Shown: positions 1-64,000, numbered from the stretch's first letter. The stretch: 64,000 bases of DNA from an uncultured Acidimicrobiia bacterium (GCA_963786955.1 CAWBAT010000006.1:768001-832000), one strand, 5' to 3'. The notes: generated by a model not told the origin, from the sequence alone. Made by a program: numbers and translations.

Positions 1-2
1 TG

Positions 3-194
3 GCACCCGAAGGGCTGCGGTACATCTGCAGCTGGGTTTCCCAAGACCTGCAGCACTGCTTTCAGATTATGGAGTGTCATGATCCTCACCTTCTGCAAGA
101 GTGGATTAACCGATGGAAGGATCTCGTTGACTTCGAGATCACGCCCGTCGTGACGTCAGAAGAAGCGGCAGCCATGATGACACCTCGCCTATGA
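3..194 (+). CDS. DUF3303-like small protein, 5' truncated by the window edge
   Basis: My frame-3 translation APEGLRYICSWVSQDLQHCFQIMECHDPHLLQEWINRWKDLVDFEITPVVTSEEA...RL* (TGA 192-194) shows the SW...CFQ.ME...W.DLVDFE pattern of DUF3303. Confidence 0.75.
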   Translation, partial: APEGLRYICSWVSQDLQHCFQIMECHDPHLLQEWINRWKDLVDFEITPVVTSEEAAAMMTPRL

Positions 195-298
195 TGGCGA
201 TTCTGTGTAATAGGGAATGGTGTTAGGATGGGTCCTGAGAAAAAGTCCGTGAAAAGAATTTGTATCTATCCCGTCATTTCTTCATTAAGGAGGCAGAC

Positions 299-730
299 AT
301 GAAAATGATGAGTTGGATCATTCTTGTAATAGTTGGAGCCCTGACACTTCTTGTGAGTCTCGGCTCAGTAGGTCGCGCCTACAGTTCGGCCGGGGACCAG
401 ATAGGCCCTGCCAGCCTAGCCGAGCTATCGGGTGGGAGACCGGAGGTGGTGGCCGCGGTTAGGGCGCGTCGGGCGACGGCGGCCGCCTACGCTGCCGGGT
501 TCGCAACGCTCTTCCTGGCCATCACCCTTGGCCCCTACCGCCGAGGCGACGTGTGGGCATGGTGGGCGCTCTTAGCTGGCACGCTCGTGGTTTCGCTGTT
601 GATCCTGCTCCGGATCCCCTTCCTCGGCGTTCGGCTCGGGGCGCCAGCGGCTTTCATCCTGCTGGTAGTGGTTGGCCTCGGCCTGGCCCTCGGCGCTGGT
701 CGCTTGCGAGGCAGCAACCCTCCTGCCTGA
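299..730 (+). CDS. hypothetical integral membrane protein (about 4 TM helices)
   Basis: ORF 260..730; RBS AGGAGG before ATG at 299; several hydrophobic stretches. Confidence 0.7.
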   Translation: MKMMSWIILVIVGALTLLVSLGSVGRAYSSAGDQIGPASLAELSGGRPEVVAAVRARRATAAAYAAGFATLFLAITLGPYRRGDVWAWWALLAGTLVVSLLILLRIPFLGVRLGAPAAFILLVVVGLGLALGAGRLRGSNPPA

Positions 731-873
731 GCCGACTCAGTGACGTCAGCATCTACGCCGAATCCTATTCGTAGCCCCCCGGCCGCTTGCTGCAACTGAT
801 TGCTGAAACACGCGGCGGCTGCCTTCTAGGTTAGGAACGGGGTGAAAAAATTCCGCCGGGTCGGGTGACCCGG

Positions 874-930
874 CCTACAACACGGTGGCAAGCCCTTCGA
901 AATCATTGTAGGGGTGGGGCTTTCTCAAAG
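874..930. repeat. CTAC/GTAG REP-like repeat, copy 1 (copy 2 at 3268-3324)
   Basis: 45/57 identity to 3268-3324 by manual alignment; inverted CTACA...TGTAG core. Confidence 0.65.
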
Positions 931-999
931 CGTAAACCTCACGCGGCGTACACCATTTTTTTCGCACCTTCAGGGGAACCGCCGGAAAGCGAGTTTTTG

Positions 1000-1467
1000 A
1001 TGACAAGAGTCCCAGAATCAGTCGCACGGTTCCTTAGCGGAACCCGCATCGCTGTTGCGGGCGTCTCGCGGCACGCAGACGTCGCCGCCAACACTGTGTT
1101 CAAGAAACTGAGGGATTGCGGGTACGAGGTCTTCCCGGTAAACCCCAACGCCGAAGAAGTCGAAGGTGTGCCGTGTTACCCGAACGTCGCATCCATACCA
1201 GGTGAGCTCGATGGTGTTGTGATTGCCACCCACTCCAGTGTCTCACTCTCGATCGTTCGCCAGTGCAAGGAGCGCAGTGTGAAGCGGATCTGGTTTCATC
1301 GATCCTTTGGAGAGGGCAGCGTCTCGAAAGAGGCGGTCCGCGAGTGCGACCTTCTGGGAATGGAATGTATCGTTGGAGGCTGTCCTCTCATGTTTTGTGA
1401 TCCTGTCGACCTCGGGCACAAGTGTATGAGGTGGTGGCTCCAACGGTCGGGGCAAGTTCCGAAGTGA
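1000..1467 (+). CDS. CoA-binding protein (CoA_binding_2 / YccU-like)
   Basis: RIAVAGVSR, GYEVFPVNP, CYPNVASIP..LDGVVI, IWFH motifs; probable ATG at 1000. Confidence 0.85.
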   Translation: MTRVPESVARFLSGTRIAVAGVSRHADVAANTVFKKLRDCGYEVFPVNPNAEEVEGVPCYPNVASIPGELDGVVIATHSSVSLSIVRQCKERSVKRIWFHRSFGEGSVSKEAVRECDLLGMECIVGGCPLMFCDPVDLGHKCMRWWLQRSGQVPK

Positions 1468-1650
1468 CGTCCGTATCATCCTGTTTAGGGCTCCGGTCGC
1501 CGAGAAAAGACACTCCACCGTAGGGCAGGAAAAGCAAGAAAACTGAACACTCTTCCAGAAATCGGGGGATGCCGACGTAGGAAAAATCATCAAGGGGCGT
1601 TCCTACAAGATGAAGACGGACCTGAAGGCCAAAAAGGTTATTCCTGATGC

Positions 1651-1788
1651 TAATACAAGCGCATGAAGTAAAGTTAAACTTTAGGTCATCCTCGAATCGT
1701 TCTCCCTCACCCGGTCCTGACGGACCACCCCAAGGGAGAGGGGCTGGAGGAGGGGGAAATTGTCACAATACATAATGCTTTTGTATTA
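1651..1788. mobile_element. about 140 bp MITE with an internal REP palindrome, copy 1
   Basis: Terminal IR TAATACAAGCGCAT / ATGCTTTTGTATTA (12/14); homologous end to end with 8068-8211. Confidence 0.65.
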
Positions 1789-2055
1789 CTTACGAAAAGA
1801 TTGCTGGGATGATCATCGCCAATCATAATTGGCGGCGCAAGTAAGGGTTGCCCTAGTTGGATTCACTGTTGCCATCATCGCCTGTCAGTGTCTCTGGGCT
1901 GAGGACTTCAACGGAGACACAATCAGCGTCCTCAATGATGGCAGAGCCGTTGACAATGGTTCCGAGCTGTTGCTAGCATTCCTACTTACTCTCGGGATCC
2001 CAGATCTTAGTTCGAGGTATGGATTTTCGAAATTCAAGTATTCAAGGAGATCTCA

Positions 2056-2745
2056 ATGATGAAAAGGGGAACCAGAATCATTGTTGTTTGTTTCGTTCTT
2101 GTGGCCTTCGGGTTGACATTGGGCTGCGGTAAGAGCGTTGAACAGAAACAGGCGGAACAGACCGCCAAAAACCTGGCTGAGGCGGGGAAGAAGATGGAAG
2201 AAGCTATGAAGCAGGGTGGCGAAGGGGTGGGCGAGGCCATGAAGAAGATGGGGGAGGCCATGAGTGCCGGGAAGAAAGTGGACCCCGTCGACTTCCGTCT
2301 GCTCAAGTCTCTGCTACCGGAGTCCTTGCCCGGCATGAAGCGGACCAGTGCTAGCGGGGAGAAAAATGCCGCCATGGGAATCAACATTTCCAAGGCTGAA
2401 GCAAGATATGAGACCGAGGGAGAGAAAGGCCGAATTGACCTCGATATTACGGACATGGGCTCGATGTCGGGACTTACAGCCATGGCGGCTTTTGGATGGG
2501 CCATGACCGAGATCGATCGGGAAACCGAATCAGGGTATGAGAAAACTAGCACCTACGGGGGCTTTAAAGCACTCGAGAAGTACGACAAGAATAATCAGGA
2601 CGGGGAGATCCAGGTCCTGGTTGGCAATCGCTTCTCAGTAGAAGTCAAGGGCAACGAGGTAACAATGGATCAGGTCAAAGCTGCCTTGGGAAAGATCGAT
2701 TTAGCCAAACTGGACGGAATGAAGACGCAAGGGGTACAACCCTAG
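2056..2745 (+). CDS. hypothetical lipoprotein
   Basis: RBS AGGAG; signal peptide ending in lipobox LTLG-C; KKMEEAMK/KKMGEAMS helical repeats. Confidence 0.8.
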   Translation: MMKRGTRIIVVCFVLVAFGLTLGCGKSVEQKQAEQTAKNLAEAGKKMEEAMKQGGEGVGEAMKKMGEAMSAGKKVDPVDFRLLKSLLPESLPGMKRTSASGEKNAAMGINISKAEARYETEGEKGRIDLDITDMGSMSGLTAMAAFGWAMTEIDRETESGYEKTSTYGGFKALEKYDKNNQDGEIQVLVGNRFSVEVKGNEVTMDQVKAALGKIDLAKLDGMKTQGVQP

Positions 2746-2860
2746 CTTCTCCCAGCAACGCAGGAGCACAATCCACGATAAAGGATCTATTCTTGCCGCC
2801 AATATCGCCAATCCTGATTGTGTCTACCCGAAGAAAAGTATAGGGTCAGGTCTTGGCATT

Positions 2861-3023
2861 AGATTCTGCTGCAAAACCCATACCCGAGCTGATTTCGCCA
2901 AACTATGGAAAAAATAAATCACTCTAGGATGCCCCACAATGCAATTCTAAGCGGTCTGGATACATCGATGATCACCTCAATATTTTGAAGGTTTTAAGAA
3001 CAAGGGGTTTTGCAGCGGAATCT
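2861..3023. mobile_element. 163 bp MITE / non-autonomous IS remnant
   Basis: IR AGATTCTGCTGCAAAACCC (2861-2879) versus GGGTTTTGCAGCGGAATCT (3005-3023), 18/19 match; non-coding interior. Confidence 0.65.
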
Positions 3024-3267
3024 TCTAATGTTGAGATATGAGCTCTTTCCCTTTTTTTGTTCGAGACATGATCATTCTCTTGATCTAAGGGAATCCAGAT
3101 GACTCGTGCCATTCTGATCTTTCTTTACAGGTCGCTCCTATGGAGCTTCCAAGAACAATAGCCCCCGATAACTATAAAACGGAGGCCCCTAACGGAGCCC
3201 GTGGGTGATTAAAGGTTTAAGAAAGGCGGAAATTTTATTGCCGGCTACGCTTGGTCAGCGAACCGGT

Positions 3268-3324
3268 CTTACAGCACAGTAGTAAGCCTATTGAAACCAT
3301 TGTAGGATTGCGGCTTTCTCAAAG
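3268..3324. repeat. CTAC/GTAG REP-like repeat, copy 2
   Basis: Diverged copy of 874-930. Confidence 0.65.
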
Positions 3325-3327
3325 GAG

Positions 3328-3413
3328 ATAGCGCAGAGTCGATTTCAGACTCTGCGGCTTTTTGAAACCGGTGACGAGAAAGGCCGCGGACCCGGAAATC
3401 GGGTCCGCTCTAC
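3328..3413 (-). repeat. 86 bp double-hairpin GTAG-type REP element, copy A
   Basis: Hairpins GCAGAGTC..GACTCTGC and GCGGACCCG..CGGGTCCGC; reverse complement matches 63890-63975 (60 of the first 66 nt). Confidence 0.8.
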
Positions 3414-3521
3414 AGTCTCGGAAAGCCGCGAAGTGGCGGCGCGGAGTTTCGCCCTCCATTGGAGTGCCATTCCCCCTTGTATATTCATTCTCGAGGGATG
3501 AGTGTGCAAGATTATGCAGTT

Positions 3522-3565
3522 CCCCCTCACCCCCAAACCCCTCTCCTGCGTTGGGGCGAGGGGGG
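3522..3565. repeat. CCCCTCACCCC...GAGGGG palindromic REP
   Basis: Same family as 56864-56908 and the cores of the 1651 and 8068 MITEs. Confidence 0.6.
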
Positions 3566-3800
3566 CCGATAATTCATTATTGTTTTCGTCTCGCTAATAT
3601 TAAACGATCCGTACTTCATCTGGTCTTAAGGACCAAATGCTACGTGGCCGTGTTTCATCATTCCCTTGATCTTGCAGCTCGAGACCCTGCACCAACCCAC
3701 CCCTGGCGCCTGAAAGCGCCTACCCCTCCCAAGAGGGGAATCAACGGGAAGCGCTTTTCAAAGCGTAGCAAATCCAAAAGGAGACCAAAGCGGAATGAAA

Positions 3801-5015
3801 TCAGTGCATGAATTCGGTAAAGACTTCATTGGAAAGCATCCATCCGTGAGGGGTCAGGCGAAGCGACTCCGGGCTCATTTCGATCAGTCCGGCATCCAGC
3901 AGATGATCAATATTGCTTCGAAATCGGGTCCGCAGGTCAAAGCCAAATCTTTCTTGAAACGAATTGAATTCAATTCCACTCATGAGCCGCAAGTCCCAGG
4001 AAGAGAGCTTCCTCCTGACTGTTCCGCCTCATTGAGGTCATGGCGAGAGACAATGGCAATGCCGATTCAGTTCCATAAGTTCGATATACCGGCCGACACT
4101 CCGTTCATTTCCCCAGCGTTTCCCGTCCAGATAAGAATAGGCCCCGCAGCCAAATCCCAAAAATGACTTATCCGTCCAATATTTCAAGTTATGACGCGAT
4201 TCAAATCCGAGTCGCCCAAAGTTGGAAATTTCATATTGTCTCCAACCAGCCTTTTGCGAAGTCTATCCACCGCTTGGAAATAAAATGCCTCCACCAAATC
4301 GTCATCAGCAAATCGGGGAGAGTGGTCGCTTCACTCTTTTGACTTCCTAATATTGCTGCGGGCCGTAGACTTTCCCAAAATGAGTATTCTCGTGGACCTC
4401 TAGAATATACATGGAAATGTGTTCGGGATTCAGCCGATGGACCTGTTCTAAGTTGTCAGACCATTCCTTTTGGCTCTGAGACGGAAGACCGAGAATTAAA
4501 TCAAGGCTGATATTCTCGATGCCAGATTCCCTGTAGAGATTGTAGGTTTCAATGGAATCAGCAACACTATGGCTTCTCCCAATTCTTCGTAGCAGGTGAT
4601 CCTGAAAAGTCTGCATTCCAATGCTTACCCGATTCACGCCTATCGCGACGTGGGCTTTCGCTTTTTCCGGACTCACGGTTCCCGGATTCACTTCGAGAGT
4701 CATTTCCACATTCCCGGCCAAGTCAAAAACTTCTTTTAAGACTTGGATGATTCCAGCGATCCGCTCGGCAGAAAGCAAGGAAGGTGTCCCACCTCCAAAG
4801 TAAACCGTATCGACAACGCGTGAGTCGATCTCTCCCCGATCAATGCCCAACTCCCGACAAATTGAGCCAGCACCCTGGATCTCTGCTCGAAGAGCGTCCA
4901 GATAAGGAAGGATCATGGAATCCGGATAGACCCCGGAGGCAAAATTGCAGTAACTGCACTTTGATTCACAAAACGGGATGTGAATGTAAATGCCTAAGGG
5001 AGGCTTGCTCTTCAT
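3801..5015 (-). pseudogene. hemW: radical SAM heme chaperone HemW (HemN-like), interrupted by about 6 single-base indels (pseudogene or consensus error)
   Basis: GIYIHIPFCESKCSYCNF, TVYFGGGTPS; downstream frames carry DDDLVEAFY, QYEISNF...SRHNLKYW, EEALFLGL, LRLTPHG.LSNEV. Confidence 0.85.
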
Positions 5016-5129
5016 GATTGATCATTCCTGGCTCTCGGAGATTGCGGACATTCCGATGATGCGAATCGTCGTGGCGTATTTTCCGGTGCTTATCCCCATA
5101 AAATCCTAGGTTGATTTGTCGAAACCAGG

Positions 5130-6104
5130 CTACTGGCGGCATCTTGACAGGTCCTCGTAGGCCCTTGCAAGCAACAGATCCTTGGTTGTGCCCGAATGAG
5201 GGAACGTTGCGCCGCCGCACGCTGCCGCGAGTTTCGTTTTTGAGTTGTGGGCAGCCAACTGTTCATTGAGCCTGTCGACTCTATGTCGAATCCGAGTGGT
5301 CACTGCTTGAAGACCTAGTTCTCCGGATTCGGGAAGCAGAAATGCAAATTCGTCATAAGCATAGCGAGCAATGAAGTCAATTTGGCGGCATGAAGCACGG
5401 AGGAGATGCGCAATAAATTTCATCGCACGGTCTCCATTAAATGCGGGATGGCCCGTATTGGTGTCGGCATCTTTCAAACCTTGAATTCCGGCCAATAAGA
5501 GACCACAGGAATGTTCGTATCGCCGGCAGCGAGCAATTTCATGAGCCAGCAAAAACTGAAAATAACGATTGGAAAAAAGTCCGGTTTCATCGTCAAAACG
5601 AGGAATGTCCATTTGGTGTCGTTCAACCCGGAGTTTTCTTTCGAGCACCCTCTTTTCGACCAACCGATCGATTGACCTTCGAAGCAGATCAAGGTCAAAG
5701 GGTTTTGAAAAATACTCCGCTGCTCCTAAACGCATTGAAGCCACTGCAGTATCCACCGTGGGAGATCCCGTGATGATGATCACATCACAATTCGGAGTGA
5801 TGACCTTGACCGCCTTGATTAAACCCATGCCATCAAAATCGCCCAACCGGATATCCGTCATCACCATCCCAAAATCTTCACGTTTGATGAGGTCTAGAGC
5901 CTCGGGCCCGGAAGCGCAAGCGGTCGTCGGGAACCCACTGGTATCGAGAAAACTCACCATTTGCTGGCGGGTGGCCTGATCCTCATCCACCACTAAGACT
6001 CTGGTGTTGCGCCTTTCAAAAGTGAAGATCGTATCTCGATCTTTTTCTCTCGTATTCGGGGATCTATCACCCAGATCGGATTGATTACTGGCTCTCTCTT
6101 CCAT
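5130..6104 (-). CDS. response regulator receiver + degenerate GGDEF domain
   Basis: VLVVDED, TDIRL, YFSKPF receiver motifs; DDETGLFSNRYF and RQIDFIARYAYDEF GGDEF fold with AYDEF at the active site. Confidence 0.85.
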   Translation of the reverse strand: MEERASNQSDLGDRSPNTREKDRDTIFTFERRNTRVLVVDEDQATRQQMVSFLDTSGFPTTACASGPEALDLIKREDFGMVMTDIRLGDFDGMGLIKAVKVITPNCDVIIITGSPTVDTAVASMRLGAAEYFSKPFDLDLLRRSIDRLVEKRVLERKLRVERHQMDIPRFDDETGLFSNRYFQFLLAHEIARCRRYEHSCGLLLAGIQGLKDADTNTGHPAFNGDRAMKFIAHLLRASCRQIDFIARYAYDEFAFLLPESGELGLQAVTTRIRHRVDRLNEQLAAHNSKTKLAAACGGATFPHSGTTKDLLLARAYEDLSRCRQ

Positions 6105-6287
6105 GAAGCTCCTCCAGTCAAGGGGAACTCAGAAGGGGTTTCACTTGACTACTAGCGGCAACAAATCCGGTGAAACGACGCTTCCTCAGATTTAGATAGT
6201 AGCTGGTTTCATCTAACGCTGGCAAGAATTGTCGCTGTATGTGGGAGTCTGGAGAATGACGGCCCGGCAACAATGAATACGTTTGGA

Positions 6288-7919
6288 TTAGCTCAACTGG
6301 AGCAGTCGGTGGCCTGGGTCGTTGAGATCAATTTCCTCAAAGAGTTGCGCCAAAAGATCCATGCCGTAACGCGAGAGAAAGTAAAAAATATTCAGTCGCC
6401 TTTCCTGAAGAGTTTTGACCGGGTAGAGCAGGGAGGAAGCCTTTTCGATCTGCCGCTTCAAGACCTCGTGATGGCGGGTCTCCGCCAGAACAAACTTCGA
6501 CCGCAGGTGGTTGAGTTGGTAGAGAACCTTTTGCTGGGTCGTCTTGAGCGCTTCGGCAAGAGTCTGATCCACTGATTTTAGCGGGCCTTCCAGTTCACTG
6601 AGCTTTTGCTGCATCTCCTGTTCGAGAAGTGAAAACTTCTGGGCCAGGGTTTGATCGAGATTCTGCTCGATGACTTTCATCATCAGTGCTTCGGGTCCCA
6701 TGAGAATGGCTTCGAAATTCAGGGAATATTTTTCAAGGATCTTTCCAATTTTTCTTTCGATAATGGTAAAGCTAAAACGAGGAAAAACGATTGGCGGTTT
6801 TCTACCAAACTCCGCATACAATGGATCCACCTGGGCAAGATAAGCCATCTCCGAAGGCCCCGCTATCGAAGCCAGAGTGGGCAATAATAAATCTTGAAGC
6901 AAGGGTCGAAACAAGACATTCGGGCTCCACAACGCGGGCTCTTCCCGAATCCATTTCAAAATTTCAATCAGCGTCAGCCTTCGATCGGTGCCGCGCAGCT
7001 TCCATTGATCGCCGTCTCGCACCAAAGCCCTTCTCTTTCCTTCTTCCGTCACAAAAAGCCCCATGACGTCCGACTCCACCGTGACCTGGGCATGATAGCC
7101 CCCATCGATCAAGCGCTGGCTCTGCTGTCGAATTTTAGACATCAATTCTTCTGAACTGCCGGCCACTTGTTCTAACCATGGGGCCGTAATCTGTTTGAGG
7201 CGGACATCCAATGGATCGACGAGGATGAGGCCGTAGTTCTTGAAAAGCCAGGCGAACAATTCTCCAAAAGAAGATGCAAACGTGCGTCCTGGAAGATAAC
7301 TGGCCCGCACTCTGGATTCGATCTCTTGCTTAAATTCCGATTCCGGCATCCCATTCAAAAGCAGCTGGGACGTCGCCTCAATGGACTGATTAAACGTCAC
7401 CTTCCCCACGGGCTTCAGAGCATCTTCCAGCTGGGATTCATAATGGATCCGCACGAGTTGAGAATCCGTATCGGCAAGATAGCAGTGGTCGACTTCTGCG
7501 AGATCATGATCCTCCGTCGCCATCCAAAATATAGGGACGGTTTTGACCCCGCGGCAGTTGTAGTGTGCTGCCAGCTTGATGGCGGTCAAGGCCTTGTAGA
7601 TTGTATAGGCAGGCCCTGTAAACAAACCCACTTGTTGTCCTGCGACAACGGCACAACAGTCACTTCCTTTGAGTTTTTCGATATTTTCCAGGGTTTTTTC
7701 CCCGGCGCCAAAGGAATGGTTTTGCGCATGCAAAACTTCGCAGAGCACGTCCCGATGAGGCAGAGAAGATTGTTGCGCAAGATTCTCCTCCCGGAAGTGG
7801 CTCAATTCATAATGGCAGGGAAGGAATCCCTGGACCTTTGAATAATCGTAGAGATAGTCCCTGTAGAGGGCAGAAGTCTTGGGAATCTCTCTAAAATCCA
7901 GGCTGCGAGTTTGAGTCAT
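6288..7919 (-). CDS. bshC: bacillithiol biosynthesis cysteine-adding enzyme BshC
   Basis: VVAGQQVGLFTGPAYTIYKA, PIFWMATEDHDLAEV, SPNVLFRPL, AGPSEMAY, LQER motifs; 543 aa. Confidence 0.93.
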   Translation of the reverse strand: MTQTRSLDFREIPKTSALYRDYLYDYSKVQGFLPCHYELSHFREENLAQQSSLPHRDVLCEVLHAQNHSFGAGEKTLENIEKLKGSDCCAVVAGQQVGLFTGPAYTIYKALTAIKLAAHYNCRGVKTVPIFWMATEDHDLAEVDHCYLADTDSQLVRIHYESQLEDALKPVGKVTFNQSIEATSQLLLNGMPESEFKQEIESRVRASYLPGRTFASSFGELFAWLFKNYGLILVDPLDVRLKQITAPWLEQVAGSSEELMSKIRQQSQRLIDGGYHAQVTVESDVMGLFVTEEGKRRALVRDGDQWKLRGTDRRLTLIEILKWIREEPALWSPNVLFRPLLQDLLLPTLASIAGPSEMAYLAQVDPLYAEFGRKPPIVFPRFSFTIIERKIGKILEKYSLNFEAILMGPEALMMKVIEQNLDQTLAQKFSLLEQEMQQKLSELEGPLKSVDQTLAEALKTTQQKVLYQLNHLRSKFVLAETRHHEVLKRQIEKASSLLYPVKTLQERRLNIFYFLSRYGMDLLAQLFEEIDLNDPGHRLLQLS

Positions 7920-8067
7920 GAGTTAGGTGATTTGGCATTCATGCTGCGGATCAGAGTGTGCAGCCGCAGAGTCACAGCTTGTCTCGAAGGTCTTGGCGAC
8001 TTATCGCCACTCCACGAGGAGTTAAGGGTAAAGGATATTCGTATCTGAGTGATTGAGACCATGTTTC

Positions 8068-8211
8068 TAGTACAGGCGCCGTAAGTAAAGTTACACTTTG
8101 GGTCACACTCAAATCGTTCCCCCTCACCCGGCCTTTTGGCCACCCTCTCCCCAAGGGAGAGGGGCTGGAGGTGAGGGGGAAATTGTCACAAGACTTACTC
8201 CGTTTGTATAA
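8068..8211. mobile_element. about 140 bp MITE with an internal REP palindrome, copy 2
   Basis: Shares AAGTAAAGTTA.ACTTT.GGTCA, AATCGTTC.CCCTCACCCGG, CCAAGGGAGAGGGGCTGGAGG and GGGGGAAATTGTCACAA with 1651-1788; imperfect TA-x-TACA ends. Confidence 0.65.
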
Positions 8212-8261
8212 ATCCAAACTGGCTTCCCTTGTGTGCGTAAGCGAGCGGCAGAATTCAGGAA

Positions 8262-9116
8262 TTAGCCCGAACTCCCGGCCGTCTCTTTGATTATGGCATC
8301 GATCCGTTTCAATTCTTTGAGCAAACTTTCAAGTCGTTTCAACGGAAGCGAATTGGGTCCATCACTGAGAGCTTTTGCCGGATTATCGTGGATCTCCATA
8401 AAGAGGCCATCAATGCCCGCGGCAACACCGGCTCGGGCCAAAACGTCAATGTACTGGGATTGCCCCCCTGAAGTGACCCCCAAACCTCCGGGTAATTGCA
8501 AGCTATGTGTGACATCAAACAGGACCGGATAGCCAAATCCACGCATGACCGGGAAAGAACGAATATCAACCACCAGGTTGTTATAACCAAAGGAAGTCCC
8601 GCGTTCGGTCAAAAGAATTTGTTGGCAACCGTTTCGCTCCAGTTTTTCCACGACCTGCTCGATATCCCAGGGCGCCAAGAACTGTCCTTTCTTCACATTG
8701 ATGGCCCGTCCGCTTTTGGCCGCCGCCACCAAAAGGTCCGTTTGTCTGCAAAGGAAGGCCGGAATTTGGATACAATCAATCTCCGCCGCAACAGGCTCGA
8801 TTTGGTTGATTTCATGAATATCGGTGAGAATCGGCACAGCCAATTGCTTGCGAATCGATCTCAGGATCCTTAGCCCCTCTTGGAGCCCTGGCCCACGAAA
8901 TGAATCTAAGGCGGTGCGATTGGCTTTGTCGAAAGAAGCTTTAAAAATGAAGGGGACCTGACAGCGCCGGGCAATTGCCTGAATCTCCTTGGCCATGAAT
9001 TGGCAGTGTTCCTCCGATTCAATGACACAAGGACCAGCAATCAGAACGAGAGGGTGGTTCCCTCCAACGAGAACCTCCCCCACGCGAAATTCATGGGTCC
9101 GCAGCATGGAACTCAT
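8262..9116 (-). CDS. kdsA: 3-deoxy-8-phosphooctulonate (KDO8P) synthase
   Basis: IAGPCVIES, KASFDKANRT, QIPAFLCRQTDLL, NVKKGQF, ERGTSFGYNNLVVD. Confidence 0.97.
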   Translation of the reverse strand: MSSMLRTHEFRVGEVLVGGNHPLVLIAGPCVIESEEHCQFMAKEIQAIARRCQVPFIFKASFDKANRTALDSFRGPGLQEGLRILRSIRKQLAVPILTDIHEINQIEPVAAEIDCIQIPAFLCRQTDLLVAAAKSGRAINVKKGQFLAPWDIEQVVEKLERNGCQQILLTERGTSFGYNNLVVDIRSFPVMRGFGYPVLFDVTHSLQLPGGLGVTSGGQSQYIDVLARAGVAAGIDGLFMEIHDNPAKALSDGPNSLPLKRLESLLKELKRIDAIIKETAGSSG

Positions 9117-9119
9117 TCT

Positions 9120-10784
9120 CTAGATCGTCTTCTTCTCGGCCAGTCCTGTGACGGCTGATGAATTGCCCGTTGTTTCCTGGGAACGTTGCTTCCGGTGCGC
9201 ATAGGCAGCACCAATGAACGCTCTAAACAACGGGTGTGAGGTTAAGGGCTTGGATTTGAACTCCGGGTGAAACTGGCAACCTACAAACCAGGGATGATTC
9301 TCGACTTCAACCACTTCAACAAAATTGTTGTCCGGAGAGACTCCTACAATTCTCAACCCATGCGCCACTAAAGTCTCTTCATATTCCCGATTGAATTCGT
9401 AACGGTGCCGATGCCGTTCCGAAATTTCCAGTTGGTCATAAGCCTCTTGGGTTTTGGAGCCCGGCGTCAACATACAGGGGTAGGCTCCCAACCGCATGGT
9501 TCCACCGAGATCATCAATTCCTCGGAGTTCTCGCAACTTATAAATCACGCGATGCGGGGTTGCCGGATTGAACTCCGAACTGTCAGCGTCTACCAGTTCA
9601 CACACGTTTCGGGCAAATTCGATGACCGAACATTGCATTCCTAAACAAATTCCAAAAAATGGAACTCTTTCCTCTCTAGCATAACAGATGGCACGGACCA
9701 TTCCTTCAATGCCACGCTTGCCAAATCCTCCGGGAACCAGGATGCCGTCATACCGACGCAACTGTTCTCTCCAACTCTCCCCTTCCACGCCTTCCGCCTC
9801 TATCCAGCGAAGCGAGGTTCGGAGATTATGAGCTAACCCGGCATGGACGAGCGCTTCTTTTAAACTTTTGTAAGACTCCTCGAACTCAACATATTTTCCA
9901 ACAATCGCAATTTCTACCTCGTCCGCAGGGTTCTTGATCCGTTCCATGAGTTCGTGCCACTGGCTCATGTTCGATTCACGAACGGGGAGATTCAAATGTT
10001 TCAAGATGATCTCGTCGAGGCCTTCCGCCGCGAGTACCAGAGGAACTTCATAGATCGATTCCACATCTTTTGCCGTGATCACGGCGTCATCGTCCACCGA
10101 GCAAAACAGGGCGATTTTGGATTTCAGATCCTTGGGCAGAAACCGGTCCGTGCGGCACAACAAAATGTCGGGTTGAATACCAATCTCGCGCAATTGCTTC
10201 ACACTGTGCTGGGTAGGCTTTGTTTTCAGTTCGCCGGCCGCGCCAATGAACGGAACCAATGTTAAATGGACAAACAGTGAGTTTTCTCTCCCCACATCTT
10301 GCCGCATCTGGCGGATGGCTTCCAAAAAGGGTAAGGATTCGATATCTCCAACCGTGCCGCCAATCTCAACAATGGCGACATCCACATCGACACTGATCTT
10401 CTTAATGGCCGATTTAATTTCATTAGTGACATGGGGAATGACCTGAACCGTCTTACCCAAATAATCGCCACGCCGTTCTTTGTGAATGATAGATTCATAA
10501 ATCTTGCCGGTAGTCAGATTGTGATCCCGTGTCAATCGTGAATTAGTAAACCGCTCATAATGGCCCAAATCCAAATCCGTTTCCGCTCCATCGTCTGTCA
10601 CAAACACTTCGCCGTGCTGGTAAGGACTCATGGTCCCCGGGTCCACATTCAAATAAGGGTCGAACTTTTGCAGAGTCACCCGGTAACCTCTGCTTTCTAA
10701 CAACCTCCCGATGGAGGCAGCCGCCAAGCCCTTCCCCAATGAGGACACTACACCACCCGTCACGAAGATGAATTTTGTTGCCAT
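9120..10784 (-). CDS. pyrG: CTP synthase
   Basis: [56 protein letters not shown]. Confidence 0.99.
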
Positions 10785-11533
10785 GCTTGCTCCTTTAAGA
10801 ATTCGTTGATCCGTTCGAGATCATCCGGCGTATCCACGGCCAAGGGTTGATAGGTTGTATTGATGACTTTGATCTGATAACCATTTTCCAAAAAACGGAG
10901 TTGTTCCAGAGATTCCGAGTCTTCCAAAGATGATCTCTCGAGCTTGGGGAGTTGCTCGAGAAAAGACTTCCGATACGTGTAGAGTCCCATATGCCTCTTG
11001 AAAACCGAAGCACTCTTTAGAACTAAATTCGAGTGGGGTGAATAGGGAATCGGGGATCTGGAAAAATAGAGCGCGAAGCCTTTTCGGTCCGTCACGACTT
11101 TGACGATATTCGGGTTGTAAAGGTCATCCTCCAAAGTAATGGGATGACACAACGTAGAAATCATTAACCCCGGCTCCGTATCAAAGGGTTCAATCATCGC
11201 GTCAATACAAGCCGGATCGATAAAAGGCTCATCCCCTTGCACATTCACAATGAGATCGGCTTCCTGCTGACAGGCAACTTCTGCAACCCGGTCGGTGCCG
11301 GAAGTGTGCCCGGTCGAAGTCATCCAGGCCTCCCCTCCAAATTCTTCGACAACTCTCAGGATCCGATCATCATCGGTCGCAACGATCACGCGCCCTATCC
11401 GAGAGGACTGGCAAACCTTTTCGTACACATGCTGAATCATGGGTTTCTGGTTAATGGCCACCAGGGGTTTTCCAGGGAAGCGGGTGGAATGGTACCGGGC
11501 AGGAATTATGGCGATCGCCTTCTGCGGATTCAT
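10760..11533 (-). CDS. kdsB: 3-deoxy-manno-octulosonate cytidylyltransferase (CMP-KDO synthetase)
   Basis: [46 protein letters not shown]; probable ATG at 11533; overlaps pyrG start. Confidence 0.95.
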
Positions 11534-11948
11534 GGGTTCGATGGGGTTGATTTCACTTTCGTCCTTCCTGAAACACGTGCGCGTGACACGAAATTGAAAA
11601 CATGAGTTCTCCGGGCAGGCATTCACCCTCTCACAATTTTTTCATCTTTGTTCAAATTGGCATCAAGATCAAGAGATTTTTCCGGAGGGACGAATCATGA
11701 TTGAGAGACATTTTTGAGATCCATGCAACGCTCCCTCCCATCCCATTTTGGGACGATTTTCTCAGCCATACGCGACTTCCTATTTGATTCAGGGGACACT
11801 CAGCGAGGACAAGTCATTCCCGGTTTTCCAAGATCCCATTATCCCAAATGCGGGCTACCTGACTGCGCGCATCCTAATTGGAAAACTCAATGACAAATCT
11901 GATAACATTATTGGAAATTCTCTCCATAGTCGGAGGTCGCTGAGACAG

Positions 11949-12272
11949 ATGAAACCAATACCCAATGCCGGGATGGCACTACTCCAGGCCATGGCCACTT
12001 TGGTGGAGTTTCCGCTCCTGGCGACTTTTCCATTTCTAGTCTTAACCGGTCTGTACTGGTGGACCAAACGACGTTTTATTCTCATGGTCGCCCTGTGCTG
12101 GGTTTGCTATGTTCCCTACGAATATGGGATGAAATGGCGCTTGTTTTGTAGTGGGGAGTGTAACATTCGGGTCGATCTTTTGCTCATTTACCCGGCCTTG
12201 GCGCTGATGTCAGTGATTTCAATCGGGTTGGCAATTCGTGCCCTCTTTACAATCACTCTCACTGAGAATTAG
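11949..12272 (+). CDS. hypothetical membrane protein
   Basis: 3 hydrophobic segments with a YEY...C.GECNIRVDLLLIYP motif; RBS GGAGG upstream of 11949. Confidence 0.65.
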   Translation: MKPIPNAGMALLQAMATLVEFPLLATFPFLVLTGLYWWTKRRFILMVALCWVCYVPYEYGMKWRLFCSGECNIRVDLLLIYPALALMSVISIGLAIRALFTITLTEN

Positions 12273-12284
12273 GAGGTTGATCCG

Positions 12285-12680
12285 ATGCCGCACCTTGACG
12301 GCGTTTTGGAAACATCTCTCTATGTCACCGATCTGGAATGTTCTGTCCAATTTTACAGCAAGATCTTTGGCTTTGAAATCATTGACGCTGGCGAGAGGCT
12401 GTATGCCCTGGGTGTTCCGGGCCGGCAAATCCTGCTCTTGTTTAAAAAGGAGGCCTCCGCGAACCTGGCATTGGGAGCCCACGATGGGGATGGCGAGTTG
12501 CATCTGGCATTTGCTATTCCGAAAGCTGAACTGGTGGCTTGGGAAGTCTGGCTCGAGCAGCAAGGAGTGGTCATTGAATATCGGCGAGTGTGGGAACGAG
12601 GAGGACACAGCTTATATTTCCGAGATCCAGACAGGCACCTGATCGAATTGGCGACACCTGGCGTCTGGTCCATCTATTAG
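12285..12680 (+). CDS. VOC (glyoxalase/bleomycin-resistance) family protein
   Basis: VLETSLYVTDLE, HLAFAI, SLYFRDPDRHLIELATPG; RBS AGGAGG. Confidence 0.9.
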   Translation: MPHLDGVLETSLYVTDLECSVQFYSKIFGFEIIDAGERLYALGVPGRQILLLFKKEASANLALGAHDGDGELHLAFAIPKAELVAWEVWLEQQGVVIEYRRVWERGGHSLYFRDPDRHLIELATPGVWSIY

Positions 12681-13072
12681 GCCGAGTTCACAGGGAAAAT
12701 GGGTGCCTGCCTGAATAGGTCGATTGGTCACTTCCGGATACGATTCAGCCGGCTCATTTCCCTCATGACCATTCCAATCGTGAGGATTCATCAAGGGTTA
12801 GAGGGCCTTAAAGCTGCCTATGCTCTGTCACCAGCGAGAGGAAGAATATTTCGATAAAGATTTCTCCTCCTCGCTGCTGTCATTGCCTTTAAAAAGCCAC
12901 TTTCCTTAGACCCGTTCATGAGCCGTTATGGACTGCTCACCGCTTTCTTCTGCCTGCAGAACTTTCCCGTGGTAGCATAGAATTTGGGGTAGGAGTTTGA
13001 AGAATCTTGTCTAAGCGGCAACGAGGTTGCAGAAGTTGCCACTCCAACTATTTTTATCTATAATTCTTCCGG

Positions 13073-14149
13073 GTGCAGAGGATGCGTAAACGAAATTCTC
13101 CATCCTTCAGAGTGGCCTTGCAGAGAATCTTCTTCAAGGGTCCGTTGGAGATTGGAGTAAGCGATCGAAGCAGAAAAAGGGGACTAGGGTTTTGTCGCCT
13201 TGTGCTGCTGATTTTCGTTTTCTTTATGGGAGGACGGATCTATCGGCATTATGCCCAGGAAGCCACCCCACCGCACACCAGCGAATCCATTTCAGAACAG
13301 AAAACCCCAACCCCTTCCATCAAGGTCGATGTCGATCTCGTTTTGATCAACGCTACGGTCACGGATCCGAGCAACCGCTTTGTCACAGGACTTGAAAAGG
13401 AGCATTTTCAGCTCTTTGAAGACAAAGTCGAGCAAAAAATCACTGAATTCAGTAACGAAGATGTTCCGACCTCCATTGGCGTGTTATTTGATGTCAGTAG
13501 CAGCATGAGCGACAAGATAGGCCGAGCCAAAGATGCCGCTATCGCATTTTTGAAAACAGGGAATCCCGAAGACGAATTTTTCCTGATTACCTTTGCTGAT
13601 CGCCCTCAAGTGGACGAAGAGTTTACCAGCGACCTCAGTTCTATTCAGAACCGTTTGGCCTACAAAGCCGCCAAAGGTTGCACCACGATATATGACGCGG
13701 TTTATCTTGCTTTGGAGAAGATGAAGAAAGGACACAATCCCAAGAAGGCAATCCTGGTCGTTACGGATGGCGAGGACACTTGTAGCCGGTACTCGCTCGT
13801 CAATGTCCGAAATGCCGTGAAAGAATCGGATGTTCAAATCTATGCCATTGGGATCGTGAGCTCTTTTTACTCTGATTTTGCGCAGGGCCGCTCCGGAAGG
13901 GCTGTGCTCGAGGAAATGACAGAAATTACTGGAGGAAGGGCCTATTTCCCAAACTCAGTTTACGAACTGGAAGATATCTGTACGAAGATCGCTATTGAGT
14001 TGAAAAACCAATATATTCTCGGCTACTCTTCCTCCAATACCTCCAAAGATGGGCGGTGGCGCAAGGTAAAGGTAAAATTAATTACCCCCAAAGGGTTGCC
14101 TTCCCTTTCTATCCGTGCCAAGACTGGCTATTTTGCACCCAGTGGTTGA
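13073..14149 (+). CDS. VWA domain protein, acidobacterial VWFA-related type
   Basis: IKVDVDLVLINATVTD, MIDAS DVSSSM, VVTDGED, QYILGY...DGRWRKVKV...RAKTGYFAP; true start uncertain. Confidence 0.88.
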   Translation: MQRMRKRNSPSFRVALQRIFFKGPLEIGVSDRSRKRGLGFCRLVLLIFVFFMGGRIYRHYAQEATPPHTSESISEQKTPTPSIKVDVDLVLINATVTDPSNRFVTGLEKEHFQLFEDKVEQKITEFSNEDVPTSIGVLFDVSSSMSDKIGRAKDAAIAFLKTGNPEDEFFLITFADRPQVDEEFTSDLSSIQNRLAYKAAKGCTTIYDAVYLALEKMKKGHNPKKAILVVTDGEDTCSRYSLVNVRNAVKESDVQIYAIGIVSSFYSDFAQGRSGRAVLEEMTEITGGRAYFPNSVYELEDICTKIAIELKNQYILGYSSSNTSKDGRWRKVKVKLITPKGLPSLSIRAKTGYFAPSG

Positions 14150-14197
14150 GGAGTTGCCTTTACCAATTCTTGCATTTTCTGAAGGAACGAGCCCTCG

Positions 14198-15139
14198 ATG
14201 ACAAAACGTCACTATGCTCTTTTGCTCTTTATCCTTTCCATTTACTTACTGGGTGCTCCATTTGCTGCCCAAGAGAAGAAGAAAGGTAAGGACTCCGACT
14301 ACACCCTGAGCGTGGAGGTCAATTTTGTTCTGCTCCACGTTTCTGTGTTCGACGACAAAGATCATCTTTTGAAGGGCCTCAAAAAGGAAGATTTTGAAGT
14401 CTTTGAAGACAAGATTCAGCAGGATGTGTCGCTTTTCAGAGAGGAAGATGCTCCCGTCTCGTTGGGTCTGGTGATTGACAATAGCGGCAGCATGCGAACA
14501 AAAAGGGAGCGGGTCAATAAGGCCGCGATGACTTTTGTCAAGACTTGCAATCCACAAGATGAGATTTTTCTGATTAATTTCAACGATCAAGTTTATATCG
14601 ACCAGGATTTCACGAAGAACATCGATGACCTGGCTGAAGTCCTGGACAACATAGACACTCGAGGTGGAACGTCCTTGTACGACGCTCTCTACCTCTCCTT
14701 GGAACACATCCGGGAAGGCAAGGAGGATAAGAAAGCGCTGTTGGTCATCTCTGACGGCGAAGACCGTGATAGTCGTTATAAATTTGAGACAGTTCTTGAA
14801 ATTGCACGGGAGTCGCAGGCCTGCATTTACGTGGTGGGCCTTTTCGACAAGGAAGGAGAGCGATCCAGGGCTCAGAAGAAGGCGGTTAGCAATTTCAAAG
14901 AATTGGCAGCAGACTCCGGCGGGAAATGCTTCTTCCCGGAGTCTGTCGACGAAGTTGAATCCATTTGCCGCCAGATCGCCCATGAAATCCGCAATCAATA
15001 CACGATCGGATACAAACCAACCAATGCCAAACGCGACGGAACATGGCGAACCGTATCAGTCCGTCTGAACGCCGCCAAAAACTCCAAGAAGCTGGTCGCT
15101 CGAACAAAGCGTGGGTATTATGCTCCGACTGAGAGTTAA
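14198..15139 (+). CDS. VWA domain protein, acidobacterial VWFA-related type (paralog)
   Basis: Signal peptide, DNSGSM, ISDGED, QYTIGY.P...DGTWR...RTKRGYYAP. Confidence 0.9.
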   Translation: MTKRHYALLLFILSIYLLGAPFAAQEKKKGKDSDYTLSVEVNFVLLHVSVFDDKDHLLKGLKKEDFEVFEDKIQQDVSLFREEDAPVSLGLVIDNSGSMRTKRERVNKAAMTFVKTCNPQDEIFLINFNDQVYIDQDFTKNIDDLAEVLDNIDTRGGTSLYDALYLSLEHIREGKEDKKALLVISDGEDRDSRYKFETVLEIARESQACIYVVGLFDKEGERSRAQKKAVSNFKELAADSGGKCFFPESVDEVESICRQIAHEIRNQYTIGYKPTNAKRDGTWRTVSVRLNAAKNSKKLVARTKRGYYAPTES

Positions 15140-15280
15140 TGCTCTCCAGAGGGAATAGGGTCAAAGAAGCTTTGGAAACTTGGCAAATGTGGGTAATACC
15201 TGAGTGCTTCCCGCCGCACCGAGCGACGTAAGTTTCCTGATCTCCCGGACGATGAAAGTAATCCGTCAAGGGCCGCATGA

Positions 15281-15426
15281 CTTAGAGCTGCGTTTCATAA
15301 ATAAACTCACACAACTTCGAACTGGCCGCAGAGAGTGTTGGGACGCGCGCGGGAGCGTGCGTCCCAACCATTAGACAGCCGAAATCCTATCAATCCGTGG
15401 CCGTATTTATGAACCGGAGCACTTAG
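15281..15426. mobile_element. about 146 bp MITE with CTTAG ends and a central hairpin
   Basis: 23 bp IR (19/23) CTTAGAGCTGCGTTTCATAAATA / TATTTATGAACCGGAGCACTTAG; 14 bp hairpin at 15337-15368. Confidence 0.65.
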
Positions 15427-15595
15427 GGATTACTCCGCCCAATGTTCCTTTTTCCACATGACGAAATCCTTAAATCCATTAATCGGGAAAGAAGAGTTGT
15501 GGCTTGACTCCCAGATGCCGAGGCGTTGCCAATCGCAACCTATTCGAGTTACTATGTAGCCGCGACTCAATCCCTTTCAACAGGAGGAAAATGCG

Positions 15596-16018
15596 ATGGG
15601 CATGATGAAAGAATTCAAGGAATTTGCGGCGAAAGGCAACATGCTGGATATGGCCGTCGGCATCATTGTAGGCGCGGCTTTCGGAAAGATTATCACTTCT
15701 TTAGTGAGCGATGTTTTGATGCCTCCTGTCGGACTGATCATTGGAGGTGTCGACTTTAAGACTCTGAAGCTGACATTGAAGCAAGCAGTAGGAGACACCG
15801 CGGCAGTAACGCTGAATTATGGAGTCTTCATCCAGACAATCGTCGATTTCGTGATTGTCGCCTTTGCCATTTTCCTTCTCATCAAAGGTGTCAATGCTAT
15901 GAGGAAAAAGCAGGAAGAAGCCCCTGCGGCGCCTGCACCTCCCACTCAGGAGATTTTGCTCGGTGAAATCCGTGACCTCCTGAAGATTCGTTCCCTGGGC
16001 ACCGGTTCCTCGCGGTGA
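15596..16018 (+). CDS. mscL: large-conductance mechanosensitive channel
   Basis: [50 protein letters not shown]. Confidence 0.97.
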
Positions 16019-16111
16019 AAACCTGAGCCCATTCATTAGATCGGGCCAATGGAGAACTTGACTGTAAGCCGTGTAGGGATATCCTCGTGTTTCATTTTCG
16101 ATTTCTTGAAT

Positions 16112-17860
16112 TTATTTCTGGATCAGCTTCAGGAATTGATTCAGAGGAAGGGTATTGGCAACGTCCGACTTCTCCAGCCAGCCGCGGCGGGCTTGATCAA
16201 CTCCATATCGCATATACTGAAGATCAGAACTTCGATGTGAATCGGTATTGATAACGATTTTCACCCCTGCCTGTTTGGCTAACTGCAGATGATAATCCTG
16301 TAGGTCCAATCGCTCCGGGTGAGCATTCGCTTCCAGCAAGACACCTTCTTCCTTCGCAATCCTAACGACTTCTTCTATATCCAAAAGATAAGGCTCTCGC
16401 TGATTGATCAGCCGGCCTGTTGGGTGGCCCAGGATATTGACCTTGGGATGACGCATTGCTCGGATAATGCGACGGGTCATTTCGGCCTTAGTCAGATTGA
16501 ATTTAGAATGGACTGAAACTAAAACCACATCCATCTGTTCGAGAATCGTGTCTTCAAGGTCCAGTGAGCCGTCGGCAAGGATATCTATTTCAGCTGACTT
16601 AAGGATTCGAATTTCCGGGAAGCGTTTCTGCAGTCGGTCTATTTCTTTAAATTGCTTCTTGAACTCCTCAGGTTTCAAGCCGCCTGCTACCCGAACCGCC
16701 TGACTGTGGTCTGTCAAGGCCATGTATTGGTACCCGCAACGGCCACACGCTTCGATCATCTCGGACAAGGTGTTCTTACCGTCGCTGTATTTCGAATGCA
16801 TCTGCAGGTCGCCCTTGATGTCCTTCAATTCAACCAGCTTGGGGAGACGCCCGCTGGCAGCCGCCTCGACTTCTCCACGGTTTTCCCTAAGTTCGGGAGG
16901 AATCCATGAAAGCCCGATGGAATGGAAGACTTCTTCTTCTGTTTTTCCCCCGACTTGATCGTCCCCACGAAAAACACCGTATTCGTTGATCTTCAATCCC
17001 TGATTGTGCCCGATCCCGCGAATGGCAATATTGTGCGCCTTGGAGCCTGTAAAGTAATGCATGGCGGCTCCATAACTTTCCTGGGAAAGTAATCGAAGGT
17101 CAACCTGAAGGCCGGAATGCAAGCGGACAGAGCTTTTGGTAGAGCCTTGTGCCAAAACCTCTTTGATTTCTGAAAATCTGATGAAGTGACTCATCATGTC
17201 AGAATTTCCAGAAGTGGTCGCAAGAATGTCGAGGTCTCCGACCGTTTCACAACGGCGTCGATAACTGCCAGCCGGTTCCAAAGCGACGATTCCTTGGGCG
17301 TTTCTGAGAAAATCCAATAGCAATTTGACATAATGATCCGCGTCAACAATTCGGAATCGACCGATTCTTGACTTAACCTCTTCAATGCCTTTGAGGATCG
17401 AGGTTTTCAAGGCTTCCCCGAATCCTCGAAGTCCATCCAGCTTCCCACTCCCAACCGCTTCACTCAACTGATCCATCGTTGTGATCCCGAGCGACTGCCA
17501 GAGCTGGTTGACCCGTTTCGCCCCCAAGCCAGGGATTCTCAGGATTTCCAGCAAGGACGGGGGGACTTGGGCACGCAGATCTTTGAGAAACTGCAGTTCG
17601 CCGGTCCGATGGATCTCGACAATCTTAGCGGCCAGATCTTTGCCAATACCAGGAATCTCGGTCAGTGACATTTCCCCTCGAAGCAAAAGAGGTTCCACGG
17701 ATTGTGTCAATGTCTCCAAAGTCTTGGCAGCATTTCTGTAAGCGCGTATCCGGAAAGGATTGGCTTTTTCAATTTCCAGAAGGTTGGCGATTTCCTCGAA
17801 GATATAGGCATAGTCAATGTTTTCCATGGATTTATCGGCGACTGGATATTTCAATACCAT
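16112..17860 (-). CDS. polX: DNA polymerase X with PHP domain
   Basis: NPFRIRAY, GSYRR..ETVGDLDIL, YFTGSKAHN, PPELRE, DLQMHSKYSDG, TDHS, HPTGR, NTDSH; start may be 17827. Confidence 0.95.
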   Translation of the reverse strand: MVLKYPVADKSMENIDYAYIFEEIANLLEIEKANPFRIRAYRNAAKTLETLTQSVEPLLLRGEMSLTEIPGIGKDLAAKIVEIHRTGELQFLKDLRAQVPPSLLEILRIPGLGAKRVNQLWQSLGITTMDQLSEAVGSGKLDGLRGFGEALKTSILKGIEEVKSRIGRFRIVDADHYVKLLLDFLRNAQGIVALEPAGSYRRRCETVGDLDILATTSGNSDMMSHFIRFSEIKEVLAQGSTKSSVRLHSGLQVDLRLLSQESYGAAMHYFTGSKAHNIAIRGIGHNQGLKINEYGVFRGDDQVGGKTEEEVFHSIGLSWIPPELRENRGEVEAAASGRLPKLVELKDIKGDLQMHSKYSDGKNTLSEMIEACGRCGYQYMALTDHSQAVRVAGGLKPEEFKKQFKEIDRLQKRFPEIRILKSAEIDILADGSLDLEDTILEQMDVVLVSVHSKFNLTKAEMTRRIIRAMRHPKVNILGHPTGRLINQREPYLLDIEEVVRIAKEEGVLLEANAHPERLDLQDYHLQLAKQAGVKIVINTDSHRSSDLQYMRYGVDQARRGWLEKSDVANTLPLNQFLKLIQK

Positions 17861-17949
17861 TCAAAGGGGATCCATCCTGCCCGACTCCCGCTTCGAGAGA
17901 CCAGTCCGAAACTATGCCTGCTACGATCCTGTCCTTCACTAGTTCAGTC

Positions 17950-18663
17950 TTACGGAAGGCTGCCCTGGGCCAACAGCCAGGGATGAATCTCAATCGCGAA
18001 TCGGCCCGCCTTAACGGCCGGGTCGGTTTCGGACCAGGATTTTGCTTCCTGTAATGAATTCAATTTGAACACATAGATCCCTCGTAATTGCCCTCCATTT
18101 TCGAGAGGCCCAGCGATGACGAGTTTGCCTGTCTCCCCCATCCTCCTAATGTTCGCCATGTGCGCTTCCTGAAGTTTCTTGACCTCAGGTGTAATCTCAG
18201 GCGTCCATTCGGGGCCGCGAACCAGCAAACCGAAAAAGTAGGTCTCCTTAGGAGTGACCACTTTTGGCTTTTTCATGATCCCTGTCCCTGCATACCACGC
18301 ATAGATTTCAGCCCTCAGCATCCCCACTTGAACCGCTGGATCGCTTTCGACGATGGATTGGGCCTGTTGCATGGTCGTCGCACTCGATACGATGATGGCC
18401 CGCAGATCACTTTCATCTGTTACGAACCCTGAAACCAAAACTTGGTCCGATTGGATCAAGCCATCGAAAAATTCTTGATGGGCTACCTCTATAGATTGGA
18501 CTTCTGTTGACGACCTTGCCTTCCAATCTGGATTTCTTTTTATAAAGACCAGCTGAAAGGTCGTCATTTCCTCAACTGCCTCCCCTACTATTTTGGCAGT
18601 ATTGATCCACGAGAAAACGGTGATTAAAGCAAGGGTGACCCAGTAGGATAGCCCTACTCTCAT
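17950..18663 (-). CDS. secreted protein with tandem YciI-like domains
   Basis: Two repeats ending DPAV.(V/A)G; AHMANI...GKLVIAGP; signal-like N-terminus; RBS GGAGGAG before 18663. Confidence 0.75.
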   Translation of the reverse strand: MRVGLSYWVTLALITVFSWINTAKIVGEAVEEMTTFQLVFIKRNPDWKARSSTEVQSIEVAHQEFFDGLIQSDQVLVSGFVTDESDLRAIIVSSATTMQQAQSIVESDPAVQVGMLRAEIYAWYAGTGIMKKPKVVTPKETYFFGLLVRGPEWTPEITPEVKKLQEAHMANIRRMGETGKLVIAGPLENGGQLRGIYVFKLNSLQEAKSWSETDPAVKAGRFAIEIHPWLLAQGSLP

Positions 18664-18910
18664 GGACTCCTCCAAAAAAATAGCTCTTACTTGTACGCGT
18701 TCCAGGATTCTCGAATTCGAATTGAAGGTGAATGAGTTTCGAACTGGCGCCGCAATTGTGTTCCTTCGACCAACTTGGTATCCTTTGGGTTTCTGTTCCT
18801 TCCCATGTAAGCAGCTATTCTGTTTCTATGGATTGAGGATAGCCAAAATCTTCAGTCTTTTGTAGTAAATGATTCAGCAATTAACCGTTTATTGAAAAGG
18901 GACCCGTCCC

Positions 18911-20500
18911 ATGATTGTTCCGCTGACCCCGCTCTCATTTCTGCGACGGGCTGTAAAGCTTTACGGCCGGAAGATCGCTGTCATCTGTGGAGAGACCCGT
19001 TTTACGTATGCCGAATTTAACGGGAGGGTTCAGAGGCTCTCACACTGCCTAGACACGCTCAACATCCGTCGAGGGGAGGTTGTCGCCTTTCTTTCGCGGA
19101 ACTGCCATCGATTGCTCGAAGCTTATTACGGGGTCACCCATACGGGGGCGATTCTCTTACCCCTCAATTGTCGTCTGGCAGGAGACGATTTTACTTATAT
19201 CTTGAACCATTCTGAAGCCAAGTTATTGTTTCTGTCTTCGGAATTTATTCCAGTTGTCGCCTCGATTCGCCAATTCCTTCGACCAGACTTAAGGTGCATC
19301 CCACTTGACGATGGCGCCTCCTACGACTGGCTTGACGGCTACACATACGAAGAATATCTGGGCAAATCTTCCTCTCTTCCTTTCCCCGTAGCGAGATTTG
19401 ACGAAAATGAAGCGAGTGAACTCTTCTATACGAGCGGGACCACGGATCGCCCCAAAGGGGTGTTGTTGACTCATCGGAATCTTTATCTTCACGCACTGAA
19501 TGTCATTTGGGCACTTCAAAATAGCGAGAGCGATGTTCAATTGCACACCATCCCTCTTTTTCATGCAAACGGGTGGGGTGCCACTCAGACGATTACAGCG
19601 GTGGGGGGGACGCATATCATGATTCCTCATTTCTACCCCCGGACCGTGTTTCAAGTTATCGCCAAAGAGAAAGTGACCACCTTTAATTTGATCCCGACGA
19701 TGGGGACGATGCTGCTCCAGGCACCGGCGGGCATTCAAGAGGATCTTTCAAGCTTGCGTTTGATCCATCTCGGCGGTTCATCGGTACCCAAGGAAATGGT
19801 GAAGCAACTTCAGCAACGTTTTCGATGTGAAGTGACTTGTGGTTATGGCCTGACGGAAGCTTCCCCCGTCATGACGGTTGCCCATCCCAAGTCTCATCTG
19901 GAAGAAGACGAAGAACGCTTTTATTACCGATCCGCCATGACGGGACTTGAGTTGCCCGGAAGTGAAGTCCGAGTCGTAGACGAAAACGGTGCCGATGTCT
20001 GCAATAATGGGAATTCCATTGGAGAGATTATCTTGCGAAGTAACACGGTAATGAAAGGCTATTGGAAACAACCGGAAGAAACCGCCGAAGCCATTCGGGA
20101 TGGCTGGCTCTATACGGGAGATCTGGCTACCGTGGACCGGGAGAATTATCTTCTGATTGTCGATCGGAAAAAGGATATCATTATTCGCGGTGGAGAGAAC
20201 ATCGCCTCAATCGAAATTGAGAGAATCCTTTATTCTCATCCAGCGGTGCTGGAATGTGCTGTCATCGCCGTCCCCGACAGCCGGTGGGGGGAATGCCCCG
20301 TGGCTTTTGTCGTGCTTCGTGTGGGGCACCCATGCACTTCCGAGATTCTGATGCAATATTGCCGGTCCCATCTTGCCTCATTTAAAGTGCCTGACAGAAT
20401 CGAGTTAGTCAGTTCGCTACCCAAAGGCGGCACGGGCAAAATTCAGAAACGAGTTCTTCGAGAGAGCTATTGGGCAAAGAAAGACAAACAGATTTCTTAG
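18911..20500 (+). CDS. long-chain fatty-acid/acyl-CoA ligase (AMP-binding)
   Basis: FYTSGTTDRPKGV, PLFHANGWG, GYGLTE, YTGDLA, DRKKDIIIRGGENI, PKGGTGKI. Confidence 0.93.
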   Translation: MIVPLTPLSFLRRAVKLYGRKIAVICGETRFTYAEFNGRVQRLSHCLDTLNIRRGEVVAFLSRNCHRLLEAYYGVTHTGAILLPLNCRLAGDDFTYILNHSEAKLLFLSSEFIPVVASIRQFLRPDLRCIPLDDGASYDWLDGYTYEEYLGKSSSLPFPVARFDENEASELFYTSGTTDRPKGVLLTHRNLYLHALNVIWALQNSESDVQLHTIPLFHANGWGATQTITAVGGTHIMIPHFYPRTVFQVIAKEKVTTFNLIPTMGTMLLQAPAGIQEDLSSLRLIHLGGSSVPKEMVKQLQQRFRCEVTCGYGLTEASPVMTVAHPKSHLEEDEERFYYRSAMTGLELPGSEVRVVDENGADVCNNGNSIGEIILRSNTVMKGYWKQPEETAEAIRDGWLYTGDLATVDRENYLLIVDRKKDIIIRGGENIASIEIERILYSHPAVLECAVIAVPDSRWGECPVAFVVLRVGHPCTSEILMQYCRSHLASFKVPDRIELVSSLPKGGTGKIQKRVLRESYWAKKDKQIS

Positions 20501-20569
20501 GCTTAGAGAGAAGGAAGGAACTCTCCCTGAACCGGGGAGTCCTCAGAGGGAATGACTAGGAGGAAATCT

Positions 20570-23278
20570 ATGAGAAAAAACTGGTTTATTTGGATCCCCA
20601 TTCTTTTCGTCGTCCTGTTAGCCTTCTCAAACGGAATCGCTTCGCTCTGGGTGGACTGGCTGTGGTTCCAGGAATTGGGCTATCCGGTTTTATTTACTCG
20701 CCAACTGATGGCCCAGTGGTCATTGGGAGCCACCTTTGGAGTGTTTTGTTTCATCACACTTTACGGAACGGTTTTAATCGCGAGGTATCTGGCCGGGCGT
20801 GATCCACAATTAAGCCACTCCACGGTCATCGAGTTCCCTCAATTTCCAATGCTGAAAACTGGCATTCGAGGAATCCTCCTTTTTGCTTGCTTGATCATTT
20901 CCTATTTGATCGGGTATTGGGCTGGGAGCCAATGGGATGACTATCTCCGCTTTCGACACGCGGTCCCGTTTGATGTTAAGGACCCGCTATTCGGCCAGGA
21001 CATCGGGTTCTATTTCTTCCGATTGCCATTCTTGACGTTTCTCTATGCATACAGCCTGTTGCTGGTCATCTTTTCTCTAATTGCCAGCCTCTTGGTTTAC
21101 GTTGTCGAGGGAGGCATTTGGATGACGCGGCGTGGCCCTCGGATCGGACGCTCCCCGCGAGTTCACTTGTTCTTAATGAGCTCTATCGTGTTCTTTCTGT
21201 GGAGCATCCATTACCGTTTGGAGATTCTTGATCTTCTCTTTTCAGACCGTAGCATCGTGTATGGCGCCAGCTATACAGATGTGCATGCCGAGTTGCCAAT
21301 GCTACGCTTCCTGAGCTATTTCAGTTTGCTGGTCGGCGCGAGTTTCCTTTGGAGTGGGTTCAGGCGAAGTTACAAGCCGGTGATTATCGCTTCGGGTGCT
21401 CTGTTAGTCGTCTCCATTCTGGGCCGCAGCCTGTATCCTGAATTCATGCAGAAATTCCAAGTCGCACCGAATGAGATCAATATGGAGAGCCCCTACATCG
21501 GCTTAGAGATCAAGTTTACGAATATGGCTTACGGGATCGACCAGGTTAAAGAGCAAGAGTTCCCTGCCCTGGATAACTTAACTGCCGAAGACATTAAGCG
21601 CAATGACCTCACATTGCAGAACATTCGCCTGTGGGATCATCGCCCGCTGCTTCGCACCTACAGCCAGCTGCAAGTGATTCGATCGTATTACGATTTTGTG
21701 GATGTCGACAATGACCGCTACTGGATCAATGGCAATTACCGCCAGGTCAGCCTTTCCCCGCGAGAACTCTCTTCGGAAAAATTGCCCAGTCGCATTTGGA
21801 TCAATGAACATCTAACCTATACCCATGGTTTCGGCTTGTGTATGGGACCCGTTAACCAGACCAGTAAGGAAGGCCTGCCGGAGTTCATGATCAAGGACAT
21901 TCCGCCCGCCGCCAGCACCAATATTGGGGTCAAGCGTCCTCAAATATATTTCGGAGAAAAAACCCAGTCCTACTGCTTTGTGAACACACAGGCCAAGGAA
22001 TTCGATTATCCTTCTGGAGACGAAAACGTTTATACCACCTACCAAGGAAGCGGGGGGATCCCTGTCTACGGCTTATGGCGCAAGCTGCTCCTTAGTTTTC
22101 ATTTTAAAGAGCCCAAGATTTTTCTCTCGACAGACATCCGTCCGGAAAGCCGTTTGCTCTATGTTCGTTCGGTTGCCGAGCGCGTCGAGAAGGCACTCCC
22201 CTTTCTGAAATTCGACCGGGACCCTTACATGGTGATCTCCGATGATGGATTGCTGTTCTGGATTATTGATGGCTATACGACCGGTAACGCTTATCCCTAT
22301 GCAAGGCCGACTCCCGGAATGGGCAACTATATCCGGAATTCTGTAAAAATCACGGTGGATGCTTACAACGGAACCACGCAGTTCTATGCGAGTGACCCTA
22401 AAGATCCAGTCCTCCAGGTCTACACCAGGATTTACCCGGGGGTTTTTCAGGGATTCAACGCCATGCCTAAAGATTTACGGCAGCATATTCGATATCCGGA
22501 AGATTTGTTCACGATCCAGGCCAACATGTATGCCACTTACCATATGCGTGACCCCCAGGTCTTTTATAATAAAGAAGACTTGTGGCACATCCCCAGCTTA
22601 TCTTTTGACGGCCAAGACACGCCACTGGAACCCTATTACACCGTCATGAAACTGAATTCAGAGATGGGAAAAGAAGAGTTCATTCTCATGACTCCCTTCA
22701 CTCCCACCAAAAGACAGAACATGATTGCCTGGCTGGCTGCCCGCTGTGATGATCCCCATTACGGGCAATTATTTGTTTATAATTTCCCGAAACAGAAGTT
22801 AGTATACGGCCCAACCCAGATCGTCAGCCGGATTAACCAAGATTCGGAGATTTCAAAGCTGCTGACGCTTTGGGATCAACGGGGGTCGGCCGTTATCCGG
22901 GGCAGCCTGTTGGTCATTCCTATTGAAAATTCCATCCTTTACATTCAGCCTCTGTACCTAGCGTCGTCACAAGAAGCTGGGATTCCGGAATTGAAACGTG
23001 TGATTGTCGCTTATGGAAACAACATCGCCATGGAGGAGTCGCTGGAGCTTTCACTCGAACGCATCTTCGTCGGCTCTAGCCATGGAAAACCGGTGGAAAC
23101 CAAAATGGAACCTACGACCGCCACCGAAAGCGGTTCACTCAAAATTCTGATCCAGCAGGCAGGCAACTGTTATCGACAAGCTCAAGATGCCCTACGGAAA
23201 GGGGAATGGGCAAAATATGGCGAAGAGATGCAGAAACTGGAAAACACCCTAAAGGAAATGAACGCAAAAACTCCCTAA
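20570..23278 (+). CDS. UPF0182 family membrane protein
   Basis: DWLWFQELGY, DPLFGQDIGFYFF, NIRLWD, YTHGFG, NYIRNSVK, HIRYPEDLF; RBS AGGAGG before ATG 20570. Confidence 0.92.
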   Translation: MRKNWFIWIPILFVVLLAFSNGIASLWVDWLWFQELGYPVLFTRQLMAQWSLGATFGVFCFITLYGTVLIARYLAGRDPQLSHSTVIEFPQFPMLKTGIRGILLFACLIISYLIGYWAGSQWDDYLRFRHAVPFDVKDPLFGQDIGFYFFRLPFLTFLYAYSLLLVIFSLIASLLVYVVEGGIWMTRRGPRIGRSPRVHLFLMSSIVFFLWSIHYRLEILDLLFSDRSIVYGASYTDVHAELPMLRFLSYFSLLVGASFLWSGFRRSYKPVIIASGALLVVSILGRSLYPEFMQKFQVAPNEINMESPYIGLEIKFTNMAYGIDQVKEQEFPALDNLTAEDIKRNDLTLQNIRLWDHRPLLRTYSQLQVIRSYYDFVDVDNDRYWINGNYRQVSLSPRELSSEKLPSRIWINEHLTYTHGFGLCMGPVNQTSKEGLPEFMIKDIPPAASTNIGVKRPQIYFGEKTQSYCFVNTQAKEFDYPSGDENVYTTYQGSGGIPVYGLWRKLLLSFHFKEPKIFLSTDIRPESRLLYVRSVAERVEKALPFLKFDRDPYMVISDDGLLFWIIDGYTTGNAYPYARPTPGMGNYIRNSVKITVDAYNGTTQFYASDPKDPVLQVYTRIYPGVFQGFNAMPKDLRQHIRYPEDLFTIQANMYATYHMRDPQVFYNKEDLWHIPSLSFDGQDTPLEPYYTVMKLNSEMGKEEFILMTPFTPTKRQNMIAWLAARCDDPHYGQLFVYNFPKQKLVYGPTQIVSRINQDSEISKLLTLWDQRGSAVIRGSLLVIPIENSILYIQPLYLASSQEAGIPELKRVIVAYGNNIAMEESLELSLERIFVGSSHGKPVETKMEPTTATESGSLKILIQQAGNCYRQAQDALRKGEWAKYGEEMQKLENTLKEMNAKTP

Positions 23279-23398
23279 CCTGCTGATTTCTTTGCACCGG
23301 GCCGTTGTGTCCTCTCACGGCATCTTCTTGCCTAGGCCAGCTCATGCTGCCAGCCATAAGGCGCATGAATTCGGTTCCTCTGCTAGAATAGAAGAGAT

Positions 23399-24994
23399 AT
23401 GTTAAATAGATTTTCACTGCCAGCAAAAGTTACTTTGCTTCTTTCATTGGTCGTGTTTGGTGTCGTAATCGCCCTAACCTACTTCATGGCTCAGAGCGCC
23501 AAAAGCGTTATCGAAAGTGATTATCGGAAACGTTCGAATTCAGTGGCAGACCTGCTCGCCGATAAGCTGGATGATCATCCACAACTTCCTCCCAAAGAAG
23601 ATCTCGAAGACCTTGTTTTCGGAGCCAGTGAGAAAAACCTCAGCATTTCAGAGATATCGATATTCATGCATGACGGGAAGAATATTGTCCTGGCAGCAAC
23701 CTCGATCAATGAGGAAAATTCTCCCGTTCCTAATGAAGCCAGTGAAGTGATCCTTGGGGAAAAGAGGATCGACCGGGTGGCCTTTGACGGCAAGGAGAGA
23801 TTCTGCCAGATTGGGGTTCCGATTGTTTACCATAGCCCAAAGGGAAAGCTCGCCCAACGTAGAGTCCTCGGGTGTATTATTGTTTATACCTCGCTGGAAC
23901 AGGCTGACCAGATTATCGCCAAGAACTTCAAAGTGGCTTTTCTGTTCGCTCCCCCTGCTATCCTTATCCTCATTCTGCTGCTTAATGTCCTCTTCCGGTT
24001 CATCATTCATAAGCCTGTCAAAACCATTCAGGAAGCGATGGCCAAAGCAGAAGCTGGCGACTTGATGGCTGATGTGAATCTGAATTCCTCCGACGAACTG
24101 GGGAGGATTGCCGCAAGTTACAACCGGATGCTGCACCAGATTCGCGAAGTCACGACAGAACGAATAAAGCTCATTGAGAAGGTCGGCAATTTCAATATTG
24201 AACTCAAGTCGGAAGTAGCCAGCGCCACGGCTGAATTGAAGAGACGTAACCAGGAACTCCGTGACCTCAATACCCGACTTCTGAAAATGCAGTTGGAATT
24301 GGTCCAACTGGAGCGGCTGGCCGTGGCAGGGCAACTGACAGCAACTTTTGCACATGAAGTCGGAACTCCATTGAACCTGATTTCCGGTCATGTCCAATTG
24401 CTGATCGAATCTTTCAGTGACAATGAATTGATTCGTAGAAAACTATCCTTGGTTCAATCCCAAATCCGACGCCTCAGCGAAATTGTCAGACGCCTGTTAG
24501 ATGCGACCCGGAGGCCCAAACTTGAATTGGCGCCGGTCAACTTAAACGAACTCATCCAAACTGTCGGCGCTTTAATTAGACCGACTCTACAAACGCACAA
24601 TATCCAATACGTGGAAGTCCTGCAGTCGGAATTGCCCTTGATTCAAGCAGACCAAAAGCAATTGGAACAAGTTCTTTTGAACTTCATCAATAACAGTCTC
24701 GACGCCATGCCCAATGGGGGGGAACTGAAGATTGAAACACAGTCGGGACTTGAAAATAAAGTTTATGTCCGGGTAACCGACACCGGAACTGGGATCCTGC
24801 CTGAACACCTTGAAAAACTATTCGAGCCCATGTTTACGACCAAAGAGATCGGGCAAGGGACTGGCCTTGGGTTGAGCATTTCCCGGGATATCATTAAAGA
24901 ACATGGTGGAGAGATTGAAGTTAAAACGGTTTCGGGCGAAGGAGCTACCTTCACCATTCTCTTGTCGGCCGAGGTCCCTGTGTTACAGAGTTAA
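23399..24994 (+). CDS. sensor histidine kinase (periplasmic domain, HAMP, HisKA, HATPase)
   Basis: 2 TM helices, DELGRIA HAMP, FAHEVGTPL H-box, NSLDAM, DTGTGI, FTTK, GTGLGL. Confidence 0.93.
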   Translation: MLNRFSLPAKVTLLLSLVVFGVVIALTYFMAQSAKSVIESDYRKRSNSVADLLADKLDDHPQLPPKEDLEDLVFGASEKNLSISEISIFMHDGKNIVLAATSINEENSPVPNEASEVILGEKRIDRVAFDGKERFCQIGVPIVYHSPKGKLAQRRVLGCIIVYTSLEQADQIIAKNFKVAFLFAPPAILILILLLNVLFRFIIHKPVKTIQEAMAKAEAGDLMADVNLNSSDELGRIAASYNRMLHQIREVTTERIKLIEKVGNFNIELKSEVASATAELKRRNQELRDLNTRLLKMQLELVQLERLAVAGQLTATFAHEVGTPLNLISGHVQLLIESFSDNELIRRKLSLVQSQIRRLSEIVRRLLDATRRPKLELAPVNLNELIQTVGALIRPTLQTHNIQYVEVLQSELPLIQADQKQLEQVLLNFINNSLDAMPNGGELKIETQSGLENKVYVRVTDTGTGILPEHLEKLFEPMFTTKEIGQGTGLGLSISRDIIKEHGGEIEVKTVSGEGATFTILLSAEVPVLQS

Positions 24995-25162
24995 GACCGA
25001 GACATTTCTCTAACTAAGACACATGGGTCGGAACAAGCTGCGGTCTTCAGGGGACCATAAAGATAGCCCGGGGGCTCCGCCAACCTGGACGACTAAACCG
25101 TCTGGCCAATTTACCGCTATGAAAACAGGTCCATACTCCATACGGGATAGACACCTCACCTC

Positions 25163-26521
25163 ATGCAAAAAGTCTTAATCGTTGATGACGACAAACTCAC
25201 TTGCGACTTCATTGCGGAGTTGCTGGACGATTTCAAAGTGGACATATCATCGACGCAAAACCCTGCTGAGGCCATTGAGCTCGGCCAGAAGTCAAAGTTT
25301 GATCTAATCATCAGCGACATCAATCTGCAAAATCGTTTGACAGGACTCGATGTCCTCAAGAGCTTTAGAAAATATCTGCCCGAGTCTGAGGTGATTCTAA
25401 TCAGCGGGTTTGGCACACTGGAAACTGCTATTGAAGCGGTTCGTGAGGGCGCCTTCGACTATATCAGCAAACCTTTTAACATTAACGAAGTCAAAGCCGT
25501 CGTCAAGCGTGCCCTCGAAAAGAAACAGCTGATTAAGGAGAATGAGCAGCTCCGGACCCAGCTCGACAATTTACCACCCTCTGCGACTCTGATTGGCAGT
25601 AGCCCCAAAATGTTAGCCGTCTATAAATCGATCGCCAGCGTCGCGCAGTCAAAGTCGACGGTACTGATTTATGGAGAAAGCGGGACGGGGAAAGAGCTGG
25701 TAGCCCGGCAGGTCCATAATAACAGTTCAAGGAAACAAAGAGGGTTCTTGGCTATCAATTGTGGTGCCCTTTCAGAATCGCTGTTGGAAAGCGAACTTTT
25801 TGGTTACCAGAAAGGAGCATTCACAGGAGCCAATACTGACCGAATTGGCTTATTTGAGGAAGCCGATGGCGGAACACTCTTCCTGGATGAAGTCGGCGAT
25901 ACCACCCCAGCCATGCAAGTAAAATTGTTACGGGCACTCCAGGAACAGGAAATTAAGCGAGTCGGTGGCGTCAAGACGATTAAGGTGGATGTTCGACTCA
26001 TTGCCGCTACTAATCAGAATCTGGAGGACCTTGTCAAGGAAGGTAAATTCCGAGAAGACTTGCTCTATCGGTTGAGCGTGATCACAATCACTGTCCCCCC
26101 TCTGAGAGAGCGCCGAGATGATGTTCCAACTCTCATTTCCCATTTTCTGAGAAAACACAGCCTGGACAAAAGGGCCCAGCCCAGTATCTCGCAGGAAGCC
26201 ATGAATGCATTATCTAGTTACTCGTGGCCAGGAAACGTGCGGGAGCTTGAAAACACGATCGAACGGGTCTGCCAGTTTTCAAAAGGAGGAATCATCACAC
26301 TGGATGACCTCCCGGCAAAGATGAATACCCAGGTTAAATTTCACCAAAGTCATCTTTATGATAACTTGCCCAGCTTGGATGAACTGGAAAAACGCTACCT
26401 GCTCCATATCTTGGAACATACTAAACATAACAAAAGCCATGCTGCTGAAATCCTTGGAATCAACCGAAGGACGCTTTATCGGATGGCCGAACGCTTTGGG
26501 ATTGATTTAAAAGAAGATTGA
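25163..26521 (+). CDS. sigma54-dependent response regulator (NtrC/AtoC family)
   Basis: Receiver, GESGTGKE, ESELFG..KGAFTGA, LFLDEVG, WPGNVREL, Fis-type HTH INRRTLYR. Confidence 0.95.
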   Translation: MQKVLIVDDDKLTCDFIAELLDDFKVDISSTQNPAEAIELGQKSKFDLIISDINLQNRLTGLDVLKSFRKYLPESEVILISGFGTLETAIEAVREGAFDYISKPFNINEVKAVVKRALEKKQLIKENEQLRTQLDNLPPSATLIGSSPKMLAVYKSIASVAQSKSTVLIYGESGTGKELVARQVHNNSSRKQRGFLAINCGALSESLLESELFGYQKGAFTGANTDRIGLFEEADGGTLFLDEVGDTTPAMQVKLLRALQEQEIKRVGGVKTIKVDVRLIAATNQNLEDLVKEGKFREDLLYRLSVITITVPPLRERRDDVPTLISHFLRKHSLDKRAQPSISQEAMNALSSYSWPGNVRELENTIERVCQFSKGGIITLDDLPAKMNTQVKFHQSHLYDNLPSLDELEKRYLLHILEHTKHNKSHAAEILGINRRTLYRMAERFGIDLKED

Positions 26522-26555
26522 AGGACCAAACTGCCCCATAGGACAAATTGCCTCA
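26522..26555. promoter_or_regulatory. putative tandem upstream activator sites for a sigma54 enhancer-binding protein
   Basis: Two abutting 17-mers AGGACCAAACTGCCCCA and TAGGACAAATTGCCTCA (CA-N3-TG dyad), about 160 bp upstream of a sigma54 promoter. Confidence 0.55.
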
Positions 26556-26715
26556 GTTGTTAACTATAAGTAAATAAATGGCTTACTGATGTCGAAATTC
26601 AAAAGAACCGGGCTGCCTCACTTTCTGAAACGAACTTCCTCCCCTTTCCAGATTAGCCAACCGCTAACTTATTCAAATTAATAGACTTATTTGTGATGTG
26701 CCTGCGTGGGTGTCT

Positions 26716-26732
26716 TTGGCCGTTCCCTTGCT
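26716..26732 (+). promoter_or_regulatory. sigma54 (-24/-12) promoter
   Basis: TTGGCCGTTCCCTTGCT with exact GG-N10-GC spacing, upstream of the 26824 ORF. Confidence 0.8.
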
Positions 26733-26823
26733 AATGGTATGTTCATGAAGGATTAAAGATTCCATTCCAAACCCGGCCAATAGGAAACCCCTCGCGGCCG
26801 AACAATTACAAGGAGAAAGTCCC

Positions 26824-27009
26824 ATGAAGAAATTACTATCCTTAATCATCGTTGCCATGATTGCTCTTACCATGAGCTTTGGCACATTCGCATCGGAAGA
26901 GAAGTCCACCGATAAGTCAACAGCCAGCACCAAGAAGTCCAAGAAAGCAAAGAAAACTTCCACAAAGTCGACCGCCGAAAAAGCTCCCGCAGCGGCTCCC
27001 TCCAAGTAA
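26824..27009 (+). CDS. small secreted Lys/Ser/Thr/Ala-rich disordered protein (Asr-like)
   Basis: RBS AAGGAG; signal peptide MKKLLSLIIVAMIALTMSFGTFA; low-complexity basic tail; own promoter and terminator. Confidence 0.8.
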   Translation: MKKLLSLIIVAMIALTMSFGTFASEEKSTDKSTASTKKSKKAKKTSTKSTAEKAPAAAPSK

Positions 27010-27034
27010 CTTTCTGCGGTTTCTGTTGATTCGA

Positions 27035-27080
27035 AAAGCCAGCCTTCCATTTCATCAATGGGAGGCTGGCTTTCTTATTT
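27035..27080 (+). terminator. intrinsic terminator (possibly bidirectional)
   Basis: 17 bp stem AAAGCCAGCCTTCCATT / AATGGGAGGCTGGCTTT followed by CTTATTT. Confidence 0.8.
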
Positions 27081-27240
27081 AAATATGACAGTACTGTTGT
27101 TTTCACTCAAATCATTTACCGCAGACCAAGCTTTAATGTGGTCAAGCAGCAAAGTCGATACAAATCCTAGCGCATAAAACCTGTTCGGCCATTCAACTTA
27201 CACCTTTCTGACCCAAACTCCCTCTTGAAAAAATCGGGCA

Positions 27241-28116
27241 CTAATTTTGCTTCGTAATTCCGCATAACCAATCCAGCGCCTCATACAATTTGGCACGAAA
27301 CTCATTGCGCCCGCCGCTGAAGCGATGATTCCGCGCCGAGACAGAATAAAACTTCTTAAATGTTGTGTCTGCCCCGAACAAAGCATGGGCTTTTTCCGCA
27401 GGTAAGTATTCGTCATGGCTTGACTGGATCAAGGCCGTCGGAAGTAAAGCCATCGAAGAAAACAGATCGTAGGTGTCAAAAATGATGTACTGGTGCTTCG
27501 AGGAGCGCTCCAAGATAACAATCTCCCTGTCATGGCGGCGAATGTCCAACTCTTCTTTGTGAGGCAGGCCGATGGCAAGAACCCCAAGCAGCCCTTGCTC
27601 CGAAGACTTATCTGCCCCCACCAAGACACCAAAGGCCGCCCCGCGTGACCAGCCCGAAAGTACTGTCTTTGTGTCTCTCGCTAGATTGAGGTTTTTCTTG
27701 GCCTCTTCGATAATCAGTTGATAATCTTTGATGAGTTCTTCCAAAGTGACCGGCTCCTGGCTGCGGTTTAGAATCTTCATATAGGAGCGAGAGCTAAAAC
27801 CAACTGTCGGATACCCGAACGCTGAAATTTCCTCGAACATCCCGACAGCCTCTCCATACCATCCTCCGTCCCCACTTGCGTACAAAACGAGAACGGGAGG
27901 CACGGCGTGTGTCCCTAAATCGCTCAAATAAAGCTCCAGCGGTTGCCCATGGAGAACGACCTTGCTCACGAAGGGTTTTATCTCTCGTTCATAAGCATTT
28001 ACTTCCATTCGCAGCCAGAAAATAACTGCGAGGTTCAGACAGATGGTCAGCAGCGTCTTCCGAATGATGACTCGAACTAAAACATATGGCATCAATTCAT
28101 CTTCTCTAAAGGCCAA
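27241..28116 (-). CDS. acvB: AcvB/VirJ family aminoacyl-phosphatidylglycerol hydrolase
   Basis: LYASGDGGW, VGFSSRSY, GWSRGA nucleophile elbow, NHRFSG; start may be 28092. Confidence 0.75.
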   Translation of the reverse strand: MAFREDELMPYVLVRVIIRKTLLTICLNLAVIFWLRMEVNAYEREIKPFVSKVVLHGQPLELYLSDLGTHAVPPVLVLYASGDGGWYGEAVGMFEEISAFGYPTVGFSSRSYMKILNRSQEPVTLEELIKDYQLIIEEAKKNLNLARDTKTVLSGWSRGAAFGVLVGADKSSEQGLLGVLAIGLPHKEELDIRRHDREIVILERSSKHQYIIFDTYDLFSSMALLPTALIQSSHDEYLPAEKAHALFGADTTFKKFYSVSARNHRFSGGRNEFRAKLYEALDWLCGITKQN

Positions 28117-28196
28117 GATGTATCATGGATTTGCGGAGAAAGTTTTTCTTCTGCAGGGGGTCCGAGGCATCCCGATTCGTGATCCGCATCCCCTTC

Positions 28197-29093
28197 TCAT
28201 CGTTTCACGCTTTTGATCCATGACAATGCTTCCAAAATGGAATTATTCAGCCCCACATGATTGTCACTGAAGCGGTGATTGGCAGCCTCGACAACCCACA
28301 TTCTTTTGGGCTCTTTGGCCAGGGCAAACAGCACCTTTGCCTTTTCCAAGGATAGGAATTCATCATGAGTGGAATGGATCTCGGCTAAAGGGACAGGGCT
28401 AATCTGCTGGATGATATCTTCAACCATAAAGCTGGGTTCATCAGGAGTCTTCTTGGTGATCCAGATTGTAAAGTCCTGCCATTTCCATCCCAGCTCATTC
28501 TGATCAGGCAAACCCAAGCCAAGGATTCCCGCAATGCCATCCCTGACCAAAGAGTCTGTAGCCGCTAGAACAGAGAGTCCTGCCCCCTCGGAAACTCCGC
28601 TCAAAATGGGTTTCACGGGGGAGAAGCGTTTCGCATAGTGGATCAGCTCTACATAATCCCTCGGCACGTCCTGAGGCGTCAAAGTACCAGTTCTCGTAGT
28701 AAAACTACTCAGGTAGGCCCGGCTATTGAACCCGATCACTTGATATCCGTTCCTCGAATAAAATTCGGCGACATGGGTCACGAGACCTGCCCAGCCAAGA
28801 TCTCCACTGGAAAGAATGATGGCCGGGTTTCCTTGCTTCCCGTATATAGAGAGTTCCTGGGCTTTTCCTCGAAGCATAATATTGACTAGTGATTGCCCTT
28901 GAAGCGGTTCCGCTAATAAGATCAAGAAAAGCACTATGGGACTGAGCCCGATCAATCGGGATTTTCTGGGCCCACCGGAACGGAACCGGCATGGAAGTTG
29001 CATCTGTCTTCCTGGAATAACAATTCCTCGCCGGATAAATGACCCAAAGCTCTCCTCATTGGCGAGAGTCACTTGTATTGAGGATATGGTCAA
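28197..29093 (-). CDS. acvB: AcvB/VirJ family hydrolase (second copy)
   Basis: SSGDLGW, IGFNSRAY, GVSEGA, NHRFSD; signal-like hydrophobic segment; start uncertain (29093 or 29003). Confidence 0.72.
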   Translation of the reverse strand: MTISSIQVTLANEESFGSFIRRGIVIPGRQMQLPCRFRSGGPRKSRLIGLSPIVLFLILLAEPLQGQSLVNIMLRGKAQELSIYGKQGNPAIILSSGDLGWAGLVTHVAEFYSRNGYQVIGFNSRAYLSSFTTRTGTLTPQDVPRDYVELIHYAKRFSPVKPILSGVSEGAGLSVLAATDSLVRDGIAGILGLGLPDQNELGWKWQDFTIWITKKTPDEPSFMVEDIIQQISPVPLAEIHSTHDEFLSLEKAKVLFALAKEPKRMWVVEAANHRFSDNHVGLNNSILEALSWIKSVKR

Positions 29094-29109
29094 GCAGGCC
29101 TCTCCTTTA

Positions 29110-31309
29110 TCACTTCATTAACAGTTTTAACAATCCGCCGGAAACATGAATCGCCGTCATGGCGTATGCGACTCGAGGCAAGTCTGCTCCTTTAGGATAA
29201 ACCAGATAGCGGCCTTCCCAACGAGGAGCGAATTTTTTCTTGAATTGGAAGAGGTTCTTATACCCGTAGAATGCATTCAAGTTTTCAAAAAGAAGCTCAA
29301 CACCACGCTCCAAGGTATCTGTAGGCCCTATCACATTGGCAAGAGGGGCATTGGCTAAGCTTGCCTCCGTACGACCCGAAGCCTTGAGCAGGAGCAGCGA
29401 ATGGGCCAGGAGAAAATCCATCGTCCCCGCAGCTGCGGTCTTACGCTTCCTCATAATATCCAATACTACCGCCTCTCCTCGACGGTAGGGCAACCAGGTA
29501 CAGAAGGCATCAATTTTCTCATTTTGCCCACAGATAAAGACCTGAAGCTCATTCAGCGCCTCGAGCGAGAAGCGCCCCAAGGTGAAACTCATTTCACCCA
29601 ATTTTTTTTCTCTCAGCCATTCCTGAGAAATATCTTCCAGCTGTTCGTCGAGCACAGCATCCGCATGGCACTTCCGCTCATACAGTCGAACCTCTGCTCC
29701 GGTTTTCGCTACTTTATTGACATGGGCTCGCAAATTTGCCCGCGCCCCGCCAGCCAAGCTAAATCCAGGAAGATCAATTAATGCCTCTTCGGCAATTTTC
29801 AATGATCGAAGTCCCACAGAATGATAGGCGGCGAGTCTGGATTCTGCAGCCTCATAAATGCAGGGGGTCCAGCCGTTCTTCCGGCAATATGTGAGAAATT
29901 CTTCAACGGCGCGGACAAATTCAACTTGCGGAGCCATTGGATCTCCACAAGCGATTGCAACTCCTTTTTGAGTCGCGTATGCCACCATCGCACTTCCACC
30001 GGCAATCAAAAGATGATTCTTGTCTGTCTGAATGGCAAAGGCAGAAAGAGATTGAACACCGTTCTGATCGAATATCTGTCGAATCTTATCCGGGGGGGCT
30101 TCCTGCCGATTACGCAGGATCACTGGCCGGAGCAGCATCACCAACAAATAAAAACGCGCAATCCAACCAGTGATTTCGAGAGAATTAAGGAATAGCAAGG
30201 CATGGGGAGTCTTGGGTATGAGCTTAAGTCCAGCGATGAGGATGCCGGCATCGAATGCTTGGTTCAGGGGGGTGGCGCCAGGAAGCCATTCAAACTTTTG
30301 ATAAAGATGCTGCAATCCTATGAACCCATACAAAAGCACAACCAGAGTCAGTAGGGGAAGCAGCAGCAGTGCTCTTCTCGCTGACACGGGGTCACTTCGT
30401 GCATAGAAGCGCCGTCTAAAATAAATCAAATAGCTTAACAACAAACCTGCGACGAGGGAATTGTGCAGATTCAATCCGCGGGTAATATGGAGCAAAAAGG
30501 ACACCGAAAGAGAGATGGTCGCCACATACCAGGCCAGCTCTTTCTCCTGGCCAGATTCCGTGTCACCTGCAGAAGAGCGACCCCTGCGAAAAGCATGAGC
30601 GGTCGGCTGTGCTGAGTGACTTCCAGGGGAAGCCAGCTCTCGACTGCTGCCATAGAATGCTGAGAGCGAGGCCAGATGGCTGAGACCAGATTGAGAAGTC
30701 CCATCACCCCCATTGCAAAAGGAGCCAGCAAGTGCAGATCGGCAGCTCGAAGATCCTCAACCCACTCCGCTCGCTTCAAGTGACGAATGAGCAGAACCGA
30801 TAGGGCTCCGATCAGGAACGTGAAAACGATCCAGAGCTCGTAGCGGTATGCCTCTGCAAGCAAGAGCTCTGCAGCGTGTCCGAAATAGAAGCCCAAGAGG
30901 GCTGTGGGGACTGCCCAGATTATGCTGGCGAGCAAGTTAATCAGGCAGAACTGAACTGGCGCCATGCCCAAGGCGCCGCAAGCGGCAGGAATGATGATCC
31001 TGAACCCAAAGGCGAAACGACTGGCCAGGAGGAGCCAATACGCATACCGCGACATCAGGCTCAGACAACGGTGATAGTGCGGGTTCTGCTGGAAGCGACG
31101 ATCCAGCCACTTTCGACCGCGAACTCGAGCAATCGCAAAATAAATCTGGTCCGCCGCGGAGTTGGAGAGGACTGCTGTCAGAATGACCAGCCCGAGGCGG
31201 AATACCCCCGATGCGCCAAGTAGGAACCGGCAAGCAGAAAGGCTTCTCCCTCGATGGCAACGCCGAAGAAGAGAATCAGGTAACCATACTTTAACAGGAG
31301 AAATTCCAT
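29110..31309 (-). CDS. mprF: DedA (VTT) domain fused to an MprF-like aminoacyl-PG synthase (TM + DUF2156); 2 single-base frameshifts
   Basis: KYGYLILFFGVAIEGE, ADQIYF, SRFAFGFRI (DedA); AIACGDP, KIAEEA, FTLGRF, VLDIMR, GTMDFL, YGYKNLFQFKKKFAPRWEGRYL (synthase). Adding 1 nt near 31201 and 1 nt near 30542 gives one ORF of about 733 aa. Confidence 0.8.
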
Positions 31310-31355
31310 AGGCTTGGACGAATCGAGATGATGCGCTCGCGCAGATCTGTAAGTT

Positions 31356-32314
31356 CTAATCAACCAAGAACGCTAGCACCGTTTGATCGTCCCTCCAATC
31401 ATTCACGCCAATGGGTCCAACCCCTATTCACCAATTTTAATATGATTCACAAATCCCCTGTGGATTTTGATCCTGAGACTTTCTTAGGATTGCTCCTCGC
31501 AGGAATTCTGGCAAGGAATCGGCTTCTATCGGGAGAACTTCACCGATCCCGTCGGTAAAGAGGACACCCAGAGCCCCGCCTTCGAAAGACAATGTGCATT
31601 TTTGATAATCGCTGTTTGGGAACATACCGGGCAGGGGTGCCGCCGCGATCGAGAAGATGATCGCCGTCGTGGCTAAAGACAATTCCAGGGGGGTGACCGG
31701 CATTGACATAGGTCAATGATTTTTCTCGAGAATTAATGACCCCTAGGGTACAAGTCAGATAAACAACCCCCTGATGTTCGGCATAGAAGGCTGAGGAGAT
31801 CTTGCCTAATAGATCTGAAGGATCGTGGGTCTCTCTCGAAACATTCGGAAAAGGGTTCGTATCGAAGTCAGCGTTAACGCTGCCGGTATGCCTTTGCCTG
31901 AGATGTCTGCGTCAGCACGAGATAGGTGTTCGGATCGAGCGATATGAAGTCATAGAAATCTCCCCCAATCTTTCCGGCGGGTTTGAGGACTGCTCCCCAG
32001 CGAATCTCGTTAGTGCGAGATGGTATCTCCGGCAGTAGATTCCTTTGAATATCGGCGGCTACAGATAGTTCTGTCTCGATAGCAATCTGTTTTCTTTCGG
32101 CTTCAATCAGACTCAGTCGGGTAGCCTTTAAGTTCATCCAGACGAATGTGATAACACCCAGGAGTAGTGATAACACGACATCACTTATCCAGGTTAGCTC
32201 GATCAAACTCGGATGAAAGGCCTGGATAAATGAACGTTCAATCGCGTTTGCCCCGACGTAGGCAACCAGAACCGTCGCGAGAGAGATCAGAAGTTCTGGG
32301 TACCGATTCTTCAT
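31356..32314 (-). pseudogene. membrane PP2C/SpoIIE (RsbU-like) phosphatase with several frameshifts
   Basis: 2 TM; ELSVAADIQ.LLP, GGDFYDF, ADISGKGIPAA, YVNAGHPP, LFTDGIGE and DDQTVL spread over shifting frames. Confidence 0.8.
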
Positions 32315-32357
32315 AACGGAACGTACCCTGCATTGAGCAAGGATGAATCGGGGTGGC

Positions 32358-35300
32358 TTATTCCAACCGGCGGGTATTTTGCTCAAGCTTGCTGCGCCTG
32401 CGACTGGCCAACAAATAATAGAGGGACGGCAATGCCAGCAGAGTCAATAACAGGGTAGATAAAAGCCCCCCAACCACCACGGTCGCCAGAGGGCGCTGCA
32501 CGTCTGAACCAATTCCCGTGGCTCTTGCCGCCGGGACCATGCCGAGCAAGGCAACCACAATCATCATCAATACGGGCCGCATCTGTGCACAAGCTCCTTG
32601 AATCACGGCTTGTTCGACGGAAATGTCGCCCGCTCGGCGCCTGAAGCGGTTAATTTCAGACACCATGAGCACACCACTCATCACGGCGACGCCAAACAAG
32701 GAAATAAATCCAACCGCAGCGGAAACACTCAGATTAATATTTCGCAAATACAAAAAGACAATACCGCCCACGAGTGAGAACGGAACATTCATCAACACCA
32801 GCCCGGCATGCCCTGCCGAACCAAACGTAAAAAAAAGGAGGGCGAATATGATCGCAATCGTTATGGGAAGAATAATGGCCAGACGGTTTCGGGCTCTTTG
32901 CAGGTTCTCAAATTGGCCGCCCCACTCCACACGATAACCTTGTGGAAGTTTAATCGTCGAACGGAATTTTTTCTGGGCCTCCGCAACGAAGCTGCCCTGG
33001 TCACGTCCCCGAATGTTCGTGCGCACGGAAATCATTCGCTTATTCTCTCGCCGGGCAATGATCGAAGCGCCAGCGGCCACCTTGATTTCGGCCAACTGGA
33101 AGAGCGGGACTCTTCCTCCTTCGCGGGTCGGAATCAAAATATTCCCGATAGCATTCGAATCGGCACGAGCCTCCGGCGGATAGCGGACGGTAATTTCAAA
33201 TCGACGTTCTCCTTCAAAAAGCGTCGTCACGGCTCGCCCCCCGATGGCCAGCTCAATGACGTCTTGAACATCACGGACATTAATCCCGTAGCGAGCGACT
33301 TCCTGACGATTGATTTGGATCCTCAACTGGGCTTGGTCCGATTCTTGTTCTATCGCCGCGTCTGCAGATCCTGGAACTTTTTCTAATAGCATGAGACTAT
33401 CTTGAGCAATCTGCCGCAACACCTTCAAGTCAGGCCCGGCGATAATGACAGCCAAATCGGCAGGTGAACCGGTGACCGCTTCCGTGACGTTATCAATGAT
33501 TGGTTGGGTGAAGCTGAAGGAAGCTCCCGGCACTTCATCCCGCAACTTCGCGGCTAGCTCTTCCACCAGGGCAGCTTTATTCATTCCTGGTTTCCAGCTT
33601 TCATAGGGATTCAGAGGAACAAAGATCTCATTGCGATTGGGACCATAGGGGTCTGTTCCAGAGTCGTTTCGACCACTTTGGGAACTGACCATTTTCACCT
33701 CGGGGGATTGTCTAACGAGTCCTCGAACCCGATTGGCGACTTCGGCCGACTTGACGAGCGAAATGCCCGGTGTTAGATTGGCACGAATCCAGATGACTCC
33801 TTCATCTAATTGAGGAAGAAATTCCGTGCCCAGGAAAGATCCCAAAAGGAAGGCGAACAAAACGATGCCCATGGATGAAGCCACAACAAGTCTGGAGCGG
33901 GAGATGGTTCGATTCAAGACGACTTGATAGACCTTGTAGAGCCAGGTGACCACCGGATTTTCCCAGGTCTTTACCCCGTTACGAAAAAGATACGTCGCCA
34001 GGACCGGAATCAGCGTAAGTGCCATCAGCATTGACCCAAGAAGCGCAAAGCAGACAGTGAAGGCCATTGGTGTAAAGAGACGGCGCTCGACTCGTTCGAG
34101 TGTAAACAGGGGGATATAGGCGGCAATAATGATCAGTAACGAAAAAAAGATAGGACGCTCGACTTCCAGGGCAGCATCACGAATGGTGTCTATAATTCTT
34201 CCCCGCCGCTCCTGCGATTGATTTTCCGATAGCCTATGAACAATATGCTCTACCATCACCAGAGTTCCGTCGACGATGATTCCGAAATCCAACGCCCCCA
34301 AGCTGAGGAGGTTGGCAGGGATTCCGCTAAAGTGCATACAGACAAACGCAAAAAGCAGGGAGAGTGGGATGGTCAACGCAGTCAATAGGGCAGCCCGAAC
34401 ACTTCCCAGAAAGAGGAAGAGGATCGCAATCACAATGACCAACCCTTCCAACAAGGTATGGGAGACTGTGTGCAGGGTATTTGAGACCAGCTCTGTCCGA
34501 TCGTAAATGGGCACAATTCGAATTCCTGCGGGGAGGCGCGTGGAATTCAGCTCTTCGGTAGCTTCATGAATACCATTTAACACCTCGGAAGGATTTTCCC
34601 CCCGCCGCATCAAGACAATACCTTCCACCCCATTCGATTTATTGTTGAGTCCAAAGATTCCCGTTGGAATTGCAGCCCCGATCTTCACCCTCCCCACATC
34701 TCGCACAAAAACCGGCACACCTTTGGACTCCGTGATGACAATGCTTTCAATATCACTGACCGACTGGAGCAAGCCGACACCCCGGATCACCATGGCCTGT
34801 TGGCGATTATCCAGCATTGCCCCCCCGGCATTTTGATTATTGGAATTGACTGCCTGGGCAATCTGGCTGATCGAAAGGTCGTATTTCGAGAGGGCGAGCG
34901 GGTCAATTTCGATTTGATACTGCTTAATCAGCCCTCCGAAGGGAGCAACATCTGCAACCCCGGAAACCTGAAGAAAACGCGGGGCAATGACCCAGTCCTG
35001 TAATTCCCGCAACTGCATGGCATCCGCATTGTCTCCTTCAAGTGAGTATCGATACAACTCTCCTATCGGAGTCGACAGTGGCCCGAGGGTTGGAGTCACT
35101 CCGTCCGGCAGGTCTGCATCACGCAAACGTTCCAGAGTCACTTGTCTGGCAAAGTAATCATCCGTCCCATAAGAAAAGGTCAATTCGACTACAGACAAAC
35201 CGAAAATCGTTCTGGACCGGCGGGCGATCACATTGGGGGTATTGTTGAGCGCTCGCTCGATGGGTATCGTAATCTGCTGCTCAACCTCTTCGGCGGCATG

Positions 35301-35465
35301 CCCCGGATAGAGGGTGATCACAACGGCCTGAGTATCGGAAATGTCCGGGTAAGCCTCGATCTTAAGTTGAAGATAGGCCCATATTCCCAAGCCTATGAGC
35401 GCTAACCCCATCAATAGGGCCAAGAATCTTTGACGTAATGCAATCCGCAAGAGCTTAGCAATCAT
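32358..35465 (-). CDS. czcA: CusA/CzcA family heavy-metal-type RND efflux permease
   Basis: IEAYPDIS, YDRTELV, ANLLSLGALDFGIIVDG, TEFLPQLDEG, WGGQFEN, GSDVQRPLATVVVGG; 1035 aa. Confidence 0.92.
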   Translation of the reverse strand: MIAKLLRIALRQRFLALLMGLALIGLGIWAYLQLKIEAYPDISDTQAVVITLYPGHAAEEVEQQITIPIERALNNTPNVIARRSRTIFGLSVVELTFSYGTDDYFARQVTLERLRDADLPDGVTPTLGPLSTPIGELYRYSLEGDNADAMQLRELQDWVIAPRFLQVSGVADVAPFGGLIKQYQIEIDPLALSKYDLSISQIAQAVNSNNQNAGGAMLDNRQQAMVIRGVGLLQSVSDIESIVITESKGVPVFVRDVGRVKIGAAIPTGIFGLNNKSNGVEGIVLMRRGENPSEVLNGIHEATEELNSTRLPAGIRIVPIYDRTELVSNTLHTVSHTLLEGLVIVIAILFLFLGSVRAALLTALTIPLSLLFAFVCMHFSGIPANLLSLGALDFGIIVDGTLVMVEHIVHRLSENQSQERRGRIIDTIRDAALEVERPIFFSLLIIIAAYIPLFTLERVERRLFTPMAFTVCFALLGSMLMALTLIPVLATYLFRNGVKTWENPVVTWLYKVYQVVLNRTISRSRLVVASSMGIVLFAFLLGSFLGTEFLPQLDEGVIWIRANLTPGISLVKSAEVANRVRGLVRQSPEVKMVSSQSGRNDSGTDPYGPNRNEIFVPLNPYESWKPGMNKAALVEELAAKLRDEVPGASFSFTQPIIDNVTEAVTGSPADLAVIIAGPDLKVLRQIAQDSLMLLEKVPGSADAAIEQESDQAQLRIQINRQEVARYGINVRDVQDVIELAIGGRAVTTLFEGERRFEITVRYPPEARADSNAIGNILIPTREGGRVPLFQLAEIKVAAGASIIARRENKRMISVRTNIRGRDQGSFVAEAQKKFRSTIKLPQGYRVEWGGQFENLQRARNRLAIILPITIAIIFALLFFTFGSAGHAGLVLMNVPFSLVGGIVFLYLRNINLSVSAAVGFISLFGVAVMSGVLMVSEINRFRRRAGDISVEQAVIQGACAQMRPVLMMIVVALLGMVPAARATGIGSDVQRPLATVVVGGLLSTLLLTLLALPSLYYLLASRRRSKLEQNTRRLE

Positions 35466-35505
35466 CTAATCGATCCTGATTCTGAATGGGATAGCCCCAG
35501 TTATG

Positions 35506-35820
35506 TTAAGTGAGGACTTCAACATCCAGCATTACCATGAGGCTGTCCCCCACCATGCCTCTGATCTCTCCAAGAAAGGGACGTAATTTGGCCTCTTCTT
35601 CGACGACACTGATGGTAACCGGGCGATCATCCGAAATCCCAAAGAGCCGCTTGTGGTGAACCCTTTGCTGGAACCCATAGCCCATAATCCCCCGATGTAC
35701 AGTGGCACCTGAAATGCCGTGCTGGAGGAGGCGACGGACAATCGCCTCATAGACGGGTAAGTCCTCCCACACATCGGTTTCATCCAAATAAATGAGGAGG
35801 AGCTTGACGTTTTGAATCAT
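35506..35820 (-). CDS. DUF190 (PII-like fold) protein
   Basis: LLIYLDETD, YEAIV, GISGATVHRGIMGYG, SDDRPV. Confidence 0.88.
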   Translation of the reverse strand: MIQNVKLLLIYLDETDVWEDLPVYEAIVRRLLQHGISGATVHRGIMGYGFQQRVHHKRLFGISDDRPVTISVVEEEAKLRPFLGEIRGMVGDSLMVMLDVEVLT

Positions 35821-35858
35821 ATTTTAGAGACTCCTTTTCCCTGCTGGCCAGGAAATGC

Positions 35859-37016
35859 CTACTGACTCTTGAGGAGCATCACACCATCGACAACGATTCG
35901 AACTCCGGGCTTCAGTCCGCTGATTACCGGAAGCTTCTCCCCTTCCCTTTTTCCTAACGTCACCGTGGTTTGCCGGAAGCGGCCAGGACCTTCTTCCACA
36001 TAAATGATCGATTGTCCGTCCCCCTGGACTACCGCCCCCATGGGAACCACAGGGACTTTTCGATAATCCTCACTATGACGTATCTGGGCAAACATCTCGG
36101 GGCGAAATCGACCGTGAAAGTTATCTAATTCCGCTCGTACCTTGACAGTTCGGGTTTGTGGGTCCACGGTATCGGCAATACGGGTTACTCTCCCGGGGAA
36201 TTTTTCATCGGGAAAAGCAAGCAGTGTTATTTCTACTTTCTCGCCCACATCGATGAAGCGAATATAACTCTCCGGCACATCTGAAGAGACCCAAAGAGTG
36301 CCGAAATCGGCTACTGTCATGACTGGAGTGGTCGTGTCGTTTCGGTATTCCCCCGGAACAATGCTCGTTTCCAGAATTTTTCCACCAATCGGAGAACGAA
36401 CAACAACCTTTTGCCCAAAACTTCCCGGCTTCAAGCCTAGAATTTCCAGCCTGCGCTGAGCCTGTTCTTTCACTGCATGAGCCTGCTCAACTGCCGCTTT
36501 GGCTTGTACCAAGGAATTTTCAGCACTTAAGACTTCCTTCTTGGCAATGGCATTGTGCTCATAAAGGTCGGTGGCTCGATCAAAATCAGCCTGAGATTTC
36601 ACGAGGCTTGATTTGGATTGCGTTAAGCTTGCATCCGCCTGCAAATAAATTGCCTCGGCTGCATCCGCATCGGGACTTTCCACAGTTAATAAAGCTTGAC
36701 CCGACGAAACACTGTCACCAATTTTTACCGAAACAGAAGTAATCCTCCCGGTAACGGGCAGTACAATTCGGGAGACTCGATTGGGATTGACCTCTAGTTT
36801 TCCGGGTGAAATCACTTCATTCGCAGGCAGGTCGGCGCTCTCCACTGTTTCGATCCGGATGCTGGCTAACTTAGGGGAGTCCGGGGAGATGACCACGAGC
36901 CCTGGGGTTGCCAAAGATGGAGGAGGAGAAGAGACGGTGCTCGGCTCTTTTCCTGCTGAACAGGCGCCCAGTAACAGCAGAGTGGTCCAAACTATGAGGT
37001 AATGGATTCTTTTCAC
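35859..37016 (-). CDS. RND efflux membrane fusion protein (CzcB-like lipoprotein)
   Basis: Lipobox LLGA-C, VTGRI, VRSPIGG, VDPQTRTVKVR, FRPEMFA. Confidence 0.92.
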   Translation of the reverse strand: MKRIHYLIVWTTLLLLGACSAGKEPSTVSSPPPSLATPGLVVISPDSPKLASIRIETVESADLPANEVISPGKLEVNPNRVSRIVLPVTGRITSVSVKIGDSVSSGQALLTVESPDADAAEAIYLQADASLTQSKSSLVKSQADFDRATDLYEHNAIAKKEVLSAENSLVQAKAAVEQAHAVKEQAQRRLEILGLKPGSFGQKVVVRSPIGGKILETSIVPGEYRNDTTTPVMTVADFGTLWVSSDVPESYIRFIDVGEKVEITLLAFPDEKFPGRVTRIADTVDPQTRTVKVRAELDNFHGRFRPEMFAQIRHSEDYRKVPVVPMGAVVQGDGQSIIYVEEGPGRFRQTTVTLGKREGEKLPVISGLKPGVRIVVDGVMLLKSQ

Positions 37017-38290
37017 GGGGTGACGGCCTTTCCTGAAATGGAGTCTGTCAGGTACAAGCTGCGAGCAAACTCAGCCCGCGCTTCGTTATAACTCTGCATC
37101 GTGTCATTAAATGCCCGCTGGGCGTCGAGGAACTCCACCAAGCTGGCCTCCCCCCGGCGGTAGGAATATTCCATGGTCTGGCGGACATCGCGGGCCTGTT
37201 GGAGCATGTTCGTTTCAATCCCTTTGAGTAAATCCCGGGCCGTCTCAAATCGCAGGTAGGCATTTTCCACCTCGATCTGGATGGCTGCCTTGAAGGTTTG
37301 AATGCGGGCCTCGATCTGGCGCTGCTCTTGACGCGCACGTTCAATTTCCCCTTGATTGCGGTTAAACACAGGAATGGGTGTACTGAAGAAAAACCCCATC
37401 GCATTGGCAGCGGGAACGGCATTCCCATATTGGCGGTGATATTCAGTGCCGACCGTATAGTCCACTTTCCCCTGAGCCATTTGTAATTTCACATCCGCTG
37501 CGGATCGAGACTCGTCCCGTGTCAAAGCTTGAAGGTCGGGGCGCAATTGGAAAGCTTCCTGGCGAATGGATTCCATATCCGCGGGGAGATCATCCCGTCG
37601 AAAATCTCCGGCAATTTCAAAATCAGGCTGAGGTACAGCCCGGCCCATCAGAGACTGAAGACGGTTTCGAGCCATGCGCAAGTTGGCTTCCTGTTGCCGA
37701 ACCGCGTTTTGAAACTGCAGCGCGGCCAGCTTGGATCGAACCAGCTCAACTTCCGCGAGATCTCCAGCTTTGACTTTAGCGGTGTTGATCGCCACGATTT
37801 CGTCAAAAGCCTTCAGGTTTTCTGCAGCCAAAGCCAGATTTGCCTTTGTCAATAGGAGCTCCGCAATCGCGTTCTGCACATCGAGAATCAAAAGCCGGGT
37901 CGCGTTCAGCAATTGCAGTTCGGCCACCGCCTTGGCATTGTCGGCAACTTCCATCCGGTGTTGCCGCTTGCCGCCTCGTTCCAAAAGAAAATCGACCCGG
38001 AAATTCACCTCAGGAGGACCCGCATTCCAATTGAGGTTATTTGCAAACCCGCTTCCCAGGATGTCTTGATAATCAGCGTCAGCCGTGAAAACCGGATTTG
38101 GGCGAAGGCGCGCGGTAATTCGGCGTGCGTCAGCGATACTCAAGTTGTAGCGTTCGGCCATTAGACTTAGATTCTTTTCGACCGCCTCCCGTGTCACTTG
38201 TCCAATGGTCCAGGGCGCTTCTTGACGTCCCTGAGCGAAAAGAGTAGAGGAACAGAAGAGGATCAAAAGAATTCCGAAATACATGCGCAT
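37013..38290 (-). CDS. TolC/CzcC family outer membrane factor
   Basis: Signal peptide, LRPNP, ERGGKRQHR, RPDL, PVFNRNQG, YRRGEASLVEFLDAQR. Confidence 0.92.
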   Translation of the reverse strand: MRMYFGILLILFCSSTLFAQGRQEAPWTIGQVTREAVEKNLSLMAERYNLSIADARRITARLRPNPVFTADADYQDILGSGFANNLNWNAGPPEVNFRVDFLLERGGKRQHRMEVADNAKAVAELQLLNATRLLILDVQNAIAELLLTKANLALAAENLKAFDEIVAINTAKVKAGDLAEVELVRSKLAALQFQNAVRQQEANLRMARNRLQSLMGRAVPQPDFEIAGDFRRDDLPADMESIRQEAFQLRPDLQALTRDESRSAADVKLQMAQGKVDYTVGTEYHRQYGNAVPAANAMGFFFSTPIPVFNRNQGEIERARQEQRQIEARIQTFKAAIQIEVENAYLRFETARDLLKGIETNMLQQARDVRQTMEYSYRRGEASLVEFLDAQRAFNDTMQSYNEARAEFARSLYLTDSISGKAVTP

Positions 38291-38345
38291 CCACTAGACC
38301 CCCAATAAACAATGCACTATTGTGACCAGTTATCGATTTAGCACT

Positions 38346-38362
38346 TGCTCAAGAATCGCCAA
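38346..38362 (-). promoter_or_regulatory. possible secondary sigma54 promoter upstream of the TolC gene
   Basis: TTGGCGATTCTTGAGCA: GG-N10-GC, but with a weak -12 element (GAGC). Confidence 0.3.
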
Positions 38363-38444
38363 CCTCGTTCCAAAAGATATGAAAAAACAGAAGGAAGATC
38401 GCACGGCATTTCACTCCACCACCTTGGCACCTAAAGGTCCAGGG

Positions 38445-38615
38445 TTACTGAAGCCGTCCATCATGATCCCCTTCCTTTTCAGTGAGTCCCCTCTTGAAAG
38501 AAGAAATCCCTTCACCCAGTGATTTCCCGATTGAAGGGAGCTTTTTCGGGCCGAGAATGATCAAAGCGATGACTAAAATGATGACGAGTTCAGGCACTCC
38601 AATTTGACCCAGCAA
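38445..38615 (-). CDS. tatA: twin-arginine translocase TatA/TatE subunit (solo copy)
   Basis: GQIGVPELVIILVIALIILGPKKLPSIGKSLGEGISSFK; TTG start at 38615 after RBS GAGGAGG. Confidence 0.9.
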   Translation of the reverse strand: MLGQIGVPELVIILVIALIILGPKKLPSIGKSLGEGISSFKRGLTEKEGDHDGRLQ

Positions 38616-38686
38616 TCTTTTTTCCTCCTCTCTAATTCGGTGCTCGACGAACCAGCCGAGTGAAAGGTTTCCCGAGAGCAACTCAG

Positions 38687-38703
38687 AGCAAAAGACTCTC
38701 CAA
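38687..38703 (-). promoter_or_regulatory. sigma54 (-24/-12) promoter for the tatA-RND-MprF operon
   Basis: Minus strand TTGGAGAGTCTTTTGCT (GG-N10-GC); IHF-like TAAACAATTGCTT at 38744-38756. Confidence 0.65.
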
Positions 38704-38790
38704 TCCTCTCGGATATTTCTTAACCCCTTATTTGTCTTACCTTAAGCAATTGTTTATTGGTTTTCTGGTTGGTTCGGAAGGCTTTTATGA

Positions 38791-38826
38791 TGGGGCAAGA
38801 ATGCGTCGGGAATCAAAAGTGTCACA
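38791..38826. promoter_or_regulatory. putative tandem upstream activator sites
   Basis: TGGGGCA...TGTCACA half-sites resembling TGCCCCA/TGCCTCA at 26522-26555, about 90 bp upstream of the sigma54 site. Confidence 0.45.
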
Positions 38827-38895
38827 GTATTTATCAACTACCGTCGCAGACTTATTCAAGGGATAGCACAAGAACGCAATGCTCATAGTAGATAA

Positions 38896-40266
38896 CTATT
38901 CACGATGAATCCCATGGCGCTCTAAAATGCGATAAAGAGTACGCCGATCGATATCCAAGACTTCCGCTGCCCTGGTCATGTTTTGACCTGTTGCCGCAAG
39001 GACCTCCATGACATATTCTTTTTCCTTCTCGGCGAGCGTCATTAAAGAGTTGGAAGACATCGAACTTTGATGCAAGGTATCCTGAGGCCAACGGATCTCT
39101 TCAGGGAAGTCTTCGGGAGTGAGGACGCCACTGGAATTGAGCGCGATGGCGCGCTCCACTGCATTTTCCAATTCACGCACATTCCCTGGCCACGAGTAAT
39201 GACTCAGCATCGAATATACCGAGTCATGAATCGCGATGGTCCTGGACGAAGCTTCTGCGTGTCGCCTCACAAAATAGTCCAGTAATAGAGGAATGTCCCC
39301 ACGTCTTTCACGCAGAGGCGGAAGATCAATAGTGACAACCTTAAGCCGGTAGTAGAGGTCTTCGCGGAACTCATGAGAACGCACCATATTCTCAATTGGT
39401 CGGTTCGTTGCGGCAATAATGCGAACGTCCACTTTTGTGGTATTGGTGGACCCTACTCTCATAACTTCTCGTTCTTCCAAGACCCGAAGTAACTTCATCT
39501 GCAACCCCGGGGTCGGGTCCGAGATCTCATCGAGAAAACATGTCCCCTCTTGAGCGGCTTCAAATAATCCGACCTTGGTGCTTGAGGCGCCGGTAAATGC
39601 GCCTTTTTCATGTCCAAATAATTCGCTTTCCAGCAGGGATTCGGTAAGCGCTCCACAATTGATCGCTTTAAAGGGGCCAGTTCGTCGAGGGCTTGTCTTG
39701 TGGATGAGTCGGGCTACTCGTTCCTTCCCAGTACCGCTTTCGCCCTGGATCAAAACAGTTGTTTGCAAAGGCGCAACGCGAGCAATGAGTTTATAGACTT
39801 CGACCATTTCAGGGCTATGGCCAATAATTTCAGATTCAGGAGCAGAGCTTTGTACAACGGATTGGAGTCGCTGAATCTCTCGGCAAAGCCTGACTTGTTC
39901 CAACGCCCGTTTTGCCAGCACGCGAAGGTGATCTAGCTTAAAAGGTTTACTCAAGTAATCATATGCCCCCTTATGAATGGCATCGATGGCCGTCTCCATT
40001 GAGGCGAACCCGGTCATGACAATCACCGGGATATCCTTCTGGGTTGAGCGGACAACCTCCAGCACCTTCATTCCGTCCAACTCGCGCATTCTCAAATCAG
40101 TCAAAATCAGGTCCAGTTCCTGCGAAGACAAGATTTCGAGGGCTTGTTTGCCGCTCATCGCGCGATGGACTTGATAGCCTTCGTGCTCCAACACTTCCGA
40201 TAGGGAATCAAGGGCCGAACGATCGTCATCGACAACCAAAACTCTCGGGATAGCTTTCTCAGTCAT
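38896..40266 (-). CDS. sigma54-dependent response regulator (paralog of 25163..26521)
   Basis: Receiver, GESGTGKE, GHEKGAFTGA, WPGNVREL, HTH IDRRTLYR. Confidence 0.95.
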   Translation of the reverse strand: MTEKAIPRVLVVDDDRSALDSLSEVLEHEGYQVHRAMSGKQALEILSSQELDLILTDLRMRELDGMKVLEVVRSTQKDIPVIVMTGFASMETAIDAIHKGAYDYLSKPFKLDHLRVLAKRALEQVRLCREIQRLQSVVQSSAPESEIIGHSPEMVEVYKLIARVAPLQTTVLIQGESGTGKERVARLIHKTSPRRTGPFKAINCGALTESLLESELFGHEKGAFTGASSTKVGLFEAAQEGTCFLDEISDPTPGLQMKLLRVLEEREVMRVGSTNTTKVDVRIIAATNRPIENMVRSHEFREDLYYRLKVVTIDLPPLRERRGDIPLLLDYFVRRHAEASSRTIAIHDSVYSMLSHYSWPGNVRELENAVERAIALNSSGVLTPEDFPEEIRWPQDTLHQSSMSSNSLMTLAEKEKEYVMEVLAATGQNMTRAAEVLDIDRRTLYRILERHGIHRE

Positions 40267-41864
40267 TTCGGCCCCACCTCATGACGTTCAGATTCGACGC
40301 CTAATTTCCTGGGGACTTTAGCCGGAATCAAAGGGAGGATGATGGTAAAAGAGGCCCCCTGCCCCTCCTCACTTTGGATGGAAATGCTCCCTTGATGGTG
40401 TGCAACAATTTCTTTGCACAAAGCTAGTCCAAGTCCTGTTCCCCTCTCAAACTCCTTTGTTGTAAAGAATGGTTCAAAAATCTCTGCCTGGCGATCCTGC
40501 GGGATACCCACCCCGCTGTCGCTGACTTCCACCTGTACGAAGTCCGAAAGAGTCTGGAAATTTTCAATCCGTTTGAGCTGGACGCGGATCTTTCCCTGGT
40601 CCTGGACAGCTTCCACGGAGTTGTTCAAGAGATTAAGAAAGAGTTGCTGGAGTTGATCTACATTACCCGAAATCCAAAAGACATCCTCATGGCTGGTCAG
40701 AGTAAATTGGACACGCCTGGATTCAAACGTCGGCCCCAACAATTGGCTGATTTTGCATACAATCTCCACGAGTTCGACAGGTTCTAATTGAGTGGCGGGT
40801 CGTGTTGTATTCAAAAGGTTCTCTACAATGCCGCAAACCCGGTCAATTTGCTCGCCGGCAAGACATAATCTCTCACGAATCCTGGGATCCAACCCTCTAT
40901 CTTCCAACATCATTTGCAAATGAGTTGAGATTGCGCTTAAGGGAGATCCGATCTCATGAGCAAAGGTTGCCGTGAGTTGCCCAGCAAGTGCCAATCGTTC
41001 GGCTTGGGTCAACTTCCTTTGAGTCTCCAGGAGTTGGAGGTTGAGCTTCTTCAGATCCTTGTTCCTGGTTCTCAGTTGGCTCGTTGCGGCATCGACTCGC
41101 AATTGTAGCTCTTCATGGTACTTTTGAACTTCTTCCAAGAGAAAATTAAAGCCCCGCCCTAATTCTCCCAGTTCTCCAGTCAATTTCTCTGAAGCTCGCG
41201 CCATCTTTTCGCCTTCCCTGAATCGATGCATGACATCGAGTAGATGCTTGACCGTTCGGTAAACCGTATTTCGAAAGAGCCACCCAACGGCAAAAACCAT
41301 CAAACCAACGGTTACAACAAGCGAATAGATCCGGATTCGGCCCTGGGTAGACAGAATTTGATCCACCGTTTGGAGGGAACTGACTACGCTCACAATTCCT
41401 CGAGTCCCATCATAGAAGTAAATGGGGCTGACCGAAAATACTTGACGCGTTCCTCCTTCTTGAACGATGAACGTTTTCGCCTTTTGGGCATAAAAAGCTC
41501 TAGTCTCTTCTCCTTCGAGAACCCGGTCGCCACGGAAAGAACTGGAATCCAGGTTTTTCAATTCACCCTTAATCTCCGCGTAGAGGTCTACTCGGACAAT
41601 GTTGGGTTCCAATTCCAGGATCTCTCGGACAAGGGTCTTATAGGGTTGTGGTACATCGGAGGCACTGGAATGCGATAGGCTGTGAGCTAGGCGCTGCGCG
41701 GCATTCGATGTTTGAACGCCAATCGTTCCTTCGACAGCATTCACTGCCGTTCGTGTCGTGACCCAATTGGCAATAACCAGGACCGAAGCGGACAAGAGTA
41801 TGGTCGAAACATGAATGCGCCTTTGCAATGACCATTGACTGACTGGGGAAAACCATCGGCTCAT
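40263..41864 (-). CDS. sensor histidine kinase with HAMP (paralog of 23399..24994)
   Basis: 2 TM, GELGELG HAMP, ERLALAGQLTATFAHEIGSPL, DSGVGI, FFTTK, GTGLGL. Confidence 0.93.
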   Translation of the reverse strand: MSRWFSPVSQWSLQRRIHVSTILLSASVLVIANWVTTRTAVNAVEGTIGVQTSNAAQRLAHSLSHSSASDVPQPYKTLVREILELEPNIVRVDLYAEIKGELKNLDSSSFRGDRVLEGEETRAFYAQKAKTFIVQEGGTRQVFSVSPIYFYDGTRGIVSVVSSLQTVDQILSTQGRIRIYSLVVTVGLMVFAVGWLFRNTVYRTVKHLLDVMHRFREGEKMARASEKLTGELGELGRGFNFLLEEVQKYHEELQLRVDAATSQLRTRNKDLKKLNLQLLETQRKLTQAERLALAGQLTATFAHEIGSPLSAISTHLQMMLEDRGLDPRIRERLCLAGEQIDRVCGIVENLLNTTRPATQLEPVELVEIVCKISQLLGPTFESRRVQFTLTSHEDVFWISGNVDQLQQLFLNLLNNSVEAVQDQGKIRVQLKRIENFQTLSDFVQVEVSDSGVGIPQDRQAEIFEPFFTTKEFERGTGLGLALCKEIVAHHQGSISIQSEEGQGASFTIILPLIPAKVPRKLGVESERHEVGPK

Positions 41865-42239
41865 AGGTTATTTCCTGACCGGTGTGAACTGGATGGGACG
41901 AACAAAATCTTGATCATTCTTGGATTAGCAATGCGCTATCACCGATGCCCCGGAACAAAAGCTGCCGCCTTGAAAGGATGGGTTGCAACTGTGATGACTG
42001 TCTTTCTTGACCGCCTCCTCCCGCCAGGAGGGATAAGTCACTCAAGTCCGTTAAGTGCAAGATAGATTCCATCCTGGCTCAACCGTCCTAAGTACTGATA
42101 TTACAGGAGGACCTGCATGGTCGGCCTCAAAAATCGGGGTTTCGGTTGGACTGGAGTGGGGCAGAAATGCAAACTGCTGCAGAACTGCCACAGTGGGCCG
42201 GATCTAAAACAAATGACAATGGCGGGGGGAGCAATAGCC

Positions 42240-44800
42240 TCATGGTATACCGACGATGATGCTCGGATCGTCGGTTCCATTATCAATCCTGCTTACCCAG
42301 GAATGGATCGGTTGAGATGAATGGATCTGCAGGTAACCATGAAATCCTGTTGGATCCGCCTTCCCGAGTATCGTTCGCGCAATATCGTTAATCTGATTAA
42401 GCCCTTTGGGTAACACATCAACGGTTTGTGTTCCTCGAATACTTCCGGTCAAATCGGTCAGATCCATCCTGACATGGGCTGTTTCGCTGCCGGGATTGTT
42501 CAGGCCTAAATTGGTTCGATACGTTGCAGCAGCACCGCGATTCCCCGTATCCACAATCTCTGGAAGCACTTGCTGAACCAAGGCATTTACAGCGGTCCGA
42601 CCGGGAAGAAACCACCCGTTCCGGATGGGCTTCTAACCTCGGAAACAACCGCAAGAGCCGCTGCATCGCTCTGGTCCGTTTCAACCGTCAGCGGACCAAA
42701 AAATCCGGAAGGAGCTTTAGCTTCGGCCACAATATCTTGTTGGTAGTAGGCCTGATTGGGGCCCAGTTGGATCGTTGACGAAGAAACAAGCTCCCCCGTC
42801 AGAGACCAAAATTTCAAACGCGCAACCACAGTGGCATCTGATCGAGTGTTGATGACAACCAATGACGACTTGAAGCGATCTGAACTGACGACAGAAGGAA
42901 CCAGGAGTTGAGGCCCCCTATCCATAATGGTTGTTCCCAGTGCGGCTTCAATGCTGGGATCGTCGGTCGCATTATCGATCTTACTCGACCAGGCATGAAT
43001 AGGTTGATCACTGCTGAGATTGGCATATCCTCGGAACCCCGTCGCCTCGAGAGTCGATAATATCGTCCGTACAATGCGATCGATTTGAGTCATCCCCATC
43101 GGAGGAACAGTCCAAGTTTGGCTGGCCCGCTGCGTGCCGCGATCGTCAATGAGGGAAACAAGAACCGTTGCCGGCACCCCTCCCATGTTATTCAGGCCGA
43201 GATTTGTGCGAAACGTCCCCGGTGTACCCCGCTCCCCATTATCCACGAGGTCAGGCATGATCAAGACCGTCGATTCTTCTGATCTGCGTCTCTCACGAAA
43301 AAAGCCGCCGGTGCCAAGAAAGCTTCTGACCTCGGAAACAGCGCTGAATTGGAGGCCACTCCTGGACTCAACGGTCAGCGGGCCAAAGGCTCCTGTAGAT
43401 AGACCCAGCACACCCAAGATGTCTTCAGTCCGAAAACTCTCTCCGGGAGCGAGATGGACTGTCTGCTCGGCTATAATTTCACCATCCAACCCGTGCGCTA
43501 CCAGGGTCAACGGATTCGTCTGAGGGTCTCGATTCATCAGGAAAAGAGAAGAGGTAAAGCGCTCCGTCTTCGCGGAAGAAGGGATTAGGGACAGAAAGTA
43601 GCTCGAGGGCTTTGGGTTATTCAATCGTATTCGGCCGACACTGCCGGCGTAATTCACGACATACAATTCGCCCGACTCATCTTCCCCGAATGAGCTGATG
43701 CTAAAGCCCGTTCCGAGCAACTCGGTTCGGCTCCAGCTGCCGAATTGCGTTTCTTGAAGCGCCCAAATTCTTCCACTGATGAAGTCTCCGAAAATATAAG
43801 TGCCATCCAATTCTGGAAATACCTTGCCGCGATAGACGTATCCGCCTGTTACAGACGCTCCCTCGGTTCGACCGTATTCCGCAATCGGAAACTGAAAGGA
43901 AGCCGCTGAAGTGTCACACCCGCTTGGAGGACTAAAACAAAGGCTGGCTTCATATCGGTTCCATCCATAGTTTTCTCCTCGCACAATCAGATCAATTTCT
44001 TCTCGAGTGTTTTGGCCGACATCGCCGGCAAACAAGCGGCCTGTAAGACGATCAAATGAAAACCGCCAGGGATTTCGTAACCCAACCGCGTAGATTTCAT
44101 CCCGGCCAGGGCGGTTAAAATGGGGGTTTTGTGCCGGAATGGCATAGGGCTGGCCACTATTGATGTCAATCCTGAGAATTTTCCCGAGAAGAGAATTGAG
44201 GTTCTGCCCATTTCCTTGCGGGTCGCCTCCTGACCCTCCGTCCCCCATGCCGATATAGAGATATCCGTCCGGACCGAACTGGAGCTGGCCGCCGTTGTGA
44301 TTATCAAAAGGCTGATCAACAGTGAGAATAACACTTTCAGAGGTTTGAGAAATATCCGGATCCGTGGAAACGTGATATTCGGCAATGATGGTCTTCAGGT
44401 TCGGGCGGCTGGCCGTGTAATTGACAAAGAATCGCCCATTATCCCGGTACTGGGGATGAAAGGCAACGCTGAGTAAGCCCCGCTCCCCTCCGGCTGTGAC
44501 ACGGTTCCGGATATCCAGAAAAGGGTTGGGGAGGAGAGCACCATTTCGTACAATCCGAATCGTCCCCGGTTGTTCGACAATAAAGAGTCGGTCAGACCTA
44601 TCTCCGGCATGCGTTACATAAACAGGCTGGGTCAGGCCGGTTACAAAAGGATCCACTGAAATTGAAATCTGTGATTGGGCTTGAGACAGCCAACAATCTG
44701 GCAGTAGCAGCTGGAGCGCCAGTAGGATCACAACGCACAGGACTTTGATAATGAAGTGCCGCAACTTCTGGTCTCTCCTTGGGTTTTCGTTGCTGGCCAT
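42240..44800 (-). CDS. PQQ-dependent glucose/sorbosone dehydrogenase with a duplicated C-terminal module; one frameshift near 42590
   Basis: GERGLLSVAFHP, NHNGGQLQFGPDGYLY, GLRNPWRFSFD, SSFGEDESGELY; ORF 42240..42581 completes the second repeat in another frame. Confidence 0.85.
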
Positions 44801-44898
44801 GGCGCGGATTTACGCTTTCAATTCGTGATCTCAGGGGAATTGAGGTACCGTTCCATGATGCAAGAGATCAGCCAAATCCGCTGCTTTTATCATTGGCA

Positions 44899-46218
44899 TC
44901 ACTCTTCTGGCAGTGGTTTCCCCTTGGTCTCGGGGGCAAAAAACACTGCCAGGATTCCCAGGAGATAAACGGAGGATAAGGAAATGGCCGCGATTCGAAA
45001 GGGGCTCGAATAGCCGGCATTGGCGAAGGCGGAACTCAAATAGACCAGCGTAAAAGGTCCCAAGGCTGCAATGATTCGCCCGACATTGTAACAAAACCCC
45101 ACGCCGGTACTGCGGAGGCGAGTTGGGTAAAGTTCCGGAAAATAGATTGAGTAGCCTCCAAACACAGAGAGATTGCAAAACCCCAGGACGGGAATCATCC
45201 AATAGATATCCGATGGCTGATGCAGCCAGCCGAAAGTCAACACCGTTGCCCCCAGAGCCAACAAAAAGAAGAAGATAAAAGTCGGACGACGGCCAAATCG
45301 AGCCGTAATCAAAGTAAAGGAAACAATACCGAAGAACCCCCCCACATCTTGAAGCATTGTTCCGATGGCCGCGTATTGGTCTCGTGTCGCCTTGGATGCT
45401 CCCGAAAGCGCTTCCCGGATTAGTTCCGGCGACCAGAATCCAATACCCCAAATTCCAATCACACCGGCAATCGCCATCGCCAGTCCGATCACTGTATGCT
45501 TGCGCCAGCGAGTGTCTCGAAACAGATCGCCAATTACGCCCATCTGCCTTCTTTCACCCCGAACATAGGCAGCATGCGCCTGGATCCAGGCGTCCGGTTC
45601 TTTCATTCGTCCAAAGATGGCTGCAACCAAAAAGGCTGGGAAGACTCCTGCCAGAAACATGCCGCGCCATCCGTATCTTGGAAGGAGGAAGTAGCCGATC
45701 CCTCCCCCGATGATGTTTCCGACCGTAGAAAGGGCCATCAAAATACCTAAGGCGTGAGAGCGGGCTCTCACCGGCATCGTTTCAGCCACCAGGGTGACAC
45801 CGGCGGCAAATTCACCTCCCACCCCGAGCCCCGTGAGAAAGCGGTAAGCCATGAAATCCCACTTCGACTGAGCCAAGGCCGAAAGCCCCGTAAAACCGGC
45901 ATAGACAAGGATGGCTAGCATCATCGTCTTGGTACGTCCCCACCGGTCCGAAAGCATTCCGAAATAGAGGCCGCCAACAGCCCAGCCCAGCATGAATATT
46001 GTGGTCGCGATACCACTATAGTAATTGACTTCAGAACCAGGCGGCAAGAGTGCTTCCATCGCAGGTTGTCGCGCCAACACGAAGATGCGTTGATCCATCG
46101 TGTCAAACAACCATCCGAGGGAAGCAATGATTAGGACCCACCAGTGATAGCGGGTCATTTCTCCATACCAGGCAGTGGTGGGGTGCCCCGTGTATTTTGA
46201 TTGGGGATCGGTGGGCAT
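44899..46218 (-). CDS. MFS transporter
   Basis: GWLFDTMD, SDRWGR, RFLTGLGVGGEF, PELYPTRLR, PETKG. Confidence 0.92.
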   Translation of the reverse strand: MPTDPQSKYTGHPTTAWYGEMTRYHWWVLIIASLGWLFDTMDQRIFVLARQPAMEALLPPGSEVNYYSGIATTIFMLGWAVGGLYFGMLSDRWGRTKTMMLAILVYAGFTGLSALAQSKWDFMAYRFLTGLGVGGEFAAGVTLVAETMPVRARSHALGILMALSTVGNIIGGGIGYFLLPRYGWRGMFLAGVFPAFLVAAIFGRMKEPDAWIQAHAAYVRGERRQMGVIGDLFRDTRWRKHTVIGLAMAIAGVIGIWGIGFWSPELIREALSGASKATRDQYAAIGTMLQDVGGFFGIVSFTLITARFGRRPTFIFFFLLALGATVLTFGWLHQPSDIYWMIPVLGFCNLSVFGGYSIYFPELYPTRLRSTGVGFCYNVGRIIAALGPFTLVYLSSAFANAGYSSPFRIAAISLSSVYLLGILAVFFAPETKGKPLPEE

Positions 46219-46405
46219 CTGTCCTTGTTCGATTCGAAATAATCCGTTCGGTAGGAAACCCGGAGGAGGTTTTCTGCTATTTCCTCAGTGCAGCACAAGA
46301 AAGGACTAACGGAGCGGGCTCAGGCGCCAAACGGAACGTTCGGGAGTCACCCTGATAATTGCCGGCCTCTTGCCCGAGGCGAGGAGTTTGAACCCAGAAC
46401 TGTGT

Positions 46406-47056
46406 TCACTTCCCTCGCGCCATTTTGACAACCTCTAGGAACCTGCTGGCATTCTGCTTGACCTTTTCCAGATTGCCCGAGGCAACGGCTACTTTGTCGA
46501 CTAATTCCGAACCCACCGCCAGCGCCGCAGACCCGGCTGAAATGAAATCGGCGGCTGTCGTCAAGTTGACGCCGCCCGTTGGAATCAGCTCGATTTGCGG
46601 AAAGGGCCCTTTCAAGGCTTTGATGTATTTCGGACCTCCCACACTGTCGCAGGGAAAAACCTTGATGAAATCGGCTCCCGCTTCCCAGGCTGTCAAAATC
46701 TCCGTGGGAGTGAGTGTGCCCGGGATGATTACCTTGCTGTAACGTTTACACAACTTGACCGTCTCCAAGTTTAAAGCCGGTGTGACAATAAACTCGGCGC
46801 CCGCTAAAATGGCGGTCCGGGCGGTTTCCGGATCAAGGACCGTGCCCGCACCCAGCAAGACTTCATTGCCATAACGATTCGCCACCGCTTCAATCACTTT
46901 GATGGCGCCAGGCACCGTCATGGTGATTTCCAGAATGGACAATCCACCCGCTTGGATCGCTTCCACAATGGTCAGAGCTTCGTCAGCGGAAGAGGCTCTA
47001 ACCACCGGGATGATACCGACTTCAAGAATTTTCTGGCGCGCTTTGAGATTTGGCAT
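46406..47056 (-). CDS. eda: KDPG/KHG aldolase
   Basis: IIPVVR, LEITM, GAGTVLD, TPTEI, KVFPC, PTGGV. Confidence 0.93.
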   Translation of the reverse strand: MPNLKARQKILEVGIIPVVRASSADEALTIVEAIQAGGLSILEITMTVPGAIKVIEAVANRYGNEVLLGAGTVLDPETARTAILAGAEFIVTPALNLETVKLCKRYSKVIIPGTLTPTEILTAWEAGADFIKVFPCDSVGGPKYIKALKGPFPQIELIPTGGVNLTTAADFISAGSAALAVGSELVDKVAVASGNLEKVKQNASRFLEVVKMARGK

Positions 47057-47161
47057 ACCCGACTCCATTCCAATCGAAATTCAAAAATAGAAAATGATTT
47101 TAAATACTGCTTCGCAAATTGTTCATGACTTCGTACAGCCGCAATTTTACTTTCGATCTTC

Positions 47162-48187
47162 TCATCGCGAGACCCGCAAGCCTCCGCCTTGCATGACCGC
47201 CTCCATTTCGGAACGGGTCGCCCAGTTGAAATCTCCAGGATTCGAATGCTTGATGGCGGAGTAAGCGACCCCCATTCGTAGCGCGGTGTCAATGTTTCGG
47301 CTTGTCAGGTAACCATAAATAAAACCACCGCTAAAGGAATCACCGGCCCCAACCCGATCCACGATCTCCACCTCGTAACTCTTCGCTTCGTAAATCTGTC
47401 TGTCGCTGTAAGCAATCGCTGTCCAATTATTTTTCCACACCGATGGGTTCTCGCGCAGTGTAATCGCTACGATCTTAAAGTTGAACTTCTCCTGCAGCTT
47501 TCGAGCAACCGTCTTGTAGGAGTCCGCAGAAACTTGCGCAAATTTGTCGTCTTGCGCCTCCCCTGCCGTGATTTTAAAGACTACTTTAGTGTCTTCCTCT
47601 GTTGTGATTAAGACATCAACATGTTCCATCAGGGGTTCTTGGCAGGCTTGAGCCTCCTTGTCAGTCCACAACTTACTCCGGTAGTTCAGATCATAGCTGG
47701 TTTGAAGACCGGCCTTTTTGGCAGCTTGAAGTGCCTCGGCCGTGAGGGTGGCGGCAGATGCGCTAAGCGCTGGGGTAATCCCGCTCACATGAAACCATTT
47801 TGCTCCTCCAAAAACCCTGCTCCAATCAATTTCCCCAGGCTTAATTAGACTGATCGCCGAATTGGCCCGATCGTAAAGGACTGAACTCGCACGCGGGGAT
47901 GCCCCGAATTCGACAAAATAAAGTCCCGCCCGGCCTTCTTTGCTCCAAACGATGTGCGATGTATCTACACCCTGCTCCCGCGCCTTGTTTCGAATCAAGC
48001 GTCCCAGACCGTTGTCTGGCAGTTTGGAAACCCAAGCTGAAGAAAGCCCGAGGCGGCTAACGGCAACCGCAACATTTAGTTCACCGCCACCGACTTGTAC
48101 ATCCAGGGAACAGGCTTGCTCGAGCCGTTGAAATCCAGGTGGAGAAAGCCGGATCATGGCTTCTCCGAGAGTAATGACATCCGGCAT
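47162..48187 (-). CDS. kdgK: 2-keto-3-deoxygluconate kinase (PfkB family)
   Basis: GEAMIRLSP, GGGELNVA, SGITPAL, DLNYRSKLW, DRVGAGDSF; adjacent to eda. Confidence 0.88.
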   Translation of the reverse strand: MPDVITLGEAMIRLSPPGFQRLEQACSLDVQVGGGELNVAVAVSRLGLSSAWVSKLPDNGLGRLIRNKAREQGVDTSHIVWSKEGRAGLYFVEFGASPRASSVLYDRANSAISLIKPGEIDWSRVFGGAKWFHVSGITPALSASAATLTAEALQAAKKAGLQTSYDLNYRSKLWTDKEAQACQEPLMEHVDVLITTEEDTKVVFKITAGEAQDDKFAQVSADSYKTVARKLQEKFNFKIVAITLRENPSVWKNNWTAIAYSDRQIYEAKSYEVEIVDRVGAGDSFSGGFIYGYLTSRNIDTALRMGVAYSAIKHSNPGDFNWATRSEMEAVMQGGGLRVSR

Positions 48188-48382
48188 AATTGCCTCCTTT
48201 ATGATGAAGACCCAAGAATCGAGTCAAATCTAATAAGGTGTACGAAAAGGACTGCAACCTCGTTGGCCAACCCACAATCCTACAGGCTCTTCTTCACCGC
48301 TTGAAAGGGAAGATACCCGGGGTAGATGAAACGGACATGAGGACTGAAAGAGCACTCATGGCGTGTGAATTCGGTTCACTAC

Positions 48383-49396
48383 CTACTTCAACACGATAAA
48401 ACTTTTCTTCCGAAGTTCGCTGAACAACTTCCGAATCGCACGGTCTTTGACCCGGGATGCTTTCTTTTCGATGCCCCTTTTTCGCAGCACCTCGGGAAGA
48501 GTGAATAGGAAATCCCAAAATCCCAGGAAAAACGAGGCCCGAAAAATCACGATGGCCTGCAAAGTCAGTAAGAATGTAGAACTAAGATGCATCAGGAACA
48601 TGCCCGGATCATGCAAATTCTTCCATAAAAATATGAACCGGTTTCGCGTATTCAATCTCTCAAACCGGACGCGATTCAAGGTACCCCGGATATCTTTCAC
48701 GGAGTCCTGATAAACAATGCTATTCGGCTCATAGACAATCTTCCAGCCATGCTTCCATGCCCGGTAGGAAAGCTCTACATCTTCCCAATAAAAGGGTGAC
48801 AAGAGCGGCTCGAATCCCCCCAATTCGCGCAGTTTCTCGCGACTCAAGGCGCAGGCACCGCTTGTGAGAGAAAAAGAATAAAGCGGGTCATCCGCGCTTC
48901 TTCCCTCCTCGCCATGGGCGACATCGTAATTCTGATGGGTTTTCCAGAGCCCCATTCGGAACTCTCCGAGTTTGCCCGCCGAGTTCAATATCAAACGATC
49001 TCGTGTGAGGGACTTCAAAGCGACGCCGAAGACACCTTCTTCGCGGAGGTGAGGGATAATCGGCAAGAGAAAATCCTTGTCTACGATCACGTCATTCCCG
49101 AGAAGGACAATCATATCAAAGCTGCAGGCTGAAAATCCCAGATTGCAGGCAATCGCAAAACCTGTGCTCCTTCGGCGAGTAATGAGCTTAACATTTTTCT
49201 CGGGGATACTTTCGATCCAGTCGATCGTGTCATCCACACTTCCGTCGTCAACGACAATGACCTCCCATTCTCCACCTGTCCGGTCCTGAAATTCTTTAGT
49301 AGCACACAGGAGCGAGGGATACATTTCTTCCAGCAACATTCGGCCATTCCAAGAGTGGATGACGATACTAACGGAGGGGGGCAGATGAGAAGTCAT
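48383..49396 (-). CDS. glycosyltransferase family 2
   Basis: VSIVI, VIVVDDGS.D, GFA.ACN.G, GGF..L.SPFYWEDVELSYRAW. Confidence 0.9.
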   Translation of the reverse strand: MTSHLPPSVSIVIHSWNGRMLLEEMYPSLLCATKEFQDRTGGEWEVIVVDDGSVDDTIDWIESIPEKNVKLITRRRSTGFAIACNLGFSACSFDMIVLLGNDVIVDKDFLLPIIPHLREEGVFGVALKSLTRDRLILNSAGKLGEFRMGLWKTHQNYDVAHGEEGRSADDPLYSFSLTSGACALSREKLRELGGFEPLLSPFYWEDVELSYRAWKHGWKIVYEPNSIVYQDSVKDIRGTLNRVRFERLNTRNRFIFLWKNLHDPGMFLMHLSSTFLLTLQAIVIFRASFFLGFWDFLFTLPEVLRKRGIEKKASRVKDRAIRKLFSELRKKSFIVLK

Positions 49397-50610
49397 TCCA
49401 GATGGGCTTTAAAGACGTTGGCAAGTTTCAGGATTCCAGCACGGATATTATCTTCATTTTCTTTCGAGAATGCCAGTCGGAGCGTATTGTGTCCTTCCCC
49501 ATTCACAAAAAAAGGTGCACCAGCCACAAAAGTTACCTTCTGCTCATCAAACGCGACTCGCAACAGCTTTTCGCTATCCAGGAAATCAGGTAACGTGAGC
49601 CACAAGAATAGGCCGCCTGCCGGAACCTTCCAATGAACGACTTGAGGCATCGAGGCTTCAAGGGAACTCAGCATAACTTGGCATCTTCTTCGGTAAAATT
49701 CGCGGATCTGCGGGAGGTGTCGCTCGATAACTCCGCTCCGCCAGCATTCTGCTACGATGCGCTGATCCAGCATGCTTCCACAAAGGTCTGCGGCCTGTTT
49801 GACGATATCGATTTGTTCAATGATCGACTCTGGCGCGATCATCCACCCCGTTCGCAAACCCGGGGACAGGATCTTAGAGAAGGTGGATAAATAGAGGACC
49901 ACACCCTCCTGATCGAAAGCCTTCAGTGGCAGTAGCTGTCTGGCAACACTTTGATCAAAATAAAGTTCCCCATAGGGATCATCTTCAATAATCAATAGAT
50001 TATGCCGAGATGCCAAATGAACCAGCGCCTTTCTTTTCTCAAGGGAGAGCGTGATCCCGGATGGGTTTTGGAAGTTGGGAATCACATAGATCAGTTTAAG
50101 TCGGCGACCGGACCGGGTAAGATCTCGAATCGTGGTCTGAAGGTGTTCGAGATCCATTCCATTACTGTCCTGTCGTACTCCAACCAGTTCTGCTTGGTGC
50201 TTCCGGAAGGCTGCCAGCGCCCCAATGTAAGTCGGGAGTTCGACCAAGACGACATCCCCAGGATCTACAAATAGTTGGCCCACCAAATCCAGAGCCTGTT
50301 GAGATCCACTGGTGATCGCCACCTCCCCTGTTGAAACAGACTGGATTTGCCGCCGTCGGGAAACCTCGACAACGACTTCGATCAATCCAGAATATCCAAG
50401 GGTTAAGCCGTACTGGAGTGCCGCCTGTGCGTCATTTTCAAAAATATGATCGGTGACTCGTCTAATGGCTTCGACCGGAAAGGTGTCGGCACTCGGTGCG
50501 CCAGCGGCAAAACTGATCACCCCGGGTTCTTGAGATATTTTCGCCATTTTCCGAATCGGCGAGTATTTCATACGGCTGGCGGCTTGAGAGAAGAGTGGCC
50601 GATAGTCCAT
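49393..50610 (-). CDS. PLP-dependent class I/II aminotransferase (LysN/MocR-like)
   Basis: ISFAAGAP, ALQYG, TSGSQQAL, PNFQNPSG, EDDPYGEL, STFSKILSPGLRTGW. Confidence 0.92.
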   Translation of the reverse strand: MDYRPLFSQAASRMKYSPIRKMAKISQEPGVISFAAGAPSADTFPVEAIRRVTDHIFENDAQAALQYGLTLGYSGLIEVVVEVSRRRQIQSVSTGEVAITSGSQQALDLVGQLFVDPGDVVLVELPTYIGALAAFRKHQAELVGVRQDSNGMDLEHLQTTIRDLTRSGRRLKLIYVIPNFQNPSGITLSLEKRKALVHLASRHNLLIIEDDPYGELYFDQSVARQLLPLKAFDQEGVVLYLSTFSKILSPGLRTGWMIAPESIIEQIDIVKQAADLCGSMLDQRIVAECWRSGVIERHLPQIREFYRRRCQVMLSSLEASMPQVVHWKVPAGGLFLWLTLPDFLDSEKLLRVAFDEQKVTFVAGAPFFVNGEGHNTLRLAFSKENEDNIRAGILKLANVFKAHLE

Positions 50611-50837
50611 AGCTGTCCTCGAGAGCACTTTACCCGACGAGCAAATCTAGTTTCATCACATCCTCCCCGGTTGTCTATTGCAGCGCCAAAAATCTTGTAG
50701 AGACCTCTTCCGCGAGGAAAGCGCTGCCCAGACGAAAAGGCCACTATTGGAGATTTCTGAAACGGTCACGCTTACCATTCTGACGCCTTGGTGCTTCGAG
50801 GAATCTTGTGATGGCATGAAAAATCGACGAGACGGGC

Positions 50838-51677
50838 CTATTTGGAATCTTCTGAGCTGGGAAAAGATTTCCCCGGAGGCAGAGCGGCATCGTTTCGATG
50901 CTTGATTAGTTGAACAATTTTGATGACAAAGCCTGAACCGGCGTACACGGTCGCAATCAATAACAAGACAACCTGCGAATAGAGGTAAATCAGGGCTATT
51001 AAAAGTGCCAGCAAATAGAAATTAAGGTGAGACTTTCTGCTCTTTAAATCGATGTGTTTAAAACTCGGGTAACGGATCGTGCTGATCATCAGAAAGGAGA
51101 GGAGGCCCACCAAAATATTCCATAGCGTGCCCACACTCCAGTGGGCTATCGGGACCGGGTCAAAATGGATGATTGCGGCGATCAGCCCGGCGCCGGCTGG
51201 AATCGGCATTCCGACGAAGTCTTTTTTCACAGTCGGCGGCACATTTTGAGGCTGGGGCCGCGTCGAATGGATGTTGAAGCGGGCCAGACGCATGGCTCCG
51301 CAAATAACAAAAGCGAAGCTGACAATCCAGCCGATCTGCTGAACATGCTTCGCAACTGGAGGGATCGTGGGGGCTATAGACTTCGAACCCCAAACATAGG
51401 CCAAGACCGCCGGAGCCAGCCCAAATGTGATCACATCCGCCAGCGAATCCATCTGAACACCAAATTCGCTGGTTGAATTCGTCAGGCGTGCGATCCGGCC
51501 GTCCATGCCATCACAAACGACTGCAAATCCCAATGCTAGCGCAGCGAGGTCAAATTCACCCTTCATCGCATTGATCACGGCATAAAAACCGCAAAAAATG
51601 GTTCCGATCGTAAACAACGTCGGGAGGATATAGATTCCTCGCCGCTGCCGTCTAGGACTGTCTTCAACCCTGGACAT
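50838..51677 (-). CDS. pssA: CDP-diacylglycerol--serine O-phosphatidyltransferase
   Basis: DGMDGRIAR...SEFGVQMDSLADVITFGLAP, RLARFN, FVGMPIP. Confidence 0.93.
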   Translation of the reverse strand: MSRVEDSPRRQRRGIYILPTLFTIGTIFCGFYAVINAMKGEFDLAALALGFAVVCDGMDGRIARLTNSTSEFGVQMDSLADVITFGLAPAVLAYVWGSKSIAPTIPPVAKHVQQIGWIVSFAFVICGAMRLARFNIHSTRPQPQNVPPTVKKDFVGMPIPAGAGLIAAIIHFDPVPIAHWSVGTLWNILVGLLSFLMISTIRYPSFKHIDLKSRKSHLNFYLLALLIALIYLYSQVVLLLIATVYAGSGFVIKIVQLIKHRNDAALPPGKSFPSSEDSK

Positions 51678-52278
51678 TTACGGCCCTCCCTATGACTGTT
51701 GAACCACCTTTTACTCTAACGCCTTTTTTGACCGAAGGAATTACATTTACTGGAAGGGTAAGGTCTACCCGAGAACCAAATTTGATCAACCCGAAACGTT
51801 CCCCCTTTTGCACAGCCTCCCCAGTCTTCTTCCAACAAACAATTCTTCGAGCAAGAATTCCCGCAATTTGGCTGACTTTAATTTTATATGACCCGTGGTC
51901 AATCACCAAGACATTCTGCTCATTCTCGGCCGATGCGTTGGGATCAAAAGCTGGCTTGAATTTCCCGGGTCTATATTGAGTGCTCTCAATGATCCCATCA
52001 ATGGGTGCTCGATTAATGTGGACATTAAAGATCGAGAGAAAAATGGAGATTCGCGTTGTCCCATCGCTTAGTTGCAGGATCTCAACGACCTTGCCATCCG
52101 CAGGTGAGACAACCACGGAGGGATCCTCAGGGATTTTTCTCTCCGGGTCTCTAAAAAAAAAGGCGATAAATAAGGAAAGAATCAGAAAACCAATCGCCGG
52201 GGCTTTGCTCCCATACATCCAAAATAATGCGGTAAGAATGAGAAGAGGAATGAGATAAGGGATTGCATCTTTAGCCAT
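51664..52278 (-). CDS. psd: phosphatidylserine decarboxylase proenzyme
   Basis: FFRDPER, VSPADG, IFLSIFNVHINRAP, QIAG..ARRI, KFGSRVD cleavage motif; probable ATG at 52278. Confidence 0.93.
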   Translation of the reverse strand: MAKDAIPYLIPLLILTALFWMYGSKAPAIGFLILSLFIAFFFRDPERKIPEDPSVVVSPADGKVVEILQLSDGTTRISIFLSIFNVHINRAPIDGIIESTQYRPGKFKPAFDPNASAENEQNVLVIDHGSYKIKVSQIAGILARRIVCWKKTGEAVQKGERFGLIKFGSRVDLTLPVNVIPSVKKGVRVKGGSTVIGRAVNVQG

Positions 52279-52291
52279 GAAACGGCCTTTC

Positions 52292-52324
52292 AAAAAAAAT
52301 AAGGGGAATCACATGATTCCCCTT
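52292..52324 (-). terminator. intrinsic terminator hairpin + U-tract
   Basis: AAGGGGAATCA-TG-TGATTCCCCTT followed by ATTTTTTTT on the minus strand. Confidence 0.75.
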
Positions 52325-52404
52325 GAGGTGCGCATGAAAATTTACGGCCGGGAGATAGATAAGCAATATTATGGAAAGAGAAGACGGAATCTATCCTTCG
52401 AGAC

Positions 52405-52641
52405 CTAATCTTTATCTTTTTGCTGGCGGTACTTAAGAATCATTATCTCCATCTGATCCTTTACATGTAATTTCTTTTTTTTCAGAGTCACTTCCTTGAC
52501 CTTCTCTTCTTCCGATAAGAAATTCTTGTGAGTCAGCTTCGATAATTCTTCGTCATAAGACGAATGCTCCAGTACCAGCCGTCTAAATACTTCACTTGAC
52601 TGCAAGAGAAGTTCTTTGATCTCAAGGGTCCCTGATTCCAT
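52405..52641 (-). CDS. DUF465/YdcH family small coiled-coil protein
   Basis: FRRL..EH..YD..L...LKKKKL..KD pattern; RBS AAGGAGG. Confidence 0.8.
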   Translation of the reverse strand: MESGTLEIKELLLQSSEVFRRLVLEHSSYDEELSKLTHKNFLSEEEKVKEVTLKKKKLHVKDQMEIMILKYRQQKDKD

Positions 52642-52765
52642 TCCCCTACCTCCTTTGTTAAAATGCAGAAGATTCTCCACCCTCCAGCAACCCACCTACC
52701 CTGAAACGTAGCATAACGAAAAAATCAAGACAAGAGCAAATGCCCGGTTGAATTCTGCGGGCGAA

Positions 52766-53539
52766 CTACAAGTTCAAGTATTCTTTCAGCCTCTTGGAAT
52801 GCGAGCGGCTCACGGGAATCTCCGTTTCTTTCCGATCGGCCATCTTTAGCTGAAGCGTTCGATTAAACCAAGGAACCACTTCTTTGATCTTATTGATGTT
52901 AACTAGGTAAGAACGATGAACCCTCCAGAAAATTTCAGGGTCCAAATTCGCTTGCAATTCCTCGAGCGTGCGGAAATTCGTCTCGCCCGTCAATTCTTGA
53001 GTAGCCACTTGAACGACACTCCCCGACACACTGGCGTAAATCAAATCTTCCGAGTCAACCAAGAGATTGCGGTTCTTATCTTTCACCAGGAGTTTAGACT
53101 TTTTCGATTTATGCTCGGGGGAAGCCATCAGGCTGATCAGATTCTGCAGTTGCCCGCTCATCTTGCTTTCTGACTCAAGCTGCTTCTTGACCCTCTGAAC
53201 GGCTTTCTCAAGGCGGCTTCTCTCAATGGGCTTCAAGATGTAGTCCATTGCGTGAATATCAAAGGCCTTGACCGCATACTGGTCGTAAGCAGTCACGAAG
53301 ATTACTTGGGGAAGAACATCTTTCTTGGAGAGCTGTTCGACTACCTTGAAGCCGTTCAAACCAGGCATTTCAATGTCCAAGAAGAGCAAATCCGGCTCAA
53401 GATCCTCCACCAGTTTGATCGCCTCGACTCCGTTGTGTCCCTGGCCAATGACTTTGATATCCGCCAAGGAGCTAAGAAGGAAATTCAGTTCTTCCAACGC
53501 CGGCTGCTCGTCATCCACAATAATGCATGAAATGGGCAT
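52766..53539 (-). CDS. LytTR family response regulator
   Basis: IIVDDE, FLDIEMPG, FVTAYDQYAVKAF, FWRVHRSYLVN, PVSR. Confidence 0.95.
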   Translation of the reverse strand: MPISCIIVDDEQPALEELNFLLSSLADIKVIGQGHNGVEAIKLVEDLEPDLLFLDIEMPGLNGFKVVEQLSKKDVLPQVIFVTAYDQYAVKAFDIHAMDYILKPIERSRLEKAVQRVKKQLESESKMSGQLQNLISLMASPEHKSKKSKLLVKDKNRNLLVDSEDLIYASVSGSVVQVATQELTGETNFRTLEELQANLDPEIFWRVHRSYLVNINKIKEVVPWFNRTLQLKMADRKETEIPVSRSHSKRLKEYLNL

Positions 53540-53553
53540 CTTTCTTCTCTATT

Positions 53554-54864
53554 CTATCTCCTGGCCATGCCTTCCTGGACGGGAAACTCAATACACGTAA
53601 ACGTCCCCTGCCCTGGAACGCTATTCACCTCGAATACGAAATCGGAATGGTAAACCACTTTCAGCCGTTCGATGATGTTACTGATTCCAATCCCTGAGTT
53701 GTAAATTTTGTGGATCTCCGCCTCAGGAATCCCCACTCCATTATCTTGCAATTCAATTTTGATCTTGTCTAGGTTTCGAGTCGTCCGAATCTTGATTCTC
53801 CCTCCTTGGATTTTTGGGCCAATTCCATGTTTTATGGAGTTTTCGATGATCGGTTGGAGAATCATGCTCGGGATCATCACGCCAAGGGTGTTGGATTCCA
53901 CCTCTTTTTCGATGAGCAGTTTATCCCGGCCAAAGCGCATGACTTCAATATCCAGATAGTTATCAATAAACTCTAATTCTTCACGGAGAGACACAAAGTT
54001 TTCATGCCCGTGGAGTAATTTCCGCAAGATATGGGAGAGCTTGATGACCATCGTCCTGGCCGTGTTGGGGTTGGTCCGAATAAGCGAAGAAATCGAGTTC
54101 AGCGTGTTAAACAGGAAATGCGGGTTGATTTGATTCGCCAGGGCGTCCAGTCGAGACTTGACAACCAGCACTTCTTGCTCCGCCAACTTCATTTCCAGAC
54201 GAGTGGTATTCCAAATTTTGAGAGTGAGGCCGACGCAACTGAGCATCCCAATAAATATCAAAAGCATGATCATGGGATTGGGCGAACGAATGGTAAAAAG
54301 CCATCTTTCTGGTAAGCTCTTATCCAGGAAATAAATGAATCCTCCGGTAAGAAGACAACTTGAAAAGAGGATCAATTGCCAGACAACTTTATTTAGACTC
54401 TTCCCGGAGCGGAGTGATTGCACAATGTTAAAGGGAACGAAGGGCGAAAAATTCCAGATTTCTTCCTTGCGAGGACAAATATTGCGCAGCAATCCGCTCG
54501 ATAATCCAATGATAGCAGCTACCGGCAGAAGCATCCACTCATGGTAGAACATCGCCGTTAATCCAACCAGACTCCCGACAATTAATCCCACTACATAACC
54601 TCCAAGCAAGCCCGCTACCAATGTGCCTTCAATGCTCAAGTCAAATGCCTCATAACCGATACCGCAGCGGATGCCGACGCCTACGGCCAAAGGAACTCCC
54701 CAAAACAAAATTAGGTTCAGTTTTTCAGGGAACTCGCGCGGCTCTGCGTACAACGTTTTTTTGAATTTGAGCGAACGAGCCAAAAGGGCGGCCAAGGAGG
54801 CAATAATCCCCAGCTTAACCAGCAAGATGATGAGGATATCCCGATTAATAGAAAAGAAATGCAT
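53554..54864 (-). CDS. LytS/YehU-type membrane histidine kinase
   Basis: Multi-TM N-terminus, QINPHFLFNTLNSI, LQPIIENSIKHG, DNGVG. Confidence 0.92.
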   Translation of the reverse strand: MHFFSINRDILIILLVKLGIIASLAALLARSLKFKKTLYAEPREFPEKLNLILFWGVPLAVGVGIRCGIGYEAFDLSIEGTLVAGLLGGYVVGLIVGSLVGLTAMFYHEWMLLPVAAIIGLSSGLLRNICPRKEEIWNFSPFVPFNIVQSLRSGKSLNKVVWQLILFSSCLLTGGFIYFLDKSLPERWLFTIRSPNPMIMLLIFIGMLSCVGLTLKIWNTTRLEMKLAEQEVLVVKSRLDALANQINPHFLFNTLNSISSLIRTNPNTARTMVIKLSHILRKLLHGHENFVSLREELEFIDNYLDIEVMRFGRDKLLIEKEVESNTLGVMIPSMILQPIIENSIKHGIGPKIQGGRIKIRTTRNLDKIKIELQDNGVGIPEAEIHKIYNSGIGISNIIERLKVVYHSDFVFEVNSVPGQGTFTCIEFPVQEGMARR

Positions 54865-55236
54865 TGAGCGCAAATCAGAGGACTGCCGAAATCCGGTTCA
54901 AAACGATCGATTTGAATTCCTGCCGTAAATTGAAGCGATTCGCTGGGCAGCTGGCGGAAGGCAGCTCTAGAATAACTGAAATCAGTCCCATTTTCACTCA
55001 ATCATTTAATTGGGGTAGATTCACCGACTCTTTTGCGTTTTGGCGGTGTCCAGCGCATTGAGGTGCTATTGAACCTATCCAACTGCTGCCTTATTTCAAT
55101 AATTTACCACCCCACTTATTCACTAAGATCCTTTAATCCCATTAGTTACGCCGTGGCCATCCCATTGCTTTTGGTCTGGTTACGAGCACGGTCAGCAAAC
55201 TAACACGATGGGACAGAAACCCAATAAGGAGGAAAT

Positions 55237-55737
55237 ATGAAAGGCAGATTCTCATCACAAGCAGCGGTCCTGGGGATTCTTCTCGTGCAAGGGCTTGGGT
55301 TGGCACAAGACACAAAGAGTGTGGAAAGAAAAGGCGCCGGCTATGTCTTCGCGGCACCGGGAGTACAGGTCGATGGAGGCTATGGGCTCTTCGGATTCGG
55401 GGGCGGAGGCGAGGGCCTCTTGAAGGCAGGGTTTGGTATTTCCGCAGATGTTGGGTATTTGTACTACACTCAGGGCGGATTTAACGATGGCTTTGGTCTC
55501 TTCTCGCCGGGAGTTCTCTATCAGTTTCAACGCAAAAGTAAAGTGGTTCCATTCGTCAATGGAGGGTATTCCCTGGCTTTTCGTGAATCCGTCCTCAATA
55601 TGGTCTATTTTGGAGGAGGGGTTAACTATTGGCCCAAGAAGCGCTTGGGACTGCGATTTGAAGTCCGTGACCAGCTCTCACCCAGTGACGTACGTGACAA
55701 TCTGTTACAGTTCAGGATTGGTCTCCTGTTTCGTTAA
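55237..55737 (+). CDS. small outer-membrane beta-barrel protein
   Basis: Signal peptide, alternating aromatic/Gly strands, GLRFEVRD, C-terminal FR. Confidence 0.75.
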   Translation: MKGRFSSQAAVLGILLVQGLGLAQDTKSVERKGAGYVFAAPGVQVDGGYGLFGFGGGGEGLLKAGFGISADVGYLYYTQGGFNDGFGLFSPGVLYQFQRKSKVVPFVNGGYSLAFRESVLNMVYFGGGVNYWPKKRLGLRFEVRDQLSPSDVRDNLLQFRIGLLFR

Positions 55738-55988
55738 GTATCAAATGTGCAAGGGACAAGGAGCAAGCAACAAGAGAACCCGGGGAAAGGTTAAGAACTC
55801 CCCCCACATAACACGGTTGCAAAAGGTCTCTTCTTGATGGAAAGTAGGACCGACTTACTGTCAGCGTAGAAGAGATTTGTGGGATTACCGGTTCCGTCGT
55901 GTGACCTGGGCAAGTTTCACGAACTTTGGCCCTTCAATCTGCACTTCGCTTCAAGGCGAGATTCAAAAATTTCAGCACAGGGGATCCA

Positions 55989-56825
55989 ATGAAAATATCA
56001 CTCTGCAATGAAGTGATACGGGAAATGGGGTTTGAAGAGCAATGCCGCTTTTGCAAGAGTCTGGGCTACGATGGTTTAGAGCTGGCTCCCTTCACGATTG
56101 ACGAAAATCCTCACTTGATCCCCTCGGCGAAACGGGTACAGCTCAGAACCACAGCGGAAAACGAAGGTGTACCGATTACAGGTCTGCACTGGTTGCTGGT
56201 ATCGCCAAAAGGTCTGTCAATAACCGGTAAAGAGCGGAGTGTTCGTCAAAAGACGGTGGAAGTCATGCGCGGTTTGGTTGAACTCTGTGCCGATCTCGGG
56301 GGAAAAGTTCTTGTTCATGGATCTCCCTTACAAAGGAAGATTTCGCCTGACGACAACCCGGACGAGGCATGGAAAAGGGCATTGGACTGTTTTTCTGAAG
56401 TGGCAGAACTGACCGCCCAAGCCGGTTTGATCTACTGCATCGAGCCGCTCGCTCCACAAGACACTTCATTTGTAAACACGGTCGAACAGGCCGTGAAAAT
56501 GGTTAAAGCGCTTGGAAATCCTGCTTTCCGCACCATGATCGATTGCTTTGCCGCAAGCCATTCCGAAACCCAATCCATTCCTGATTTGATTCGGCATTGG
56601 GCTCCTACAGAACTTCTTTCTCACATCCATTTTAATGATAAGAATCGAAGAGGGCCTGGCCAAGGAGAGACTCGTTTTACCCCGATACTTGCCGCTCTCC
56701 GCGAGGTGGAATATCGCGGCATGATTGGCGTAGAGCCATTCGATTACTACCCGGAAGGACCCACCTGTGCGGCCCAGGCCATTGGCCGGATCAGAGGCAT
56801 TCTTGAGACGCTTGACGGCATCTGA
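55989..56825 (+). CDS. sugar phosphate isomerase/epimerase (AP-endonuclease-2 TIM barrel)
   Basis: GYDGLELAP, LHWLL, VHGSP, CIEPL, HIHFND, GPGQG, VEPF. Confidence 0.88.
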   Translation: MKISLCNEVIREMGFEEQCRFCKSLGYDGLELAPFTIDENPHLIPSAKRVQLRTTAENEGVPITGLHWLLVSPKGLSITGKERSVRQKTVEVMRGLVELCADLGGKVLVHGSPLQRKISPDDNPDEAWKRALDCFSEVAELTAQAGLIYCIEPLAPQDTSFVNTVEQAVKMVKALGNPAFRTMIDCFAASHSETQSIPDLIRHWAPTELLSHIHFNDKNRRGPGQGETRFTPILAALREVEYRGMIGVEPFDYYPEGPTCAAQAIGRIRGILETLDGI

Positions 56826-56863
56826 AATTCATTCTCGAGGACTGTTATGCAAGGGTTGGAAAT

Positions 56864-56908
56864 CCCCCTCGCCCCCAGCCCCTCTCCCACGGCGCTGGGG
56901 AGAGGGGA
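56864..56908. repeat. CCCCTC.CCCC...GGGAGAGGGG palindromic REP
   Basis: CCCCTCTCCC / GGGAGAGGGG inverted repeat between convergent genes; GTAG-type hairpin at about 56936-56958. Confidence 0.65.
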
Positions 56909-57062
56909 GCCGATATAAGACAGCATGGGAAGTTTGTAGCGGCGCTCTAAGAGCGCCGTCTAGGTAGTTCATTTACGGTGGATTCCTCAGCCCCTGGTTT
57001 GCCTTTCCTCCAACTCAAGATTGCAAACGAAAAATCTGACCCTTCATGACGCCCACAACTCG

Positions 57063-57656
57063 TCAATTGGACTTTTCGATGTGCAGGTTGTTGGCTACTG
57101 AAGAAACCTCAGAAACAGAATGGGCTTGGATGTTTGCGATAGTCTTGTCTGATTCATTTTCAAGCACCCCTTCAAGGAAGACTTTCCCATCTTTTACAAT
57201 GATATGGATTGGAGGCACTGCTTGCAGGGCATATTTAGCCAAGGTGGGATGTTGATAGATGGCGCGATAGACATTCCGCCGAATACTCACGTCAATAGGG
57301 GAAACAGGAAGGACCTCCACGTGGTTCGTGACCTCTTCAACACCCTCAATTTTCTTGATGGCCCCTTCAGCATCACTCTTTAGAAGAGATCGGCTTACCT
57401 GCCCCAAGAGCTCTACCGTCCTGCCGTCTATTTGAAAGGCGAGATAGTCGAAAACGGTATAGTCAGGAAGTATTTCCAACGCTTCGCGAACGAGCTTCGC
57501 CAATTGTTGTTCCGCTTGTTTGGGCTCTCGTTTCGTCTTCAGTTCAGATTTCTTCTGGCTATCCTTGTCCTGGGCCAATGCCATGGCCAGCCCACTCAAG
57601 GTAAGATACAAAACTAAAGCATAAATTCGAATACGGAGGGATCTCGATTGATGCAT
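57063..57656 (-). CDS. dual BON-domain periplasmic protein
   Basis: Signal peptide; VELLGQV, GVEEVTNHVEV, IHIIVKDGKVFLEG, VANNL. Confidence 0.88.
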   Translation of the reverse strand: MHQSRSLRIRIYALVLYLTLSGLAMALAQDKDSQKKSELKTKREPKQAEQQLAKLVREALEILPDYTVFDYLAFQIDGRTVELLGQVSRSLLKSDAEGAIKKIEGVEEVTNHVEVLPVSPIDVSIRRNVYRAIYQHPTLAKYALQAVPPIHIIVKDGKVFLEGVLENESDKTIANIQAHSVSEVSSVANNLHIEKSN

Positions 57657-57791
57657 GCGCACTCCTCCTCCCAGGGGGGATACAGCGGCCTGATCATAGT
57701 AAAGGAATTCTGGTTCCGTCAATTGAGTTTTTGATATGAAGGGCCGGAATGGAAGATCCCAGAATACCCGTGTGGGTGAGTCTGTTTCCCG

Positions 57792-59288
57792 CTAGATATA
57801 GGCCCGCTCGGCTTGCCGTATGGCCCGGTACCGGGCAAAGATTTCTTCTTCTTTTTCCAGGCCCAGAAAAGACCGCAGGGTCATTCCTCGATAGGTGTGA
57901 GACAGCATTTTGTGTCCGTTGCGAAGAACAAACCAGGGGTCATGCCTCAAGACAGCCGGGAAGTGATGCGACTTCATGGCACGTTCCGCTCTCCAACGGA
58001 GGAATTCAATGTCATGTGTCGAAAGGTGTTCGCTACGAACGACAGCGGTGGTTCCGTCGTACTCTTCCAGCTTATCGTTAATGATGAGGCCACGATCCTG
58101 AAAGTCCTTGGTCATCGGAGTACGAGGATAGGGTGTAGGATGCTGAATATAGGGCCAGTCCACGTATTTGCTGGCAAATTCTAAATTCGCCAAAACAGAT
58201 TCCTGGGTATCATCCGGGTTCCCCACAATCAGGCCTCCAATAACAAACATCTTGTTCTTGTGAATATAGTCAATCGCCTTCAAAGTGGCGTTGCCAATCT
58301 CCCGCCCATTTTCCCGTTTGGCGTTTTTGGAACGGGCTTTGAGAAATTTCAAGTCATCTTCCAAAATGTTTTCGATGCCCAAAAATACATACCGCATGCC
58401 TGCCTGGCGCATTTTCGGAGCCAGGGTTTCGCCGTGATTAGCAATGGCGGAGGTCATGGCTTGAATGGAGTAATCAATTTTATGGAGCCCCGCTTTGACG
58501 ATAGCCTCGCAGAGAGCTTCAAAGCGATGCACATCGAGAGTGATGTTATCGTCAACAATAAAAATGGCCCGCGCGCCATGCTCATGGGCATCCCGGATAT
58601 CAGAGATCACTCGGTCAAAATTAAAGGTGTGGAAGTTGCGTCCCCGCATCTCAATGATGGAGCAGAAACTGCAATCAAAGGTGCAACCACGTGACGTCTC
58701 GATCACATCAATGGGCCGGCCGAGGAAAGTGTATCCCGTCAGCACGCGTGCCCCACGGTTTGGCAAACATAGACCATTTCCATTCAAATGGTCGATGGGC
58801 CGGTCCTCGTTGTGAATGAAGTGATCCCCTTGACGGAACGACAACCCAAGAATCCCATCAAAACTGCTGCCCGATTCCATCGCCCTCAATAGATCGCGGA
58901 AGGTAAACTCTCCTTCGCCCCGCACAATAAAATCAACGGCTCCTGGCGAGCGATCCGTGTAACCTTCCACAGCAAGACTCGGATCATACCCACCTACAAC
59001 GATGCGAACATCGGGGTTCAAACTGCGGACAAGCTCAATGATTTTCTTGGCCGTTTTTCGCTGAAACGTCATGACCGAAAGGCCAACGACATCTGGCTTA
59101 CACTTCTCAACCAATTGTTCAACGGTTTGGCGAACTCGGTCTTGAACGAGAATCAAATCTGCCACCGCAACTTTGTGATGAGAATCAATATTGCCGGCGA
59201 GCGAAATCAGAGCACCATTGGGCATACGAATCGCTACCGTGGGCATATGCTCAAAGGAGTCGGGCATGGACAAAAGGAGTATGTTCAT
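57792..59288 (-). CDS. B12-binding domain radical SAM protein
   Basis: PDVVGLS, IVVGG, DFIVRGEGE, ETSRGCTFDCSFC (CxxxCxxC), FIVDDN, LGIEN. Confidence 0.92.
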   Translation of the reverse strand: MNILLLSMPDSFEHMPTVAIRMPNGALISLAGNIDSHHKVAVADLILVQDRVRQTVEQLVEKCKPDVVGLSVMTFQRKTAKKIIELVRSLNPDVRIVVGGYDPSLAVEGYTDRSPGAVDFIVRGEGEFTFRDLLRAMESGSSFDGILGLSFRQGDHFIHNEDRPIDHLNGNGLCLPNRGARVLTGYTFLGRPIDVIETSRGCTFDCSFCSIIEMRGRNFHTFNFDRVISDIRDAHEHGARAIFIVDDNITLDVHRFEALCEAIVKAGLHKIDYSIQAMTSAIANHGETLAPKMRQAGMRYVFLGIENILEDDLKFLKARSKNAKRENGREIGNATLKAIDYIHKNKMFVIGGLIVGNPDDTQESVLANLEFASKYVDWPYIQHPTPYPRTPMTKDFQDRGLIINDKLEEYDGTTAVVRSEHLSTHDIEFLRWRAERAMKSHHFPAVLRHDPWFVLRNGHKMLSHTYRGMTLRSFLGLEKEEEIFARYRAIRQAERAYI

Positions 59289-59555
59289 GAATTGGCTCCT
59301 GATTTCTTCTTGATCTATCGGGGCTGCAGACAGTCTATCGGACGTTCAGAAGAAGTCAAGGGCAGGTTTCAGGGTGTGTCAGGTTTCAGGGGATGAGGTC
59401 AAGCGGAAAGTACAGGACAGGTTAATCATTCAAACAATGGAAGCTCCATGATGATCTCCCTTAAGCTCAGGGGGAATTCTGGGAAAGCCGCCCCTCCACC
59501 GGAGGGAAGAAGGGCGGCTAAGAAAATCCTCCAAGTTCAATGCCTAGAGTCTTGC

Positions 59556-60191
59556 TCATGGGGTTTGGCTTTTGGATTTTCGGGCCGCCTCCGGACGAAT
59601 CGACATCTCTTCCTCTTCGATCATGTCTTGCCGCTTAAACCAACGGGAAACAAATAGAATTCCGCTCAAAAGGATTGCTCCAATAACAATGGCTATTCCG
59701 CGGGGAAGAAAGGCTCCAATGAGAAGAAACGGGCCCAGAGCGAGACCAGCAAGTCCTGAGATAACCAGCGTATGGCTTATCCAGTCTTCTTCTGGGATCT
59801 TCAAGCGTTCCCCGGCAAATGCACCGGCAATAGAAGCGACAATAGCCACTGCTCCTAAGGTGAGAGCGATTCCATAGCTCCGTTGCGACACGGCAAACGT
59901 GAACAGGAATAGTCCATTCAATATGCCCGTCTGTGAAGTGATTACATCAATTCCCAACGTGACAATCGTTGCCAGAGTTGGCTCAATGATCTCAATCCGC
60001 TCGGCCATCCAACCAATGACAAAGCCTCCTGCCAAAAACGCGATGAGCGTATAGACCACTGTTCCCAACAGGGTGGAGAATTCAGGCGGCGCAGTTGCAG
60101 GGATGAGGTGGTGAATCAGGAAGAGAATCAGCACCTGCATCAAATACATTACTCCGACACCAATCAAAAACCATCTCAGTCTCTCTTTCAT
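59556..60191 (-). CDS. hypothetical membrane protein (about 6 TM)
   Basis: Hydrophobic ORF; RBS GGAGG. Confidence 0.7.
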   Translation of the reverse strand: MKERLRWFLIGVGVMYLMQVLILFLIHHLIPATAPPEFSTLLGTVVYTLIAFLAGGFVIGWMAERIEIIEPTLATIVTLGIDVITSQTGILNGLFLFTFAVSQRSYGIALTLGAVAIVASIAGAFAGERLKIPEEDWISHTLVISGLAGLALGPFLLIGAFLPRGIAIVIGAILLSGILFVSRWFKRQDMIEEEEMSIRPEAARKSKSQTP

Positions 60192-60368
60192 GGCGACCTC
60201 CGAGCGATGTTGAGTTCCGGGTCCCTTTTGATCCTGTCAGGGCCCGGCCGGATAATCCAGTTAAAGAATCGTTGTCTGAATAGCATCCCTCCCTTCATCG
60301 GGTTCAACATCAGCGCGAATGTAACTCCTTCTCAGCCAGCTTGAAATCGGTTGGGTCCGGGTACTTAC

Positions 60369-61667
60369 TTAGCCCAATGACGATAGACCGGAAAAAGCCC
60401 GATCGAGGATTCGAACGGCTTCATCGACATCGTTTCTCGAGCAGGTCAACGGAGGTCCGAGACGAATCACATGGCCCCATAGCCCGCCCTTGCCGATCAA
60501 TAAACCCAATTCACGCGTCTTTTCAAAAATTTGATGTACGGCTTGTGGGTTGGGAGATTGGTCAGGAAAAATCAGCTCCAATGCCTGCATCAGGCCCATT
60601 CCCCGAACGTCTCCAATCACCGCATGTTTTTCCTTAAGCTCCTCGAGCTTGGTCCGAAGGTAGCTACCCGTTTCTCTTGCGTTCTGAATAAGCTGATGCT
60701 TTTCAATATATTCAATGACTGCTAAAGCGGCGGCGGCGGTAACAGGGTTCCCCCCAAAGGTAGAGAAAGAGAGGGAACGATAACTGTCGGCGACCTCAGG
60801 AGTCGCAATGGTTGCTCCAATGGGAACTCCATTGGCCATCCCCTTGGCTAAAGTCATAATGTCAGGCTCCACATCCCAATAGGAAATCCCGAACATGGAC
60901 TCACCCGTTCTTCCCCAGGCAGTCTGAACTTCATCCACAATGAGGAGCCCGCCATATTTCTTGATAATGCTTTGAACTTCTTTGAAATACTCTTTGGGGG
61001 CTGGAATAAATCCGCCGACACCGAGGATGGGTTCTGCCAGGAAAGCCGCTATTCTTCCCGTAGTGGTCGTCTGAATCAGCTCTTCGATATCTTTGGCGCA
61101 ACGCAATTCGCAAGAAGGGTAAGTCAACCCAAAGGGACATCGATAGCAATAAGGAGCGGCCGCATGGACGAAACCGGGCACTGCGGATGGGATGACTCGC
61201 CAAGTCGAATGTCCGCTCATGGCCATTCCTGTTTGAGACCGCCCGCTATAACCATGCCGGAGGACAACGATTTCCTGGGTGCCCGTATATTGCTTGGCCA
61301 GAATGACGGCAGTTTCGTCCGCTTCGGTCCCGCTGTTTGTAAAATAACTCTTCTGCAAGCGTCCTGGAGTAATGGCCGCCAGTTTCTCGGCCAACGCAAT
61401 CACAGGTTGGTTAAGGTAGAGGGTCGATGTGTGCTGGACTCTTTTCATCTGGTCTTCAATGGCGGCATTGACCTCAGGATTACAGTGCCCGACACTGACC
61501 GTCAACACCCCTCCAAAGAAATCCAGATAAGCTTCCCCTTCCGCATCCCAAACCTGCAGCCCCTGGGCCCGGTCAACAACTAAAGGCTCTTCATAATAAG
61601 TATTGGCACACGGAAAAATGTACTCTTCCTTTTTGGATACAATATCTTCTTTGACCTTCAGATCCAT
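60369..61667 (-). CDS. class III PLP aminotransferase (AGXT2/GabT-like)
   Basis: YLDFFGG..TVSVGH, TNSGTEA, AEPILGVGG, DEVQT.WGRTG, MTLAKG, TFGGNP. Confidence 0.92.
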   Translation of the reverse strand: MDLKVKEDIVSKKEEYIFPCANTYYEEPLVVDRAQGLQVWDAEGEAYLDFFGGVLTVSVGHCNPEVNAAIEDQMKRVQHTSTLYLNQPVIALAEKLAAITPGRLQKSYFTNSGTEADETAVILAKQYTGTQEIVVLRHGYSGRSQTGMAMSGHSTWRVIPSAVPGFVHAAAPYCYRCPFGLTYPSCELRCAKDIEELIQTTTTGRIAAFLAEPILGVGGFIPAPKEYFKEVQSIIKKYGGLLIVDEVQTAWGRTGESMFGISYWDVEPDIMTLAKGMANGVPIGATIATPEVADSYRSLSFSTFGGNPVTAAAALAVIEYIEKHQLIQNARETGSYLRTKLEELKEKHAVIGDVRGMGLMQALELIFPDQSPNPQAVHQIFEKTRELGLLIGKGGLWGHVIRLGPPLTCSRNDVDEAVRILDRAFSGLSSLG

Positions 61668-61694
61668 AGCACTCCTTGACCGCAGTTCCTTTCT

Positions 61695-62597
61695 CTAAAT
61701 TTTCCCTTTTTTCGCCACTGCCTCCAGATCAGCCTTCAATTGATCCGCGGCTGCTTGAGTTTCCTTAATGGGTTTGTCTTTCAGGATCTTCTGAGCCAAA
61801 TCTAGACATTCTTGAGCCTTCTGAAAAAAGAGACGATAATACTGGACCTCATTAAGCATCTTCCTGCCAAACAGCTGTTGATCGTCCAGAAAGATCCGTC
61901 CTGCCCTCACAAAAAATTCCGCGGGGTCCAGCGGTTTACTTCCCTCTTCCAGGAGTTTCCTGGCCTGATTCCGATCGCCTTTCGCTCCGAGAAACGTGGA
62001 CAATGAAACCAATACTCCCTCTCGCAGTTCCTGCTCTTCGGCAATCTTCAGTTGTTCACTGTCGAGGAGATTCCCTTTTTTGACTTCCTCAATCAGGCGG
62101 TTCATGGGTGCTTCTTTAGAGGGGAAGTCGCATTCCAGCACATAATCCGCTTTGTCCGAGTAGTTCTGAATCATGTAATCGCAGGATTCGCTAAAGCTGA
62201 GAACTGCGTTTTTCTTTTTCCGATAAAAATCAAAAGCGGTGGATCGAAGCTTACCCGCATTTTTGCCCCCATTTTCGAACCCCGCAACGTAGGCGTCGGC
62301 GAGATCTCCGTATCCGTGCGCCAGTCCCGTCAGCAAGACGACCCGAAGAATTCTCGCTCGCTGGGCTTGGACTGAGTTGGGATATTTGGTCATGACCTCA
62401 TTCGTCAGAGAAATCGCCTTCTCGATTTTGATGGCGCTCATGGCCTCTTTCGCTTCGTTATAGGCGAACTCGGGGGTATTTCTCATGAGCTTGGGCTTGT
62501 TGCGGTCTGCCCCACCACCACAAGAAGCAAGAATCCAGAGGAGTCCAATAAAAAATGTTACGGGGAAGAGCCCGCAGGAAAGAGCGCCTTTCTTCAT
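61695..62597 (-). CDS. hypothetical helical lipoprotein
   Basis: Lipobox LAS-C; TPR-like helical composition. Confidence 0.7.
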   Translation of the reverse strand: MKKGALSCGLFPVTFFIGLLWILASCGGGADRNKPKLMRNTPEFAYNEAKEAMSAIKIEKAISLTNEVMTKYPNSVQAQRARILRVVLLTGLAHGYGDLADAYVAGFENGGKNAGKLRSTAFDFYRKKKNAVLSFSESCDYMIQNYSDKADYVLECDFPSKEAPMNRLIEEVKKGNLLDSEQLKIAEEQELREGVLVSLSTFLGAKGDRNQARKLLEEGSKPLDPAEFFVRAGRIFLDDQQLFGRKMLNEVQYYRLFFQKAQECLDLAQKILKDKPIKETQAAADQLKADLEAVAKKGKI

Positions 62598-62871
62598 GAC
62601 GAAACTCCTTTCAAGAAAATTGGGACGACTGCTTTCGGGTTCGCTGCTACTACTCAGGGTGCCGGAGGAGTGTGATTAGTGACGAATCTCGTGATTCAGC
62701 ATGCAGGAAATGATACCTCACTATTTGTATTTTACTCGATGCACCCCCTTTTGGGAAATAAATATGTCACCAATACTACGACGAAGACCCTCGATGTAAG
62801 ACACTCTAAAATTCGTGAATCGAGAGGGGGTCCGCATCCGGCAAACTGCCGATAAATCAGAAGTTTCAAGT

Positions 62872-63636
62872 TCAGTAGGTTGCCCGACCGCCACTAAGAT
62901 CGACGCAAGCACCCGTCGTAAAGCTGCAGTCATCACTTGCCAGAAAATGAATCATGGCGGCTACTTCTTCCGGTTTACCGACACGTCCCATGGGAATGCG
63001 GCTTGTCATGTAATCGATTTGCTGTTGGGTCAATTGTTTCAAAATGGGTGTTTCGATAACAGCCGGGGTCAGAGAGTTCACATAAATTCCTTGTGTGCAG
63101 ACTTCTTTCGCCAAGGCTTTTGTTAAGCAGATGACTCCTGCCTTAGTGGTTGAATACGGGGTCAAATTTGGATTCCCTTCTTTACCAGCAATGGAAGCAA
63201 CATTGACGATTCTTCCAGAGCGATTCTTGATCATGGTTGGCAGGACGGCTTTGCAGCATAGAAAAACCCCCTTCAAATTGACCTCTGTCACTCGATCCCA
63301 TTCTTCAACACTGACTTCCACCAGTGGCTTATTGGGGCCGGCAATTCCTGCATTATTAACAAGAATATCAATCGTCCCAAATCGCTCTACGGCCTGCCGG
63401 GCCATAGACAGGGTTTCAACTTCCTTACTGATGTCGACGGCAACGACCAGAGTTCTTTGACCTGCCGAATCAAGTCGGCGAGCGGTCTGTGCGGCTTCCT
63501 CCGCATCCATATCGACCAAGACCACGCGAGCTCCTGCCGCCAGAAACCGCTCGGTGATTGCCGCGCCAATTCCACGGGCGGCACCAGTAATCAGGGCTAC
63601 TTTGTCCTTTAATGAAAAAAAATGGATTTCAGACAT
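62872..63636 (-). CDS. SDR family NAD(P)-dependent oxidoreductase
   Basis: TGAARGIG, NNAG, ASIAGKEGNP, YSTTK. Confidence 0.93.
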   Translation of the reverse strand: MSEIHFFSLKDKVALITGAARGIGAAITERFLAAGARVVLVDMDAEEAAQTARRLDSAGQRTLVVAVDISKEVETLSMARQAVERFGTIDILVNNAGIAGPNKPLVEVSVEEWDRVTEVNLKGVFLCCKAVLPTMIKNRSGRIVNVASIAGKEGNPNLTPYSTTKAGVICLTKALAKEVCTQGIYVNSLTPAVIETPILKQLTQQQIDYMTSRIPMGRVGKPEEVAAMIHFLASDDCSFTTGACVDLSGGRATY

Positions 63637-63889
63637 CGCTCAAGTCCTCCTCCGGGATGAAACACACCCTGCAATCAGCTCAGCAGACAAAATCTGATTC
63701 TGCCAACTGAGCGCCATTGTATGGGAATCCCAGTATCTGTCAAGGTGTCGTCGGTACCGCTGATCTGGAGGGCGGAGCTCCGCGACGCCGTTCGGAACTA
63801 GCGATGTCATGCATTATCCTCCCGCAATGTGGGTTCATTCAGCGTTGCATTGATACAAACAGGTCGCCGCTCCGCGGCTGAGCCCGGGT

Positions 63890-63975
63890 GTAGCGCGGAC
63901 CCGATTTCTGGGTCCGCGGCCTTTCTCCTCACTGGTTCGAAAAAGCCGCAGAGTCAAATTGCGATTATGTACTAC
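63890..63975 (+). repeat. 86 bp GTAG...CTAC REP element, copy B
   Basis: Matches the reverse complement of 3328-3413. Confidence 0.8.
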
Positions 63976-64000
63976 CTGCTTCTCATAGCTATTCACTCTC

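Follow-up and report, generated by a model that had tools for sequence, protein, structure and literature searches.

Two neighbouring sigma-54-dependent two-component systems and their candidate envelope-charge outputs in an uncultured bacterium

The genes described here occupy positions 23,399 to 41,864 of a 64,000-nucleotide stretch of DNA (the window, to which all coordinates refer) from an uncultured soil or sediment bacterium. Two paralogous two-component systems face each other in this region, each apparently organized as a cassette of kinase gene, activator gene, activator-binding sites, sigma-54 promoter and output genes, and the genome carries rpoN (DNA-binding domain, 194 bits). On the plus strand, HK1 (23399..24994) is a membrane histidine kinase with two transmembrane segments, a periplasmic domain, and HAMP, HisKA and HATPase_c domains (Pfam), followed by RR1 (25163..26521), an NtrC-type sigma-54 activator with a receiver, an AAA+ domain with GAFTGA, and a Fis-type helix-turn-helix. 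On the minus strand, HK2 (40263..41864) is a second membrane histidine kinase, whose periplasmic domain is predicted to adopt a single Cache/PDC fold, and RR2 (38896..40266) is a second NtrC-type sigma-54 activator with GAFTGA. An initial annotation of this DNA had described two paralogous HAMP kinases, each followed by a GAFTGA activator; alignment placed GAFTGA in both regulators and the quoted H-box strings were present in both kinases, although the HAMP match of HK2 (16.8 bits) falls below the Pfam cut-off of 25. The kinases share 35% identity across the C-terminal 378 residues (BLASTP), with no BLASTP alignment between their N-terminal sensor regions, while RR1 and RR2 are 48% identical and both carry PF00072, PF00158 and PF02954 (receiver, Sigma54_activat, HTH_8), all over cut-off. 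Within the genome, the two kinases (216-232 vs 153-172 bits) and the two regulators (450 vs 403 bits, in a set of about 22 activators of this type) are mutual best paralogues, though narrowly. The best NCBIfam matches of the regulators are AtoC, NtrC and ZraR, none over cut-off, and equivalog cut-offs are reached neither for AtoC (455-488 vs 714) and ZraR (401-418 vs 760) nor for AtoS (227-232 vs 646) and ZraS (155-169 vs 479). The regulator family to which both systems belong is common within one Acidobacteriota family.

Orthologues of HK1, 53-89% identical and with a conserved sensor alignment, occur in 9 of 40 relatives. Downstream of RR1 lie three TGCCNCA sites of conserved spacing (26532-26538, 26549-26555 and 26614-26620, +), presumed to be bound by RR1, and a sigma-54 promoter-like element, TGGCCGTTCCCTTGCT (26717-26732, +), 92 nt ahead of the start of a Lys-rich, low-complexity secreted peptide (26824..27009, +; 61 aa, Sec-type signal). 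Three TGYCNCA sites, spaced by 17 nt and ~65 nt and ending ~103 nt from the promoter, are arranged alike in 7 of 10 orthologous loci, and the spacer between RR1 and the peptide gene contains exactly one TGG-N9-TGC in all 10, 68-102 nt 5' of the start codon. The peptide tail has a net charge of +7, with 30% Lys and no Arg, and a homologous peptide with a tail charge of +6 to +8 is found at every one of the 10 loci, so that the whole of system 1 (HK1-RR1, three sites, sigma-54 promoter, Lys-rich peptide) is conserved throughout, its three-site spacing in seven; a TatA paralogue lies 3' of the peptide gene in 7/10. The initial annotation had proposed an Asr-like peptide as the left output: a single small peptide gene is indeed there, but the peptide has no Pfam or NCBIfam match, Asr included, at E<=0.01, nor any Pfam match at E<=1. 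Its likeness to Asr is one of composition, without a family match, and we describe it simply as a Lys-rich secreted peptide. Downstream, an intrinsic terminator hairpin with a 17-bp stem was found at 27035-27073 (+), where a terminator had been proposed.

In system 2, the sensor model of HK2 (pLDDT 88.5) has its best fold matches in WalK, the sCache domain of a formate chemoreceptor, CitA and DcuS; this predicted fold is generic and names no ligand, and the sensor alignment contains no conserved His or Cys cluster. Between RR2 and tatA2, a sigma-54 promoter-like element, TGGAGAGTCTTTTGCT (38702-38687, -), in which the GG and TTGC positions are kept in the sister species G001 and G002, is preceded at 124 nt by a composite site, TGTGACA-N22-TGCCCCA (38791..38826, -), the presumed RR2 binding site. 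A second composite site, TGTGGCA-N22-TGCCCCA (42157..42192, -), lies 121 nt upstream of another sigma-54 promoter-like element, TGGAATCTATCTTGCA (42071-42056, -), ahead of HK2 and conserved in G001 and G002. This second element, with the same upstream sites, was absent from the initial annotation's list. A search of the 5.65-Mb genome for TGTGRC-N18-28-TGCCNCA followed within 330 nt by TGG-N9-TGCW returned two occurrences, these two, with their spacings of 121 and 124 nt (the composite motif without the promoter condition has 14 matches), and none at the peptide promoter; both blocks are kept across the genus, in G001 and G002. The duplicated composite element points to autoregulation together with control of the operon of tatA and a Czc-type pump. 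The two GG-N10-GC promoters first reported at 26716(+) and 38687(-) correspond to the elements at 26717-26732(+) and 38702-38687(-), and the activator-like sites and promoter described after each regulator gene proved to be conserved at both. The loose GG-N10-GC pattern has 8 matches in the window against 5.2 expected, a count that is within chance (18 of 100 shuffles reach 8), while the position, conservation and linked upstream sites of the promoters are beyond it. Binding of RR1 and RR2 to their respective sites is presumed from conservation.

The right arm, all on the minus strand, follows the order originally described: tatA, OMF, MFP, DUF190, CusA/CzcA-family RND, PP2C (SpoIIE), DedA-MprF and two VirJ/AcvB-like genes. 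The first gene past the promoter, tatA2 (38445..38615), encodes a 56-aa TatA/E-family paralogue (TatA_B_E, 58.6 vs 21 bits; TIGR01411, 59.1 vs 53.9) that shares only 52% identity with the other tatA in this genome (on contig C5) and is, with the sequences side by side, visibly similar to the tatA found 3' of the peptide gene in other genera; TatC was not found in this assembly. It is followed by an outer-membrane factor (37013..38290; best NCBIfam match IhpA, a divalent metal exporter subunit), a CzcB/NccB-type periplasmic adaptor by profile matches (MFP, 35859..37016), a PII-like DUF190 protein (35506..35820; Pfam, 101.7 bits) between the MFP and RND genes, and a CusA/CzcA-family heavy-metal-efflux RND pump (32358..35465; TIGR00914, 1036.7 bits vs a cut-off of 701). 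In a paralogous cluster on contig C31 of G001, DUF190 is instead placed after the RND gene. The translation of the pump contains DFGIIVDGTLVMVEH, the charged TM4 motif that is defined for HME-RND pumps as D-x5-D-x6-E. Along the arm, OMF and MFP overlap, as do RND and PP2C, DUF190 has gaps of 38 and 40 nt on its two sides, 16 nt separate MprF from AcvB1, the 154-nt tatA-OMF gap has no significant hairpin (z 0.06), and no further sigma-54-like site was found in the non-coding stretches of the minus strand from 27241 to 38300. Control of DedA-MprF in the window would depend on read-through that exceeds 7 kb and spans a 128-nt gap ahead of that gene.

The distal genes appear to concern lipid charge. 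A membrane-anchored PP2C/SpoIIE phosphatase (31437..32443, -), whose start overlaps the RND gene end, is split by at least three frameshifts and spread over three or more frames; its fragment at 31437-31709 matches SpoIIE (26.9 vs a cut-off of 25) and the others align to the PP2C of G006. DedA-MprF (29110..31309, -), in which a DedA/VTT domain stands in place of the MprF flippase domain ahead of an aminoacyl-phosphatidylglycerol (PG) synthase, is read in three frames, with two breaks near 31205-31220 and 30537-30552. Its LPG synthase domain (PF09924) scores 236 bits, and NF033480 is matched at 302 vs 600 bits over profile positions 393-837 only, without the N-terminal flippase domain. An intact 734-aa orthologue exists in G006, with an N-terminal DedA/VTT domain (PF09335) at 50 bits. 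The two single-domain alpha/beta hydrolases, AcvB1 (28197..29093, -; VirJ, 32.9 bits vs a Pfam cut-off of 22) and AcvB2 (27241..28116, -; 21.0 bits, just under it), are 32% identical in a three-way alignment, in which AcvB2 keeps SGDGGW, GWSRGA and NHRFS; GxSxGA and NHRFS are invariant among the three paralogues and the orthologues aligned. AcvB1 matches the solved AcvB 9xhm weakly (E 0.008), its GVSEGA serine aligning to the GYSFGA serine, which by our residue-offset estimate would be the catalytic Ser336 described in PMC13197417, and the NHRFS histidine may be the equivalent of the catalytic His433. At 291 and 298 aa (9xhm C-domain, 13.8 bits; N-domain, 2.3 bits), the proteins do not have the two-domain architecture.

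The face-to-face layout itself is limited to this species. In G002 the arms are ~37 kb apart: ~21 kb of other genes separates them, with a ~200-bp direct repeat at its flanks, and the terminator at 27035-27073 is part of this ~200-bp stretch, which is duplicated in G002 on either side of the 21-kb insert; the layout seen here probably arose by deletion between the repeats. The HK1 system was not found in G001, and HK1 and HK2 are found on separate contigs in representatives of three other genera (G003, G008, G012), in two of which (G003, G012) the HK2-RR2 orthologues adjoin VWA and sortase genes, not lipid genes. The genes, the motifs and both promoters lie where the initial annotation had put them, but its single mirror-image island finds no support, nor does its one coordinated regulon; the position of the two arms is more likely an accident of this species' genome than a functional unit.

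What does recur is the association between the regulator family and the lipid genes. Regulators of this family and the DedA-MprF/AcvB/PP2C lipid-charge module occur together in several lineages and in several gene orders. Among 46 DedA-MprF/MprF loci in Acidobacteriota, an AcvB-like gene is present at 34 and PP2C at six; 15 have a related full-length sigma-54 response regulator within 10 kb, 11 of them together with a related kinase, and among the 26 loci that span 20 kb or more the regulator is found at 13. A Czc-type pump is present at two of the 46, and this regulator is linked to the RND/DUF190/tatA part at one, that of G002, in this genus only; linkage of the RND pump to the regulator family is restricted to genus g1, plus the paralogous cluster in G001. 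The order in G006 is PP2C, BON, DedA-MprF, AcvB, a CusF-like gene, HK2, RR2, sigma-54 promoter and Lys-rich peptide. At three further loci (L081, L101, L082) a near-consensus sigma-54 promoter is aimed either at an AcvB-like gene or at one for a small secreted protein, with a TGTGGC...TGCC-type site upstream by eye in L081 and L082. Within the 350 nt upstream, a sigma-54-like element is present for only 3 of 30 DedA-MprF genes, so the synthase gene is not, as a rule, under direct sigma-54 control.

The best joint explanation, which we consider somewhat favoured, is that two separate paralogous sigma-54-dependent two-component systems each drive their own neighbouring outputs, with a role in envelope charge. 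Signals would be detected in the periplasm through a Cache/PDC-type domain. System 1 (HK1/RR1) would produce a secreted, strongly cationic, disordered Lys-rich peptide, its promoter probably serving a TatA-family paralogue too in most other genera. System 2 (HK2/RR2) would activate its own operon through the promoter ahead of HK2 and, from the second promoter, the TatA paralogue, then the Czc-type metal-cation efflux pump with its DUF190 protein; read-through may extend to the PP2C phosphatase, the DedA-MprF aminoacyl-phosphatidylglycerol synthase/flippase and the two AcvB-like hydrolases, which would remove the aminoacyl group again. Together, these outputs would add or manage positive envelope charge and expel cations, most likely for envelope-charge homeostasis when cations cause stress, be it metal cations, cationic peptides or possibly low pH; positive surface charge together with the handling of cations is a theme that fits every output.

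It is improbable, in our judgement, that the two systems instead form one coordinated regulon, cross-regulating as an acid/cationic envelope-stress island whose mirror layout is functional. The kinases and regulators are mutual closest paralogues, and the TGCCNCA half-site common to the upstream sites of both arms may allow cross-regulation; a TatA paralogue is under system 1 in seven other genomes and under system 2 here, which implies that outputs have moved between the systems, and in G006 the output of system 2 itself is a Lys-rich peptide. Yet the arms are apart in G002, HK1 was not found in G001 and the two kinases are on different contigs in G003, G008 and G012, the site architectures differ (the left has three direct sites, the right an inverted pair spaced by 22 nt), the peptide promoter lacks the right-arm composite, and no observation favours acid in particular. 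Nor does a narrower reading seem likely, namely that the right arm is a plain Czc-type metal-resistance operon with a metal-sensing sigma-54 system, next to unrelated lipid genes with promoters of their own. The RND protein exceeds the CusA/CzcA cut-off and is accompanied by a CzcB-type MFP and an OMF closest to IhpA; a DUF190 gene is described in the Caulobacter czr cluster (PMC4176598), and CorSR offers a precedent (PMC3707914). Moreover, the paralogous sigma-54 HK-RR pair on C31 of G001 adjoins OMF-MFP-RND-DUF190 with no lipid genes in the 20 kb inspected, DedA-MprF was not found in G001, and CusF-like small proteins (sub-threshold Pfam matches) are among the outputs in G006 and G012. Set against this, the regulators are seen much more frequently with DedA-MprF and AcvB than with an HME-RND pump (15 vs 2 of 46 loci), G006 couples HK2/RR2 to the lipid module without a pump, the start of PP2C lies within the end of the RND gene here, and the HK2 sensor alignment has no conserved His or Cys cluster.

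A different doubt concerns the integrity of the lipid genes, since PP2C and DedA-MprF could be true pseudogenes in a decaying lipid-charge part of the arm. The frameshifts, at least three and exactly two respectively, crowd in ~2 kb, the 1035-aa RND and the rest of the arm are intact, and DedA-MprF is the genome's only MprF. However, near-identical public short-read contigs, whose coverage leaves the DedA-MprF breaks at 30540 and 31200 outside it, show indels against the window at 31344, 31418, 31443 and 31629 (X2 record 12, for example, otherwise differs in 2 letters of 268 bases), and at these four positions the window differs from G002 as well. At the two DedA-MprF breaks, runs of A and T are one base shorter than in G002, and that long-contig metagenome-assembled genome is itself broken in MFP, OMF, RR2 and HK2, all intact here. 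The frameshifts are probably long-read consensus errors, and decay we regard as doubtful.

Two separate systems with envelope-charge outputs resemble several known systems in part. ZraPSR of Enterobacteria is a sigma-54-dependent envelope stress system composed of a membrane kinase, an NtrC-type activator and a small periplasmic output. The systems described here share with it the periplasmic-sensor membrane kinase, the NtrC-type sigma-54 activator and an adjacent small periplasmic protein as the presumed direct output, and the best NCBIfam matches include ZraS and ZraR; however, these scores are far under the equivalog cut-offs, the peptide is not ZraP/Spy/CpxP-like (no family match), the output is downstream of the regulator gene and not divergent, and the sensor is predicted to have a Cache/PDC fold. 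Asr of E. coli is a small, Sec-exported, basic, low-complexity periplasmic protein that is induced by a two-component system, and the peptide is likewise small, Sec-exported, basic, low-complexity and next to a two-component system, but it has no detectable homology (no Pfam match at E<=1), its tail of ~37 residues has Lys as its only basic residue and no His-rich stretches, and its control would be by sigma-54. Czc systems are regulated by CzcRS, which is of OmpR type, where a sigma-54 two-component system stands here. The CusA/CzcA-family OMF-MFP-RND trio with DUF190 in the cluster is like CzcCBA/CzrCBA, as described for Caulobacter (PMC4176598), except that DUF190 lies between MFP and RND and a tatA paralogue heads the operon. 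CorSR of Myxococcus xanthus is described as a sigma-54 two-component system that controls a copper-tolerance cluster through several sigma-54 promoters (PMC3707914); there too a periplasmic-sensor HAMP kinase and a sigma-54 activator govern metal-tolerance genes, its targets being a copper cluster (curA operon) in place of a Czc-type RND pump and lipid module. Roney and Rudner (2023) present DedA-MprF fusions, in which a DedA domain replaces the MprF flippase domain and is fused to LPG synthase as here, as bioinformatic support for DedA proteins as lipid transporters (PMC10193950); their text on the fusions does not mention regulation, while Fig. 5 and the supplements may show neighbourhoods. 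Finally, the lpiA-acvB operon of Agrobacterium and Rhizobium (PMC13197417, PMC13135905) is described as controlling Lys-PG levels (PMC13197417). As in LpiA/MprF-AcvB, an aminoacyl-PG synthase gene is followed here by a periplasmic VirJ-family hydrolase, with the nucleophile serine motif aligned and the NHRFS histidine motif conserved, whereas the synthase carries a DedA domain and not an MprF flippase domain, two single-domain hydrolases of ~290 aa take the place of one two-domain AcvB of 456 aa, similarity to the solved AcvB is marginal (E 0.008), and the module comes last in an efflux operon that a sigma-54 system would govern.

The window holds a real, well-structured pair of sigma-54 regulons, mapped by Pfam and NCBIfam scans in an assembly of 5.65 Mb (9 contigs, 93% complete), where it spans 768001-832000 of contig C6. 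On the plus strand, a kinase and its sigma-54 activator (HK1, 23399-24994; RR1, 25163-26521) are followed by a 61-aa ORF for a Lys-rich peptide (26824-27009) and a strong hairpin terminator (27035-27073). On the minus strand, HK2 (40263-41864, with a HAMP match below the Pfam cut-off) and RR2 (38896-40266) precede tatA (38445-38615), OMF (37013-38290), MFP (35859-37016), DUF190 (35506-35820), a CusA/CzcA-family RND gene (32358-35465), PP2C/SpoIIE (about 31437-32443), DedA-MprF (29110-31309), AcvB-like 1 (28197-29093) and AcvB-like 2 (27241-28116). The H-box strings reported for both kinases and the GAFTGA motifs of both activators are present, and rpoN is found in the genome. HK1 and HK2 share 35% identity across 378 C-terminal residues and RR1 and RR2 share 48%, each pair being mutual best matches among the genome's many paralogues by small margins only. 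Directly ahead of HK1 lies a UPF0182 membrane-protein gene (20552-23278, +), as it does at four of the nine other HK1 loci (G002, G017, G011 and G012; loci L052, L053, L054 and L014), some of the rest beginning too near HK1 to tell; the UPF0182-HK1 interval of the window contains no sigma-54-like element.

The loose -24/-12 sigma-54 pattern is not over-represented in the window (8 matches vs 5.2 expected) and not significant alone, so support for the promoters was taken from conservation and from their combination with upstream sites. In the left arm, compared across the HK1-RR1 loci of nine relatives and the window, the spacer after RR1 contains exactly one TGG-N9-TGC at all ten loci, 68-102 nt ahead of the small ORF, and three TGYCNCA sites at fixed spacing at seven. 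In the right arm, the RR2-tatA spacer can be aligned in all three genomes of the genus, with a conserved -24/-12 element and a conserved block, TGTG(A/G)C...GCATT..TGCCCCA; a second copy of this block and a further -24/-12 element, likewise conserved in all three genomes, lie ahead of HK2. The composite of TGTGRC, 18-28 nt and TGCCNCA, with TGG-N9-TGCW within 330 nt, occurs exactly twice in the whole genome, namely at the two right-arm copies, at composite-to-promoter spacings of 121 and 124 nt. Together these observations are good evidence that a single regulator, most simply RR2, acts both on the operon to which it belongs and on the one led by tatA. The site layout of the peptide promoter differs from this composite. 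A looser search of the whole genome, for TTGCCNCA with two or more half-sites no further than 260 nt from TGG-N9-TGCW, returned 15 matches, of which 5 fall in non-coding DNA; the three lying outside the window (C4:795536, C4:795727 and C9:106514) were dropped, as neither a peptide nor tatA nor lipid genes stand downstream of them. Neither an internal sigma-54 element in the non-coding stretches of the right arm nor a hairpin or attenuator beyond shuffles in the tatA-OMF gap was found; the gene spacing is compatible with one long operon, and transcription presumably reads through from the tatA promoter to the lipid genes.

Upstream of HK2, a glucose/sorbosone dehydrogenase-like gene (42587-44800, -) has a sigma-54-like element, TGGCTGATCTCTTGCA, at 44859-44874(-), about 59 nt ahead of its start; this element lacks the right-arm composite upstream, so another activator may serve it. 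Just past the stop (42587) of this 737-aa gene, an ORF at 42240-42581(-) is an extra copy of its C-terminal domain, 49% identical to residues 499-617 and kept in both other species of the genus. Across 42240-42617 the gene as called may be too short, or another frameshift may have broken it.

The initial annotation had read the two arms as a single mirror-image island, which the relatives contradict. In G002, a species of the same genus, the arms are split by about 21 kb between the peptide gene and AcvB2, holding an intact PP2C, an MFP, two RND genes, an OMF, a DAHP synthase, a PAS kinase, a GGDEF regulator and some unknown genes, and the window's genome has no orthologues of these genes. A stretch of about 200 bp with the terminator hairpin stands on both sides of the G002 insert and once in the window, which fits a deletion between direct repeats having joined the arms in the window lineage; environmental contigs with loose ends at 27073 and 27227 are consistent with a variable junction there. 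In G001, the third species of the genus, the order GSDH-HK2-RR2-tatA-OMF-MFP runs to a contig end, and HK1 and DedA-MprF were not found. Among 40 relatives searched, nine have HK1 orthologues and six have HK2 orthologues, and where both co-occur outside the genus (G003, G008 and G012) they sit on different contigs. In G002 an intact SpoIIE/PP2C gene of 401 aa and an MFP-RND-RND-OMF set come after the Lys-rich peptide gene on the same strand (L014, 6390-17570), so that in each of its arms a PP2C stands with an RND pump.

The claimed PP2C and DedA-MprF genes are present, but the frames of both are broken, with three frames needed to read DedA-MprF and three or more to read PP2C. They could be pseudogenes, as the broken frames would suggest, or the frameshifts could be consensus errors of a long-read assembly, which we think likelier on several grounds. 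In public runs, short-read contigs almost identical to the window differ from it by indels at 31344, 31418, 31443 and 31629; these contigs are short and leave the DedA-MprF breaks at 30540 and 31200 uncovered. No run contained half of the window's words, the best shares being 0.20, 0.16, 0.14 and 0.10 and that of RNA run X11 being 0.06. G002 also differs at, or a few bases from, the same four positions, and relative to it both DedA-MprF breaks are one-base shortenings, in a T run and an A run. G002 is itself broken in other genes that stay intact in the window, and an intact DedA-MprF orthologue of 734 aa exists in another relative, G006. TatC (PF00902) was not found in the window's assembly despite two tatA genes. 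Its absence might have been taken to indicate a non-Tat role for the regulated paralogue, a deduction that we dropped: of the 41 genomes searched, a set that includes the window's, 39 have TatC, so a gap in this 93%-complete assembly is the simplest and most likely explanation.

The efflux system of the right arm is of Czc type (1036.7 bits to TIGR00914, whose cut-off is 701), and a precedent for its DUF190 gene exists in the czr cluster of Caulobacter, according to the accessible part of PMC4176598. The PP2C start overlaps the RND gene end, and DedA-MprF and two single-domain VirJ-family hydrolases come next. Both of the AcvB genes originally called are there, the VirJ match of the second falling below the Pfam cut-off, and both retain the putative nucleophile and histidine motifs; the catalytic residues of AcvB are Ser336 and His433 according to PMC13197417. 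In G001, a paralogous sigma-54 kinase-regulator pair stands divergent from OMF-MFP-RND-DUF190 on contig C31 (L034, 5200-14250; identity to the window's proteins 66% for RND and 50% for DUF190); no equivalent cluster was found in the window's genome, where the next-best RND is 43% identical.

The regulator family is tied to the lipid-charge module more widely than the window alone could show. In G006 the order is PP2C (opposite strand), BON, DedA-MprF, AcvB, a CusF-like gene, HK2, RR2 and peptide, with sigma-54-like elements ahead of the CusF-like gene and of the peptide. A search queried with three aligned fusions gave 46 DedA-MprF loci, nearly all titled Acidobacteriota, Terriglobia or Vicinamibacteria, which are mutually related rather than independent and were retrieved through two peptide patterns only. 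Within the available flanks, at most 10 kb a side, an AcvB-like gene lies near DedA-MprF at 34 of the 46 loci (25 of the 26 loci of at least 20 kb), a full-length sigma-54 response regulator at 15 (13/26), such a regulator with a related kinase at 11 (9/26) and PP2C at six (6/26); by our estimate roughly 8% of 22-kb windows would hold such an activator by chance (about 22 in 5.65 Mb), an informal comparison since the loci are related. An HME-RND above 500 bits was found at two loci (2/26), and DUF190 and tatA at one each, that of G002 (1/26). At loci of high GC content the loose promoter pattern turns up too often to be useful, and the non-coding filter was empty in 12 of 13, so we report only three near-consensus sigma-54 promoters, read by eye, that face either an AcvB-like gene or one for a small secreted protein; L081 and L082 also have TGTGGC...TGCC-type sites upstream, by eye. 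A sigma-54-like element directly upstream of DedA-MprF occurs at only 3 of 30 loci and is not a general signal. Two loci, L064 (the G002 contig) and L103, are titled 'Acidimicrobiia'; L064 genes are 85-96% identical to the Acidobacteriota window, and these labels look wrong, or the bins mixed.

The left-arm peptide has a Sec-type signal, and its tail is about 37 residues long. It had been called Asr-like, a likeness of composition only, with no family match at all in Pfam or NCBIfam. Across the ten loci the tails diverge freely in sequence, yet Lys stays at 27-44%, Arg is absent and the net charge lies between +6 and +8. At seven of the ten loci the peptide gene is followed by a tatA, and the window's tatA, set side by side with these paralogues of other genera, visibly resembles them, sharing only 52% identity with the genome's other tatA (on C5). 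Since tatA trails the peptide elsewhere and stands behind the RR2 promoter here, the regulated paralogue belongs to system 1 (HK1-RR1) in other genera and to system 2 (HK2-RR2) in the window's genus. System 2 itself is predicted to drive a Lys-rich peptide in G006 and a small secreted protein with sub-threshold DUF5666 likeness in G012. Small secreted beta-rich proteins recur as predicted sigma-54-driven outputs beside related kinase-regulator pairs (L021, 4467-4805, -; L018, 9939-10376, -; L081 and L101, near 16130-16560, +), Pfam giving only sub-threshold CusF_Ec and DUF5666 matches, in L018 and L021. In other families, five genomes carry HK1/RR1 homologues (35-53% identity) with neither a peptide nor a tatA downstream of them, so by that route the left cassette was not traced beyond the family of the window organism.

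For the periplasmic domain of HK2 a single Cache/PDC fold is confidently predicted (pLDDT 88.5), which in a fold search resembles WalK, CitA, DcuS and sCache chemoreceptor domains. The modelled fold is generic and points to no ligand, no conserved His or Cys cluster was seen in the domain, and acid, metals and cationic peptides all remain candidate signals. An envelope-charge theme for the outputs is plausible, with independent synteny support. We find most interesting the phylum-level link of the regulator family with aminoacyl-PG genes, the charge-conserved peptides and the regulated TatA paralogue. It is conceivable, though on balance doubtful, that Acidobacteriota have a dedicated sigma-54 two-component family setting the net charge of the cell envelope. 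A periplasmic Cache-type kinase would then sense a cationic or surface-charge cue, and its activator would drive a 'cationic shield' of secreted peptides conserved in nothing but their net charge (+6 to +8), a specialised membrane protein resembling TatA, AcvB-type hydrolases and DedA-MprF tuning aminoacyl-phosphatidylglycerol, and, in some genera, a cation efflux pump. If so, the Lys-rich peptides would form a new class of polycationic protectants in the periplasm or else serve the kinase as feedback ligands, and the TatA paralogue would work outside ordinary Tat export. Acidobacteriota are an abundant, mostly uncultured soil phylum, and a regulator family repeatedly found beside DedA-MprF, AcvB and PP2C, with recognisable promoters and predicted binding sites, offers a concrete, testable handle on surface-charge tuning; it also gives the proposed lipid-transport role of DedA domains a natural setting and singles out two unexplained conserved outputs, the charge-conserved peptides and the regulated TatA paralogue.

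In model organisms, aminoacyl-phosphatidylglycerol is known to be under the control of OmpR-type systems; to our knowledge, nothing is known of its control in Acidobacteriota. Judging by titles and the starts of abstracts, our literature searches, which also covered Acidobacteria, turned up no paper on the control of MprF or a TatA paralogue by sigma-54. The architecture of the window's systems works like that of ZraPSR, although by NCBIfam their kinases and regulators are not equivalogs of ZraSR or AtoSC. They are also alike in architecture to CorSR of Myxococcus, as far as the accessible text of PMC3707914 describes it. The DedA-MprF fusion was pointed out bioinformatically by Roney and Rudner (PMC10193950, in the part available). 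The lipid module works like lpiA-acvB, going by the accessible sections of PMC13197417, but differs from it in that the synthase has a DedA domain where the flippase domain would be, and in having two short hydrolases.
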